Assembly (NCBI GenBank): GCA_027068455.1
Contig: JAMOSN010000024.1
Location: forward strand, 1 to 61,993
DNA length: 61,993 nucleotides
From: Sulfurimonas sp.
GTDB lineage: Bacteria; Campylobacterota; Campylobacteria; Campylobacterales; Sulfurimonadaceae
Reading direction: 5' to 3'
Position 1 is the first letter of the stretch, and the number at the start of each line of letters is the position of its first letter. The notes under the pieces are model-generated. The model was given only the letters and a program-made list of their open reading frames with translations, searched no databases and was not told where the DNA came from. Below, piece after piece: positions 1 to 61,993 of this stretch. Position numbers and translations under genes: made by a program.

Positions 1-2557
1 AAAGCGAATATCCTATGTTTTTGATATGCCCACTCTGCGCATCACCTACCAAATTCCCACCACCACGAATCTCTAAGTCATGATGTGCAAGGACGCTTCC
101 ACTTCCCAAAAAGGAGTTTGACTCTAGGGCTAGAAGCCGTTTTTTGGCTTCATCGGTGAGGTTGTTTTTATTTTGGACTATGAAGTAGGCAAACCCCTCA
201 TACGCTCCACGTCCCACACGCCCACGCAACTGGTGTAAGTCGGCTATACCGAATCTATCTGCTCCATCAACGATGATGGTATTAACGCGCGGCATATGGA
301 TACCACTCTCGATGATGCTAGTAGCCATCATCATATCGTACTCACCCGCTTCAAACTTTAAAAGCTCTTTTTCAGTTTGCACGGCTGAGATTTTGGAGTG
401 CAACATTAAAACACGCAACTCAGGCAAGAGTGCTTTAATCTCTCCCATTTTGATAGGCATATGGTCGATGGAGTTATGCACATAAAACACCTGTCCACCA
501 CGACGAAGCTCTCGTAAAATCACCTCTTTGATAAGTTTCTCATCATACTCTTTGACAAAGGTTCTCACCCCTTGACGCTCACTTGGCGGGGTGAGAAGTT
601 GGCTCATCGTTTTGATAGAGCTTAGTGCTTGATTGAGACTTCTTGGAATAGGAGTTGCACTCATAGAGAGCAGATGCACATTATGATAAAGCTCTTTTAT
701 CTTCTCTTTTTGCTTCACACCAAATTTATGCTCTTCATCGATAATGACGATACCGAGCTTCTTAAATGTCAGCCCAAAGAGGGTATGTGTCCCCACCACA
801 CAATCTATCTCACCACTTGCCAAACCTTTGATGATAGCATTTTTCTCTTTTGTTGTGACAAATCTGTCTAGTTTTGCATAACGAAGTCCCAGATCTTTGA
901 AACGCTCATCAACACTACGCCAGTGTTGTGCCGAGAGGAGGGTGGTTGGGACGATGAACGCTGATTGATAGCCTGATTTATAAGCGGCATAGATGGCATT
1001 GAGTGCTATTTCTGTTTTTCCAAACCCTACATCGCCACTTAAAAGCCTGTCCATAATGTGACCACTTGATATTTCGGTTAAAATCTCATCAACTGCTTGC
1101 GTTTGATCCTCTGTGTATTCAAATCCTGCGAGGGCTTGAAACTCTTTGAGCTCTTTTTTTGTGAGGGAGATTTTAGGTGCTTGGATAAGTGCACGAGCTG
1201 CAGCGGTATTGACGATTTGACCTGCAATCTCTAAGAGGCGTTTACGCACTTTGGCTTTGAGTTTGCCAAAGCTTCCTTTGCCGAGTCTATCAAGAACAGG
1301 AACACTTCCGCCACTTGCGATGTAGCGGTCGATAAAGTCAAGATTTTCAACAGGAAGAAGAATCTTGTCATCCCCTACATATTTGATAACAAGAAAATCT
1401 TTCACTCCTCCTAGGATTTCAGCCTGTTCTATCTTTTCAAATATCCCAACTCCATAATCCTCATGCACCACATAATCCCCAGCTTTAAGGTCATCTAAAA
1501 GGATGGAGCTTTTTCTGCGGCGACGTTTTTTACTTGGTTTGTTGAGTGAGATAACAAGTTCATCGGGGGTGAGGATATTTAAGATATACCCATCCTCTAT
1601 GATGGTATAGTTTTGAGTATCGTAGATGCCTGCTTGTTTGAGGACTGCCTTGTTTGCTGCGATGATGGTTGTTTTTTTATCTTTATGAACACGCAAGAGT
1701 GTTTCTACATTGGCAACCACCAACTCTTTTATGTTTTCATTCTCTTCTAAAACATCAAGCTCAAAATCTTCCCTTGGGATTTGAGGATTATTGATACCAA
1801 AGGCATCTTTGAGAAGATCTTCCATCGGATGGATATAGTTGGCAGTTTTGTTTGTTAAAAAGTTCTCTGCCAAATCATCGAGGTGCCAAAAACCCAAAGA
1901 GGCGATATCACGGGAGAGTGCATCAAATTCACTTTGCTCTATCTTTTCATTGAGGGTGTAAAACTGCCCCTCATCAAGGGCAAAAAAAGCACTCTCTATG
2001 GTGATGGACTCTATCTCATCCCCTACGGTGCGTTGCGATTCAAGCTCAAACGCTTTTATCTGCTCTATCTCATTGTCAAAAAGGGAGATACGGTAGGGCT
2101 TTTTGTGTGAGGGGATAAAAATATCTATGATGTCTCCACGATGGGAAATTTCCCCCTCAACCTGTACCATATCAACAAAAGTATAGCCCCAATGAAGCAT
2201 CTGTTCTTTAAAAGCTTTTAACTCTATTTGCGTACCAAATTCTAAAGTATGCTCCCCTAGCAGCTCTTTTTTAGGGAGAGGAAAAAGGAGTGTTTTTAGT
2301 GGTGAGATAACAAGAGGCTTTCTTTTTGCTTGATGGTAGAGGCGTAAAGCATGCAGGAGTTGATGGAGTTCTTCTTTAAAGGTACGAAGGTCATCTCCAA
2401 AAGCTGGACGAAAGTCTGGAAAAAGGATCACATCCTGTTTGAAAAACTTAGCGACTCCTTGGAGCTCAAGAGTCTCTTTGGTGTCTTCACAAATGAGAAT
2501 ATCTAACTTTTGTGAAGAGCTGTTTTTAAAGTGATTGTAGAGAATATGTTGTGACAT
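1..2557 (-). CDS. mfd: Transcription-repair coupling factor (3' end runs off the window)
   Basis: Not in the ORF track. ATG at 2557 reads MSQHILYNHFKN...; CarD-like RID motif (VVHEDYGVG), Walker A GDVGFGKT, DEEH, SATP and QLRGRVGR helicase motifs read from the minus strand. Confidence 0.95.
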   Translation of the reverse strand, partial: MSQHILYNHFKNSSSQKLDILICEDTKETLELQGVAKFFKQDVILFPDFRPAFGDDLRTFKEELHQLLHALRLYHQAKRKPLVISPLKTLLFPLPKKELLGEHTLEFGTQIELKAFKEQMLHWGYTFVDMVQVEGEISHRGDIIDIFIPSHKKPYRISLFDNEIEQIKAFELESQRTVGDEIESITIESAFFALDEGQFYTLNEKIEQSEFDALSRDIASLGFWHLDDLAENFLTNKTANYIHPMEDLLKDAFGINNPQIPREDFELDVLEENENIKELVVANVETLLRVHKDKKTTIIAANKAVLKQAGIYDTQNYTIIEDGYILNILTPDELVISLNKPSKKRRRRKSSILLDDLKAGDYVVHEDYGVGIFEKIEQAEILGGVKDFLVIKYVGDDKILLPVENLDFIDRYIASGGSVPVLDRLGKGSFGKLKAKVRKRLLEIAGQIVNTAAARALIQAPKISLTKKELKEFQALAGFEYTEDQTQAVDEILTEISSGHIMDRLLSGDVGFGKTEIALNAIYAAYKSGYQSAFIVPTTLLSAQHWRSVDERFKDLGLRYAKLDRFVTTKEKNAIIKGLASGEIDCVVGTHTLFGLTFKKLGIVIIDEEHKFGVKQKEKIKELYHNVHLLSMSATPIPRSLNQALSSIKTMSQLLTPPSERQGVRTFVKEYDEKLIKEVILRELRRGGQVFYVHNSIDHMPIKMGEIKALLPELRVLMLHSKISAVQTEKELLKFEAGEYDMMMATSIIESGIHMPRVNTIIVDGADRFGIADLHQLRGRVGRGAYEGFAYFIVQNKNNLTDEAKKRLLALESNSFLGSGSVLAHHDLEIRGGGNLVGDAQSGHIKNIGYSL

Positions 2558-2572
2558 TAGTTTCCTATGATG

Positions 2573-2971
2573 TTACGATTTTTTTTCAAGTGCTTTTGGT
2601 GGTTCATTATGCTCTTTGATAATGGAGTTTCCTTCAAAGATACCTTTTGACTCGATGATAAGTTCAGCAGAACTGATTTCACCTCGAACGTGACCGTTTG
2701 ATTTGATAATGACAGTGTGTGCATCAATAGTACCTTCAACATATCCTTGTACTGTCAGTTTATGTGTGATTATTGTGCCTTTTACATGACCGTTTGCTCC
2801 AACTTTGATATCTTTGGATGACTGAATCATCCCTTCTATATCCCCATCGATGTAAAGACTGCACTCGAGTGCTACTTCTCCTTTGAACTTTGTTCCTGTT
2901 GTGATGATTGTTGTGTTGGAATTGGTTTTACTATTCTTATTTGAGACAGAGCTGCTATTAAAGATTGCCAT
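2573..2971 (-). CDS. ccmA: Bactofilin / polymer-forming cytoskeletal protein (CcmA-like)
   Basis: Beta-helix pattern (TIITTGTKFKGEV...IDGDIEG...VQGYVEGTI...GIFEG); likely start MAIFN at 2971; follows an M23 peptidase as in the Helicobacter csd1-ccmA locus. Confidence 0.85.
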   Translation of the reverse strand: MAIFNSSSVSNKNSKTNSNTTIITTGTKFKGEVALECSLYIDGDIEGMIQSSKDIKVGANGHVKGTIITHKLTVQGYVEGTIDAHTVIIKSNGHVRGEISSAELIIESKGIFEGNSIIKEHNEPPKALEKKS

Positions 2972-3828
2972 GGTACTTTCTTCTCCTTTGTGAAGATTTG
3001 ATAATAGTTTTTTTGTGTCCATTTTATAAACCAAAATGGATTGAGTGGTCGTTGTAAGAAACGTATCTCATAGTGTAGGTGCGGACCATTACTTAACCCA
3101 GAGTTTCCTGTATATGCTATGAGTTCACCTTTTTTGACAAACTGTCCTGATTTTACCGCAACTTTGTTTAAATGACCGTAATAGGTTTTAAAACCGTATA
3201 TATGTTGCAAGATAACAAGTCTTCCAAAACCACTTTTTTTATGATAACCTGACCACTCTACAATACCATCAGCAGGGGCATAGACTGGTGTATTTATCTT
3301 TGCTTTCATATCAGTGCCTCGATGAAACTCTCTTCGTTTGAGTGTAGGGTGCACTCTATAACCAAATTTACTTGTAATACCATGGTATTCAATAGGGGAA
3401 CCATTTGGTATAAGCTGTAGAGATGTTGCTATTTGTTCTGAAGTTTGCTTTGTTAGATTAATTCGTTTCTCTATAGAAGCATCTTCAATGGGTTTAAGTC
3501 CAATGAGTGCTTCAATCTCACTGAGTGAATCGGAGAGTTCATCAAGCTCTTTTTTCTTTATAAAAAGAAATCTTTTTGTATCTTGCATCTGTTTTTCAAG
3601 AGCAATATTTTTTTGTTTAAGGTCAATGTATGCCTGTTGCATTTGTGCACGTTTTTCTTTCATTGCTTCGATATTGTTCTCAAGATATAAAACAGTACCG
3701 ATAGCAATAATGGTCAATGAGAGTATAAAAGAAAGACCATAGAAAAGAGCTTTTTTTACAAGTTTATGGACATTGAACTGTTTGACACCATTGTCATCAT
3801 GGATGGTTATAGTAAAGTGCTTATCCAT
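2872..3828 (-). CDS. M23 family peptidoglycan endopeptidase (Csd1-like)
   Basis: N-terminal TM, coiled coil, HRGTD and HLHYE zinc motifs. Confidence 0.9.
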   Translation of the reverse strand: MDKHFTITIHDDNGVKQFNVHKLVKKALFYGLSFILSLTIIAIGTVLYLENNIEAMKEKRAQMQQAYIDLKQKNIALEKQMQDTKRFLFIKKKELDELSDSLSEIEALIGLKPIEDASIEKRINLTKQTSEQIATSLQLIPNGSPIEYHGITSKFGYRVHPTLKRREFHRGTDMKAKINTPVYAPADGIVEWSGYHKKSGFGRLVILQHIYGFKTYYGHLNKVAVKSGQFVKKGELIAYTGNSGLSNGPHLHYEIRFLQRPLNPFWFIKWTQKNYYQIFTKEKKVPWQSLIAALSQIRIVKPIPTQQSSQQEQSSKEK

Positions 3829-4966
3829 TATAACTCCTTAAAAAACTCTCCACAACACTAAAAGAACCAAAGACAAGGTAGTTTTTATCTTCTTGAGTCT
3901 CATTGAAAGAGCTATAGGCAATATTGAGCTCTTCTAATGTTGCATGGAGCTTTTGTGGTGTTTCGATTCGATCTTCATTTACATCAATAAGTGTAACATA
4001 GTCTATAATGGGTTGTAAGATCTCTAAGATTGCTTTATAGTTTTTGTCCTTGTAGGTATTGTAGATAAGGATATATTTTCTACCTTGAAGAGTTTTGGTA
4101 ATACTTTGTGCTGCAAGTGTATTATGCCCAACATCTAAAAGTATATTTTTTGTAAATGGTGTTAAACGCCCAAAGAGTTTGCTATCATTAAAGTGCTCAA
4201 GTTTATAAGGGATATTTAGTTTTTTAAGTGTTGCAATACTCAGGGCTAAATTGTCTTGCAAATACTCAGGTAGTTGGAGTTTTACTGCAATAGTTTGAAT
4301 ATTTACTCTATCTTGCGTGTTGAGTTGCGTGTTGTAGTTATAGCAAGTGATGTTTTTTTCTTTTTCAAGTTTACGTGCTACTTTTAGTACTTCTTGATGA
4401 AGTTGCTTACCAATAAGAGCTTCTTTTTGTATAGCATTGAGTTTGGTGGTAGCTATTTGTGTAATAGTATCACCTAAAAAAGCTTCATGGTCTTTATCTA
4501 TTGGTGTTACCAATGTCAGTATATTTTCAAAAACAGCAGTAGCATCATGTTCCCCACCAAGCCCTGCTTCAAGAACAATAAAATCACACTTTTGATACAC
4601 AACTATTGCAAGTAGTGTTGTGTACTCAAAATAGCTTAAAGAGTGAGCCATCTGTGGTGTTAAAAGTGCTAGAAGGTGCTGGTGTGCATCTTCGAGTGTT
4701 TGTGTGTCTATATTTTTACCATTGAGCCAAATACGCTCATTAAACTCTAAGATATGAGGCGAGGTGTAATGCCCTGTATTATAACCCATAGCATAAAGAG
4801 CAGAAGCTAAAAAACGACCAGTTGTCCCTTTGCCGTTAGTGCCTATAATATGGATAATTTTCGGTAGTTTGAGTTGCTCTTTTACACTCTCATAAGCACG
4901 AGGCATACGAGTGTAGTCTATAGTGTCATAATAAAGAGGTTTTGTATCTAAAAAATCACTTAGCAC
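3821..4966 (-). CDS. folC: Folylpolyglutamate synthase / dihydrofolate synthase
   Basis: GTNGKGT, YTSPH, EAGLGG, DVGHN motifs. Confidence 0.93.
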   Translation of the reverse strand: MLSDFLDTKPLYYDTIDYTRMPRAYESVKEQLKLPKIIHIIGTNGKGTTGRFLASALYAMGYNTGHYTSPHILEFNERIWLNGKNIDTQTLEDAHQHLLALLTPQMAHSLSYFEYTTLLAIVVYQKCDFIVLEAGLGGEHDATAVFENILTLVTPIDKDHEAFLGDTITQIATTKLNAIQKEALIGKQLHQEVLKVARKLEKEKNITCYNYNTQLNTQDRVNIQTIAVKLQLPEYLQDNLALSIATLKKLNIPYKLEHFNDSKLFGRLTPFTKNILLDVGHNTLAAQSITKTLQGRKYILIYNTYKDKNYKAILEILQPIIDYVTLIDVNEDRIETPQKLHATLEELNIAYSSFNETQEDKNYLVFGSFSVVESFLRSYNG

Positions 4967-6513
4967 TATTTTTTGTACTCAACTCTATTTCTACCATTTT
5001 TCTTAGCAAGATAGAGATATTCATCTGCAGAATTAATTGTTGCTTCTAATGAGATATGTTGTGCACGTTCGCTCACCCCACAACTCACTGTGACATTAAT
5101 GCGTTTTCCTTTGTAGATAAAACGGGCTTTTTGAACATGCTCTCTTACTTTTTGGGCAAAGATGATGCCACCTTTAAGATCTGTATCACTTAGAAGTGCT
5201 AAAAACTCTTCTCCTCCGAAACGACCAACAATATCCACTTCTCGAGAGTCTTTTTTCAAAATTTTTGCAAATGCTGCAAGAACTGCATCACCCGCTTCAT
5301 GACCATAAGTATCATTAACACTTTTAAATTTATCTAAATCGAACATAACGATAGAGTAGTTTCGTCCATAACGTTTATATTCAGCTTCTTTAACCTTTAA
5401 AAATTCATCTAATGCACGTTTGTTGTAGAGTTTTGTTAAAAAATCCTCTTTAGATTCTTTTTTTGCTTCTTGGAGCTCTTTTTCAAGTTGATGTACTTTT
5501 TGGCTTAGTTCTTTCACTTCGGCATTATGCCCTTTGAGGTCTTTGCTTAGTAGTTGTGTGTTCTCCTCAAGTGCAACGGCTATGGTAAAGAGCTTTTTAT
5601 GTGCAAGGTTAAAGTTGGTAGTTGATGTTTCAGAATAGGATTCTAACTCTTTTTTTATGGTTTGAATCTCTATATTGGAGGTGTCAGATTTTTCTATCAT
5701 ATCGATAAGACGAAGAGAAAGTTTGTCTAAAACTCCATCAATAGAAGCAACCATCTCTTTGAGACTTTTTTTGTCAAGTGTGATACGAAGTGAAATTGCA
5801 GAACGAATCTCTTTTTCTATATCTGGTGTTTCTAAAAGTTCAGGGTTGTTTCTTATCTTTTCACTTATATCAGCAATGGTTTCATTAACACTTGAAGCAA
5901 TTGATGGAACAAAAGAAGCGACAAGAAGTTTTGCGATTTTTTCAAGTTGTGTTTTATCGATGGTTTCAAGTTCTATTTTATTGAGATGAAGATTTTCTAT
6001 CGTTTTTTTCAAATCACTTGTATCAACATCGCCAAGCTGTTTTAGTTTTTGCAAGAATGTATCATCGTACAGGGCAAGAAAATTCATCCAGCGCTGGCGG
6101 TATTCATCTATCTGTTGAGCAGCTGCACCATTTTCCAATATGTCAATAGTATTGAGTGCAAGTTGGGTGGCTTCTTGATTATGTAAAAGTGTTATAGCCT
6201 GTAATACACGTTTTGTAAGGAGAGTTTGTGCTTCTAATATATCACTGCATTGTGTCGGGTTTGTACGGTTAAGTTTGGAGATAAGAAAACGTACTAGTTC
6301 TGATATTGTGGCTATACGATAATTTTTTAAATCTTTTTGTAAATCTTTGTTAAGCATTGCACGAAATTTATCAACATGTTGACAATCTTCAATGTTCATG
6401 TTTGCTTTTGTAGCTTCTTTACAAAAAGCTTCAGTATAAAAATCTGGTGTAAGAAGTTTTCCTTCTCTTTTTAGTCGTTTAATGGTATTGTTAATAATAT
6501 TTTGAATGGTCAT
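4966..6513 (-). CDS. Diguanylate cyclase with long helical N-terminus
   Basis: DFLTKLYN, FDLDKFKSVNDTYGHEAGD, RxxD I-site (REVD) and GGEEF. Confidence 0.9.
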   Translation of the reverse strand: MTIQNIINNTIKRLKREGKLLTPDFYTEAFCKEATKANMNIEDCQHVDKFRAMLNKDLQKDLKNYRIATISELVRFLISKLNRTNPTQCSDILEAQTLLTKRVLQAITLLHNQEATQLALNTIDILENGAAAQQIDEYRQRWMNFLALYDDTFLQKLKQLGDVDTSDLKKTIENLHLNKIELETIDKTQLEKIAKLLVASFVPSIASSVNETIADISEKIRNNPELLETPDIEKEIRSAISLRITLDKKSLKEMVASIDGVLDKLSLRLIDMIEKSDTSNIEIQTIKKELESYSETSTTNFNLAHKKLFTIAVALEENTQLLSKDLKGHNAEVKELSQKVHQLEKELQEAKKESKEDFLTKLYNKRALDEFLKVKEAEYKRYGRNYSIVMFDLDKFKSVNDTYGHEAGDAVLAAFAKILKKDSREVDIVGRFGGEEFLALLSDTDLKGGIIFAQKVREHVQKARFIYKGKRINVTVSCGVSERAQHISLEATINSADEYLYLAKKNGRNRVEYKK

Positions 6514-6521
6514 AATCTCTC

Positions 6522-7034
6522 CTATTTTGCTCTTGAACCTTCAGCTGCTACTTTTGCAATAAATGCCGAGATAGCTTTTGCTGAAGAGTATTTTATCGCT
6601 TCAAAACGCTCTTGATCTGTTAAAACTGCATTGGGAACAACTGAAAAGTCATACGTTCCTTGTGTTGAGTATCTTTTTTGAATATCTTTTGTTTCACGAA
6701 GTATGTTAATACGAGTAGTTGCTCTATAGGCGATAACAAAACCATCTTGATTATACTGAATAGGTGTATAGGTTGGTTCAGAGATACCTAGTGTCAAAAA
6801 AGTAGTTGCGTGTTGTTTGTCGCTAAGAGATGCGTGAAAAACTCCCACTATGGCAACATCTATAGCATCTTTGATGATAACGGTATTTTCAGGATCCTCT
6901 GCTGATATAACAACGCTGGTATAGATTCTCTCCCCTACAACATTACGAGAATATTTTGCACTTGGCTTATAGCCACACCCTACCATTCCAATAAGCATAG
7001 ATGCCAAAAGAAGTGTAGAGAGCAGATATTTCAT
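6522..7034 (-). CDS. lptE: LptE-family LPS-assembly lipoprotein
   Basis: Lipobox MVGC followed by GY; immediately downstream of leuS. Confidence 0.75.
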   Translation of the reverse strand: MKYLLSTLLLASMLIGMVGCGYKPSAKYSRNVVGERIYTSVVISAEDPENTVIIKDAIDVAIVGVFHASLSDKQHATTFLTLGISEPTYTPIQYNQDGFVIAYRATTRINILRETKDIQKRYSTQGTYDFSVVPNAVLTDQERFEAIKYSSAKAISAFIAKVAAEGSRAK

Positions 7035-7038
7035 ATAT

Positions 7039-9492
7039 TTAACCCTTTACAACTAAGTTAACAAGTTTTTTAGGAACAACAATCTCTTTGATTATATCTT
7101 TGTTCTCTATCCATTTGCTAACTTCCTCTTTAGCAGCTGCTATGATATCCTCTTTTGAAGCATCAGCAGCCACTTCAATTTCACCACGTTTTTTCCCATT
7201 GACACTTACACCTAAAGAGATAGAATCTTCTACAAACACCTCTTCAATAATCTCTTGTTTGGTCATGTTTTTAAGGTTGAAGTATTTCTCACTAATCTCC
7301 CAACATGTATGAGGAATAATAGGCTCCATAATGGATGTAAAAATCCAATATGCTTCACTCCATACATCAGCATTGCTTTGTGCATTGAGCGCATTCATCG
7401 CTTCCATCACACCTGCGATGAGTGTGTTAAATGTGTAGCGTTCATTGTAAACATCCTCTGCACGTTTGAGTGCTTCATACACTTTTTTACGAGCAAATTT
7501 TTCCTCTTTAGAAAGCGTTGCGTGTTGTATGAGAGGTTTACTCTCACACGCAACAATATTATCAGCTCTGTCAAAAAATCTTCTGATAAATCTATATGCT
7601 CCCTCTACACCACTGTCTTGCCACTCTAGCTCTTGTGTTGGTGGTGCAGCAAAGAGGATAAACAACCGTGCAGTATCTGCACCGTATTGCTCTATGATAG
7701 CATCAGGATCGACAGTGTTGCCTTTTGATTTTGACATTTTTGCACCATCTTTTAAAACCATCCCTTGTGTTAGGAGATTATCAAACGGTTCATCAAAGTC
7801 TAAGTATCCTAAATCACGAAACACTTTTGTAAAAAAACGTGCATATAAAAGGTGGAGTATTGCGTGTTCGATACCACCGATGTAGTGGTCAACTGACATC
7901 CAGTATTTTATCTGCTCTTTTGAAAATGCTTCTTTTTCCCAGTTTTGTGGTGAAGCACAAAAGCGTAAGAAGTACCAGCTTGATTCTACAAAGGTATCCA
8001 TCGTATCTGTTTCACGAAGTGCATCTTTGCCACACTCAGGACATTTACAATGTTTCCATGTTGGGTGTTTTTCAAGCGGATTGCCTTCCCCCGTGATTTC
8101 TACATCTTCAGGCAGTGCGATAGGGAGGTTCTCTTTTTTCTCCATAACAAGTCCACAATCTTCACAATGGACAAACGGAATAGGTGCACCCCAGTATCGC
8201 TGACGAGAAACACCCCAGTCTTTGAGTTTATAGTTGGTTGTTTTTTTCCCTAAAGATTTTTGCTCAAAATACTCAATGATTTTTGGTTGTGCCTCTTTGG
8301 AGTCAAGCCCGTCAAACTGCTCAGAGTTAAACAATACGCCACTATCAGTAAAAGCTTTGTTCTCTAAATCAAGCTCACCCTCACGAGGTTTGATAACAGC
8401 TTTGATAGGAAGATCATATTTTTTTGCAAACTCATAATCTCTCTCATCATGGGCAGGAACTGCCATGACAGCGCCGCTACCATAATCCATCAGTACAAAG
8501 TTTGCACACCATACAGGGATTTTTTTCTTTGTAAGTGGATGGATAACATTTATGCCAAGCGGCAGACCAGATTTCTCTTTTTGTCTCTCAATTGAAGAGG
8601 CATTTTTCATGGCATTGATTTGTGCAATAACATCATCACTGAGGAGTTTATGTTCTATCATATAGGTGATGATTGCGTGTTCTGGTGCTAAAGCGGTATA
8701 GCTTACTCCATAGATAGTATCAGGGCGCGTTGTAAAAACATCAAAACCATCAAAAGTGTTGTTGAGTTTTGCTTTGGAGTTTTCATCAAAATAGAGATCA
8801 AATGCTAAACCGTTTGATTTTCCTATCCAGTTTTCCTGCATTGTAAGTACTTGCTTTGGCCAGCCGTTTTGAAGTTTTTTCAAATCTTTCAAAAGCTCGT
8901 CAGCATAGGCTGTAATCTTAAAATAGTACTGATTCATCTCTTTTTTAACAATTGGTGTATCACAACGCCAACAACATCCATCTACCACCTGCTCATTTGC
9001 CAAAACAGTCTGGTCATGTGGACACCAGTTAAGCATCCCTTTCTCACGATACAAAAGACCTTTATTGAACATATCGATAATAAATCCCTGTTCAAACTTT
9101 GTGTAAAGCTCATCACTTGTTGCAAGTTCACGTTTACGTGAAAAGGAAAACCCTAAGGAGTAAAACTCATTTTTCATATACTCTATGTTGTCATATGTCC
9201 ATGATTTTGGATGGCTTCCGTTTTTAATAGCGGCATTTTCCGCAGGCATACCAAAACTGTCAAATCCGATAGGGTGAAGTACATTTTTACCTTGTTGTCT
9301 ATGGTAACGTGCAAAAGCATCAGAGATGGAGTAGTTTCTTACATGCCCCATGTGGAGTCGTCCGCTTGGGAAGGGGAACATTGAGAGGATATACTTCTTC
9401 TCTTGTGTAAAATCTTCACTTGGTTCAAAACTTTCATGCTCTTTCCAATAGTTTTGCCATTTTGTTTCTATCTGTTTTGCGTTATATTCCAA
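7039..9492 (-). CDS. leuS: Leucine--tRNA ligase
   Basis: HMGH and KMSKS motifs, 817 aa. Confidence 0.98.
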
Positions 9493-9520
9493 TTCTTCTG
9501 TCCTAAATCAATAAAATTTT

Positions 9521-9859
9521 TTAATACTCTTCGTGTGTTTTTGAGCTTTCTATATAAACAAGCCCCATAGAGAAAACATTTGCTATCAAAGCACCAATAG
9601 CAAGTGCAATTGCCCATGAATCATCATGCACAATAACAAGAAATACAAAAGCTGGGATAAGGTGTAAATCAGCTACAAGTGATGAAGCCAAGAGTTCTGC
9701 TGATAACAGGTTCCTTACTCCGATTTTTAATATAGTAGAGATAAGATTCACACTCGCAGCGACAAATAAAGAAACTGCTGTGTTCTCATATAAAAAACCT
9801 GCTATTGAGGTTAAACTCATTAAAGAAAAGAATACATAAACTACCTTACCCCAATCCAT
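9521..9859 (-). CDS. Small 4-TM membrane protein of unknown function
   Basis: Hydrophobic 112 aa ORF coupled to the secF stop. Confidence 0.8.
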   Translation of the reverse strand: MDWGKVVYVFFSLMSLTSIAGFLYENTAVSLFVAASVNLISTILKIGVRNLLSAELLASSLVADLHLIPAFVFLVIVHDDSWAIALAIGALIANVFSMGLVYIESSKTHEEY

Positions 9860-10830
9860 TACATCACTCCTGATTCAAATTGTGCGCGCATACGCTCTTT
9901 TTCAGCTTCCCGTTTTGCTTTTTCAGCCAGTTTTGCATGGTATTTTTTTACATCAAAACCAAACATAAGCAAGATTGGAGAAGCAACAAAAATCGATGAA
10001 TATGTTCCAACAATGATTCCCACTAAAAGTGTAAATGCAAACGGATGAATAATCTCACCACCAAACATAAAGAGGGTAAAGACCACAAAGAATGTTGTAA
10101 GTGATGTAAGTGTTGTACGTGCCAATGTTCTTGTGATGGATTCGTTGATGATTTCAGCCAAATCAGCACTTTTTGATTTTGTAACACCCTCCCGAATACG
10201 GTCAAAAACGATGATAGTATCATTAAGAGAATACCCTAAAAGTGTGAGTATCGCTGCAAGTACATCAAGGTTGACATCAATGGCAAATAAAGCAACAGCA
10301 CCCATAGCGATGGAAACATCATGGATAAGTGCAACAATGGAAGCAACCGCAAAGCGCCACTCAAATCGAAATGCTACATAAACCAAAATACCAGCAATTG
10401 CAAGAAGTAAAGAGACAAGCCCTTTTTCTTTGAGCTCACTTCCCACTTTTGGTCCGACAATATCTACACGACGTATTTCAAAATTACCAGTACCTTGAAG
10501 TGCTTCACGAGTGACATCGCCAATATCTGTAGTTACATTGCCAGTGGTTGTTTTCATACGAATAACAACTTCTTGTGGTGAACCAAACTCAGAGATACTT
10601 GCCCCATCAAAAAGTTTGTTGTTTTTGAGTTTTGCACGCATCTCATTGATTGGTGCTGCTTTGTCATATTTTACCTGAACAATTGTTCCTCCAGCAAAAT
10701 CAACACCGTAGTTAAGCCCTTTGACTGCCAAAATAGCATAAGAAGCCAAAACAAGTACTATTGAGAAAATCATTGCTACTTTTGATTTGCTCATAAAGTC
10801 AAAGGTACGACTATATTTAAAAAATTCCAT
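9859..10830 (-). CDS. secF: Protein translocase subunit SecF
   Basis: GVDFAGG, GYSLNDTIIVFDRIRE motifs. Confidence 0.97.
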   Translation of the reverse strand: MEFFKYSRTFDFMSKSKVAMIFSIVLVLASYAILAVKGLNYGVDFAGGTIVQVKYDKAAPINEMRAKLKNNKLFDGASISEFGSPQEVVIRMKTTTGNVTTDIGDVTREALQGTGNFEIRRVDIVGPKVGSELKEKGLVSLLLAIAGILVYVAFRFEWRFAVASIVALIHDVSIAMGAVALFAIDVNLDVLAAILTLLGYSLNDTIIVFDRIREGVTKSKSADLAEIINESITRTLARTTLTSLTTFFVVFTLFMFGGEIIHPFAFTLLVGIIVGTYSSIFVASPILLMFGFDVKKYHAKLAEKAKREAEKERMRAQFESGVM

Positions 10831-10832
10831 AA

Positions 10833-12398
10833 TTACCCTTTAATCCCAAACCAAAATTTGTAGTTTTTACTTTTTGCCATTTTAGACTCAAGCATCTCAT
10901 AGATACCATGTGTTCCTAAAATTGCAGTCAGCATTGAAGCTAAAATACCGATACTCATCGTAATAGCAAACCCTTTAATAGCACCAGTTCCATAAACATA
11001 CAACACTACTGAAGCGATAAGCGTTGTGATGTTGGCATCTAAAATAGCACGCATTGCATTGGAGTATCCCTCCTCAATAGCCTTATGCATACTTTTTCCT
11101 TCATGGATAAGTTCTCGTATCCGCTCTGTAATGATAACATTGGCATCAACCGCCATACCGACTGTTAAGACGATACCCGCCATACCTGGAAGTGTTAGTG
11201 TGGCACCAAAGAGGCTCATTACCGCCAAGAGTATTAAAAGGTTGGCAACAAGTGCTACATTTGCAATAACTCCAGCCATACGGTAATAAAACACCATAAA
11301 TATAATAACCAAAACAAAACCACCGATAAGTGCTTCCATAGAAGCCTTAATGGAATCAGCTCCCAAACTAGGTCCTACTGAGCGTTTCTCCATTAAGTAG
11401 ATAGGAGCAAGCAGTGCACCAGAACGAAGAGCGATAGCTAAATCTTTGGCTTCTAAAACAGTGTAGTTTCCAGAAATCTGACCACTTCCTCCACCTATAC
11501 GCTCATTGATATTTGGTGCAGAATAGACTTTACCATCAAGAACAACAGCCAAGCGTTTACCAACATTTTTACCAGTAAAATCACCAAAGATCTCAGCACC
11601 CTCGGCATTGAGCTTAAAGTTAATCACGGGACGGTTGTTTTGGTCAAACCCTACATTGGCATTGGTGAGCATTCCACCATCAAGGATCGGAATCTCTTTG
11701 ACAAGATATTTAATCTGTGTATTTTTGACATCCTCCAAGATTACATCACCGTACTGGGCTGCTTCTGCTGGTGTCATATTGTAAACTCTGGCATTTCTGT
11801 CTTCATCAACAGCCATAAGTTCCAGTTTTGCAGCACGAGAGATAAGTTCACGAGCACGCTTTTCATCCTCTTGGGATTTGATACCTGCAAGTTGTACAAG
11901 AATCTTCTCTTGCCCTTGACGTGCTACTACAGGCTCACTTAAACCAAATTGGTCAAGTCTGTTTCTAATAGTTTCTATCGCCTGATCAATTGCAAGTTTT
12001 TTTGTTTTTTCAATCTCTTTTGGTGTTAATGTAAGTGATATAACAGTGCCATTGAGAGAAAGTTTGACACCTTCTATCTCTTTGAGATATTCTTGAAACT
12101 TTGGAACTTCATCACTGTCAAGAACTTCAAAACTTACACTGTCATTTGTAAAGCTGAGATTGTCAATGAGTATATCATTACGCTCTGCGTAGTGTTTTAT
12201 GCTTGCAGCGATTGATTTGATGCGAGAAGCAACAGCTTCATCGGTTTTGACACCAAGAAGCATATGAAGACCACCTTGAAGATCAAGGCCTAGTGTGATT
12301 TTTTTGCCACCTTCGGTTTGAAGAAGTGATGGTGCTGAAAAAACAACACCAAAAATAATTGCTAAAGCGAAAATGACTATGCGATAATTAAGCTTCAT
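10833..12398 (-). CDS. secD: Protein translocase subunit SecD
   Basis: LGLDLQGG, GMAVDANV motifs; start MKLNYR at 12398. Confidence 0.97.
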   Translation of the reverse strand: MKLNYRIVIFALAIIFGVVFSAPSLLQTEGGKKITLGLDLQGGLHMLLGVKTDEAVASRIKSIAASIKHYAERNDILIDNLSFTNDSVSFEVLDSDEVPKFQEYLKEIEGVKLSLNGTVISLTLTPKEIEKTKKLAIDQAIETIRNRLDQFGLSEPVVARQGQEKILVQLAGIKSQEDEKRARELISRAAKLELMAVDEDRNARVYNMTPAEAAQYGDVILEDVKNTQIKYLVKEIPILDGGMLTNANVGFDQNNRPVINFKLNAEGAEIFGDFTGKNVGKRLAVVLDGKVYSAPNINERIGGGSGQISGNYTVLEAKDLAIALRSGALLAPIYLMEKRSVGPSLGADSIKASMEALIGGFVLVIIFMVFYYRMAGVIANVALVANLLILLAVMSLFGATLTLPGMAGIVLTVGMAVDANVIITERIRELIHEGKSMHKAIEEGYSNAMRAILDANITTLIASVVLYVYGTGAIKGFAITMSIGILASMLTAILGTHGIYEMLESKMAKSKNYKFWFGIKG

Positions 12399-12654
12399 CC
12401 TCATACTTCTTTGCAATGGAGTCTTTTGTAATTTTTACGATGGTATCATCATTCATTTTTACTGAGAAGAAGTTCTCTTCCACTTTATGAACAACAACAA
12501 TAAAACCACCGTTAGTGATAACCTTATCACCTTTTTTAAGTGACTCTATCATCTCTTTTTTAGCTTGCGCCTCTTTTTGTTGTGGACGGATAATCACAAA
12601 ATACATAATTGCGATTAAAAATATAAACGGTAACAGTTGAGAGATAATTTCCAT
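12388..12654 (-). CDS. yajC: Preprotein translocase subunit YajC
   Basis: IRPQQK...LKKGDKVIT motif; start MEII at 12654. Confidence 0.95.
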   Translation of the reverse strand: MEIISQLLPFIFLIAIMYFVIIRPQQKEAQAKKEMIESLKKGDKVITNGGFIVVVHKVEENFFSVKMNDDTIVKITKDSIAKKYEDEA

Positions 12655-12740
12655 ACTCTTTACTTCCTTATTTGAATTAAAATTGCAAGGATTATACAAA
12701 ACTTATACTAACATAGCGATAAATTGAGTACAATTTCGTT

Positions 12741-13949
12741 ATGAAAAAATTAAGAGATGATTTTTTACTCGCTTTTGCGACGGCAATTTTTTTTAGTGCT
12801 TTTATCTATTTGGCTGAGTATGGGATAGTACTGCCTTTTGTAAATTCATTGTTAGGAATCGGCGCACTTGCTTTGATGCTTTATATACCAAAACGTGCTG
12901 TTTTGATAGCTGGGTTTTTGATAGGGCTGTTGTGGTTCTACTGGATAGGATACAGTTTTGAGTATCAGGGTGTTGGATATATGACACCTATTGTAACATT
13001 TGGTTTTGGTGTGGTATATATGCTCTTTTTTGCTCCTATTGCGTTAACAAATAAACCTTATATACGAGCAATATTACTTTTTGGTTTGAGTTTTGTAGAG
13101 CCGTTTGACTGGAACTGGATGAAGATAGAATTGTTGTTTGTAGATAGCTATTTTGGTATTTTTAAGTATCAGTTGGCAATTATTTTAGCGGCTTTGAGTG
13201 TACCTTCTTTGATACCAGAAAAACGTTATAAATGGCTTCCGTTACTTTTGCTTGTTTTTGCTATACAAACACATTATGAACAGCCAGAAAAAGCCCCTTT
13301 AAACATTAAGTTGGTACAAACAGATATATTGCAAGAGAATAAATGGCTCCCAAGTGAGCTTTACCCTACAATGTTTATGATATTTAGAGAGATACAACAC
13401 GCAATAGATGAGGGGTATGATGTAGTAGTTCTTCCTGAATCAGTTGTTCCTCTGTTTATGAATAAAGCACCTAAAATCGAAGATAAACTTAAAGAGCTTT
13501 CTCATAAAATTACTATCATAGCAGGTACTTTGTTACTAGAAGATAATAAGAACTATAATGTGACTTATGTTTTTGAAAATGCAAAAGTGCAAGTTGCAAA
13601 AAAACTGGTACTTGTCCCTTTTGGAGAATATATCCCACTGCCAAAATTTGCTCAAAAATTTATCAATGATACTTTTTTCAGTGGGGCAAGTGATTTTGTT
13701 ACAGCCAAGCATCCAACTGATTTAAATATAAAAGGGATAAGATTTCGGAATGCGATTTGTTATGAGGCAACATGTGATGAGATATATGCTGGTGATGTAA
13801 AATATGTTATAGCTATAAGCAACAATGCATGGTTCGCTCCCTCTATCGAACCTACATTGCAAAGATTACTTATGAAGTTTTATGCACGAAAATATGGGGT
13901 GATAATCTACCATAGTGCTAACTATAAAGGGAGTGGGATAGTGCAATAA
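12741..13949 (+). CDS. lnt: Apolipoprotein N-acyltransferase
   Basis: TM N-terminus; PES, KLVLVPFGEY, ICYE nitrilase-fold triad motifs. Confidence 0.93.
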   Translation: MKKLRDDFLLAFATAIFFSAFIYLAEYGIVLPFVNSLLGIGALALMLYIPKRAVLIAGFLIGLLWFYWIGYSFEYQGVGYMTPIVTFGFGVVYMLFFAPIALTNKPYIRAILLFGLSFVEPFDWNWMKIELLFVDSYFGIFKYQLAIILAALSVPSLIPEKRYKWLPLLLLVFAIQTHYEQPEKAPLNIKLVQTDILQENKWLPSELYPTMFMIFREIQHAIDEGYDVVVLPESVVPLFMNKAPKIEDKLKELSHKITIIAGTLLLEDNKNYNVTYVFENAKVQVAKKLVLVPFGEYIPLPKFAQKFINDTFFSGASDFVTAKHPTDLNIKGIRFRNAICYEATCDEIYAGDVKYVIAISNNAWFAPSIEPTLQRLLMKFYARKYGVIIYHSANYKGSGIVQ

Positions 13950-14008
13950 TATTTTTCTAACCTCTTTTAGCTATAATAAGAAAAAATATCATACGAGGTT
14001 ATATATCA

Positions 14009-16102
14009 ATGCTAAACCTTAAAAATCCAAACCTTTATAACAACCGTGAGCTTTCATGGTTGCAATTTAATACAAGAGTTCTTAAACAGGCTCAAGATGA
14101 ATCATTACCACTTTTGGAACGCTTGAAGTTTCTCGCTATTTATGGAACAAATTTAGATGAGTTTTATATGATTCGTGTAGCTGGTCTTAAAAAACTCTTT
14201 TCTGCTGGTATCATTGTTTCAGGAGCTGACAGACTTACCCCTTTGCAACAACTTCGTGAGATTCGTAAGTATCTCCATCAGGAGCAGCAGGTTGTAGAAC
14301 ATTGTCGTAGTGAAATTTTAAAGCAACTCGAAAAGGAGGGTATCTTTGTCAAAAGATATGATGAAGCGACCAATCAGGAAAAAAACAAACTTAATCAGTA
14401 CTTTAATGAAAATATCTATCCTGTAATTATTCCCATTGCAGTAGATGCGACACACCCTTTTCCACACCTTAATAACTTGAGTTTTGGTCTTATTGTCAAA
14501 CTTCGTGACAGTGATAATGATGCGATAGAGCGTTTTGGAATTATACGTGTTCCACGTGTACTGAATCGTTTTGTAGAGCTTGGAAATGGCGTTTATGTGC
14601 CTATAGAGAGTGTTGTTGCCAAACATGTTGATGAGCTTTTTCCTGGATATGATTTGATTAAGTATGCATCTTTCCGTGTAACGCGTAATGCTGATATCGC
14701 AATAGAGGAGGAGGAAGCTGATGACTTTATGGAGATACTTGAAGAGGGCTTAAAGCTTCGTAGAAAAGGGGAGATGGTTCGTCTTGAAGTGGGCAGTAAT
14801 GCTGATGATGAAATCATTAATTTTTTTAACCGCCACACCAATGTTTATAAAGATGATATTTACAAATTTCATACCTTTTTAAATCTTGCTTCCTTATGGC
14901 AAATAGTCAATAATAAAGATTTTGCTCACCTGCTTTTACCACCATTTAAACCAAAAAATCTTCCACCGTTTGACAATGGTGATAATATTTTTGCTATTTT
15001 GGAAAAACAAGATGTCTTTATGTATCATCCGTATGAGAGTTTTGAACCAATTGTTACATTGATTCAAGCTGCTGCAAAAGACCCAGATGTAGTCTCTATT
15101 AAAATGACACTTTATCGTTCAGGTACAAATTCCCCTATTGTCAAAGCGTTAATGGATGCGAGTGAAAGTGGTAAACAGGTAACTGTTATGGTTGAACTTA
15201 AAGCCCGTTTTGATGAAGAAAACAACCTGATCTGGGCAAAAGCACTGGAGAAATCGGGTGCACATGTTATTTATGGTATTCAAGGATTTAAAGTTCATGC
15301 CAAAGCAGCCCTTGTAACACGCAGAAAAAACGGTAAGCTTAAACAGTATGCACATTTGGGTACAGGAAATTATAATCCAGCTACAGCAAAGATATATACA
15401 GATATGAGTTATATGACAAGTAAAGATGTTGTTACCAATGATTTAACTCGTTTTTTTCACTTTTTAACAGGCTTTAGTAAAAAAGGGAAACTTAATGAGC
15501 TCTATATGGCACCATCACAAATCAAGCCAAAACTGCTCTCACTTATTCATAATGAAACAAGACAGGGAAGTGACGGACATATCATTGCTAAGGTTAACTC
15601 TTTGGTTGATGATGATGTGATTCGTGCTCTTTATAAAGCTTCTCAGGCTGGTGTAAAAGTAGAACTTATTGTTCGCGGTATATGTTGTTTAAAACCTGGC
15701 ATAGAGGGAGTGAGTGAAAATATCCGTGTTATCTCTATACTTGGAAAATATTTAGAACACGCAAGAGCATTCTATTTTAAAAATGATGCTTCACAGGTGT
15801 ATATCTCAAGTGCAGACTGGATGCCAAGAAACCTTGTTCGTCGTATAGAACTGCTTACTGCTGTAAAAGATGTTGATGCACAAAAGAAAATTATTCAGAT
15901 ACTTAAACTTCAATGTTCTGATAATGTTCTCGCTCATGAACTCCAAAGTGATGGAACATATGTTAAAGTCAAAGCTAGTGAGAGAAGCATCAATAATCAT
16001 AAACTTTTAGAAGATTATGTAAACCGTATAGCCAAAGCAACACGCAAAGAAACAAGTAGTCATATCAAACAGCTTGTTGAGCGTTTATTCATTGAGAGTT
16101 AA
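14009..16102 (+). CDS. ppk1: Polyphosphate kinase 1
   Basis: NRELSWLQFN, HPYESF, KVHAK, SADWM motifs. Confidence 0.97.
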   Translation: MLNLKNPNLYNNRELSWLQFNTRVLKQAQDESLPLLERLKFLAIYGTNLDEFYMIRVAGLKKLFSAGIIVSGADRLTPLQQLREIRKYLHQEQQVVEHCRSEILKQLEKEGIFVKRYDEATNQEKNKLNQYFNENIYPVIIPIAVDATHPFPHLNNLSFGLIVKLRDSDNDAIERFGIIRVPRVLNRFVELGNGVYVPIESVVAKHVDELFPGYDLIKYASFRVTRNADIAIEEEEADDFMEILEEGLKLRRKGEMVRLEVGSNADDEIINFFNRHTNVYKDDIYKFHTFLNLASLWQIVNNKDFAHLLLPPFKPKNLPPFDNGDNIFAILEKQDVFMYHPYESFEPIVTLIQAAAKDPDVVSIKMTLYRSGTNSPIVKALMDASESGKQVTVMVELKARFDEENNLIWAKALEKSGAHVIYGIQGFKVHAKAALVTRRKNGKLKQYAHLGTGNYNPATAKIYTDMSYMTSKDVVTNDLTRFFHFLTGFSKKGKLNELYMAPSQIKPKLLSLIHNETRQGSDGHIIAKVNSLVDDDVIRALYKASQAGVKVELIVRGICCLKPGIEGVSENIRVISILGKYLEHARAFYFKNDASQVYISSADWMPRNLVRRIELLTAVKDVDAQKKIIQILKLQCSDNVLAHELQSDGTYVKVKASERSINNHKLLEDYVNRIAKATRKETSSHIKQLVERLFIES

Positions 16103-16112
16103 GGAGAGTTGC

Positions 16113-16637
16113 GTGTTACACAAATATAAGAACATTGTACCAAAAATAGGTGAGGGAACATGGGTTGCACCCTCTGCCGATGTGATTGGCGAAGTTACAT
16201 GTGGGAAAGATTGCTCTATCTGGTTTGGATGTGTTGTAAGGGGTGATGTGCACTATATAAAAATAGGGGATAGAACCAATATTCAAGACCTCTCTATGCT
16301 ACATGTAACACACTATAAAAATGGTGATAAATCAACTGGAAATCCTACTGTGATAGGTGATGATGTTACGATTGGTCATCGTGTTATGCTTCATGGTTGT
16401 ACCATTGAGGATGCGTGTCTTATTGGGATGAGTGCAACTATTTTAGATGGTGCGGTTATTGGAAAAGAGAGCATTGTAGGTGCTGGCGCACTTGTAACAA
16501 AAAACAAAATTTTCCCACCACGAAGTCTTATAGTGGGGTCTCCTGCTAAAGTTATACGAGAACTCAGTGAGGATGAGGTGGCAGAACTGTATGCTTCTGC
16601 CAAACGGTATGTAGAGTTTAAAAGGGATTATGAGTAA
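16113..16637 (+). CDS. Gamma-class carbonic anhydrase family protein
   Basis: Hexapeptide repeats, VVRGD, NIQD, GHRVMLHG; AGGAG RBS at 16102-16106 before GTG at 16113. Confidence 0.9.
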   Translation: MLHKYKNIVPKIGEGTWVAPSADVIGEVTCGKDCSIWFGCVVRGDVHYIKIGDRTNIQDLSMLHVTHYKNGDKSTGNPTVIGDDVTIGHRVMLHGCTIEDACLIGMSATILDGAVIGKESIVGAGALVTKNKIFPPRSLIVGSPAKVIRELSEDEVAELYASAKRYVEFKRDYE

Positions 16638-16649
16638 AGATTATAGAAA

Positions 16650-17828
16650 TTATGTTCTATAATCTGCATTGATCTCCACATATTTATATCCGAGATCGCA
16701 TCCATACGCTCTAAAAGAGCCATCACCTAAACCTAAATCACAAGAGATAGTAAAAGAGTCTTTTTTCATAACTTGTGCAGCTTTGACCTCCATAGCTTCA
16801 TCAAAATAGAGATTACCTTTATCATAAACACAAACATCATCAAAAGAGATACTTAAAAGTGCTTCATCGGCTTTAGCACCGCTTGCTCCCACCGTTGAAG
16901 CGATACGCCCCCAGTTTGGATCTTCACCGTAAAGTGCAGTTTTGACTAAAAGTGAGTTAGAGAGTGCTTTTGCTACTACTTCAGCTTCTTTATCAGATAC
17001 AGCGCCTGTGACTTTGTAAGTAACAAGTTTGGTGGCACCCTCTCCATCACGTACCATCTCACGTGCTAAAAATGTCATAATCTCATAAAGTGCTTTATTG
17101 AAAGCTTCTTTATTGTATATACCAGATTTTTTATTGCTTAAAAGCATAACAGTATCATTGGTTGAGGTGTCACCGTCCACACTTGCTGCATTGAATGTGA
17201 GTTGCGTGTTAGCATTTAAAAGTGTTTGCATCTCCTCTTTTGTAATATCTGCATCTGTTGTGATAAAACATAACATCGTTGCCATGGCAGGGTTAATCAT
17301 TCCTGCCCCTTTTGCTATTGCACCAATGTGGAAATTGCTACCATCTTCTAGCTCTACTTTATATGCAATCTTTTTGGCAAAACTGTCTGTTGTCATAATC
17401 GCCTGTGCTGCTGCATCAGAGTTGCGTGTTGTAAGATTAAAAAGTTTTGTGCCGCTAATGATTTTATCTTTTGGCAAACGAACACCAATAACACCAGTGG
17501 AACTCATAACAGGGTTGGTAATATTAGCAGGCAAGGCTGATAGAATCTCATCAATATCCTCAATACCCGCTTTACCTGTCATCGCATTGGCATTCTTAGA
17601 GTTAATAAGGACAAAATTGGTTTGAAAATCTCCTTTATTGCGAAAATGGCGAATAGGGGCTGCTGTCATTTTATTTGTTGTAAAGACAGAAGCTATATCA
17701 CAAAGAGTGTCACTGTATATAAATGCCATATCTTTGGCACCATCAGGTTTGAGACCTGCACTTACACCATCAGCAAAGAAACCATCAGCAGCACATACAC
17801 CACTCTCTATTTTTGTTAATTTATACAA
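16650..17828 (-). CDS. argJ: Ornithine acetyltransferase / N-acetylglutamate synthase
   Basis: KGAGMINPAMATML, DTSTND, RDGEGAT motifs. Confidence 0.97.
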   Translation of the reverse strand: MYKLTKIESGVCAADGFFADGVSAGLKPDGAKDMAFIYSDTLCDIASVFTTNKMTAAPIRHFRNKGDFQTNFVLINSKNANAMTGKAGIEDIDEILSALPANITNPVMSSTGVIGVRLPKDKIISGTKLFNLTTRNSDAAAQAIMTTDSFAKKIAYKVELEDGSNFHIGAIAKGAGMINPAMATMLCFITTDADITKEEMQTLLNANTQLTFNAASVDGDTSTNDTVMLLSNKKSGIYNKEAFNKALYEIMTFLAREMVRDGEGATKLVTYKVTGAVSDKEAEVVAKALSNSLLVKTALYGEDPNWGRIASTVGASGAKADEALLSISFDDVCVYDKGNLYFDEAMEVKAAQVMKKDSFTISCDLGLGDGSFRAYGCDLGYKYVEINADYRT

Positions 17829-18951
17829 ATTTCAACTCCTTAGGTTTGACCCGTTTTCTCATAAGGTCACGTGTTATTTTGATACCTGCTTGCGTACCAA
17901 TTACTAAAAGTTTTGATTCACTTGTTACTAATGTATCACCTTTTGGCATTGTGATGAATTTTCCATCTTTTGTTGTTATACCGACAACTGAAGTGTTGGC
18001 AATTTCACGAATATGGGTCTCTTTAAGTTTTTTAAGTACTGCCCAACTGTAGCGTGGAACTTCAATCTCCTGCATATCAAGTGGGTTGTCACTTTTATAT
18101 AAAAATTCCTCTAAAAGATTTTCCATATCTGGGCGTGCTGCCATGGCACTTACCCTTTGGGCTGTCAGTTTTGTTGGACTCACCACTGTATCAGCACCAA
18201 GTTTTTTAAGTTTTTCTACATCACTCATATTCTCAGCTGCGGATATCACATAATATGGGCGTGGAAGAAAATGTTCTTTTTCAAAGAGTCTAACAGAAGC
18301 GATAAGTGCAATATTATCGGCAATAGAATCTGAGAGTGTTATAAGCCCTTTTGCAGAGGAGAGATGAGCTTTAAGCATGGCAAGTTCGGCATGTGGTTCA
18401 GCTTGAAGATAATGAGGGTACTTATACTCTTGTGCCCATTTATGTATATCTTCCCTAGGGTCAATCACTATAAATGGGATGTGATTTTTTCGTAATTGTT
18501 TGGTTACCTCAATAGTATAATCGTTATGGTAACATACAACAAAATGTTTTTTTAATCTTGCTATTTTATATAACATACGTCTCTCCTTTAAAACAGCGAC
18601 AATATGACCTTTATTTATCTCTGCAACTAAAATACCCAAAGCACTTGAAAATACAGCAAAACCAGCAATGATAAGATTGATTGTAAATATTCTACCATTT
18701 TCTGACATTGGTGCGATCTCACCAAAACCAACTGTTGTAAATGTAATGGCTGTTTGATAGATGGCATCCATTATAGTAAAGTTGTCTATTACTACATAGC
18801 CTATAGAGCCAATGAGCATCACTAATACTGTAAGAATAAGAGGTAATCGAAAAGCTTTGAGATGGGGGTAAACTTCAGGAAGAAGTTTTGGATCGGGTTT
18901 GGGAGTAATCTCCCAATTGAGGAATTTGCGAATCCTTTCTAAAAGATTCAA
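17821..18951 (-). CDS. Potassium channel with TrkA-N/TrkA-C (RCK) domains
   Basis: TTVGFG selectivity filter between two TMs, then RCK domains. Confidence 0.92.
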   Translation of the reverse strand: MNLLERIRKFLNWEITPKPDPKLLPEVYPHLKAFRLPLILTVLVMLIGSIGYVVIDNFTIMDAIYQTAITFTTVGFGEIAPMSENGRIFTINLIIAGFAVFSSALGILVAEINKGHIVAVLKERRMLYKIARLKKHFVVCYHNDYTIEVTKQLRKNHIPFIVIDPREDIHKWAQEYKYPHYLQAEPHAELAMLKAHLSSAKGLITLSDSIADNIALIASVRLFEKEHFLPRPYYVISAAENMSDVEKLKKLGADTVVSPTKLTAQRVSAMAARPDMENLLEEFLYKSDNPLDMQEIEVPRYSWAVLKKLKETHIREIANTSVVGITTKDGKFITMPKGDTLVTSESKLLVIGTQAGIKITRDLMRKRVKPKELKFV

Positions 18952-18967
18952 AACATATTCCTAGAGT

Positions 18968-19156
18968 TTACGAATTTTTCTTAAGTGTGCGTAATTCTCT
19001 TGCAGAAATCTTAATCTTTTTCGTTGTACCATCTTCTAATGTGATACGCACTGTTCTTAGGTTTAGTAAAAAACGACGCTTTGTTCTGTTTTTCGCGTGA
19101 GATACATTGTTCCCACTCATAGGGCCTTTGCCACTAATAGCACATCTTCTTGCCAT
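18968..19156 (-). CDS. rpmB: 50S ribosomal protein L28
   Basis: [10 protein letters not shown]...[15 protein letters not shown]. Confidence 0.98.
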
Positions 19157-19333
19157 TTTAGGTTCCTTTATTAGGTTTTTAAAGTTGCGAATTGTATCAA
19201 ATTAAAGCAAAACTTCAACTTAAGCGAAATGGAATTGTTGGATTAGTAGAAAATTTAACTATATTTTATATAAGAATAGTTAGAATACATGACGTTTGAA
19301 AATATTTTTAAAAATTAAAGAGAAAGTAAAGAC

Positions 19334-20131
19334 TTGATAACAAATGAAAAAATAGATAGTTTTATTAAAAAGATACCACCTGCGCCAAAGATTCTTCAAA
19401 CAACGTTAAAACTTCTTAATGAAGGTGAACTTATAGAAGCGGCAAAAGTTGCTAAAGAAGATCTTGCTTTGAGCAGTTATCTTAGAACACTTGTAAATAA
19501 ACCAATATATGGTTTTAAGAATGAGGTAAAAGATATTTCTCAAATCTTTGGAATTTTGGGTGTAGCTAAATCACAGCAGGCTGTATATGCTTACATGGTA
19601 TCACTCCTTTCCCCGTCACAATGGAATTTTTTTAAGCTAAATAAAAATAATTTTGCCAATTTACAGGCAGAACTTGCTGTAAATTGGCAAAAAATTACTA
19701 AATATCTAAAGATAGAAAATAAAGATATTCAAAGTGCTATAGCATTACTTCCAGCTAGCATTATTGTTAGTGAAGCACTTTTTTGTGAAAAAAAAGAGGA
19801 TGTAGAACTTCTACGTACTACTAAAGATATAGATCTCAATACAATTTTAAAACGTTTATGTAAGAAAGATCTTTTTGATATATGTGAAGCAATAGCGATA
19901 AAATGGGAGATGGAATCTGTTATAGGTGAAATAGTGCAAGCAGCATCTGGGGTAAAACCTTCAGAAGATATTCAAACAGATGCACTTGGTAAATGGATGC
20001 ATCTTTTACTCTTTTATACACTATCAAAACCTGTTTACATTGACGCTGGATTAAACGATTTTATCTCGTTTAATATTGAATATGTTAGTGATATTTATGA
20101 AGATTTCGCAACATTAATGGAGATTGCATGA
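19334..20131 (+). CDS. HDOD domain protein
   Basis: IPPAP...DLALSSYLRTLVNKPIYG...LG pattern typical of the HDOD N-terminus; lacks the HD dyad. Confidence 0.8.
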   Translation: MITNEKIDSFIKKIPPAPKILQTTLKLLNEGELIEAAKVAKEDLALSSYLRTLVNKPIYGFKNEVKDISQIFGILGVAKSQQAVYAYMVSLLSPSQWNFFKLNKNNFANLQAELAVNWQKITKYLKIENKDIQSAIALLPASIIVSEALFCEKKEDVELLRTTKDIDLNTILKRLCKKDLFDICEAIAIKWEMESVIGEIVQAASGVKPSEDIQTDALGKWMHLLLFYTLSKPVYIDAGLNDFISFNIEYVSDIYEDFATLMEIA

Positions 20132-21522
20132 GAGCAGTTATAAAAAATGGAATAGGAGTTTTTCATCCTCAGGGTTTTTTAGATGGAAATTCAAGTCTCT
20201 CAATGTTGAGTATTGAAGATATCAATGCAACACTTCATGCCAATGTGGATATGGTATTAGTATCTCTAAAAAAAGTGATTTTTTTTAATCGTAACGGACT
20301 TGACGCTTTTGTTAAACTATTTCAAAAAGTGCGTAGTGAAAAACATATTACCGTTGGGTTTTGTGATTATGACGAGAAAAAATATAATGCAATAACGAAG
20401 TTTTATAAAGATGAAATAATATTTTCTTTGTTTATCACTCAAGAAGTAGCATCACTTTTTGCTTCAAGTTTTCAAAATAAAAGTAAGAATGTTTTGCTTT
20501 ACAGTGAAGACAAATCGCAACGTACAGCTATAGCAATAGAATTGCATGATAACGGTCATAACCCTATAATAGCGCAAAGTTTGGCAGAGTTTGAACAAAA
20601 AGCAAAAGTAGAATCCGCATATGATGTTATTATCAAAGATACATTTTTAGGACAGACTGGGCAAAAAGTAGCAACAAGAGTAACAGGTAATGCTATAATT
20701 TATACTGTTTCATCATTTTTAGATGCTGAGATAGGTAGTAGTTTTGATATTAACTACCATACCAATTCACTCAATGTAGGTTTTAGACTTTTTATATTTG
20801 ATGCATATAAAGTAGTTAGTATGAATGTGCATGCGTTGAACTTCTTTTCTAAACTAGCAAGTTCTAGTGCTGAGTATAATGCAACCATATGTTTTGTGGG
20901 TATGAGTTTTGATAAAACCCCTATAAGCTTTAAAGAGACACTAGAAGATTCAGGTATTATGTTTTTCAATCAAATGGATGATATCTTGCAAGATAAAGAA
21001 TTACTTCAAGAGTTGGGCGCAAGTAGTGCAGCAGTTGTAAAAAATAAACGTACACTCAATAAAGTTATTGTAACAGAACTTCCTAATTTTATTGAAGCTA
21101 CTGTAGGTACTATTGAAATGATGACCAATTCTAAGGCATATAAAGAAGCTGCTAAAATTGATACAATTGCTATAGCAGATTCAGATGATAAAATAGCGAG
21201 TTCCATTGGGTTTTATGGAGATATTGATGGAATGGTGATTCTTGTATTTCCTGTTAATATCGCAAAAAAGGCTTGTGAACTTCTTATTGGTGAGGAAACA
21301 GATGATAAAGAACTTATTTTGGACACACTTGCAGAACTTGTGAATATTGTCGGTGGTAAAGTTAAAACTCTTTTAGCTGATGAGGGTTATTCTGTTGACA
21401 TTACACTTCCTCGTACCTATTCAGATATAGCATCGTTGATGGAAGTGGCACAAAATAAAAAAGGGGTGCAGGTTGACCTTGTATTTAATGATGAAAAGTT
21501 CTTATTTTTCTTAACAAGATAA
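20128..21522 (+). CDS. Multidomain protein: STAS-like, receiver-like, STAS-like, C-terminal CheX
   Basis: C-terminal SIGFYGDIDG...LAELVNIVGG...DITLP CheX signature; two STAS-like segments. Confidence 0.75.
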   Translation: MRAVIKNGIGVFHPQGFLDGNSSLSMLSIEDINATLHANVDMVLVSLKKVIFFNRNGLDAFVKLFQKVRSEKHITVGFCDYDEKKYNAITKFYKDEIIFSLFITQEVASLFASSFQNKSKNVLLYSEDKSQRTAIAIELHDNGHNPIIAQSLAEFEQKAKVESAYDVIIKDTFLGQTGQKVATRVTGNAIIYTVSSFLDAEIGSSFDINYHTNSLNVGFRLFIFDAYKVVSMNVHALNFFSKLASSSAEYNATICFVGMSFDKTPISFKETLEDSGIMFFNQMDDILQDKELLQELGASSAAVVKNKRTLNKVIVTELPNFIEATVGTIEMMTNSKAYKEAAKIDTIAIADSDDKIASSIGFYGDIDGMVILVFPVNIAKKACELLIGEETDDKELILDTLAELVNIVGGKVKTLLADEGYSVDITLPRTYSDIASLMEVAQNKKGVQVDLVFNDEKFLFFLTR

Positions 21523-21568
21523 AAGCTAGAAAAATATATAATTTTAAAAATTATATATTGGATAAAAA

Positions 21569-22213
21569 ATGATAAAAGTTGCTCCAAGTGTTCTTTCTGC
21601 AGATTTTGGAAATTTGGCTCGTGATGTACAAGAGATATGTGAAAGTGGCTGTGATTTAGTCCATGTAGATGTGATGGATGGGCATTTTGTACCCAATCTT
21701 ACTATTGGACCAGTCGTCGTTGAGGCAATTGCAAAAGCAGCAACCAAGCCATTAGATATCCATCTAATGGTGCAAAACAACACTTTTTTTGTTGAACTTT
21801 TCGCACCGCTGAAACCTGAATATATCTCTTTTCATATTGAAGAGGAGAAACATCCTCACAGACTTATTCAAAAGATTCGTTCGTATGGTATTAAACCAGC
21901 AGTTGTGTTAAATCCAAATACTATTCCAGAAGAGTTAGAGTATATTTTAGGTGATTTGGATATGGTGCTTTTGATGAGTGTAAACCCTGGTTTTGGAGGA
22001 CAAAGTTTTATCGATACAGTACTTCCAAAAGCAAAAAAACTTGATGCTATGAGAAAGCGTTTAAACCCTGCGTGTTTGATTGAAGTTGATGGTGGGGTTA
22101 GTGATAAAAACATACAAGCCTTAAAAGAGGTGGGTGTCGATGTTGTTGTAGCAGGTAGTTATGTGTTTAAACACGCAAGTAAAAAAGAAGCAATAGAGAG
22201 TTTACAAATCTAA
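21569..22213 (+). CDS. rpe: Ribulose-phosphate 3-epimerase
   Basis: HVDVMDGHFVPN, MSVNPGFGGQ, EVDGG. Confidence 0.98.
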   Translation: MIKVAPSVLSADFGNLARDVQEICESGCDLVHVDVMDGHFVPNLTIGPVVVEAIAKAATKPLDIHLMVQNNTFFVELFAPLKPEYISFHIEEEKHPHRLIQKIRSYGIKPAVVLNPNTIPEELEYILGDLDMVLLMSVNPGFGGQSFIDTVLPKAKKLDAMRKRLNPACLIEVDGGVSDKNIQALKEVGVDVVVAGSYVFKHASKKEAIESLQI

Positions 22214-22800
22214 TGCGTACCAAAATTTGTGGTATCACCTCTTATGAAGATGCAATGGTGGCTGTTGATGCTGGAGCGCATGCACTTGGTTTTGTATTTT
22301 ACGAAAAATCACCCCGATATATCTCTGTTGAAGATGCACAGGCAATTATAAAAAAACTGCCACCTTTTGTGGAGAAAGTAGCTCTTTTTGTCAATGAAGA
22401 TGCCAATAGCATTAATGATATGTGCAAAAGAAGTGGTGCAACACTTGCACAGCTTCATTTTGAAGTAGATGATACTCTTTTGGAGGGGTTGGAAGTTCCT
22501 TATATAAGAGTGATACGAGCAAAGAAGAAAGAGGATATTTTACAATTTAGTGATCAATACCGTTTAGTTGATGCCTACTGCGAAGCGTACGGTGGAGCAG
22601 GGAAGAGGATTAACATTGAGTGGTTTGATGGTGTAGATTGTTCCAAAATCATTTTAGCGGGTGGTTTGGATGCTACCAATGTTGTAAGTGTAAAAAGTTA
22701 TGGTTTTTTTGGTGTAGATGTGAGTAGTGGTGTCGAGAAGTCTTATGGTAAAAAAGATGCTTTTAAAGTGCAAGAGTTTATAAAAAATGCTCTCTCATAA
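22213..22800 (+). CDS. trpF: Phosphoribosylanthranilate isomerase
   Basis: KICGIT, LAGGL, GVDVSSGVE. Confidence 0.96.
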   Translation: MRTKICGITSYEDAMVAVDAGAHALGFVFYEKSPRYISVEDAQAIIKKLPPFVEKVALFVNEDANSINDMCKRSGATLAQLHFEVDDTLLEGLEVPYIRVIRAKKKEDILQFSDQYRLVDAYCEAYGGAGKRINIEWFDGVDCSKIILAGGLDATNVVSVKSYGFFGVDVSSGVEKSYGKKDAFKVQEFIKNALS

Positions 22801-23578
22801 TATTTCACTCGATAATAAAAGTATTTCAAGACTTGCTACCCGTGGGCTTTCGTTAAAAACACTTAAAGACCAGCTTGAATATGAACTTGAACTCTCTTTG
22901 GAACTCTGGAGAGGACAAGGGCTTAATGTAGTCAAACATGAAGGGTATTTCTATTTTGATACTAAGTTTATTCCGATTAAAGAAGCAGAGTTTTGTATAG
23001 TTGATATTGAAACGAATGGTTCTAAGATTGATAAACATCAAATTATTGAGCTTGCTGCCGTAAAAGTTAAAAACGGAAAAATTATAGATAGATTTGACTC
23101 TTTGGTATATACGCAGACAATCAATCCCCATATTACAGAAATAACTGGAATAAGTGCTGAAGATACAAAAGATGCTCCTTCTCTTAAAGAGGTACTGCAA
23201 GCATTTCGACCCTTTTTGGGAAATGCTGTTTTTGTTGCACATGATGTGAAGTTTGATTATATGTTTATCTCTCAAAGTATGGAAAAAATAGGATTTGAGC
23301 CATTGCTCAATCGTAGTCTGTGTTCTTTAGCTTTGGCTGAGAGGACAGTTGCATCATACAGATATGCTCTTTCTTATCTTAATGAGTCTCTTAATTTGAA
23401 TCCTAATGCAACGCACCATAGAGCTATGAGTGATGTTTTAACCACATATGGGCTTTTTTTATTATCATTGGAAAATCTTAGTGAAGATGTAAAAACAGTA
23501 GAGGATCTTATCCGTTTTTCAAAAGAAGCTCCAAGATTGAAGCGTCCTAAATTTGATCCTCTTTTAGAGAAGAAATAG
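22787..23578 (+). CDS. DEDDh 3'-5' exonuclease (DnaQ-like)
   Basis: DIETNG, AHDVKFD, HRAMSD motifs. Confidence 0.9.
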   Translation: MLSHNISLDNKSISRLATRGLSLKTLKDQLEYELELSLELWRGQGLNVVKHEGYFYFDTKFIPIKEAEFCIVDIETNGSKIDKHQIIELAAVKVKNGKIIDRFDSLVYTQTINPHITEITGISAEDTKDAPSLKEVLQAFRPFLGNAVFVAHDVKFDYMFISQSMEKIGFEPLLNRSLCSLALAERTVASYRYALSYLNESLNLNPNATHHRAMSDVLTTYGLFLLSLENLSEDVKTVEDLIRFSKEAPRLKRPKFDPLLEKK

Positions 23579-23585
23579 AGAAGTT

Positions 23586-24662
23586 TTACTTCTCTTCTTT
23601 CTCTTTTGAAGATGATTCTTCCTCTTTTTTCTCATTGTTTTCGAGAACAATCTCTTTGACATCATCTTTTTTTGCTTTTGGTTTGAGGATAGTATCAAGA
23701 AGTGAAGTGTTCTCAGGTTCTTCATCTGCATCTTTAAATGCACCAGGTGCTACGAGTTTATTGTAACGAGCTTCAAGTCTTTCATCAGTACTCATAGCTT
23801 TTAATTTTTCCACCTCGTCTAAGAAGTATTCTTTAATAGCAGTTGCTGCTGCCTCTTTTTCGCGATGAGCACCAATGAGTGGTTCATTGACAATATCATC
23901 AATAAGACCTAACTCTTTTAGGTCAAAACTTGTAATTTTAAGTGCTTCTGTTGCAGCTTCAACTTTTTTAGGATCATTCCATAAAATAGCTGCACACCCT
24001 TCAGGAGAGATAACACTAAATATAGAATAACGCATCATTGCAAATCTATCTGCTACACCAATAGCAAGTGCTCCACCAGAACCACCTTCACCAATAACAA
24101 TAGATACCGTCGGAATTTTAAGTTCAGCAAATTCAAGAAGATTTCTTGCAATTGCTTCAGATTGGTTACGCTCTTCAGCACCAATACCTGGATATGCACC
24201 TGGTGTGTCTACTAACATAAGAAGTGGAAGATTGAATTTTTCAGCTAATTTAGCAGCACGAAGTGCTTTTCTGTATCCTTCTGGATGTGGCATACCAAAA
24301 TTACGTTTGAGTTTGTTTTTTGTACCACGACCTTTTTGTTCACCAATGACAACAACTTTTTGATCTCCAATATAACCCATATAGCAGATAATAGCAGCAT
24401 CATCACGGAAATGTCTGTCTCCATGTATTTCATATTTATCATGCATAATCATATTGATATAATCAAGTGCATATGGACGATCAAGATGGCGCGCTAATTG
24501 AAGTTTTTGGAAGTCAGATAAATTCTTGTAGATTTTTTCCACCTCTTTATCGAGCTTTCTCTTAAATGCTTCTGCTACATCATAATCATGGCGAACCTGT
24601 GCAGAGATAATATCCTCTTGAATCGTTTTTATCTTTTTTTCAAACTCTAAGTATGTTGCCAA
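23586..24662 (-). CDS. accA: Acetyl-CoA carboxylase carboxyltransferase alpha
   Basis: [23 protein letters not shown]; charged C-terminal extension. Confidence 0.97.
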
Positions 24663-24678
24663 TTGGAATCCCTATATG

Positions 24679-25896
24679 TTAGATTTTTTTGAAAATGAGA
24701 ACACCGTTTGTGCCACCAAAACCAAATGAGTTAGACATAACTATATTTAGCTCTGCCTTTCTTGCTCCCTCGGTCACATAATCAAGGTCACAATTTTCAT
24801 CTGGTGTCTCATAGTTAATAGTTGGAGGAATGATTCCATCACGCATTGCCATAAGACAAGTAACTGCTTCAATGCTACCTGCTGCTCCAAGACAGTGACC
24901 AATCTGACCTTTGATAGAACTCACTGGAGGACAGTTTTCTTTCCCACCTAGTAGTTCTTTGACCGCTAAGGTTTCATTTTTATCATTGATTGGCGTCGAT
25001 GTTCCATGTGCATTTACATAATCAATTTTAGGTTCACCAGCCATTTTGTATGCTGCTTTCATTGCACGTGCTGGTCCATCAAGTGATGGTGTTGTGATAT
25101 GGTTTGCATCACCACTTTCACCAAAACCGATAAGTTCACCATAGATTTTTGCTCCACGGGCTACAGCACTTTCATACTCTTCAAGAACAAGTGCAGCTGC
25201 TCCTTCACCCATAACGAAACCATCACGACCAGCATCAAATGGACGAGAAGCTTTTTTAGGCTCATCGTTGCGTGTTGAGAGTGCTTTCATCGCAGCAAAT
25301 CCACCGATACCGACACCAGTGATTGCAGATTCTGCTGAAACAACCAACATTCTCTCAGCACCGTTACAAATAATAGTCTTAGCAGCTTCACTGATTGCGT
25401 GTGTACCAGCAGCACATGCAGTTACAGAAGAAAGATTTGGTCCTTTTGTTCCATGTTCGATAGAAACAAATCCACCAAGCATATTTACAAGTGCGCCAGG
25501 GATGAAAAATGGAGAGATTCTTCTTGGTCCACGATTTTCTAATATAACTGAGTTCTTTTCAATAGATGGAAGACCACCAATACCACTACCAGCAGAGATA
25601 CCAAAACGTTCCATATCTATATCTTCTGGTAAGTTTGCATCTTCCATAGCTTCTTGAGCAGCTTTAAGACCTAAATGGATAAATCTATCTGCTTTTTTTA
25701 CCTCTTTTGGAGGCATTACAGATGCTGGATCAAAGTTTTTTACTTCGCCTGCTATTTTAACACTAAATGCTTCAGGGTCAAAAATAGTGATAGTGTCAAT
25801 ACCACATTCACCATCACAAATAGCCTTAAAAGAACTCTCTTTATCGTGACCTACAGAATTTATCATACCTAGACCAGTAACTACAACTCTTCTCAT
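24679..25896 (-). CDS. fabF: Beta-ketoacyl-ACP synthase II
   Basis: TACAAG, NAHGTST, GHCLGA, NSFGFGG. Confidence 0.97.
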   Translation of the reverse strand: MRRVVVTGLGMINSVGHDKESSFKAICDGECGIDTITIFDPEAFSVKIAGEVKNFDPASVMPPKEVKKADRFIHLGLKAAQEAMEDANLPEDIDMERFGISAGSGIGGLPSIEKNSVILENRGPRRISPFFIPGALVNMLGGFVSIEHGTKGPNLSSVTACAAGTHAISEAAKTIICNGAERMLVVSAESAITGVGIGGFAAMKALSTRNDEPKKASRPFDAGRDGFVMGEGAAALVLEEYESAVARGAKIYGELIGFGESGDANHITTPSLDGPARAMKAAYKMAGEPKIDYVNAHGTSTPINDKNETLAVKELLGGKENCPPVSSIKGQIGHCLGAAGSIEAVTCLMAMRDGIIPPTINYETPDENCDLDYVTEGARKAELNIVMSNSFGFGGTNGVLIFKKI

Positions 25897-25968
25897 TCAT
25901 ACTCTCCATATACATATATTAAATACTTTTAAAAATTAACCAATTTATTAATTATTAAAAATATTTTG

Positions 25969-25997
25969 TTACCAAAGGAGCAAAGCCCTTATGGTAA
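25969..25997 (-). terminator. Imperfect hairpin downstream of acpP (terminator or stabiliser)
   Basis: TTACCAAAGG...CCTTATGGTAA imperfect inverted repeat between acpP and fabF; no clean U-tract. Confidence 0.45.
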
Positions 25998-26010
25998 TCA
26001 AAAATTATTA

Positions 26011-26241
26011 CTATTTATTTGCTTCGATATAATCAACTACATCTTTAACAGTTTGAATCTTCTCAGCTTCATCATCAGGAATCTCGATATCGAACTTCTC
26101 TTCAAGAGCCATTACTAATTCAACTACATCAAGGCTATCAGCACCTAAATCTTCAACGAATTTTGAATCTTCTTTTACTTCATCAGCGCTTACGCTTAAT
26201 TGCTCAACTACTACCTCTTTAATATCATCTAAAAGTGCCAT
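26011..26241 (-). CDS. acpP: Acyl carrier protein
   Basis: [12 protein letters not shown]. Confidence 0.98.
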
Positions 26242-26302
26242 TATAGCTCCTATCTTTAAGTTTAAAATCCTGTAATTATAGCATAAGTATCTTAGAGTAG
26301 AT

Positions 26303-27049
26303 TTATGCCATATTCATTCCGCCGTTAACTTTGAGCGTTTCTCCAGTAATGTAACTTGCATGATCTGAGAGTAAAAATGCTGTTGCCTCTGCAACCTCTT
26401 TTGCCTCACCCATTCGATTCATTGGGATTTTTGCATTGATGCCAGCTTTGACATCATCACTGAGTACTTCTGTCATCTCTGTAGCGATAAATCCAGGTGT
26501 AAGAGAGTTGTAGCGAATACCACTAGTTGCTGCTTCAATTGCAAATGATTTAGTCATCGCAATAACACCACCTTTACTCGCAGTATAGTTTGTTTGTCCT
26601 GCATTTCCAGTCTCGCCAACGATAGAAGCGATGTTGACAACAGCACCAAATTTTTTCTTTCTTGCAACTTTAAAAAGTTCACGTGAGCCAATAAATGCTG
26701 ATGTTAGATTTGCATTGATAACATCCATAAACTCTTGCGTTTTCATACGAAGTGCGAGTTTGTCTTTTGTAATTCCTGCATTATTGACAAGATAAGAAAG
26801 CTCTCCGTCACTATCAACTATTGTTTTGATAGCATCGATAAATGCTGTTTCATCGCTTACATCAAATCCGATTACCGCTGCTTGCCCACCTTCTGCTTCT
26901 ATCGCTTCTTTGACAGCATCTGCTTCAGCAGCACCACTGCGGTAGTTAATCCAAACTTTTAAACCATAAGATGCTAACGTTTTTGCTATCTCAGCACCAA
27001 TACCACGACTTGAACCTGTTACTAAAACATTCTTTCCACTAAATTTCAT
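26303..27049 (-). CDS. fabG: 3-oxoacyl-ACP reductase
   Basis: [19 protein letters not shown]. Confidence 0.96.
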
Positions 27050-27067
27050 AAAACTATTCTCCTTTAT

Positions 27068-28546
27068 TTATATTAAACTATGATCCATCTCTGATGGAAT
27101 TTCTATGTTCATAAGTTTTAAAACAGTAGGTGCAATATTGTTTAATCCACCTGCTGCTACTTTATCAATATTATCTGCATCTACAAAACACCATACTTTT
27201 CCAACCGTATGATTTGTAAGAATATTGCCATCTTCATCTTTCATCTCTTCACAGTTTCCATGGTCACTTGTCAAAACAAAAGCATAGTCATTCTCTTTTG
27301 CTTTGTTCCAAATAAGACCCAGTTGTGTATCGACAGCCTCTACAGCTTTCTTTGCTGCTTCAAAGTCACCAGTATGTCCAACCATATCACCATTGGCAAA
27401 GTTTACTACTATAAAGTCATATTTATCATCCATCGCTTTAAGAACCACTTCACCAACCTCTTTGGCACTCATTTCTGGCTTCATATCGTATGTTTTTACA
27501 TTTGGTGAGGGGATAAGTACACGTGTTTCATTCTCATATGGTTCGTCGATACCACCATTAAGGAAAAATGTAACGTGAGCATATTTTTCAGTTTCCGCAG
27601 TGTGAAGTTGTCTTAAACCCTCTTTAGCTATCACTTCTGCAAGTGTATTTTTTGGTGCATCTTTTTTAAATAGCACTGGATATGTAAAGGATTTGTCATA
27701 CTCGGTAATAGTAGCAAGATTGACTTTTACAGGTTTACGTTCAAACTCACTGAAATCTTCGCTGGCAAGTGCCGTAACCATTTCACGCATACGATCACTT
27801 CTAAAGTTGATAGTAAGTACTGCATCTCCATCTTCCATCCCATCATACCCTTCAAATGCAGTTGGTTCAATAAATTCATCAGTCTCTCCCAGTGCATAAG
27901 AGTGGCCAATATAGGCTTCAGGAGTCATTGATGTTTTAGGATCTGCAAAAACTATAGCATCATAGGCACGTTTGATTCTTTCCCATCTGTTGTCTCTGTC
28001 CATTGCATAAAATCGACCACTAATTGTGGCAATAGTTACATTCTCATTTAAATGTTTTTTAACCTTTTCAATATATTTAGGTGCAGATGTTGGAGAAACA
28101 TCACGACCATCTGTAATAAGATGTAAAAAAACTTTCTTACCATTGCGTGCTGCAATATCAGCAATACCCATAAAGTGATCTATATGAGAGTGTACACCAC
28201 CATCACTCATAAGCCCAATAAGATGAAGCCTATCCGAAGTATGGAAAAGGTTTTGAAGCACTTCATTATGTTCTAAAGTATCTTCTTGGAGGGCTAAAGA
28301 GATTTTAACAAGATCTTGATATAAAACTCTACCACTACCTATACTCATATGACCAACTTCAGAGTTACCCATCTGCCCTTCAGGTAAACCGACACTTAAA
28401 CCAAAAGTATCAATAAGAGAGTGGGGAACCTGTGCAAAAAGTTTATCGTATGTTGGTTTATTTGCATTGTAAAAAGCATTGAACTCTGTTTTATCAGAAT
28501 ATCCAATACCATCAGTAATCACTAAAATTGCTTTTTTACTCACCAT
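27068..28546 (-). CDS. gpmI: 2,3-bisphosphoglycerate-independent phosphoglycerate mutase
   Basis: MGNSEVGH, GGVHSH, DMVGHTG, DHGN. Confidence 0.97.
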   Translation of the reverse strand: MVSKKAILVITDGIGYSDKTEFNAFYNANKPTYDKLFAQVPHSLIDTFGLSVGLPEGQMGNSEVGHMSIGSGRVLYQDLVKISLALQEDTLEHNEVLQNLFHTSDRLHLIGLMSDGGVHSHIDHFMGIADIAARNGKKVFLHLITDGRDVSPTSAPKYIEKVKKHLNENVTIATISGRFYAMDRDNRWERIKRAYDAIVFADPKTSMTPEAYIGHSYALGETDEFIEPTAFEGYDGMEDGDAVLTINFRSDRMREMVTALASEDFSEFERKPVKVNLATITEYDKSFTYPVLFKKDAPKNTLAEVIAKEGLRQLHTAETEKYAHVTFFLNGGIDEPYENETRVLIPSPNVKTYDMKPEMSAKEVGEVVLKAMDDKYDFIVVNFANGDMVGHTGDFEAAKKAVEAVDTQLGLIWNKAKENDYAFVLTSDHGNCEEMKDEDGNILTNHTVGKVWCFVDADNIDKVAAGGLNNIAPTVLKLMNIEIPSEMDHSLI

Positions 28547-28643
28547 TATTCCTAATATGTTAGATTTTCTAGTGTGGATTATACTATAATGTCACTTTTA
28601 ATTTATATAATAGTACTTTCATTTCATAAATATAGGAATATCA

Positions 28644-29705
28644 TTGCTTTTTTGGTTACACGAAATTTTTCATATTAATCTTTTAGGATATATTACTATC
28701 CGTGCAGGTATAGCATTTTTTCTTGCTTTAATTATCTCTTTGTATCTTTTTCCAAAATTTATACGTTGGGCACAACGAACATCAAGTGTCCAACCTATAA
28801 ACGACTGGGCACCTGATCGTCATCAAGAAAAAGCATCTACTCCTACTATGGGAGGTATAGTCTTTATTGGTGCTACTATCATAGCAACATTGATTAGTGT
28901 AAACTTAACCAATGCATATGCACTCGGTGCACTTATTACTCTTGTACTTTTTATGAGCATAGGTTTTTGGGATGATTTTGCAAAAATAAAAAAAAGTGAA
29001 AATCTGGCAGGTTTTAAAGCACGTACAAAACTTTTATTGCAGATAGTTTCAGCATTTATTGTTGCGTGTTTTCTATGCTATGTGGCGGATTTCAATACAG
29101 ATTTGTATGTTCCTTTTTTGAAAAAGCCAGTTCTTGATATGGGGATGTTCGCAGTTGCTTTGTGGATGCTTGTTATCATTGCTACATCCAATGCTGTTAA
29201 CTTAACAGATGGTCTTGATGGTTTGGCGACGGTTCCTTCCATCGCAGCTTTAGTAAGTTTTAGTATTATTATTTATATTACTGGTAATGTTAAGCTTAGT
29301 AGCTATCTTCTTATGCCAAATTTTGCTGTTAGTGAGGTAGCAATAATTGCTAGTGCTCTTATTGGGGCTTTATGCGGGTTTTTATGGTACAACTGTCATC
29401 CTGCTGAAGTATTTATGGGAGATAGTGGTTCTTTGACAGTTGGAGCTTTTTTAGGATATTTGGCGATAATAAGTAAGAGTGAAATTCTTCTTTTACTTAT
29501 AGGTTCCATTTTCGTTATAGAGACACTTTCAGTGATTTTACAAGTTAGTAGTTTTAAGCTTCGGAAAAAAAGAGTTTTTCTTATGGCACCTATTCATCAT
29601 CATTTTGAAATGAAGCAGTGGGCAGAAAATAAAATAATTGTTCGTTTTTGGATTATAGCCATCTTATCGAATGTTTTAGCCTTAATTACATTGAAAATAC
29701 GATAA
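28644..29705 (+). CDS. mraY: Phospho-N-acetylmuramoyl-pentapeptide transferase
   Basis: TPTMGG, NAVNLTDGLDGL, FMGDSGS, APIHHHFE. Confidence 0.97.
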   Translation: MLFWLHEIFHINLLGYITIRAGIAFFLALIISLYLFPKFIRWAQRTSSVQPINDWAPDRHQEKASTPTMGGIVFIGATIIATLISVNLTNAYALGALITLVLFMSIGFWDDFAKIKKSENLAGFKARTKLLLQIVSAFIVACFLCYVADFNTDLYVPFLKKPVLDMGMFAVALWMLVIIATSNAVNLTDGLDGLATVPSIAALVSFSIIIYITGNVKLSSYLLMPNFAVSEVAIIASALIGALCGFLWYNCHPAEVFMGDSGSLTVGAFLGYLAIISKSEILLLLIGSIFVIETLSVILQVSSFKLRKKRVFLMAPIHHHFEMKQWAENKIIVRFWIIAILSNVLALITLKIR

Positions 29706-29765
29706 TGTTTTCTTTGTAAGCTAAAATTCAGTAGAGTTTGCTTATAATTTCAGCCTTTAAAAGAT

Positions 29766-29841
29766 GGCCTGTTAGCTCAGTCGGTAGAGCAAGTGACTGA
29801 AAATCACTGTGTCCTTGGTTCGATTCCGAGACAGGCCACCA
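29766..29841 (+). tRNA. tRNA-Phe(GAA), copy 1
   Basis: GGCCTGT acceptor stem, anticodon loop CTGAAAA, GTTCGATTC T-loop, encoded CCA; 76 nt. Confidence 0.97.
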
Positions 29842-29867
29842 CTTCTTTTAAAGACTTTTTTTATTTT

Positions 29868-29943
29868 GGCCTGTTAGCTCAGTCGGTAGAGCAAGTGACT
29901 GAAAATCACTGTGTCCTTGGTTCGATTCCGAGACAGGCCACCA
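29868..29943 (+). tRNA. tRNA-Phe(GAA), identical copy 2
   Basis: Exact tandem duplicate of 29766-29841 after a 26-nt spacer. Confidence 0.97.
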
Positions 29944-30000
29944 CTTAACTCTTTATATCAAAATCAAAAATTTAATTTTTTACAAAATATACACACTTTT

Positions 30001-30009
30001 TGGTATAAT
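30001..30009 (+). promoter_or_regulatory. Extended -10 promoter element for ssrA
   Basis: TGGTATAAT (TGnTATAAT) ending 15 nt upstream of the tmRNA 5' end. Confidence 0.6.
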
Positions 30010-30024
30010 ATAATTCTACACTAT

Positions 30025-30402
30025 GGGGCTGACCTGGTTTCGACGGGATCTAGTAGCTCTTGGTTGCATGTCGGACTGAGCATTTCCGTTATACGGCTCA
30101 ACGCGAATAAACGCAAACAATACAAATTATCGCCCAGCTTTAGCAGTAGCTTAAGTTTTACCCCCTCGTTAAGAGGACGGGCTGCTTCACCTGCTGATTC
30201 TAAATAGGCAGGGTTCGAAGTATAACCAATCATTTAGATATATCTTGCGTGTGTCTCCATGCAAGATGAACATTAGAGGCTGGTCTTGTGTAGCTTTGCA
30301 GGTTGTGTGAAGCAAGATGAGATATAAACAACCTTTCTAAACATGTAGACGCCAAGAGTAGCTAGGTTTCGGACTGCGGTTCGATTCCGCACAGCTCCAC
30401 CA
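30025..30402 (+). ncRNA. ssrA: tmRNA; tag peptide ANNTNYRPALAVA at 30113-30154
   Basis: 5' GGGGCTGAC..GGTTTCGAC and 3' GGTTCGATTCC..AGCTCCACCA tRNA-like ends; resume codon GCA and Ala-rich tag ending in TAA. Confidence 0.96.
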
Positions 30403-30409
30403 AATATAA

Positions 30410-30865
30410 TTATGAAACTAACTTCATCTCCCCTAAATAATTTCTGATACTATTTCCTTTTGCCAACCATTGTAAAATACCACCCTCAAGATTATACACA
30501 TTGGTAAAACCTAATTTTTGAAGTTGATATGCTGCAAGCAAACCACGAGGTCCTTTAAGACAATAAGTCACAATGAGTTGATCTTGACCAAATTGTTTTG
30601 CTATTTTTTCAATGGCAACAAATTCAAGTTTACCTCTTGGTATTGTCAATACAGTTTGTGCATTGATATACCCAGAAGCAAACTCTTCAGGTTCTCGTAC
30701 ATCAAGAAGAACTATCTTTTTTTGAAGTAGTTTTTTTAATTTCTTTACATTTATTTGAGATACATTCAAAGAGGCTTTTTTGAGTATATTTTGAAGATGA
30801 CTTGATAGGTAAACTTCATCACATTTTTGTACATATTGTTCTAGTTGTGTTGTGATATTTTTCAT
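30410..30865 (-). CDS. Rhodanese-like sulfurtransferase domain protein
   Basis: LDVREPEEF, YCLKGPRG, NLEGG..W. Confidence 0.9.
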   Translation of the reverse strand: MKNITTQLEQYVQKCDEVYLSSHLQNILKKASLNVSQINVKKLKKLLQKKIVLLDVREPEEFASGYINAQTVLTIPRGKLEFVAIEKIAKQFGQDQLIVTYCLKGPRGLLAAYQLQKLGFTNVYNLEGGILQWLAKGNSIRNYLGEMKLVS

Positions 30866-30932
30866 GAGAAATCCTTCTAATTTAGGTGTAACCTTTAGAA
30901 GATTGTATAGTATTGAGGCTTAAAGTGTTGTA

Positions 30933-31007
30933 TGGTGCTCGATACTGGATTTGAACCAGTGACCACCACCATGTCAAGGTGGCACTCTACCACTGAGTTA
31001 ACCGAGC
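30933..31007 (-). tRNA. tRNA-Val(GAC)
   Basis: Minus strand GCTCGGTTAACTCAGTGGTAGAGTG CCACC TTGACAT GGTGG...GGTTCAAATCC...ACCA; 75 nt. Confidence 0.95.
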
Positions 31008-31208
31008 TTTTTAAGAGGTGTAATTTTAACCAAAGTATTCTTAAATTAATGTTGAATATTAATTTCTTTTTTATAATCTTTTATATTTTCAATAATGTTG
31101 CAAAAATCTTGTGATTTTACTTTTAATTTAGGTTTATAAGTAGTATAATTTCACCCTAGATGATATATTTGAATATATCAATATTAATATGTACCCTGAA
31201 GGTAAATT

Positions 31209-32789
31209 ATGAATTTAACGGAATTAGAAGATTTAGGACTTAAAAATATAGGGAAGGTCTACCATAACCTTAGCTATGATGAGTTAATTCAACATGAACT
31301 TGACAATGGTGAAGTGAAACTAACAAAAAGTGGTGCGACAGCCGTAGATACTGGTATCTTTACAGGTCGTAGTCCAAAAGACAAGTATTTTGTTCAAAGA
31401 GATCCTTCAAACAGATATATAGCTTGGGGTGATGTGAACAAGCCAGTATCTGAAGAAGTATTTAATGAACTTTTAGAAGTGGCTCGTGAAGAGCTTTCTG
31501 GAAAAGATCTTTATATTACTGATGTTTTTTGTGGTTCTTCACCAGCCTCTAAAAGATCAGTACGTTTTGTATCTGAAATAGCTTGGCAGTCACATTTTGT
31601 AAAAAATATGTTCATACGTCCTACAGAAGCTGAACTTGAAGTGTTTAAATCAGATTTTACTGTTTTAAATGCTTGTAAAACTATCAATGATAAATGGAAG
31701 GAACACGGATTGAACTCTGAAGTGTTCGTTATGTTTGATATTGAAAATAATATTTCAATCATTGGTGGTACATATTATGGTGGTGAAATGAAAAAAGGGA
31801 TTTTTTCAATGATGAACTACTGGTTACCATTAGAGGGTAAACTTTCTATGCACTGTTCTGCAAATGTTGGAAAAGAGGGTGATACAGCACTTTTCTTTGG
31901 TTTAAGTGGTACAGGAAAAACGACACTCTCTACAGATCCAAACCGTGCTCTAATTGGTGATGATGAACATGGATGGGATAACCATGGTGTCTTCAACTTT
32001 GAAGGTGGATGCTATGCAAAAGTTATTAATCTTGATGGTAAAAGTGAACCAGAGATCTATGGTGCTATTAAAAGAGGTGCACTTTTAGAGAATGTTGTTG
32101 TCGATGAAAATGGTGAAGTAGATTACGAAGATGGTTCTAAAACAGAAAATACTCGTGTTTCTTATCCGATTGAACATATTGAAAACCATAAACCAGATTT
32201 AATGGCTGGACATCCTCAAAATATTATCTTCTTAACAGCTGATGCATTTGGTGTACTTCCTCCAGTTTCAAAACTTACTCGTGAACAGGCAATGTACTAT
32301 TTCTTAAGTGGTTATACTGCAAAAGTAGCAGGAACTGAGCGTGGTATTACAGAACCTGTGGCAACATTCTCTGCGTGTTTTGGTGAAGCATTTTTACCTT
32401 TACATCCAACAGTATATGCAAAACTTCTTGGTGAAAAGATTGATAAGCATGATGTAAATGTTTATCTTGTTAACACTGGATGGACAGGTGGAAGATATGG
32501 TGTTGGAAAACGTATGAGCATTAAAGATACTCGTGCATGTATCAATGCTATTTTAGATGGTAGCATTAAAGAGAGTGAATTTGATACGACAAAAACATTT
32601 GCTCTTCATGTTCCAAAAACTTTAGGTGATATTGATCCAGATATTTTAAATCCTAGAAATGCTTGGGAAGATAAAGAAGAGTTTGATGTTACTCGTGATA
32701 AGTTAGCTCAAATGTTTATTGATAACTTTAAAAAATACCAGAGCGAAGACAGTGAGTTTGACTTTTCAGCTGCTGGACCAAAGTTATAA
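31209..32789 (+). CDS. pckA: Phosphoenolpyruvate carboxykinase (ATP)
   Basis: [33 protein letters not shown]. Confidence 0.98.
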
Positions 32790-32818
32790 ACTAAAGAGAG
32801 TGTCTCTTTAGTTTATAA
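32784..32818. terminator. Perfect 16-bp hairpin between convergent pckA and pit, spanning both stop codons
   Basis: TTATAAACTAAAGAGA-GTG-TCTCTTTAGTTTATAA. Confidence 0.7.
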
Positions 32819-34232
32819 GAAAGCGAATGATATAGAAAATAAAAGCAGAGAGTAAAGCCGTTGCAGGTACTGTAATGATCCATGCTGCTATAATCTTTTT
32901 AATAAAACCTCTTTCTACATAATGTGTCTTTTCTTCGTTACTATCCGCTTGTAAATATTCTCGTAAAAAACCAACTCCAAAAACACCACCTATAGCAATA
33001 TGTGTAGAACTTACTGGAAGTCCTAGTTGAGAAGCTATAATAACAGTAATGGAAGCTGCCATTGCAATGGAAAATGCTCTCATTTGATCAAGTTCAGTTA
33101 TTTCACTTCCTACTGTTCGAATAAGTTTTGGACCATAGAGTGCTAAACCAAGAGCGATGCCAAGTGCCCCAATTCCCATTACCCATAAAGGAATAGAAGC
33201 TTTTGTTCCTATATTTCCATGAAGCAGAGCATCATTAATTGCAGCCAAGGGACCAACAGCATTTGCTACATCATTAGCACCATGTGCAAAACTAAGAAGT
33301 GCTGCTGCGAAAATCAGCGGAATGGTAAAAAGTTTATTGAGTGATTCTCGATTGTTTTTCAAAACATGTTTCGGTGATGCAAGTTTTCTTTTCATAAGAA
33401 AGTAAACAATAAAGGCTACAAACAGCCCTAGGAGCAAAGCAGTTGCAAATGATGGTTTTTTTGTAACTTCTAGGGTAATAAATGGTAAAGAGTTTAAGAG
33501 TTCAACTATTTGAGGCCATATTTTTTTTAGCCCTTTGAGTGTCAAGTATGTGATAAAGGCCCATGACATTAAAGCCACATAGATTGGAACAAACTTTTTT
33601 GCAGCTTCTATTTTATCTTCTTGAAATACAATTGTCTGCTTAATTGAATAAAGAAAAATAGCAGCGATAAGAGCACCTAAAAGTGGAGATATAATCCAAG
33701 AAGCAGCAATTTTAGCCATTGTACTCCAAGAGACTATTGCAAAGCCTGCTGCTGCAATTCCAGCACCCATAACACCACCCACTATAGAGTGTGTTGTAGA
33801 AACAGGTGCTTTAAGAGTTGTCGCTATATGAAGCCACAGTGCAGCAGATAATAAGGCTGCCATCATTGCCCATATGAAAGGATCAGTGTTCCCACCAAAT
33901 GCAGATATATCTATAATACCTTTCTTAATGGTTTTAACAACCTCCCCACCAGCTATCAATGCTCCACTCGCTTCAAAAATAGCTGCTACAATGACGGCAG
34001 TAGTCATCGTAAGTGCTTGTGAACCTACAGCAGGACCAACATTATTAGCAACATCATTTGCTCCAATATTTATAGCCATATATGCCCCAATAAACGCAGA
34101 CAATGCAAGAAAAAAACTATGGTTTACGGTATGGTTAAAAAAAAGGGAAAAAAAGAATACTACCAAAAGAAACAGTAAAGTAAAGTTGAGTCGCCAGTTG
34201 AAAAAACTGGTAATATAAGTAGTTGAGCCCAT
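32808..34232 (-). CDS. Inorganic phosphate transporter (PiT family)
   Basis: Two GANDVAN motifs; PVSTTH and PVSSTH. Confidence 0.95.
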   Translation of the reverse strand: MGSTTYITSFFNWRLNFTLLFLLVVFFFSLFFNHTVNHSFFLALSAFIGAYMAINIGANDVANNVGPAVGSQALTMTTAVIVAAIFEASGALIAGGEVVKTIKKGIIDISAFGGNTDPFIWAMMAALLSAALWLHIATTLKAPVSTTHSIVGGVMGAGIAAAGFAIVSWSTMAKIAASWIISPLLGALIAAIFLYSIKQTIVFQEDKIEAAKKFVPIYVALMSWAFITYLTLKGLKKIWPQIVELLNSLPFITLEVTKKPSFATALLLGLFVAFIVYFLMKRKLASPKHVLKNNRESLNKLFTIPLIFAAALLSFAHGANDVANAVGPLAAINDALLHGNIGTKASIPLWVMGIGALGIALGLALYGPKLIRTVGSEITELDQMRAFSIAMAASITVIIASQLGLPVSSTHIAIGGVFGVGFLREYLQADSNEEKTHYVERGFIKKIIAAWIITVPATALLSAFIFYIIRFLIN

Positions 34233-34786
34233 TATTGTTTATTTTTTACAATATATGCTTTGACAATTTCTTGTCTCTCTAAAGGTCTATCCCCTCCATA
34301 TCTTCCTGTAGTTGCAACATCATTAAGTTTTTTTAGTGTTTGCATAGATTTTTTATCTACAACTTTTCCAAAGATTGTGTGACGACCATTGAGCCATGGA
34401 GTTGGCGCAGTAGTAATGAAAAACTGACTTCCATTGGTATTTGGACCACGATTTGCCATTGCTAAAATACCTGCTTTATCAAAGACTACATTTGGCTTAA
34501 ATTCATCTTGAAAATCTTTATGCCAAATACTCTCTCCTCCTCGTCCCGTTTCTGTAGGATCACCAGCCTGGATCATAAAATTCTTAATAATTCGATGGAA
34601 TGCATTATGATTATAATAACCATTTTGAACATGTGTTATAAAATTTTCTACTGCTTTTGGTGCTATATCTGGAAAAAGTTCCAATTTTATTTTACCTTGT
34701 GTTGTCTTTAAAACTACATGAGGGTTTTCCCCTGCTATAAGTTGTATATTTAAAAGCAATATAAACGCTAACAATATTTTTTTCAT
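34232..34786 (-). CDS. Periplasmic cyclophilin-type peptidyl-prolyl isomerase
   Basis: Signal peptide from MKKILL; FHRII..FMIQ.GD, NGSQFFIT. Confidence 0.93.
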   Translation of the reverse strand: MKKILLAFILLLNIQLIAGENPHVVLKTTQGKIKLELFPDIAPKAVENFITHVQNGYYNHNAFHRIIKNFMIQAGDPTETGRGGESIWHKDFQDEFKPNVVFDKAGILAMANRGPNTNGSQFFITTAPTPWLNGRHTIFGKVVDKKSMQTLKKLNDVATTGRYGGDRPLERQEIVKAYIVKNKQ

Positions 34787-34790
34787 AAAA

Positions 34791-35177
34791 TTAATCCTCC
34801 TCTTCAAGTTTTAAACATACTGAGTTAATACAATATCTCATCCCTGTTGGTTTTGGACCATCAGGGAATAGATGTCCTAAATGCGCGTCACATGTTGCAC
34901 AACGAACTTCGGTACGAACCATACCAAAACTAGTATCTTGAATCTCTATAACTGCATCCTTTATCGCTTCATAGTAGCTAGGCCATCCAGTTCCAGAGTC
35001 AAATTTTGTTGATGATTCAAAAAGTGGTGCATCACAACATACACATTTGTAAATACCTTCATCTTTACAATTATAATATTTTCCAGAAAACGGAGCTTCT
35101 GTACCATGTTGACGACACACATAAAACTCTTCAGGTGTGAGCAGTTCTTTCCACTCATTTTCAGTTTTTGTTATCAA
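34791..35177 (-). CDS. msrB: Peptide-methionine (R)-S-oxide reductase
   Basis: [29 protein letters not shown]. Confidence 0.96.
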
Positions 35178-36663
35178 GTTTATCCTTCAATGATTTAATT
35201 TCAAAACAATCCTCTTCATAAAGGATATCTGTATAATCTGTTGCAAGATTTAATGCATCCTCAAGTAGATGAGAATTATTAAAACATAAATCTATTATAA
35301 CAGAGTATTTTGCCTGTATATCAACAATATCATTAAAAGTTGCTAATTTAATATTGTCCAAATTCTGATTGATAAGGTTTTTATCTCCATCTATCAAGCT
35401 GATTGGACAGGGTATAAAAGAGGTAAGATCATCATGCAGTTTCTCCTTTGACAAAGAGTTGCTAATAACTATTATCTCTTTAGAATCATACTTCTTGCAT
35501 GCTGATGCAATGAGATGAAGAACTTTCGCATGAGGGGTTGTTAAATGAAATCGAACTTCTTTTTTAGGGTTTTGATAGTTGTTTTCTAATGTATAACTAA
35601 TTGGTAAATCTTCATTATTGACAACAAGCAGTGTTTTATCTTTTTGAATATGTTGAAGATAGCGTATGAAAAAATCTGATAAAAGATATGAATCATCACA
35701 CATAATAATATCAGCAACATCAAAACTTTTTTTCATAAGTTTTTTGTCTATATATAAGATATCATCAAGTTGTTTTAATTTTAGTTTGTGGAGATGTTTA
35801 TTTACAAGTTCTATAGGTGTGACTATCTCAATTGAGTTAAGATTAATCTCTATAATTGCGTGTTCTATAATATTTAAAAATTTTTGTTGTAGTATATCTT
35901 TTGAGAGTATGGTAGGTTTAAGAATAATAACTTTTTTATCTGGGTTATTTAAAACCTCTGTAATAGCTTTTAATAGTAAAAGATTTGTTTTTCCACTCTT
36001 ATGTTTGCCTGTTAGGTTAAATGTATATTGCAACTCTTGATCCAAGAACTCACGTTGTTCTAAAGAACAAAAATGTAAAGCATCATTATCAATAATGGTG
36101 TATTGTATAAGTAAATTACCTAAAACAGTATTGGTATCAGGAAGGTTTGGATCTTCTTTGGCAATACTTTGCAGTTTTTTAAAAATATCAGCTTTTTGCA
36201 TATCTTTAAATATGATGCTATCTTCTGGCAAATATTCTTTTATACTTTTATCTAATCTATTATATTCTTCATAAGTAAGATTTTCTAAAAGTAAACAGTT
36301 GTATAAAGAAACACCGTCATTATGGATAAGCTCATTGAATTTTTGTTTAATAATATTTTGCAAAAAGTTGTAAGAAAGAGAGTTTTGAGATGGTTTACTC
36401 TGCTCTTCTCTTTCAATTTTAGCGTTTTGAAGTTCATTAAAACTCCATTGTTTTTTTTCAAAAATATACAATCCCCTTGTTTTGTCAAAAATAATTAAAG
36501 GAACTCTATATTTGTGAGTATGATGATAGATGGTGACTTCATCAAATACAAACAAATCACTGTATTTTGATAATGATTTTACATTTTTTAAAAGTTCAGA
36601 TTCCTCTTTATTCTTTGAGGGAACTTTGTTTTTTGTAAAGAAAGATTTTATTGAAAAATTCAT
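35161..36663 (-). CDS. Hypothetical protein with NERD-like N-terminus and degenerate P-loop helicase-like domain
   Basis: RGLYIFEKK (NERD-like), SLEQ...GKHKSGKT Walker A, IIMCDD Walker B-like. Confidence 0.6.
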
Positions 36664-36678
36664 GTGAGAAAAGGAAGA

Positions 36679-36700
36679 GTGTCATCTAAAAAGATGACAC
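36679..36700 (-). terminator. Rho-independent terminator after HU gene
   Basis: Perfect 9-bp stem GTGTCATCT/AGATGACAC followed on the minus strand by TCTTCCTTTTCT. Confidence 0.7.
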
Positions 36701-36706
36701 ATACAA

Positions 36707-36991
36707 TTATTTACCAGCTGCAACACGGTCTTTTAGACCTTTGCCAGCTTTAAATTTAGGAACCATTTTATCTTGAGTAGTGTATGTCTTATCAGTACCA
36801 GGAACTTTTCCACTTTTTCCTTTTTGAAGAGCAGAGTTAAAGCTACCAAAACCTACTAAAGAAACATCTTCTTTTTGTACTAATGCTTCTGTTACAGCCT
36901 CTGTAAATGCTTTAATAGCTGCTTCAGCTTCTACCTTAGTTTTATAATTACCATGTTTTTGTACTAATTCGACGAATTGCGCTTTGTTCAT
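36707..36991 (-). CDS. hup: HU family histone-like DNA-binding protein
   Basis: MNKAQFV, VSLVGFGSF, PKFKAGKGLKD. Confidence 0.95.
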   Translation of the reverse strand: MNKAQFVELVQKHGNYKTKVEAEAAIKAFTEAVTEALVQKEDVSLVGFGSFNSALQKGKSGKVPGTDKTYTTQDKMVPKFKAGKGLKDRVAAGK

Positions 36992-37074
36992 AAATGTACC
37001 CTTGGATTAGATTTTTTCCGAATTTTTATGCCTACCCACGACATGAAATAATTCAGCTAAAGATACTTTATAGT

Positions 37075-37311
37075 TTATTTGCTTAAATTTTTCTTCTTTT
37101 GAGCTGTTTTGAGTGAATATTGTGATAATTTTGTTTCTTTTAGTCCCTTATTTACGACTTTAAGTTGGTTTTTGAAATTGAATTTCCTTATATAAAGAAA
37201 TAACAAGTTTAGAAGTTCTTTTATTTTTTTTGATTTATCACTTGAAGTCTGTATTGATAAAAAGACATCTTCTAAAGCATCTCTCTCTTTTTTTGTTAAT
37301 GTTCCCATCAT
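37075..37311 (-). CDS. Small basic hypothetical protein
   Basis: 78 aa ORF with 4-nt overlap with the upstream HTH gene. Confidence 0.55.
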   Translation of the reverse strand: MMGTLTKKERDALEDVFLSIQTSSDKSKKIKELLNLLFLYIRKFNFKNQLKVVNKGLKETKLSQYSLKTAQKKKNLSK

Positions 37312-37550
37312 TTGTCCTCTAGTTTGTTGATTTTTCGAACAGCTCTGATTATTTCATCGTCATCTAATTTTCCTAACATTTTGATCACAGCGATAGCGGC
37401 TTGAGGTTTAGTACGTCCCAATTTCCAGTCTTGATATGTACGCATAGATAACCCTAGTGATTGCGCCATATCTTTGAGAGATATCTTTTTACCATTATTC
37501 TGAGATTCTACAGCATTATGTAGGATATTAAACAAGTCATTAATTTGCAT
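37308..37550 (-). CDS. XRE-like helix-turn-helix protein
   Basis: ISLKDMAQSLGLSMRTYQDWKLGRTKP. Confidence 0.8.
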   Translation of the reverse strand: MQINDLFNILHNAVESQNNGKKISLKDMAQSLGLSMRTYQDWKLGRTKPQAAIAVIKMLGKLDDDEIIRAVRKINKLEDK

Positions 37551-37824
37551 AGCGAGAATTGTACTGAATAAATACTTAAATATACATTTTAATCATTATT
37601 ATACACAAATTAATGTGTTTATTATATATTATATTGTTCTAAATATAATCTAATTAATATTTAATATAGTTTAAAATGTATTTAATATGCGTTATTTCGT
37701 ATAATATAGTGATGATTAGAGTAACTTGTAGGGATACATATGCTATGTTTAAAGGTTGCAATGAAGTTGAATATCTATGTTTTTTAATATGTGTTAGAAA
37801 GAGGGTATAAAGACTTGCTAAGAA

Positions 37825-38496
37825 TTAATATTCTAGCAAATCAGTGTAGTCGTATTTTGTGAAGTTTAAATAAAGCTTACCGTTTTGTTTTAAAACTCTT
37901 ATGTCGCTTCCGTAGGCAGCTAGAAATCTTTTCTTAATCACTTTTTTCTGATAGGTTTCTAGGTCTAATGTTTTGAGATACTCTTTGAGCTCTACTATCT
38001 CTTCTTTTGCAGGTTCATCTTTGAGTTTTTTGGTTTCAACTGTTTGTACCTCATGTATAGTAGGTGTTTGTTGGTGTTGTTCTTGAAGAAGTTTTGCATT
38101 AACGAGTTCTATAATAGACTTCAACTGCTCATCTTTGGTTGTATAAACTTTTTCTATTTTTTGCATCTCATCTCGAAGCATTTGTTCTTTATCATCTATG
38201 AGTTTATCAATCTTGGCCTCAAGTTGAACAATTTTTTCTTTGAGTTGTTGATTTTCTTTTTGATAGAGTGCTAGAACCATTGCAACAGTTGTTTTTGGTT
38301 TAGATGGAGATGGAGGCTTGATATTTTGAACATTTGGTGTATTCTCTTCTTGTATAGTGATAAGTTCTTTGGGAATAACTATGTATAAAATACCATTTTC
38401 TGTGATTGTGTTTAACTTTTTATTTTTTATTTTTGAATAAATCATCTCTTTGGACATTTTAAAACGTTTAGAATATTCATCAATTGTAAGTCTCAT
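37825..38496 (-). CDS. Hypothetical protein: N-terminal HTH-like segment plus coiled coil
   Basis: LTIDEYSKRFKMSKEMIYSKIK (excisionase/MerR-like HTH), Pro linker, heptad coiled coil. Confidence 0.7.
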   Translation of the reverse strand: MRLTIDEYSKRFKMSKEMIYSKIKNKKLNTITENGILYIVIPKELITIQEENTPNVQNIKPPSPSKPKTTVAMVLALYQKENQQLKEKIVQLEAKIDKLIDDKEQMLRDEMQKIEKVYTTKDEQLKSIIELVNAKLLQEQHQQTPTIHEVQTVETKKLKDEPAKEEIVELKEYLKTLDLETYQKKVIKKRFLAAYGSDIRVLKQNGKLYLNFTKYDYTDLLEY

Positions 38497-38506
38497 AGCC
38501 TCCCTT

Positions 38507-39142
38507 TTAAAAAGTGATTTTTGGTGGGATAATTATACCCGATTTTCGAAGCCATATAAGGTATCCTTGTTTTTTGCTTCCATGTTTGTCATAAAATTCA
38601 TAAGCGCTTGAGTGTTTGAGCTCCATATGTAATAACAGCTTTTCAAAATCTTTATATCTTTCTAAAAATTTGCTAAATTGTTCATAGGCTATATCAGATA
38701 CCATCACAGTAGAGATAGCGTAGTTCTTGTATTCCAAATATCTTGCACAGTCATTGAGTCCGTCACCAATGAAGTTTGTATTACCCAAGATATCTTTAAA
38801 ATTATGTATATAGCCTGTGTGAACAGCAATTCTAATACCATTGAAATAGGTATATTTTTTAGATATTTGTTCAGAAAAATGGTTAAAGCTCAATGCCAAA
38901 ATGGTACCATAGCCTTTAAATTTTGGATTGAGAATACAATAAAACCCATCTCCCGTTGAAACAAATCCCTCTATAAGTTTAGGTAAACTCATACGAGAAC
39001 TCACCAACATTTTTTCGATAACCCGCTTGAAGCTTCTTGTTAAAAAAGTAACGATTTCAAGCTGTTCATCAAGATGTAGTTTTGAGAAATTGATAATATC
39101 AATAAGAATGATATCAGTGTATATAGCTTGTTTTTTTTTCAT
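38507..39142 (-). CDS. Stand-alone class III nucleotide cyclase-like protein
   Basis: IDIINFS, STGDG, IRIAVHTG, GDGLNDCAR motifs. Confidence 0.7.
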   Translation of the reverse strand: MKKKQAIYTDIILIDIINFSKLHLDEQLEIVTFLTRSFKRVIEKMLVSSRMSLPKLIEGFVSTGDGFYCILNPKFKGYGTILALSFNHFSEQISKKYTYFNGIRIAVHTGYIHNFKDILGNTNFIGDGLNDCARYLEYKNYAISTVMVSDIAYEQFSKFLERYKDFEKLLLHMELKHSSAYEFYDKHGSKKQGYLIWLRKSGIIIPPKITF

Positions 39143-39245
39143 AGTCCACTTTCTGTGTTATACCTTAGAATAACAATTCTATCATAAAGTTGTTTTAAAT
39201 GAAGTATATATTATAATTTGAAAATTAAATTTTTTAGGAAGAGTA

Positions 39246-40325
39246 ATGAGTAAAGGTATCTTAGATATTGTTAAACCTGGTGTTTTATTTGGTGAAGATG
39301 TTTTAAAAGTTTATAATCATGCAAAAGAGCAAGGCTTTGCAATTCCCGCAGTGAATGTAGTTAATACTGAGTCTATCAATGGTGTATTAGAAGCTGCTAA
39401 AAAAGCCAACTCTCCTGTTATTATCCAGTTTAGTAATGGTGGTGCACAGTTTTATGCTGGCAAGGGTTTAAGCAATGAGAATGAACGTGCTGCAATTTTA
39501 GGAGCTGTAAGTGGCGCTATTCATACGCATATGATGGCAGAAGCGTATGGTGTTCCTGTAATACTACACACTGATCATGCTGCTAAAAAGCTACTTCCTT
39601 GGATTAATGCTCTTTTAGAAGCTGGTGAAAACTATTATAAAACTCAGGGAAAACCACTTTTTTCTTCTCATATGTTAGATCTTTCAGAAGAGACTTTGGA
39701 GTTTAATATAGGTACATCAAAAGCTTATTTGGAACGTATGGCTAAAATTGGTATGCATATTGAGATCGAACTTGGTGTTACAGGTGGCGAGGAAGATGGT
39801 GTTGATAATACAAATATTGACAATGCTCTTTTATACACACAACCCCAAGAGGTGGCTCTTGCATATAAAGAGCTCAGTGCGGTCTCTCCAAACTTTACTA
39901 TTGCTGCATCATTTGGTAATGTTCATGGTGTATATAAACCTGGAAATGTTCAACTTACACCAAAAATTTTAGACAACTCTCAAAAATATATTCAAGAAAA
40001 ATTTAATACAGGAGAAAAACCTGTAAATTTTGTTTTCCATGGTGGTTCTGGTTCACTTCCAGAAGAGATTAGTGAAGCTATCAGTTATGGTGTTATTAAA
40101 ATGAATATCGATACTGATACACAGTGGGCTACTTGGAATGGTGTAAGAAACTATATTGAAAAATATCATGACTACTTACAATCACAAATTGGTAATCCTG
40201 AAGGGGATGATAAACCAAATAAAAAATATTATGATCCTAGAAAATGGTTGCGTGCTGGTCAAGAGGGACTAGTAGCACGTGTTATTCAAGCATTTGAAGA
40301 TCTCAATGCGATGAATAGAAACTAA
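39246..40325 (+). CDS. fbaA: Class II fructose-bisphosphate aldolase
   Basis: HTDHA, GNVHGVY, FHGGSG, KMNIDT. Confidence 0.97.
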   Translation: MSKGILDIVKPGVLFGEDVLKVYNHAKEQGFAIPAVNVVNTESINGVLEAAKKANSPVIIQFSNGGAQFYAGKGLSNENERAAILGAVSGAIHTHMMAEAYGVPVILHTDHAAKKLLPWINALLEAGENYYKTQGKPLFSSHMLDLSEETLEFNIGTSKAYLERMAKIGMHIEIELGVTGGEEDGVDNTNIDNALLYTQPQEVALAYKELSAVSPNFTIAASFGNVHGVYKPGNVQLTPKILDNSQKYIQEKFNTGEKPVNFVFHGGSGSLPEEISEAISYGVIKMNIDTDTQWATWNGVRNYIEKYHDYLQSQIGNPEGDDKPNKKYYDPRKWLRAGQEGLVARVIQAFEDLNAMNRN

Positions 40326-40675
40326 GAATTACTCTTAATCTCTTTGTGGATATCCTCTATAGAACTCAAATGAGGATATTTCACATAGTGTTTGTGTAAG
40401 AGCTGATGGAGTTTATTAAGATTAAATCTCCAATGACGCTCTTTGTCAAACTCTTCATGCTCTACCATCTTTTCATGCAACTCCTTTGCATCAGGTGTAG
40501 TTTCACAAGTTTGTAGAACCTTATGCATATGGTTCACTAAATATTCATGTGCATCTTCTCCAGTATCGTCATCTTCAAGTGTTCTGTTGACTAAAAATGG
40601 ATACATCTTCCATATACTAAAAATCATAGCTATTACAAATGCTATCATCATCCATGTTGAGGTACTTATTTCCAT
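40322..40675 (-). CDS. Hypothetical protein with N-terminal TM
   Basis: 117 aa ORF with AGGA RBS. Confidence 0.7.
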   Translation of the reverse strand: MEISTSTWMMIAFVIAMIFSIWKMYPFLVNRTLEDDDTGEDAHEYLVNHMHKVLQTCETTPDAKELHEKMVEHEEFDKERHWRFNLNKLHQLLHKHYVKYPHLSSIEDIHKEIKSNS

Positions 40676-40693
40676 TTTTATTTTCCTTTTGTT

Positions 40694-43600
40694 TTAAGGC
40701 CAAAGAGGCTCAATATTATTATCTCCTGCATTGAGGAAGAAGTCAGTATGATCAGTCACTTTTGAAACATTCCAGCCACTAAGATCGTGTCCAGAAAATG
40801 CACTAGCCCCATAAAACATTCTATACATATCAGTTACATTGGATGTATTCCACAATGTTATATCTTGATCAAATGCTTTTGCATTATAAAACATACTATT
40901 CATTGTTGTGACATTTTCAGTATTCCAGTATTTAATATATTGATTAAATACTGTAGCATCTTTAAACATAAGTGCCATATCAGTGACTTTACCTGTATCC
41001 CAGTTACCGATATCTTGATTGAAAGCTGCTGCGTTATAAAACATACTATTCATATTTGTTACTTTGGAAGTTATCCAGTTGCCGATATCTTGATTAAATG
41101 CGGTTGCATCTTTAAACATTGATGTCATATTTTCAACATTGGATGTATCCCAGCTACTAATATCTTGGTTAAATGCTTTTGCATTATAAAACATGCTACT
41201 AAACTTGGTTACTTTCGATGTGTCCCAATTGTTAAGTGTACCATTAAACCTGATTGCATTTTTGAACATATAACTTATATCAGTTACATTAGAGATATCC
41301 CATTGTGCAAGATTTTGGTTAAAAGCTGCTGCATTATAAAACATATATTTCATGGTAGTAACTTTTGCAGTATCCCAGTTACCAATATCTTGATTAAAAT
41401 GGTGTGCATCTTTAAACATAGCGTTCATATCAGTAACATGTGTAGTATTCCAGTTGCCAATACCTCGATTAAATGCTTCTGCCCAGTAAAACATTCCAGA
41501 CATATTTCTGACATTGCCTGTGTTCCATGTTCCTATATATTGATTAAAATGTGTTGCATATTTAAACATACTGCCCATATGTGTCACTGAAGATGTATTC
41601 CATTTATCAAGTGGTTGATTAAAATTTGTTGCACTATAGAACATACTTGACATATCAGTTACATTAGTGGTGTTCCAGTCATTGATATCTTGGTTAAAAA
41701 GGGGGGCGCTTTTAAACATACCACTCATATCAGTAACATTATGTGTATCCCATTGCCCTATATCTTGATTAAAGACAGCTGCACCATAAAACATATCATT
41801 CATATCTGTGACATTGGAAGTGTTCCAGTTTGAGATATCTTGATTGAAAAGAGCAGTGTTTTTAAACATAAGCGACATATTCGTTACTTGAGATGTATCC
41901 CATTTACTGATATCTTGGTTAAATGCCAAAGCACCATAAAACATACTAGACATATCGGTAACATTAGAGGTGTTCCAATCACTTATATCTTGATTAAATG
42001 AAGCAGTAGATTTAAACATACTAGATATATCAGTAACATTGGATACATCCCATTGCCCTATGTCTTGGTTAAATGCCAAAGCTCCATAGAACATACCTCT
42101 CATTGTTGTAATGGTACTTGTATCCCAATGACTGATATCTTGGTTAAAAGAACTCGCATCAGTGAACATATAATACATCGAAGTAGCTGTCGATAAATTT
42201 GGAGAATCGGTAGCTGCTCCTCCTGCATTATTGAGATTTTTGCATCCATAAAAAGCACCTTGCATTGAGCTCCATTGTCCTGCACCCCATTGGTTGATAC
42301 CTGTAATTTTTTCTTTATCCCCTTCATTGTTAAAATATATTCTTGGAAAGCCTGTATATTTTCCAGAATTATCTTTAATAACAACTTTATATTCACCAGC
42401 ACTGGTATAGTTACAGGTATAGTTGCCATCAACTGCTGTTGCTTCGTCTACACCATCATTATCGCAGTCGATATTGTAATTGTATATTTCACCGAATTTT
42501 GTGGGAACTATGAACTGTGTATCTGATGAGGTACCGTTGTTGTCAGTCTGTACAGTTATAATAAAACTTTCTAAAAGGATATCTGTAACAGTAATATGAA
42601 AGGTTTTAGAAACATTATGCTCTCCATCTGTAAGTGTGATTTGCACCACATAGATATTATTTGTATCACTGTCTAATGGTTGATTGTAATTTGGAGCGGT
42701 GATAAACTCTAAAATATTATTGTTAATTGTAAAAAGATCTTTATCATCTCCACCAGTGAGTGACCAACTCAAAGAATCACCATCTAAATCAATCCCTTGT
42801 AGTGCTGTTACTTTCGTATGTGCTTCAGATATTGATTGATCTGCTGTTACAATGGTTGGCGTTATATCATTAATATTGAGTACATAAATTGTAAAGTTTT
42901 GTGTATGATAGTGTGTGCCATCAGTAACATTGATATCGACCATATATGTATTGTTTGTATCACTGTCTGTTGGATGTTCATAATCATGAGCACTAAGAAA
43001 GGAGAGCTCACCAGTACTGCTGTTAAGGGAAAACATATCTTTGTCATCCCCTCCAACAATACTCCATGTAAGAGAATCCCCCTCTAGGTCTCTGGCCTGT
43101 AGTGTGGTAATAGATGTCATATTTTCTAAGACAGTAAGATTTTCTTCAGATGTTATCACTAGGTTTGGTAATGCTGTTGTACCTTGATGAATATTAGTAA
43201 GTAAGGTGTCAAGTTGCGTGTTATAAGTGGTATTGAGCATAGGTTTGTATGATGGAACTGTATAAACCAATACATCTCTTACATTTATTTTTCCGTTATT
43301 ATCTATATCATAAACTATAGATTGTGCTGTTGTATCAAGTAAAGACTCAAAAGTGGTTGCATTAAAGTCGTGTGTAATATTTCTCTCCACAAGTTCGTAA
43401 AGAATTTCACTCGCCAATGTGACCTTAAGATTGCTTCCAACATATTTGATATCATTTTGATTAGCGACAGCGCGTATTTTACCGTTGTTTAGAGTATAGT
43501 TCTCATCTAAAATACCGTCATCATCAAAATCCCAATCCTCCCCGCCAACCACTTCGTATATATAAAAACGATTGAGTTCTAGTTCATTGATATGACTGTT

Positions 43601-43849
43601 GAATTTTCCAATATTATCAAGAGTATTTCCAGAAGATGTTGTTTCATTCCATTGTAGTGATAAGGAACCATTGTCTTCTATCTTATAGATATGGACTTGT
43701 GCATTTGCAAGATTACCAAGTTGTGCTCTAGCTTCAGTATTGGGAGTTGTCGTTGATGGTGTAGCACTATTGTTTTCTTCAGAACAACCCATAAAACCAA
43801 AAGTCAATAGAAAGAGGGAAAACATTATGAAATATTTCAAAATAAACAT
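40694..43849 (-). CDS. Large surface lipoprotein: two cadherin-like domains plus DUF285/BspA-type 25-aa repeats
   Basis: Lipobox FMGC; two D.(E/D)GD.L.WS..GGDDKD.F cadherin-like units; about 19 FNQDI..W.T..VT.M..MF repeats. Confidence 0.88.
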   Translation of the reverse strand: MFILKYFIMFSLFLLTFGFMGCSEENNSATPSTTTPNTEARAQLGNLANAQVHIYKIEDNGSLSLQWNETTSSGNTLDNIGKFNSHINELELNRFYIYEVVGGEDWDFDDDGILDENYTLNNGKIRAVANQNDIKYVGSNLKVTLASEILYELVERNITHDFNATTFESLLDTTAQSIVYDIDNNGKINVRDVLVYTVPSYKPMLNTTYNTQLDTLLTNIHQGTTALPNLVITSEENLTVLENMTSITTLQARDLEGDSLTWSIVGGDDKDMFSLNSSTGELSFLSAHDYEHPTDSDTNNTYMVDINVTDGTHYHTQNFTIYVLNINDITPTIVTADQSISEAHTKVTALQGIDLDGDSLSWSLTGGDDKDLFTINNNILEFITAPNYNQPLDSDTNNIYVVQITLTDGEHNVSKTFHITVTDILLESFIITVQTDNNGTSSDTQFIVPTKFGEIYNYNIDCDNDGVDEATAVDGNYTCNYTSAGEYKVVIKDNSGKYTGFPRIYFNNEGDKEKITGINQWGAGQWSSMQGAFYGCKNLNNAGGAATDSPNLSTATSMYYMFTDASSFNQDISHWDTSTITTMRGMFYGALAFNQDIGQWDVSNVTDISSMFKSTASFNQDISDWNTSNVTDMSSMFYGALAFNQDISKWDTSQVTNMSLMFKNTALFNQDISNWNTSNVTDMNDMFYGAAVFNQDIGQWDTHNVTDMSGMFKSAPLFNQDINDWNTTNVTDMSSMFYSATNFNQPLDKWNTSSVTHMGSMFKYATHFNQYIGTWNTGNVRNMSGMFYWAEAFNRGIGNWNTTHVTDMNAMFKDAHHFNQDIGNWDTAKVTTMKYMFYNAAAFNQNLAQWDISNVTDISYMFKNAIRFNGTLNNWDTSKVTKFSSMFYNAKAFNQDISSWDTSNVENMTSMFKDATAFNQDIGNWITSKVTNMNSMFYNAAAFNQDIGNWDTGKVTDMALMFKDATVFNQYIKYWNTENVTTMNSMFYNAKAFDQDITLWNTSNVTDMYRMFYGASAFSGHDLSGWNVSKVTDHTDFFLNAGDNNIEPLWP
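40760..42190 (-). repeat. Degenerate 75-bp tandem coding repeat (about 19 units)
   Basis: Recurring aaacat...gttac...tcca...atatcttg(a/g)tt every 75 nt; boundaries approximate. Confidence 0.85.
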
Positions 43850-43945
43850 AAATTTATATCCTTAATAAAGAGTTTGTAGTAAGGGATTGTACTCTATTTT
43901 ATCTTTAATTTTCAATTGTAGAGTAATTTCGATAGAATTGCGTGT

Positions 43946-44653
43946 ATGAATGATACAGTATTTACAAAACCGATAAAAAAACAGTTTGAGTTTGATGAAG
44001 AGGTTGCTGCCGTTTTCGATGATATGCTTGAGCGCAGTGTTCCTTTTTATAAAGAGAGTCAAAAAATTACACAGTTTTTTGTACTAAAAAACTTAGATGA
44101 AGATGGTGTGCTTTATGATTTGGGATGTTCTACAGCATCATTACTTTTAAATATCCATAGAAATTTGCAAAAACACGCAACGTTGATAGGTCTTGATAAT
44201 TCAGAAGCGATGTTGCAACAGGCTCGAAGAAAAATTGAAGCTTACAATGCTGCCATAGAGGTTGTGTATGGTGATATTTTGGAGTATGAGTATAAAACAG
44301 CTGATGTATTTGTGAGTAACTATACTCTTCAGTTTATTCGTCCTTTGGTAAGAGAGGAATTAGTTAAAAAAATAGCTGCCTCTTTAAAAAAAGAGGGTGT
44401 GTTTATTTTTAGTGAAAAAGTTATTTCTCATCATCCAAAACTCAACAAAGATCTTATAGAGTGTTACTACGATTTTAAAAAAGAGCAAGGTTATAGTGAG
44501 TATGAGATTATGCAAAAACGTGAAGCATTAGAGAATGTTTTGGTTCCTTATAGTGAAGAGGAAAATATTATCATGGCAAAGAATGCCGGGTTTAGTCATT
44601 GTGAAGTGGTGTTTCGGTGGGCAAACTTTGCTACTTTTATAGCGATTAAGTAA
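43946..44653 (+). CDS. cmoA: Carboxy-S-adenosyl-L-methionine synthase
   Basis: [39 protein letters not shown]. Confidence 0.95.
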
Positions 44654-44660
44654 AAGAGTT

Positions 44661-44876
44661 TTACCAAACATTTCCTTTTGGTTGTTCTTTTTTTATAGTG
44701 AGTTTATTTTTTATCTCTTTGTAGGTTACAATATCATCCTCTCCACAATCCTTGTGGTAGAAACCTTGTAGATCATAATACTCTTTACAGTCACTGTAGT
44801 ATTTAGCAGAGATACCATGCTTGTTTAAGCACCCTGTTATAAAAATTGTAATAATAAATAAAAATAGTGTTTTCAT
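44661..44876 (-). CDS. Small lipoprotein
   Basis: Lipobox ITGC; CKEYYD.QG.YHK.C motif. Confidence 0.75.
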   Translation of the reverse strand: MKTLFLFIITIFITGCLNKHGISAKYYSDCKEYYDLQGFYHKDCGEDDIVTYKEIKNKLTIKKEQPKGNVW

Positions 44877-44900
44877 ATGCAATACAAGCACCTTTCATAC

Positions 44901-45542
44901 CTAAACTTTAAAACTCTCTTTTGTTTTGCATAGATCAGTTAAAAAACACTCCTCACATTTTGGATTTTTAGCAGTACAAATATAGCGACCAAAAAGCACC
45001 ATCCCCTGATGCAGAGCATGTAAATCATTTTTAAATTTTTTGACAAGAGTTGCTTCTGTTGCTTTGGCAGTTTTGTCATCACTAAGACCCAAACGATGTG
45101 AAACTCTAAAAACATGGGTATCAACTGCCATAAGGTTAGCACCTGTATATTCTATCATAACAACATTGGCTGTTTTTTGTCCTACACCTGCGAGTGTTTG
45201 GAGATCTTTTTCATTCATTGGGATTTCTCCATCATAGACCTTGACTACTCTTTGAGCCATTTTAATAATATTTTTTGCTTTATTGTTAAAAAAGGAACAA
45301 CTTTTTATAAGCTCTTTTACATCATCTATATCTGCTTGAGCAAGTTCATAAACACTGGGATATTTTTCAAAAAGTGCAGGGGTGATGAGGTTGACCCTCT
45401 TATCTGTACACTGTGCTGAGAGTGCTACTGCGATGACAAGTTCATATGCATTTTTATATTCAAGCTCCGTTACCGCATCGCTGTAACGTTCTATAAACCG
45501 TTTGTGTATTTCTGTAATCTCTTTTTTTGTTGCTTTTTTCAT
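44901..45542 (-). CDS. nth: Endonuclease III
   Basis: LSAQCTD, GVGQKTANV, VDTHV, C-x6-C-x2-C-x5-C Fe-S motif; start MKKAT at 45542. Confidence 0.96.
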   Translation of the reverse strand: MKKATKKEITEIHKRFIERYSDAVTELEYKNAYELVIAVALSAQCTDKRVNLITPALFEKYPSVYELAQADIDDVKELIKSCSFFNNKAKNIIKMAQRVVKVYDGEIPMNEKDLQTLAGVGQKTANVVMIEYTGANLMAVDTHVFRVSHRLGLSDDKTAKATEATLVKKFKNDLHALHQGMVLFGRYICTAKNPKCEECFLTDLCKTKESFKV

Positions 45543-45603
45543 AAAAGCGATTTTACCTTTTTTTTGTGTTATAATCAAAATAATGACTTTTAAAGGGTAT
45601 ATT

Positions 45604-47565
45604 ATGGGCTTGTTTTCAATATTTTCAAATAAAAAAGAGCATGATGTTGTTGAAGAGATACCTCAAAATGACAGGGGACTCTCCTCATATTTAGATAGAG
45701 AATTTTTTAAATACAATGTTGATAGAAGCGATACTATGCTTCTGTGCTTTTTAAACGGCGAGGGATGGATTTGGGCAAACCGCCGTTTCTTAGATACTAT
45801 GGGTTACTATGATATACGTGATTTTGTTCGTGAAAATGAGTCTATAAGAGATATCTTTTTAAATGAAAGTGAGGAGATATTTACAGAATCAGAGAAGAAC
45901 TGGCTTGATTATATTCGTAAATACAAGCATGATGGGCATAGAGTCAATATTGCTAAAAACGATAGTTCTACTTTGATGATAAATGTCAAATGTAGTGTCT
46001 ATCCGCGTAATAAAAAACTTTATATCCTCGAACTTGAAGATGTTACACAGTTACACAAAGCGGAACTCAAAGCCAAAGAGATTGAAAAACTAAAAACAAA
46101 ATTCCTAGCAAATGTCGGACATGAGTTTAGAACACCGATGAATGGTATTTTAGGATTTTTAGAACTTTTAAAACAAACTCATCTTGATAAAAAACAAGCT
46201 GAATATATAGAGATGATTAATCAATCATCAAGAAGTTTGATGAACAACATAGAAGCACTTTTAAACCTTTCTCAACTCCAAGGTGGAAGGATGGAGGTCA
46301 ATATTGAGAGTTTCAATATTTTACCGTTAATGGAGAAACTCTCTTATGATTTTTATAAACAAGGTAAAAGTAAAGGGGTAAAGGTTCTAAGTTTTATTGA
46401 TCCTAAAATACCTGAGTATGTTAAAGGTGATGCTGATAAGATTATGCAGGTTATGCATGCCATTACACATAATGCTATTAAATTTATTGATCGTGGCGGA
46501 AGAGTTATTATTGAAGTAAAATTACTTAAAAGACTTCAAAATGGTGACTGTACAATCAGTTTTGGGGTCAAAGACAACGGACAAGGTATTTCTCAAGAGC
46601 AAATTGCATTCATCAATGAACCGTTTACGGCAGGAAATCATGCGGATGAAAGACTTGGTGTTGGGTTGAGCCTTTCTCATGGACTTGTGCAACTTATGGA
46701 TTCTGATTTACGTATTAAAAGTGAACAAAATGTTGGTACCTATGTTAATTTTGTTCTGAATTTTAAAAATGCTTCTGGACAAAACTATAAAATGATGCCT
46801 AAGAAAAATGTGAAGGTACTGTTACTTGATCAAAATAAAGTTGATGAAGCGAACTTCTTGGCTATCTATCTTCGTTCGTTTGCTATCGATGTTATTAAAT
46901 CCAATGTTTTGGATGATAAAGTTTATGATGGAATCGATGCTTTATATATTGTAGCAAATCAAGATGATTCTTCATGGATGTTAGAACTAGGCACTTATTA
47001 TAAGAAAGCTCCTGTTGTGATGCTTTTAGATGAAGATGAAAAATTGAGAACCCGTTTGACCCATATTGTTGATGAGGTGATACGCAGACCATTGCTTCCT
47101 AGTAAAATGGCAAAACATCTCCATTCATTACATAGTTATAATCTTAAAAATGAGGTTGAAATTGCACAGCCACTCCATCTTGATGATAAAATAAAAGTGT
47201 TGATTGTTGAAGATAATTTAATCAACCAAAGACTTATCCAAATCTTGCTACAACAGTATGATATATCTGTTTCTATCTCTTCAAATGGACTTGAAGCTGT
47301 TGCAATGGCAACAAAAAATAGATATGATTTGATCTTTATGGACATCGATATGCCACAGATGAATGGTATTGTCGCAACTAAAAAGATAAAAGAGAGACTG
47401 ATGAATCAACAGGATATGCCTGTTATTGTAGCACTAACTGCCATGGCAATGGAGGGTGACAGAGAGATGTTACTCAAAGAGGGACTTGATGATTATCTTT
47501 CAAAACCGTTTACAAAAGATAAACTTGAATATATTTTAAATAAATATCTAAAAGTACGAGCATAA
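45604..47565 (+). CDS. Cytoplasmic hybrid sensor histidine kinase (PAS-like, HisKA, HATPase, degenerate REC, REC)
   Basis: HEFRTPMN, NAIKF, DNGQG, MDIDMP, SKP; start MGLFS at 45604. Confidence 0.9.
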   Translation: MGLFSIFSNKKEHDVVEEIPQNDRGLSSYLDREFFKYNVDRSDTMLLCFLNGEGWIWANRRFLDTMGYYDIRDFVRENESIRDIFLNESEEIFTESEKNWLDYIRKYKHDGHRVNIAKNDSSTLMINVKCSVYPRNKKLYILELEDVTQLHKAELKAKEIEKLKTKFLANVGHEFRTPMNGILGFLELLKQTHLDKKQAEYIEMINQSSRSLMNNIEALLNLSQLQGGRMEVNIESFNILPLMEKLSYDFYKQGKSKGVKVLSFIDPKIPEYVKGDADKIMQVMHAITHNAIKFIDRGGRVIIEVKLLKRLQNGDCTISFGVKDNGQGISQEQIAFINEPFTAGNHADERLGVGLSLSHGLVQLMDSDLRIKSEQNVGTYVNFVLNFKNASGQNYKMMPKKNVKVLLLDQNKVDEANFLAIYLRSFAIDVIKSNVLDDKVYDGIDALYIVANQDDSSWMLELGTYYKKAPVVMLLDEDEKLRTRLTHIVDEVIRRPLLPSKMAKHLHSLHSYNLKNEVEIAQPLHLDDKIKVLIVEDNLINQRLIQILLQQYDISVSISSNGLEAVAMATKNRYDLIFMDIDMPQMNGIVATKKIKERLMNQQDMPVIVALTAMAMEGDREMLLKEGLDDYLSKPFTKDKLEYILNKYLKVRA

Positions 47566-47640
47566 ATGGTTGTTTGTTTAATAACTATTAATATATTCTT
47601 ATTAAACTTCTTCTAACAACAATAATTGAAGGAAATTAGG

Positions 47641-48471
47641 ATGAAGAAAGTAACAAAGTTTATCTCTGCTGTATTAATGGTTGGAACAATGGCTTCTGCA
47701 CAAACATTAGTAACTGTAAATGGGAAATCCATTACTCAAGAAGATGTTGACAGAGAACTGATGCAAGCAACTCAAGGGAGATTTAATCAGCTTCCAGCTG
47801 ATCGTCAGGCAATTTTTAGACAACAGGTTCTCCAACAGCTCGTTGGTAAAGAACTTATTTATGATGATGCAAAGAAAAATGGTATCACTAACTCTCAAGA
47901 GTATAAAGATGAATATAAAAAACTTGAAGAGCGTATGAAAAAAGAACTTGCGATTCAAGTATGGCAGAAAAAAGTTTTAGATGGTATTAAAATTTCTCAA
48001 AAAGAACTCAAAGATTATTATAATAAAAATAAAGAAGAGTTCAAAGAGAAAGAGAGTGTTCATGCTCGCCATATCTTGGTAAAAACTGAAGATGAAGCCA
48101 AAAAGATTATTAATCAACTAAAATCTTTAAGTGGTGAAAAACTTAAAGAAAAGTTTATTGAACTGGCAAAAAAAGAATCAACTGGACCTAGTGGACCAAA
48201 TGGTGGTGATCTTGGTTATTTTTCTCAAGGACAAATGGTTCCTGAGTTTAATGATAAAGTATTTAGTATGAAAAAAGGAACGATTACAAAAACTCCTGTA
48301 AAAACCCAGTATGGTTATCATGTTATCTATCTTGAAGATAAAAAGCCTGCAATGACACGTGCATTTGATGAGGTAAAAGGTTTTATCGAACAACGTTTAA
48401 AATTGGAAAAATTTAAAACTGTTATGAAAGAAAAAATGGATCAGCTACAGAAAAAAGCAGTGATTAAGTAA
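47641..48471 (+). CDS. Periplasmic PpiC-type peptidyl-prolyl isomerase (PEB4/Cbf2-like)
   Basis: Signal peptide; HARHILV, GGDLG, KTQYGYHVI. Confidence 0.92.
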   Translation: MKKVTKFISAVLMVGTMASAQTLVTVNGKSITQEDVDRELMQATQGRFNQLPADRQAIFRQQVLQQLVGKELIYDDAKKNGITNSQEYKDEYKKLEERMKKELAIQVWQKKVLDGIKISQKELKDYYNKNKEEFKEKESVHARHILVKTEDEAKKIINQLKSLSGEKLKEKFIELAKKESTGPSGPNGGDLGYFSQGQMVPEFNDKVFSMKKGTITKTPVKTQYGYHVIYLEDKKPAMTRAFDEVKGFIEQRLKLEKFKTVMKEKMDQLQKKAVIK

Positions 48472-48473
48472 GT

Positions 48474-49352
48474 GTGATGCAAAATTCTCCAATCTCAAAA
48501 CTTGTTGTTGAAGAGAGAGAATTTTTTGTAAAAAGGGATGAACTTATAGATCCTTTTTTAGCAGGTAACAAGTATAGAAAACTTTATACACTCCTAGAAA
48601 CTCCTAAAAACAGATATACCACCATTATCTCTTATGGTGGTACACAATCGAATGCTATGCTTGCTCTAGCTGCATTATGTCATCAAAAAGGGTGGCAATT
48701 TATCTACTACACTAAACAACTTTCTAACACGCAACAACTCTCGCAAGAGGGGAATTATGCCCAAGCACTCTCTCTTGGTATGCAACATAAAGAGATCGCT
48801 AATGAGCTCTACAGAGAATTTATCGCCTCTTTATCCATCCTCACTGATGATACAACAACCTGTATAGTGGATCAAGGAGGTGCAGATAAAATTGCTTATG
48901 ATGGGTTGCGTGTTTTAGCTAATGAGATACGAGAACAAAGATATCTTTTGCCATCTTCACTCAAAGCAGTTGCTACACCTTCAGGTACGGGAACAACAGC
49001 GCTTTATTTGGCACTTAATCTTCCTGAATTTACAGTATATACAACTCCTGTTATCGGTGATATTACTTATCTAGAAACACAAATGCAAGCACTCTCTCCT
49101 ATCCCTCCCAATCTTATTATTTTACAACCAGAAAAAAAATACCATTTTGCAAAACCTTATAAAGAGTTTTTTGAAATATATAAAAAACTTAAACACGCAG
49201 GTATAGAGTTTGATCTTTTATATGCCCCTTTGATGTGGAAAATGTTGTTAGAAAAAACACAAGAAGAGATCCTTTATATACATAGTGGTGGTATCACAGG
49301 AAATAAAACTATGCTAAAGAGATATATAAAAAAGTTTAGTGTATCATTGTGA
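48474..49352 (+). CDS. ACC deaminase / D-cysteine desulfhydrase family PLP enzyme
   Basis: KRDE..GNKYRKL, GGTQSN, SGTGTT, IHSGG. Confidence 0.88.
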   Translation: MMQNSPISKLVVEEREFFVKRDELIDPFLAGNKYRKLYTLLETPKNRYTTIISYGGTQSNAMLALAALCHQKGWQFIYYTKQLSNTQQLSQEGNYAQALSLGMQHKEIANELYREFIASLSILTDDTTTCIVDQGGADKIAYDGLRVLANEIREQRYLLPSSLKAVATPSGTGTTALYLALNLPEFTVYTTPVIGDITYLETQMQALSPIPPNLIILQPEKKYHFAKPYKEFFEIYKKLKHAGIEFDLLYAPLMWKMLLEKTQEEILYIHSGGITGNKTMLKRYIKKFSVSL

Positions 49353-49427
49353 ATGTTACTAAAGTAGCAATACAAAATGGGGGATTATTCTATAATTACG
49401 CCAGATAAAAAGAAAAAGGATTGAAAA

Positions 49428-52010
49428 ATGAGTAATAATATTTTTGAAAAACTAACACATAACATGACAGAAGCGATTGAAAGTGCGGTATCTTTAGCAC
49501 TTCATAATAAAAATCAAGAGGTAACACCTATCCATTTCTTGTGGGCATTACTAACAAACTCTGACTCAGTATTAAACCAAATGTTTAATAAAATGGGGAT
49601 AGACAAGGTGGCGATGGAGCTTGATATCAAATCTCAAGCGGAAAAACTGCCAAAATCTTCCAGTGTCACAAAAGAGAGCATCAAGCTCTCCCATGAATTT
49701 GTAAGAACATTGCAAAATGCTGAAGGGTTAATGGCTAAAAATGGTGATAGTTATCTAGCAGTAGATACTTATATTTTAGCAAACTTGCAAACACCACCAT
49801 TTTCGGAGATCTTACCGAAATATGTAGATGTGATGGAGTTGGCAAAAGAGCTTGAAGCTGCTCGTGGTGGAGCGACAATCGATTCACAAACTGCTGATGA
49901 AACGCTCGAAGCACTCTCAAAATATGGGATTGATTTAACAAAAGAAGCAGCTGAGGGGAAACTCCCTCCTGTCATTGGACGTGATGAAGAGATCTCTCGT
50001 ACAATGCAGATCTTGATTCGTAAAACGAAAAACAATCCAATGCTTTTAGGTGAGCCAGGGGTTGGTAAGACTGCACTTGTTGAGGGTCTTGCACAACGTA
50101 TCCAAAGTGGAGATGTTCCAACATCACTCCAAAACAAACGTTTGATTGCCTTAGATATGTCAGCGCTTATTGCGGGTGCAAAATATCGTGGTGAGTTTGA
50201 GGACAGACTTAAAGCGGTCATTGACGAGGTAAAAGAGAATGGAAATATTATCCTCTTCATTGATGAGATTCATACTATTGTAGGTGCAGGAGCTAGTGAA
50301 GGTTCAATGGATGCGGCAAATATCCTAAAACCTGCTCTTGCACGTGGTGAGCTTCATACTATTGGGGCAACTACACTCAAAGAGTATAGAAAGTACTTTG
50401 AAAAAGATGCGGCATTGCAACGCCGTTTCTTACCAATTAGTGTCGATGAACCAACAGTGAACCAATCTCTTCAAATCCTTCGTGGAATAAAAGAGAGACT
50501 TGAAGCACACCATAATGTAAGTATCACAGACTCTGCACTTGTAGCTGCTGCAAAACTTTCAAGCAGATATATTGCAGATAGATTCCTGCCAGATAAAGCG
50601 ATAGACTTAATCGATGAGGCAGCAGCAGAGCTTAAGATGCAAATAGAGTCTGAACCAAATGAACTCAGTGCTGCAAAACGTAAACTAAGCGAGCTTATGG
50701 TTGAAAAAGAAGCGCTTAAAATGGAGAAAACTCCATCAAATGAAAAACGTCTTGAAGAGATAGAAAAAGAGCTTGCTGATGTGGAAGAGACTGTACGAAA
50801 ATTACAATCTCAATTTGATACAGAAAAACAAGTGTTTGAGAAAATCTCCTCTATCAAAGGTGAGATTGAAGCAAAACGTCGTGAAGCAGAACTTGCAAAA
50901 GCACAGTCTGATTTTAACCGTGCTGCTGAGATTGAGTATGGTGAGATTCCAAAACTCATTGAGCAAGAAAAAGAGCTTAATGAACAATGGGCACGTATGC
51001 AAGAGGCTGGGACACTTCTTAAAAACTCTGTTGATGAGGAGTCTATTGCTTCTATCGTTAGCAGATGGACAGGTATTCCAGTCAATAAAATGCTTCAAAG
51101 TGAAAAAGATAAAATTATTCACGTTGAAGATGAGTTAAATAAAACAGTTGTAGGACAAGCAAGAGCTACACATGCAGTTGCTCGTGCTATCAAACGTAAC
51201 AAAGCAGGTCTTAGTGATAAAAACAGACCAATTGGTAGCTTTTTATTCCTAGGGCCAACAGGTGTTGGTAAAACACAAACAGCCAAAACATTGGCGAAGT
51301 TCCTGTTTGACTCTGAAGATGCGATGATTCGTATCGATATGAGTGAATATATGGAGAAACACGCAGTATCTCGTTTAGTTGGTGCTGCTCCTGGATATGT
51401 AGGGTATGAAGAGGGTGGACAGCTCACTGAAGCGGTTCGTCGTAAACCATACTCAGTCATTTTATTTGATGAAGTAGAAAAAGCACACCCTGATGTGTTT
51501 AACATTCTACTCCAAGTACTTGATGATGGGCGTTTAACTGATAATAAAGGTGTAACTGTAGATTTTACAAATACAATTATCATTTTAACATCTAATATCG
51601 CAAGTGATAAAATTATGGCTCACCCAGATGGTGGTGAAGAGCTTGAAAACCTTGTAATGGCAGAGCTCAAACAAGCGTTTAAACCAGAGTTCTTAAACAG
51701 ACTCGATGATGTGGTTATCTTTAATGCTCTTGGTAAAGATGAGATTAAAGGTATTGTTGAAATTTTCTTTAATGACATCAAAGCAAAAGTGAAAGAGCGT
51801 GATATTGAGCTTTCTCTTTCTGATGAAGCAGTTGAGTATATTGCTGAAGCTGGATTTGATCCTGTCTATGGTGCAAGACCACTTAAACGTGCTCTTTATG
51901 AGATTGTTGAAGATAGACTTGCTGACCTTATCTTAGAAGGTAGAGTAACAGAAGGCTCACGAGTTGAGTTTGTGATGAACAATGGAGAGATTGAAGTTAA
52001 AATCTCTTAA
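49428..52010 (+). CDS. clpB: ATP-dependent chaperone ClpB
   Basis: Two AAA modules ([16 protein letters not shown]), long middle coiled coil, 860 aa. Confidence 0.97.
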
Positions 52011-52027
52011 GAACATATTATTAAACT

Positions 52028-52068
52028 AGAAGAGAAGAGTGCTTATAAATAAGCCTCTTTTCTTTTCT
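52028..52068 (+). terminator. Terminator after clpB
   Basis: AAGAG-TGCTTAT-AA-ATAAGC-CTCTT stem with T-rich tail. Confidence 0.6.
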
Positions 52069-52132
52069 TAACCGCTCTTTAAGTAAAACTTTCGTATAAT
52101 TTCGCTCTTAAATTACATAAGGATATGTCGAT

Positions 52133-52267
52133 ATGAAAAGAACATACCAACCACATAATACACCTAGAAAAAGAACACACGGTTTTAGAGCCAGAATGGC
52201 TACTAAAAACGGTCGTAATGTTTTAAATCGTCGTCGTGCTAAAGGTCGTAAAAAATTGTCAGTATAG
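52133..52267 (+). CDS. rpmH: 50S ribosomal protein L34
   Basis: Translated by hand: [44 protein letters not shown]; TATAAT at 52095-52100. Confidence 0.98.
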
Positions 52268-52593
52268 GCGGATTTGATATAGTTAAAACTCATAAAGAGT
52301 TTAGCTATATTTACAGAAAAGGGAAAAACCAGCACTCCAATAGTGTTGTACTTTTTTTTCTTCCTCAACAAGGTGTTCACAAAGTAGGTTTTACAGCAAC
52401 CAAAAAAATTGGTAACGCAGTAAAACGTAACCGTGCAAAGCGAAGAATGCGTGCAATGTTTTGTGAATACTCTCACTCACTCAAAGATGGTACTTATATT
52501 TTTGTTGCAAAAGTAGGTATTTTTGAAACTACTCATGAAAAACTCAAAAACGATTTTAAAAAGGTTCTCTCTCGTGCGAAAACTTTTACTTAA
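52255..52593 (+). CDS. rnpA: Ribonuclease P protein component (non-canonical start, ATT 52255 or ATA 52264)
   Basis: Not in the ORF track. Frame reads ...[18 protein letters not shown]...[23 protein letters not shown]...; lies between rpmH and yidD. Confidence 0.92.
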
Positions 52594-52897
52594 GCTTTTA
52601 TGGCTTTATCAGAGATTCTTTACTCTTATAGGGTTTGGGTCGTGTCGATATTACCCAACTTGTAGTGAATATGCACGTATAAATTTTGAAAACAACTCCA
52701 TTTCAAGTGCTTTTTACCACTCTTTTACTAGAATACTGCGTTGTAATCAACTTTTTGATGGCGGTATAGAATATCCACTTCTTGATAAACTATGTCAAAA
52801 TCCCGCAGAACTAGATGTTGATTCTATAAAATATTGGTTGGTTCCCAATAAAAAAGACCGTTATTACATTATAAAAAATTTTTCATATAAAGGGTAA
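52574..52897 (+). CDS. yidD: Membrane protein insertion efficiency factor
   Basis: CRYYPTCSEY, RILRCN; likely GTG start at 52574. Confidence 0.92.
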   Translation: MRKLLLKLLWLYQRFFTLIGFGSCRYYPTCSEYARINFENNSISSAFYHSFTRILRCNQLFDGGIEYPLLDKLCQNPAELDVDSIKYWLVPNKKDRYYIIKNFSYKG

Positions 52898-52900
52898 TTT

Positions 52901-54502
52901 GTGTTAGACAAAATGACACCAAATCAAAGACTTGTAGTTGCTATACTACTTTCTACTATATTTTTCGTCGCATATACAGCGATTTTTCCACCAGTTCAGC
53001 CAGAAGAGATAACTCAGGCTCAAACAAAAGAGGTTGCCACAAAGCAAAAAGCAAAGCAGCAAGAGGTTGTTGCTAATGTTGAAGATGTTGCAGGGCATGA
53101 GATAGCGCCAGAAGAGAAAGCAAGTGATGCCAGTACACTGGTTGTTGTGAAAAATGAAAAATTTATTTTAAAAATAGATACATTGGGGCGTATTGCATCC
53201 AAAGAACTTTTAGAAGATAAGTTTAGAAATGATGATGATTTACATGCGCAGGTTATCCCTGTTGATGGTACTAAACCACTTTACGTTAGATTTGCAGAAG
53301 ATGCAATCAATGATGCAGCGATACGTACTCCTTATACAGCAAGTGTAAGCAATGTAGAAATTGGAGATACACCTGTTACAGTAACTTTAACACAAAAACT
53401 TCCAAGTTTGACAGTAACAAAAGTATTGACTTTTTATGCTGATGGTCACTATGATGCGAAAATATCAACATCAAAAGATGTAAGACATTTTGTTTATTTG
53501 GGTGATCGTCCACAAGTATCTAAAAAACTGATGGCTGTTGCTGGTGCTATGATATATACAGGAGATGATGTTGCACATATTATTGAAGATGGTGATGCAG
53601 AAGGGCGTCAGATGTTTTCTGATGTAAAACTTGCTTCGACATTTGATCAATACACTGCAATCATTATGTACGGATTTAAAAAAGACACCAACGTTATTGT
53701 AGAACGTGGACGTGACAACAATCCTGTTGTTTATTTTGAAGCGATGAAAGATGAAAATCTTCACGGATACATAGGACCAAAAGAGTATAAAGTACTTCAA
53801 TCTATTGATCCAGTCCTTACAAATGCGATTGAATATGGATGGTTTACATTTGCTGCAAAACCACTTTTTGCACTTCTTTCTTGGTTACATGGAATTTTTG
53901 GAAACTGGGGTTGGGCTATTATTGCACTAACTGCAATTATCCGTGCAGTGCTGTATCCTTTGACATACAAAGGTATGGTTTCTATGCAAAAGATGAAAGA
54001 GCTTGCTCCTAAGATGAAAGAGCTTAAAGAGAAATATGGAAAAGATCCACAAAAACTCAATGCAATGACAATGGAGATGTACAAAAAACATGGTGCAAAC
54101 CCGCTTGGTGGATGTTTGCCTATGTTACTCCAAATCCCTGTTTTCTTTGCACTTTACCGTACACTTTTAAATGCAGTTGAATTACAAGGTGCACCTTGGA
54201 TCTTATGGATAGATGATCTCTCAAGAATGGACCCTTACTATGTTCTTCCTATTTTAATGGGTGCATCAATGTTCTTACAACAAAAGTTGACACCAAACAA
54301 CTTTACAGATCCTATGCAAGAGAAAGTATTTAAGTATTTACCAGTTGTATTTACATTTTTCTTTGTAACATTTCCATCAGGTTTAGTACTTTACTGGTTT
54401 GTAAACAACCTCTTTTCTATTGCGCAACAGTTTATTGTTAACCAGCAGTTTAAAAATGCAAAAGATGCCAAAGCTGCTTTAGAGAAAAAAAGCGAGAAAT
54501 AG
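52901..54502 (+). CDS. yidC: Membrane protein insertase
   Basis: GNWGWAII, NPLGGCLP.L.Q.P, LVLYW. Confidence 0.97.
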   Translation: MLDKMTPNQRLVVAILLSTIFFVAYTAIFPPVQPEEITQAQTKEVATKQKAKQQEVVANVEDVAGHEIAPEEKASDASTLVVVKNEKFILKIDTLGRIASKELLEDKFRNDDDLHAQVIPVDGTKPLYVRFAEDAINDAAIRTPYTASVSNVEIGDTPVTVTLTQKLPSLTVTKVLTFYADGHYDAKISTSKDVRHFVYLGDRPQVSKKLMAVAGAMIYTGDDVAHIIEDGDAEGRQMFSDVKLASTFDQYTAIIMYGFKKDTNVIVERGRDNNPVVYFEAMKDENLHGYIGPKEYKVLQSIDPVLTNAIEYGWFTFAAKPLFALLSWLHGIFGNWGWAIIALTAIIRAVLYPLTYKGMVSMQKMKELAPKMKELKEKYGKDPQKLNAMTMEMYKKHGANPLGGCLPMLLQIPVFFALYRTLLNAVELQGAPWILWIDDLSRMDPYYVLPILMGASMFLQQKLTPNNFTDPMQEKVFKYLPVVFTFFFVTFPSGLVLYWFVNNLFSIAQQFIVNQQFKNAKDAKAALEKKSEK

Positions 54503-54504
54503 TT

Positions 54505-55362
54505 ATGATTAAAATAGAAGCTGTTACGTTAGAGGATGCATATAAAGATGCTGCTAAACAGCTAGAGTGTTCTATTACAGAGATTCATATTGAAGTTGTT
54601 CAATCTCCTAGTAGCGGCTTTTTAGGGCTATTTAAAAAGAAGGCAATCATTGTTGCAGCAAGAAAAAAACCTCTTCAAAAAGAGAAATCTTTAGAAGTAA
54701 CTCAAGAGATTACAAAAAAAGTGGAACCTGCTTTAAGTGAGGAGACTCTAGTAGAGGATAATGCACCAACCATTGTGGATGATACTATAATGCCTACATC
54801 TTTTGTCAGTGATCAGGATGAAGATGAAGATATTGGTGATGGTTTAGAATATACAGCTGATTATGATGATGCGTATGATGAGGATAATGTAGATAAGTTT
54901 GCTATTGAAATGATTGTTGATGAAGTAAAAAAAGATGTGAATCAGCTCTTTTTAAAAATATGTTTTGAGATTGATGAGATTGAAGTCAAAATGTACGATA
55001 AAGAGACACTTCTTATAGAGTTCAAAGGTGAAGATGCTGCTTTGTTAATTGGAAAAGAGGGATATAGATACAAGGCACTTTCTTATATGCTTTTTAATTG
55101 GATCAATGCAAAATATAATGTTGGTTTACGTTTAGAGATTGCAGAGTTTTTGAAAAATCAAGAGGAATCGGTTGGTAGATATTTAGAAAGTGTCTATGAA
55201 TCGGTTGATAGAGATGGGCGTGCGCAAACCAAAATCCTTGATGGTGTTTTAGTCCAAATTGCACTCAGGGAGTTACGTGAGCGTTATCCAGATAAGTATG
55301 TTGTAATTCGCTCAACCAAAGATGGTTTAAAATATATCATTATAAATGATTATCATAACTAA
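54505..55362 (+). CDS. jag: Jag/KhpB-type RNA-binding protein
   Basis: Jag_N (GFLGLFKK), KH-like LLIGKEG; between yidC and mnmE. Confidence 0.85.
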   Translation: MIKIEAVTLEDAYKDAAKQLECSITEIHIEVVQSPSSGFLGLFKKKAIIVAARKKPLQKEKSLEVTQEITKKVEPALSEETLVEDNAPTIVDDTIMPTSFVSDQDEDEDIGDGLEYTADYDDAYDEDNVDKFAIEMIVDEVKKDVNQLFLKICFEIDEIEVKMYDKETLLIEFKGEDAALLIGKEGYRYKALSYMLFNWINAKYNVGLRLEIAEFLKNQEESVGRYLESVYESVDRDGRAQTKILDGVLVQIALRELRERYPDKYVVIRSTKDGLKYIIINDYHN

Positions 55363-56705
55363 TGATGCAGAGTGATACAATTGCAGCAATAGCCACCGCT
55401 CATGGCGTTGGTTCTATTGCTATTATACGACTTAGTGGTGATGATGCATTAGATATTGCCAAAAAACTTACAAAAAAAGAAAATCTTTCCCCTCGACACG
55501 CAACACTTACAAATATCTACAACACGCAAGATGAATTAATAGATGAAGCTATTGTTATCTATTTTCAGGCACCTCGCTCTTTTACTGCTGAAGATGTAGT
55601 GGAAATTCAGTGTCATGGTGGTTTTATTGTAGCACAGTCTATTTTAGAAGCAACACTCCATGCAGGAGCTAGGCTTGCCAACGCTGGAGAATTTTCTAAA
55701 CGGGCATTTTTTAATGGTCGCATAGATTTAAGTGAAGCAGAAGCGATAAGTCAACTTATCGAAGCAAAGAGTGAAGATGCTGCGAAAATCTTAGCAAAAC
55801 AGATGAAAGGCTCTCTTAAAGAGTTTATAGAAAAAGTGCGTGATGAGATTATCCATATCTTGGCATATTCTGAAGTAACTATTGATTATGCTGAAGAGGA
55901 TTTACCTGAAGATTTGGTGGCTCAGATTCAAGCAAAACTAGATGAACTTTATACACTTTTAGAAAAGACACTCCAAGCATCCAAATCACGTCAAGGGTTG
56001 ATGCAAGGGTTTCGAGTTGCCATTGTAGGCAAGCCAAATGTGGGTAAAAGTTCTTTGTTAAATGCACTTTTAAATTATAACCGTGCTATTGTTAGTGATA
56101 TAGCAGGGACAACACGCGATACTATTGAGGAACAGGTGAAGATTGGCACACACCTTATTCGTATTGTGGATACGGCTGGGATTCGTGAAGCTAATGACGA
56201 GATAGAACGCATCGGGATAGAACGCTCTTTGGAAGCGATAGAACAAGCAGATATTGTAGTAACTGTTTTTGATGCTTCTCGTCAGGCTGATGATGAAGAC
56301 AGAGCTATAGTGGAACTTTTACATAAACACGCAAGTGATAAAGAAGTGATTGTTGTCAAAAATAAAATAGATCTGCCGCAGCAGTTTGAACTTGATACAA
56401 TAGAGTTCGATTTGGAACTTAATGCAAAAGACAATGCTCTCTCTTTAATCGAAAAACTTCAAGAGATTATGGACAGAAGTAATACAAGTGATGAGATTAT
56501 GCTTATATCAACGCGTCAGATTAATGCTGTTGCCAACACAATGCAAAATATTAAAGAAGCATATGAACCTTTGGAGTCCCAAGAGCTTGAGATATTCTCC
56601 TTTCATCTTAATGAAGCGATAAAAGAGATGGCAAGTATCACAAGACCATTTGATAATGATGAGATGCTTGATAAAATGTTTGGCTCTTTTTGTTTAGGAA
56701 AATAG
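55362..56705 (+). CDS. mnmE: tRNA modification GTPase
   Basis: GKPNVGKSS, GTTRD, DTAG, NKID, C-terminal FCLGK. Confidence 0.97.
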   Translation: MMQSDTIAAIATAHGVGSIAIIRLSGDDALDIAKKLTKKENLSPRHATLTNIYNTQDELIDEAIVIYFQAPRSFTAEDVVEIQCHGGFIVAQSILEATLHAGARLANAGEFSKRAFFNGRIDLSEAEAISQLIEAKSEDAAKILAKQMKGSLKEFIEKVRDEIIHILAYSEVTIDYAEEDLPEDLVAQIQAKLDELYTLLEKTLQASKSRQGLMQGFRVAIVGKPNVGKSSLLNALLNYNRAIVSDIAGTTRDTIEEQVKIGTHLIRIVDTAGIREANDEIERIGIERSLEAIEQADIVVTVFDASRQADDEDRAIVELLHKHASDKEVIVVKNKIDLPQQFELDTIEFDLELNAKDNALSLIEKLQEIMDRSNTSDEIMLISTRQINAVANTMQNIKEAYEPLESQELEIFSFHLNEAIKEMASITRPFDNDEMLDKMFGSFCLGK

Positions 56706-57128
56706 ATGAAATATATTGCCATAGATTTAGGTCTCAAACGTATAGGTATCGCATACTCGGCACATAAAGATATTGTAACTCCTTTACCAGCTGTAATAAG
56801 AAAGAATAGAAATCAGGCTTCAAGTGAAGTACAAAAGATTTTACAAGAGTGGGAAGCTGATGCTGTTGTTGTTGGTATTCCACTTGGTGGAAGTTCTGAA
56901 GATGAGATGCGTCGTCGTATTGAGCATTTTATGAATCTTGTTGATTTTAAAGGGGAACTATATTTTCAAGATGAAGCAGGAAGTTCCAAAGAAGCTGAAG
57001 CGCTTATGAAGGGCAAAATGAGACAGATTCGAGATGGACGGGTGGACTCTCTTGCCGCTATGATTATTTTAGAGAGATATTTATCTCAAAATAAATCAAA
57101 AATTTTTCTTAATTCTCAAGAAGATTAA
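56706..57128 (+). CDS. ruvX: YqgF/RuvX family RNase H-like nuclease
   Basis: AIDLGLKRIGIA, VVGIP, DE..SS, VDSLAA.IIL. Confidence 0.92.
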   Translation: MKYIAIDLGLKRIGIAYSAHKDIVTPLPAVIRKNRNQASSEVQKILQEWEADAVVVGIPLGGSSEDEMRRRIEHFMNLVDFKGELYFQDEAGSSKEAEALMKGKMRQIRDGRVDSLAAMIILERYLSQNKSKIFLNSQED

Positions 57129-57154
57129 AGTTTTTCTACAATAAAATCTGTATT

Positions 57155-59671
57155 ATGAAGAATATAACTATAAGTTTTGCAAGTGTAGATGAATTGTCTT
57201 TAGAGATTTCAAGGCATGGGATAAGTGATTCTACACAGATTTTGATACAAGCTTTTATGGCAGAGGTAGATAAGGGTGCCATTAAAGAACTTCAACATTA
57301 TTTGGGGAAACATTTTCCAAAGAGTGTGCTTATAGGAACAACAACTGATGGTATTATAAATCAGGGGGATGTGCTGTATAAAAATGGCAGGAATGTCATT
57401 ACTTTTACTAGTTTTAACAAAACACAGCTCAATAGTACCTTCGTGTCGAGTGAAGATGGGGTTATTAGCAGTTATAAGCTTGGTAAAGATGCGGCAACTC
57501 CACTAATCAACAAAAATACAAAACTTCTTTTATCATTTGCAAGTGGTTTATATATTAACGGAGAAGAGTTTGTAAACGGCATAGCAAGTATTGCAGATGA
57601 TGTAATGCTTGCTGGGGGCATGGCAGGCGACAACGGTGAACTGCAAAAAACATATGTATTTGATAAAAACAACATTACTTACAAGGGTGCGGTTTGTGTT
57701 GCTCTAGATTCTCAGCATTTAAATATAACAACCAACTACACATTTGACTGGCAGCCAATAGGAAAAAAACTTCTAGTTACAAAAGCAATAAAAAACAGAG
57801 TCTATGAGATTGACGGCATAAATGCCACTGATATTTATGCAAAATATATGGGGCAAGATGTTGCGCAAAAACTTCCCAAGATTGGAATAGAATTTCCTCT
57901 TGTTATAGAGCAAGATGGCGTGATAACTGGTCGTGCAGTTACTGTAAAATATGATGATGGTTCTTTAGGATTTGCAGGTAATATCTCAGAAGGAGAATAT
58001 GTCCGTTTTGGTGTTGGAGCAATTGATGAGATATTAAATAACAGTAACTATAATTTTCAAAAACTATTTGATAAAATAAAATACAAACCAGAAGCTATTT
58101 TTATTTACTCATGTATGGCAAGGCGTCGTTTTTTAGAAGAGCGAGCTGCAGATGAATTAAAAGTTTTAAGTCGTATTGGGTCTCAAAGTGGTTTTTTTAC
58201 TTATGGTGAATTTTTTCACCTTAATAGTAACAATCAACTATTTAATGAAACAATGACGATTGTGCTTTTAAGTGAAAATGAAGAACCTCTTGATTTTAGT
58301 TTTGAAAATATTAAACTGGATTATGTAAATCATAAGATACAGGCGAACCATGTTATTGCAAGACTAGCAAATACGGTTTCAAAAGAGTTAGAAGAACTCA
58401 ATGAAAGTCTTGAACAAAGGATACAAGAGAATGCTGCATTTATTTTAAAACAGGCTTATTATGACAAACTCACAGGGCTTCCAAATAGACTGAGTTTGAT
58501 TAAACGTCTTGAAGAGTCAGCTGGTGAGACAATTTTTTTAGTCAATATTGATGATTTTACTACTATCAATGATTTTTACGGACATGTCGTAGGTGATAGA
58601 GTATTACAAAAGCTTGCTCAAATACTACTACATTTGGTGTCTCCTTGGGATGCTGAAGTTTATAAACTACCATCAGATGAGTTTGCAATAGTTGCCAATA
58701 TAGAACATAAGCAAGATAAAATTGAAAATATAATAAAGCATATCATCGCTGCTGTTTCAAAAGAGGAGTTTGATATTGATGGCAGTCTTGCTCATGTTAG
58801 TATCACTATGTCCGCAGCATACAGCAATGAGCAACGTACGGGTTTGGTAAATGCAGATATGACACTTAAAATGGCAAAAAAATCTGCTAAACAATATATG
58901 ATTTTTACGGAAGATTTGCAACTTACAAAGCATTATGAACAAAATATTCAAATTGCAAACAATATTAAAAATGCTATCAAATATGGTAAAATTGTTCCAT
59001 TCTTTCAACCAATTTTTTCACTTAAGAGTGGTGCAATTGAAAAGTATGAAGCTTTAGTGCGTCTTATTAAAGAAGATGGCTCAATACTCTCACCATATTC
59101 TTTTTTAGGTGTAAGTGAAAAAATCAAACTTTATCCGACAGTAACAGAGATTATGATTGAAAAAACATTTGATATTTTTGGAAAAAATGGTTTTGATTTC
59201 AGTATTAATTTGGCTTTTACAGATATATTAAATGACCGAACTCGTAATTTTCTTTTTGAAAAAATAGATGAATATAAAATAGCTTCACAACTCACTATAG
59301 AGATTCTTGAAACGCAAGAGTTTCAAAGCAATGAGATAATTTCACAGTTTATTTTAGATATATACTCCCATGGAGCAAAGATTGCTATTGATGATTTTGG
59401 TAGTGGTTTTGCAAACTTTAAATATATGACAACAATACAGTCTGATTATATGAAGATTGATGGCTCATTGATTCGTAATATTGTTGAGGACGAGAATGAC
59501 CGTTTGGTTGTGGAGACGATTGTCTCTTTTGCTCAAAAACTAGGTAAAAAGACAATTGCCGAGTTTGTTCACTCCAAGGAGGTTTATGAAATGGTCAAAG
59601 AGATGGGTATAGATTATGCGCAAGGGTTTTATCTAGCAGAACCAGGTCCTGCTATTATTAAAGAGATTTGA
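57155..59671 (+). CDS. FIST sensor + degenerate GGDEF + EAL phosphodiesterase
   Basis: FIST (GGMAGD, SCMARR, GFFTYGE), PSDEF in place of GGDEF, YEALVR, DDFGSG, KIDG, AQGF. Confidence 0.9.
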   Translation: MKNITISFASVDELSLEISRHGISDSTQILIQAFMAEVDKGAIKELQHYLGKHFPKSVLIGTTTDGIINQGDVLYKNGRNVITFTSFNKTQLNSTFVSSEDGVISSYKLGKDAATPLINKNTKLLLSFASGLYINGEEFVNGIASIADDVMLAGGMAGDNGELQKTYVFDKNNITYKGAVCVALDSQHLNITTNYTFDWQPIGKKLLVTKAIKNRVYEIDGINATDIYAKYMGQDVAQKLPKIGIEFPLVIEQDGVITGRAVTVKYDDGSLGFAGNISEGEYVRFGVGAIDEILNNSNYNFQKLFDKIKYKPEAIFIYSCMARRRFLEERAADELKVLSRIGSQSGFFTYGEFFHLNSNNQLFNETMTIVLLSENEEPLDFSFENIKLDYVNHKIQANHVIARLANTVSKELEELNESLEQRIQENAAFILKQAYYDKLTGLPNRLSLIKRLEESAGETIFLVNIDDFTTINDFYGHVVGDRVLQKLAQILLHLVSPWDAEVYKLPSDEFAIVANIEHKQDKIENIIKHIIAAVSKEEFDIDGSLAHVSITMSAAYSNEQRTGLVNADMTLKMAKKSAKQYMIFTEDLQLTKHYEQNIQIANNIKNAIKYGKIVPFFQPIFSLKSGAIEKYEALVRLIKEDGSILSPYSFLGVSEKIKLYPTVTEIMIEKTFDIFGKNGFDFSINLAFTDILNDRTRNFLFEKIDEYKIASQLTIEILETQEFQSNEIISQFILDIYSHGAKIAIDDFGSGFANFKYMTTIQSDYMKIDGSLIRNIVEDENDRLVVETIVSFAQKLGKKTIAEFVHSKEVYEMVKEMGIDYAQGFYLAEPGPAIIKEI

Positions 59672-60308
59672 AAAACTCAGCAGCTTCTTCTTCATCATCA
59701 CTGAGTTTTTCAGGTGTATAGAGAGGATCTTCATTTATAAGCTTTTTTACTTTTTCTTGGCAAAATGCAAAAAGTTTCTCTTTTGCCTGTGCATCATCAG
59801 TTAAAAATCCAAGTCCACTGAACTGGTAAGGTTCTTCCTGCTCTATACAAAGCAGTGTTCCGTCACAGTTTTCTTCTAAAAATTCTACCATCTCTCTGTA
59901 GCTTACATCAAACTCTGTAGCATTCCAACCTATATCTTCAAGGTCGCTGTTGGAAAATTCACTTACACCATCCCCTGTTGTGTCATCATACGAAGCTCTT
60001 GGGATATTGAGTTTAATAAGCTCTTGCCAGTTGGAGAATGCTTTGATAAGGACACGGTCATCATCTTCAACTACTTGATAGTTCTTTCCAAAGATGTCGC
60101 TAAGTGTAGGTGCCTTTGCCTGCATAAGAGCACTTGTAGGTTTTGGAGTGTGTTTCCCTTCAAAAATAAGAATCTCTTTTTCATTATAAGGTGGATAAAC
60201 AATATCACCTTTTTCATTGATACCAAATGTTTTTGATGAGTTGATAGCATTTAAGAGCGCAGGTTGATTGACAATTATGATTTCATTAAAAAGGTTAAAT
60301 TTTTTCAT
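59658..60308 (-). CDS. Hypothetical acidic protein
   Basis: Likely start MKKFNLF at 60308 with AAGGA RBS. Confidence 0.7.
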   Translation of the reverse strand: MKKFNLFNEIIIVNQPALLNAINSSKTFGINEKGDIVYPPYNEKEILIFEGKHTPKPTSALMQAKAPTLSDIFGKNYQVVEDDDRVLIKAFSNWQELIKLNIPRASYDDTTGDGVSEFSNSDLEDIGWNATEFDVSYREMVEFLEENCDGTLLCIEQEEPYQFSGLGFLTDDAQAKEKLFAFCQEKVKKLINEDPLYTPEKLSDDEEEAAEFFKSL

Positions 60309-60469
60309 GAGTATCCTTTGTAATTTTTTCCATATTATACAGAGTATGAAATTAAACAAAAGATTTTCTTTAAGCTTGTAAGCTTCCTCTAATAAAAGTT
60401 TTACCAAAGTTTCAGTATAATGCGACAAATTTTTTGGAGGATATACCTCTAAAGCCCAAGGAAAAATAA

Positions 60470-61492
<1,023 letters not shown>

Positions 61493-61515
61493 AATAGTGA
61501 CAAGACGGGCGTTAA

Positions 61516-61543
61516 AAGTAAAGTGAACTACTTCACTTTACTT
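61516..61543 (+). terminator. Terminator after ilvC
   Basis: Perfect 12-bp stem AAGTAAAGTGAA-CTAC-TTCACTTTACTT followed by AGCCTTTT. Confidence 0.7.
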
Positions 61544-61710
61544 AGCCTTTTCTCATTAAAATATTTTTTATCTGCACTTCATTTTTAAGTTTCTTCCCTA
61601 CACACTTTAGCATAGTCTAGTTTTTTTTAATTTTAATATAGAGTTTTGTTTCAAAATATTGTATACTTTATCTTACGTTTTAGCTAGTTTTAGTATTTGA
61701 AAGCAGATAA

Positions 61711-61993
61711 GTGAGAGTTCAAAAGCAGAAATATGATATAGATGAAATTATCCCCCTTATTACCGCAACAGAGATTCGTGATGCTTATACACAGGGACAC
61801 TCTCAAAGAGTTGCTTATTATGCCTATCTTTTGGCACATACACTTAAGCTTGATGAAGAGATATGCAAAAATGTCTATGTAGCCGGTTTGTTGCATGATG
61901 TCGGCAAGATCGGTATTCCTGACAATATTTTACTCAAACCGGGAAAACTTGATACAGAAGAGTTTGATCTTATTAAACTTCACAGTTCAATCA
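61711..61993 (+). CDS. HD-GYP domain protein (partial, runs off the window)
   Basis: Not in the ORF track. GTG at 61711 reads ...RDAYTQGHSQRVA...GLLHDVGKIGIPDNILLKPGKL..EEF..IKLH. Confidence 0.88.
   Translation, partial: MRVQKQKYDIDEIIPLITATEIRDAYTQGHSQRVAYYAYLLAHTLKLDEEICKNVYVAGLLHDVGKIGIPDNILLKPGKLDTEEFDLIKLHSSI

Follow-up and report, generated by a model that had tools for sequence, protein, structure and literature searches.

Why should one nine-letter word, TTGCGTGTT, recur throughout a 61,993-nt stretch of a Sulfurimonas genome (hereafter the window, meaning the whole stretch of DNA that was analyzed), and what could have placed it there? A preliminary description, made from the letters alone, suggested a self-DNA uptake signal or a site for a chromosome-organizing protein. 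Its 24 exact copies, 14 on the plus and 10 on the minus strand, were all confirmed at their positions (Table 1), and its estimate of about 0.4 expected copies agreed with dinucleotide shuffles of the window (mean 0.43, maximum 2). In 19 of the 24 copies, as claimed, a G or C directly precedes the word on its 5′ side, and the species consensus is S-TTGCGTGTT-g. The 11 one-mismatch copies described earlier are all present; however, this class is not enriched in the window, as 20 were found versus about 14 expected (44 versus 14.85 when exact copies are included). The only enriched one-mismatch class was CTGCGTGTT, with 155 copies genome-wide versus 14 expected. Five frame contexts had been reported, but copies occur in all six, the sixth encoding S-C-V-L.

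Table 1. Copies of the word in the window (by position) and competence genes of the same genome (by contig).
Feature	Location	Strand	Context
TTGCGTGTT	410..418	-	L-R-V, ORF 2-2557(-)
TTGCGTGTT	1688..1696	-	L-R-V, ORF 2-2557(-)
TTGCGTGTT	4313..4321	+	N-T-Q, folC-like ORF 3821-4966(-); identical in independent contig
TTGCGTGTT	4325..4333	+	N-T-Q, folC-like ORF 3821-4966(-); identical in independent contig
TTGCGTGTT	6806..6814	+	Q-H-A-T, ORF 6522-7034(-)
TTGCGTGTT	7518..7526	+	Q-H-A-T, leuS; absent from 13/13 ortholog rows listed, without indel
TTGCGTGTT	7860..7868	+	E-H-A-I, leuS; conserved peptide, word built from synonymous codons
TTGCGTGTT	8673..8681	+	E-H-A-I, leuS
TTGCGTGTT	13396..13404	-	Q-H-A-I, ORF 12741-13949(+)
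TTGCGTGTT	15756..15764	-	E-H-A-R, ppk-like ORF 14009-16102(+); identical in independent contig
TTGCGTGTT	16039..16047	-	A-T-R-K, ppk-like ORF 14009-16102(+); identical in independent contig
TTGCGTGTT	16109..16117	+	S-C-V-L, ORF 16074-16637(+); sixth frame
TTGCGTGTT	17202..17210	+	N-T-Q, argJ-like ORF 16650-17828(-); identical in independent contig
TTGCGTGTT	17422..17430	+	T-T-R-N, argJ-like ORF 16650-17828(-)
TTGCGTGTT	22170..22178	-	K-H-A-S, ORF 21569-22213(+)
TTGCGTGTT	25268..25276	+	S-T-R-N, fabF-like ORF 24679-25896(-)
TTGCGTGTT	29062..29070	+	V-A-C-F, ORF 28644-29705(+)
TTGCGTGTT	35856..35864	+	E-H-A-I, ORF 35161-36663(-)
TTGCGTGTT	43214..43222	+	N-T-Q, ORF 40694-43849(-)
TTGCGTGTT	44172..44180	-	K-H-A-T, ORF 43946-44653(+)
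TTGCGTGTT	48726..48734	-	N-T-Q, ORF 48474-49352(+)
TTGCGTGTT	48906..48914	+	L-R-V, ORF 48474-49352(+)
TTGCGTGTT	55521..55529	-	N-T-Q, ORF 55362-56705(+)
TTGCGTGTT	56326..56334	-	K-H-A-S, ORF 55362-56705(+)
CTGCGTGTT variant	15316..15324	-	further window copies: 22068+, 32371+, 49192-, 51358-
cts operon (Cts pilus)	C108:8169-17531		intact
comE	C71		intact
comEC	C74		intact
dprA	C42		intact

Enrichment and distribution of the word in the genome

The genome from which the window derives (G000) is a hydrothermal-vent MAG of 119 contigs and 1.545 Mb that is 76% complete. TTGCGTGTT is its top word, with 819 copies (405 plus, 414 minus; 530/Mb). Against Markov nulls of orders 0, 3, and 4, the observed-to-expected ratio was 77, 31, and 9, respectively; with orders 5 and 7 it dropped to 2.0 and 1.05. 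Values near 1 are found at high order because the motif dominates its own sub-words; that null was therefore dropped as uninformative and codon shuffles were used instead. Coding sequences hold 796 copies; synonymous shuffling leaves 59 ± 6 and shuffling of the codon order 11, which bears out the earlier statement that a peptide motif does not explain the word. NTQ is the top tripeptide of the genome (367 versus 44.5 expected, 8.3-fold) and QHA is 4.6-fold enriched; in the closed congener G075, NTQ occurs 61 times versus 51 expected.

Copies favor poorly conserved genes, the density being 0.98/kb at 45 to 60% ortholog identity and 0.17/kb above 90%. Only 20 of the 819 (2.4%) are fully intergenic, for an intergenic share of the genome of 5.1% by the gene calls made in this analysis. 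The flanking logo carries information from -3 to +11 and is flat beyond. The preliminary description had asked whether sites arose through synonymous or conservative changes: the leuS copy at 7860 uses synonymous codons, but 497 of 579 sites (86%) show amino-acid differences from the ortholog. The congener's word stands in register at 24 of 579 sites, a co-occurrence count that has no codon-aware control. Deep conservation of single sites was rejected, the TGCGTG core being kept at 13% of aligned sites and control hexamers at 5 to 28%, and so was an origin from a heptamer microsatellite, two-unit TTGCGTG arrays numbering only 11. Contigs from other studies' runs match five of the window sites with 0 differences (Table 1), and an alignment gap lies near only 18 of 597 ortholog-aligned sites; hence the word is not an assembly artifact.

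By synteny, 311 copies are on the leading and 303 on the lagging strand, indicating no replichore polarity; in G075, 54.5% of the copies of its own word are leading versus 62% for permuted words. No ori/ter clustering was found, the spread along a closed congener chromosome being even, with 0.34 to 0.77 copies/kb in all 20 chromosome bins. The copies are clumped, their spacing departing from an exponential (CV 1.69), and no helical or long-range periodicity stood out, the best period (99 bp) reaching roughly the height of the codon-phase peaks.

Six inverted TGCGTGTT pairs, able to form hairpins, lie in convergent gene gaps of G000 versus 0.046 expected, all in the same order and one immediately behind ctsF; such pairs may terminate transcription. 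In G075, none of nine close inverted pairs is located in a gene gap. Depletion in horizontally acquired DNA was seen in one genome only: a 63-kb low-GC island of G075 has 0 copies of its own word versus 30 expected, but genes of G000 with no G075 match are not depleted (0.54 versus 0.55/kb). The 5.1-kb rRNA stretch of G075 (rRNA operon) also has zero copies of its word; the G000 MAG gave no rRNA match. Among viral contigs there were 28 matches to the hairpin, 26 of them with no further copy.

Related words across Sulfurimonas

Among 194 Sulfurimonas genomes, exact TTGCGTGTT is unique to this species and congeners carry related words, so that what had been described as a single signal belongs, as one dialect, to a family spanning the genus. 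Species-specific related words are present in at least 81 of the 194 genomes at a density similar to that of TTGCGTGTT, while 113 have none of the searched words. TGCGTGAG reaches 630 to 985 copies in eight genomes and GGCATGTG 117 to 1675 copies in 25; YKGCGTTT is at 3-fold or more its own control in 44, GGATGTAA is found in two, and TTACGTGC (698 versus 49) in one of five genomes searched. A 21.7-kb record titled Sulfurimonas indica NW8N contains TGCGTG 17 times and TGCGTGAG four times. All dialect words are strand-balanced, and the closed congener G075 shows the same phenomenon with its own word. The dialects cluster on the LeuS tree (70 rows), on which six word classes require 15 changes versus 37.1 when shuffled. 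SCGATAG was not counted as a dialect because it is enriched only 1.9- to 3.1-fold in three genomes, and TCCCGATGG at locus L219 proved to be a local repeat. Hints of AGATGCTA were seen in four loci.

Codon-aware enrichment, lack of polarity, terminator-type hairpins, dialects, and competence genes are genomic hallmarks that support the uptake-signal reading of the preliminary description; the absence of G075's own word from an rRNA stretch and an island may point the same way. We therefore consider it probable that TTGCGTGTT represents this species in a collection of dispersed, unpolarized 8- to 10-bp words that occur across the genus and serve as DNA uptake sequences. To our knowledge, uptake self-recognition tags have so far been reported only from Neisseriaceae and Pasteurellaceae, and our literature searches found no description of such Sulfurimonas words. 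Since the hallmarks of DUS and USS are combined here with unrelated cores, the words most likely form a third family of uptake signals, one that arose independently and whose dialects turn over fast.

Proposed uptake, a candidate receptor, and other explanations

On this reading, uptake in Sulfurimonas would be biased by sequence, and molecular drive would have built the enrichment of TTGCGTGTT. The Cts competence pilus would bear a surface receptor with a preference for DNA containing the species' own word, which round after round of biased uptake and recombination would spread into permissive codons genome-wide. The cts operon, comE, comEC, and dprA are intact in G000 (Table 1); comEC of G075 contains an internal TGA, and comE and comEC are also present in two motif-negative genomes.

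A FimU/FimT-fold minor pilin might be the receptor, and its replacement might switch or silence a dialect. The candidate locus lies upstream of an rRNA operon and is carried by 132 of 194 genomes. Its structural model matches the FimU/EpsH fold (Z 11.3, rmsd 2.8 over 121 residues); ComP, which may still be kin, is not among the fold matches listed, and a PDB sequence search returned matches to the pilin N terminus only. The globular domain has an acidic net charge (about -3 on average), unlike those of ComP and FimT. Neither tblastn nor a genome search found the candidate in G000, where we attribute this to an assembly gap, pilin loci being missing at the ends of contigs C4 and C115, and it was not found in G027 (99% complete, motif-rich). 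Scanning metagenomes from the end of C4 yielded only a contig of equal length. One pilin clade comprises 20 of 22 GCGTTT, 2 of 2 GCGTGAG, and 0 of 18 GCATGTG genomes; an unlabeled member, G187, turned out to carry the related word GTTACGTGCG, and the weak-signal genomes G138, G211, and G135 have pilins outside it. Four of the 27 genomes in the clade have no strong word. Co-variation of pilin and dialect did not go beyond phylogeny, as label changes equaled those on the species tree (3 versus 3, 6 versus 6), and an independent-pairs test was not significant. Synteny of comE and the pilin was rejected as an argument because they adjoin in only 2 of 49 loci. A priA-adjacent Cj0683-like pilin showed no clear tie either, the GAG, TTT, and CAT labels needing four changes each on a tree of 30 rows (best 30 of 39 matching genomes).

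The leading alternative, which we regard as unlikely, is an intracellular sequence-biased process, such as the methyltransferase-directed repair or recombination bias proposed for HIP1, or methylated uptake tags like RAATTY. HIP1 copies are mostly intragenic, as are those of TTGCGTGTT, several words contain short cores (CATG, GGATG) that we take to be methyltransferase-like, and quick turnover of restriction-modification genes could explain dialect switching. A self tag that depends on methylation is already in use among Campylobacterota, as passages of PMC10046745 describe. However, no methyltransferase common to motif-bearing genomes emerged from a search of four families in G000 and two in G069: G000 (76% complete) has no match to PF01555, PF02086, or PF00145 and none over the cut-off to PF02384, and the motif-rich G069 (100% complete) has none to PF01555 or PF02086. 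RAATTY words are not enriched in G000 (AAATTT 1.01, GAATTC 0.46), which also avoids CATG (0.5). Moreover, methyltransferase sites are shorter than these non-palindromic, contiguous 8- to 10-bp words.

It is less likely still that the word is bound by an abundant nucleoid or chromosome-organizing protein whose specificity drifts between species, the other reading first proposed. The even spread over the chromosome and the clumped spacing would suit such a protein, but the lack of ori/ter restriction and of an outstanding period, and the switch of words between congeners, weaken this explanation. About 800 sites lie in ORFs, mostly with the amino-acid differences given above, and sites turn over, as the few in-register congener words show; such a pattern is hard to obtain from selection on single weak sites and easy from molecular drive, according to parts of PMC7811141. 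A matS/parS-type site was also rejected, the word being non-palindromic and present in all chromosome bins. Sites of that type are palindromic and confined to the ter or ori region.

A replication-polarized signal of the Chi or KOPS type, for AddAB or FtsK, is highly improbable: the word is genome-wide, G-rich, and a non-palindromic 8- to 9-mer, as such a signal would be, but the leading/lagging counts in G000 and G075 largely refute it, and Chi does not typically show hairpin pairs or 30- to 77-fold enrichment. An origin in codon or peptide bias, in a small mobile repeat, or in an artifact of assembly or adapters, which the fragmented MAG and the high-order Markov ratios might suggest, scarcely deserves credence given the synonymous shuffles, the flat flanks, orthologs aligning without indels, the same letters in independent runs, and the same phenomenon in a closed congener.

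Returning to uptake, we tentatively envisage a third self-DNA uptake code, of independent origin, that has at least six dialects and a species-level switch upon exchange of a FimT-like pilin. Vent and sediment species living side by side would then be walled off genetically by "mating-type" words that rewrite proteomes and decay after receptor replacement. If true, the presence of a third system among free-living Campylobacterota would show that uptake specificity can do without host-DNA-rich mucosa, and it would bear on species boundaries within vent communities. With dozens of gains, switches, and decays that occurred naturally in one genus, molecular drive could be tested against selection and the evolution of uptake specificity addressed, and adding the right word to DNA could render Sulfurimonas genetically tractable.

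Comparison with known systems

Like cyanobacterial HIP1 (GCGATCGC), as portrayed in excerpted accounts, the Sulfurimonas words are hyper-abundant, mostly intragenic, and have lineage variants; unlike HIP1, which is palindromic and tied to orphan methyltransferases, they are non-palindromic. Campylobacter jejuni belongs to the same order and shares the Cts pilus, ComE, and ComEC with Sulfurimonas, and its RAATTY system discriminates self-DNA at uptake, read through methylation (passages of PMC10046745). In contrast to RAATTY, a palindrome of six bases, the Sulfurimonas words are long and lack symmetry, and their enrichment is at least 30-fold.

The Pasteurellaceae USS exists as AAGTGCGGT and ACAAGCGGT, and its predicted receptor is PpdA/ComN. 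In common with TTGCGTGTT, it has a 9-bp core, about 500 to 800 copies per Mb mostly within ORFs, and a preference for poorly conserved genes; it is missing from rRNA and from DNA gained recently (sections of PMC7811141 and PMC2817400), as G075's own word is from one rRNA stretch and one island. Its inner core GCGG is essential and is followed by two AT-rich downstream tracts (sections of PMC12616744). TTGCGTGTT has neither, its logo being flat beyond +11. The TGCG shared with the H. influenzae USS, pointed out earlier, is a true 4-mer overlap but does not reflect homology, given that TTGCGTGTT lacks the essential core and AT-rich flanks. At least six words occur in one genus, compared to two types in the family Pasteurellaceae.

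The Neisseriaceae DUS is GCCGTCTGAA and its dialects, with ComP as the receptor. It resembles the Sulfurimonas words as a contiguous non-palindromic word (9 to 12 nt in DUS) with hundreds to thousands of copies in either orientation, dialects distributed according to phylogeny, inverted pairs where genes end, and tripeptide inflation (sections of PMC12616744, PMC3630211, and PMC2817400). The DUS inner core, CTG (PMC12616744, in part), is on neither strand of TTGCGTGTT. Parts of PMC2817400 place 35 to 65% of DUS/USS of H. influenzae, A. pleuropneumoniae, and N. meningitidis outside ORFs, unlike the small fully intergenic share of TTGCGTGTT, and Sulfurimonas words have far fewer intergenic copies and terminator pairs than DUS. 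The candidate pilin model matches FimU/EpsH, and ComP is not among the matches listed. Finally, unlike those of Neisseriaceae, the Sulfurimonas dialects differ at up to half of their positions within one genus, and one of them belongs to a single species.

A genome-wide word that is not a coding effect

The preliminary description reported a dispersed 9-mer, TTGCGTGTT, and its 24 exact copies in the window (14 on the plus strand, 10 on the minus strand) were recovered, compared with 0.43 in dinucleotide shuffles. In the fragmented metagenome-assembled genome that holds the window (G000; 1.545 Mb, 119 contigs, 76% complete, 35.5% GC), the word occurs 819 times (405+/414−) and ranks first among words at k = 7–10. 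Flanking information is confined to positions −1 (G 0.50, C 0.35 genome-wide, in agreement with the G/C preference described earlier), −3, and +10 (G 0.43), giving the consensus S-TTGCGTGTT-g, without AT-rich tracts. The sole one-mismatch variant that stands out is CTGCGTGTT (155 copies), and sixth-position variants are the least frequent (3, 2, and 2 copies). Five window sites recur with 0 differences in contigs assembled from other studies' runs, which rules out an assembly error. The two labelled runs best matching the window DNA are hydrothermal-vent metagenomes. Two-unit tandem arrays of TTGCGTG, which produce overlapping copies, lie at 11 places in G000.

Using gene calls made for this analysis (1634 genes, 94.9% coding), 791 copies were assigned to coding sequences, 20 to intergenic DNA, and 8 were partial. 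Within-gene synonymous shuffling left 59 ± 6 copies and codon-order shuffling 11, compared with 796 observed, and the copies occupy all six frames. The enrichment is therefore not a coding or peptide effect; the frame independence proposed earlier holds, with six frames rather than the five claimed. The top enriched tripeptide of G000 is NTQ (367 versus 44.5; 61 versus 51 in the closed congener G075). Across 1216 orthologs of G000 and G075 (median identity 78%), 579 of 597 aligned sites had no gaps close by; at these, about four of the nine bases differed, and 497 carried amino-acid differences. Density fell from 0.98/kb at 45–60% gene identity to 0.17/kb above 90%, and low density in well-conserved genes is a pattern known for uptake sequences, according to PMC2817400. 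Counting against that pattern, the 224 G000 genes without a G075 match carry 0.54/kb versus 0.55/kb in orthologs. Among these genes the depletion anticipated for horizontally acquired DNA did not appear. In G075, whose own word is TGCGTGAG, a 63-kb low-GC island holds 0 copies of that word where 30 were expected; TGCGTGAG is also missing from an rRNA stretch.

Synteny to the closed chromosome of G075 places 311 copies of TTGCGTGTT on the leading and 303 on the lagging strand, at 0.34–0.77/kb in each of the 20 chromosome bins; there is neither polarity nor clustering. Readings as Chi, KOPS, matS, or parS fail on these balanced strands and this even spread. In G075, 54.5% of TGCGTGAG copies are leading, versus 62% for permuted words.

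Locations of individual features
Feature	Location	Observation
Relative in run X7 (epibiont metagenome)	window:1-20000	~85–95% identity, nearer than any compared congener genome
TTGCGTG tandem arrays (examples)	G000 C34:11838; C60:5577
Low-GC island	G075:C1:1120000-1183000	28–33% GC; glycosylation, integrase, restriction-modification genes
comEC	G075 C1:254863-255948 (L171)	In-frame TGA near codon 362 of ~427
Inverted pair closing cts operon	G000 C108:17530
GCGTTT-word short inverted pairs	L264:17192; L265:16613; L270:17205	Matching place in three loci; no gene 3′ end near
Type II secretion-like region	G000 C52:2470-8166	No close G075 ortholog
MSHA-like pilus region	G000 C89:1020-5769	No close G075 ortholog
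FimU-fold pilin (example)	L100:2208-2867(-)	With homologs: upstream of rRNA in 6/49 loci

Dialects across Sulfurimonas

The TTGCGTGTT word set is a real, genome-wide, and genus-wide feature. STTGCGTGTT itself has 697 copies in G000, and none of the 193 other genus genomes has more than 15; relatives carry related words (dialects) instead. Beyond TGCGTGAG of G075, candidate words emerged when 80 named loci of cts, the competence pilus operon, and 19 further 10–20 kb loci were screened de novo; the words were afterwards counted genome-wide, the count tables being read by eye. TGCGTGAG reaches 951 copies versus 41 expected in 2.0 of the 2.03 Mb of G075 contig 1 and 630–985 copies in 8/194 genomes, with a weak signal (95–137) in G138, G208, and G015. 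YKGCGTTT is at least threefold above its reversed control in 44/194 genomes (highest 4580 versus 586), a count that leaves out G135 (2.8-fold), yet labelled TTT in the trees. GGCATGTG (117–1675 copies, at least 10-fold control) marks 25/194 genomes, GGATGTAA (567 and 618 copies) 2/194, and TTACGTGC (698 versus 49) one genome of only five searched. Carriers total 81/194; the remaining 113 may hold other words. No genome strongly carries two word classes, all words are strand-balanced, and their common core is loose (GCGTG, GCGTT, GCATG, ACGTG, GGATG). In a 70-row tree built from a single LeuS segment, a stand-in species tree with many weak branches, the dialects cluster (15 changes versus 37.1 shuffled). 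Outside-genus counts, covering YKGCGTTT and TTGCGTGTT only, found the former at least threefold in 0/144 sampled genomes (maximum ~2.3-fold) and the latter enriched in 0/24.

SCGATAG, a partial word at 3.1-, 2.2-, and 1.9-fold control in G007, G179, and G076, is a possible further dialect. AGATGCTA/AGCATCTA occurs 11–16 times per 20 kb in four closed genomes (L293, L294, L295, L297), as a local repeat or a dialect. The GCGTTT genomes G208, G015, and G131, which adjoin the TGCGTGAG clade, retain 137, 95, and 63 TGCGTGAG copies, possibly the trace of a dialect switch.

Competence genes, inverted pairs, and a candidate receptor

G000 encodes a full cts operon on contig C108 (secretin, ATPases, platform; 40–90% identical to G075), together with ComE, an uninterrupted ComEC, and DprA. 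Because comE and comEC are also present in two genomes negative for the motif, this machinery is compatible with the uptake reading without proving it. The interruption of comEC in motif-rich G075 is either an error in the sequence or a sign that competence was lost recently. A search with four Pfam families found no DNA methyltransferase in G000 (76% complete), despite its strong avoidance of CCGG (O/E 0.18), GTATAC (0.21), GGCC (0.22), GATC (0.38), and GAATTC (0.46).

Of the 22 close inverted TGCGTGTT pairs in G000, six sit in gaps between convergent genes, where 0.046 were expected per order, and all six are ordered AACACGCA...TGCGTGTT; the other 16 are in coding sequences, and none is in a co-directional or divergent gap. 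In G075, 0/9 such pairs fall in gaps, so the hairpin hallmark is not general.

In G075, a 219-aa N-methyl pilin is flanked by comE and an rRNA operon. It has matches in 132/194 genus genomes and 93/151 across the order, frequently at contig ends, and rRNA lies downstream in 6/49 loci, those with rRNA sequence in view; the gene is thus likely under-recovered in metagenome-assembled genomes. It was not found in 76%-complete G000, whose contig C4 stops just upstream of its position. The pilin model (pLDDT 88) aligns to FimU (Z 11.3) and EpsH (Z 10.8; next family 4.4), with Foldseek E-values no better than 0.14. Its nearest Atlas cluster is named 'pilus assembly FimT family', and FimT is described as a DNA binder in other bacteria. 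Against a receptor role, the pilin domain is net acidic. In a tree of 67 pilins, the first 30 picked by similarity to that of G075, one clade (SH-aLRT 97) holds 20/22 GCGTTT, 2/2 GCGTGAG, and 0/18 GCATGTG genomes plus five unlabelled ones (one with GTTACGTGCG, three with only SCGATAG at 1.9–3.1-fold, and G137 with nothing). G138, nested among TGCGTGAG species with 111 TGCGTGAG copies only, has a pilin from a different clade, and the pilins of weak-signal G211 and G135 are likewise out of the clade. Label changes are equal in number on the species and pilin trees, and an independent-pairs test of the pilin–dialect association was not significant. The FimU-fold pilin is a candidate receptor, but we judge this role less likely than not.

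Proposed mechanism and known uptake sequences

The genomic footprint is observed directly; from it we infer, with good confidence, uptake biased by a pilus-borne receptor that prefers DNA bearing the species' own word. Such uptake, combined with homologous recombination, would fix word-improving mutations where the protein tolerates them, the molecular drive put forward for uptake-word accumulation in PMC7811141. Paired copies may secondarily serve as bidirectional terminators.

Literature searches with the motif strings and for Sulfurimonas or Epsilonproteobacteria uptake sequences returned no description, in keeping with the earlier claim of novelty for this lineage; a k-mer survey's supplementary table might mention the word. 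Known systems were compared through PMC12616744, bioRxiv 2025.10.24.684340, PMC7811141, PMC3630211, PMC10046745, and PMC2817400. The Sulfurimonas words probably form a third family of uptake sequences, one whose dialects turn over unusually fast. They would work like the DUS of Neisseriaceae and the USS of Pasteurellaceae, but they lack the CTG core of the former and the GCGG core of the latter, and so are members of neither.
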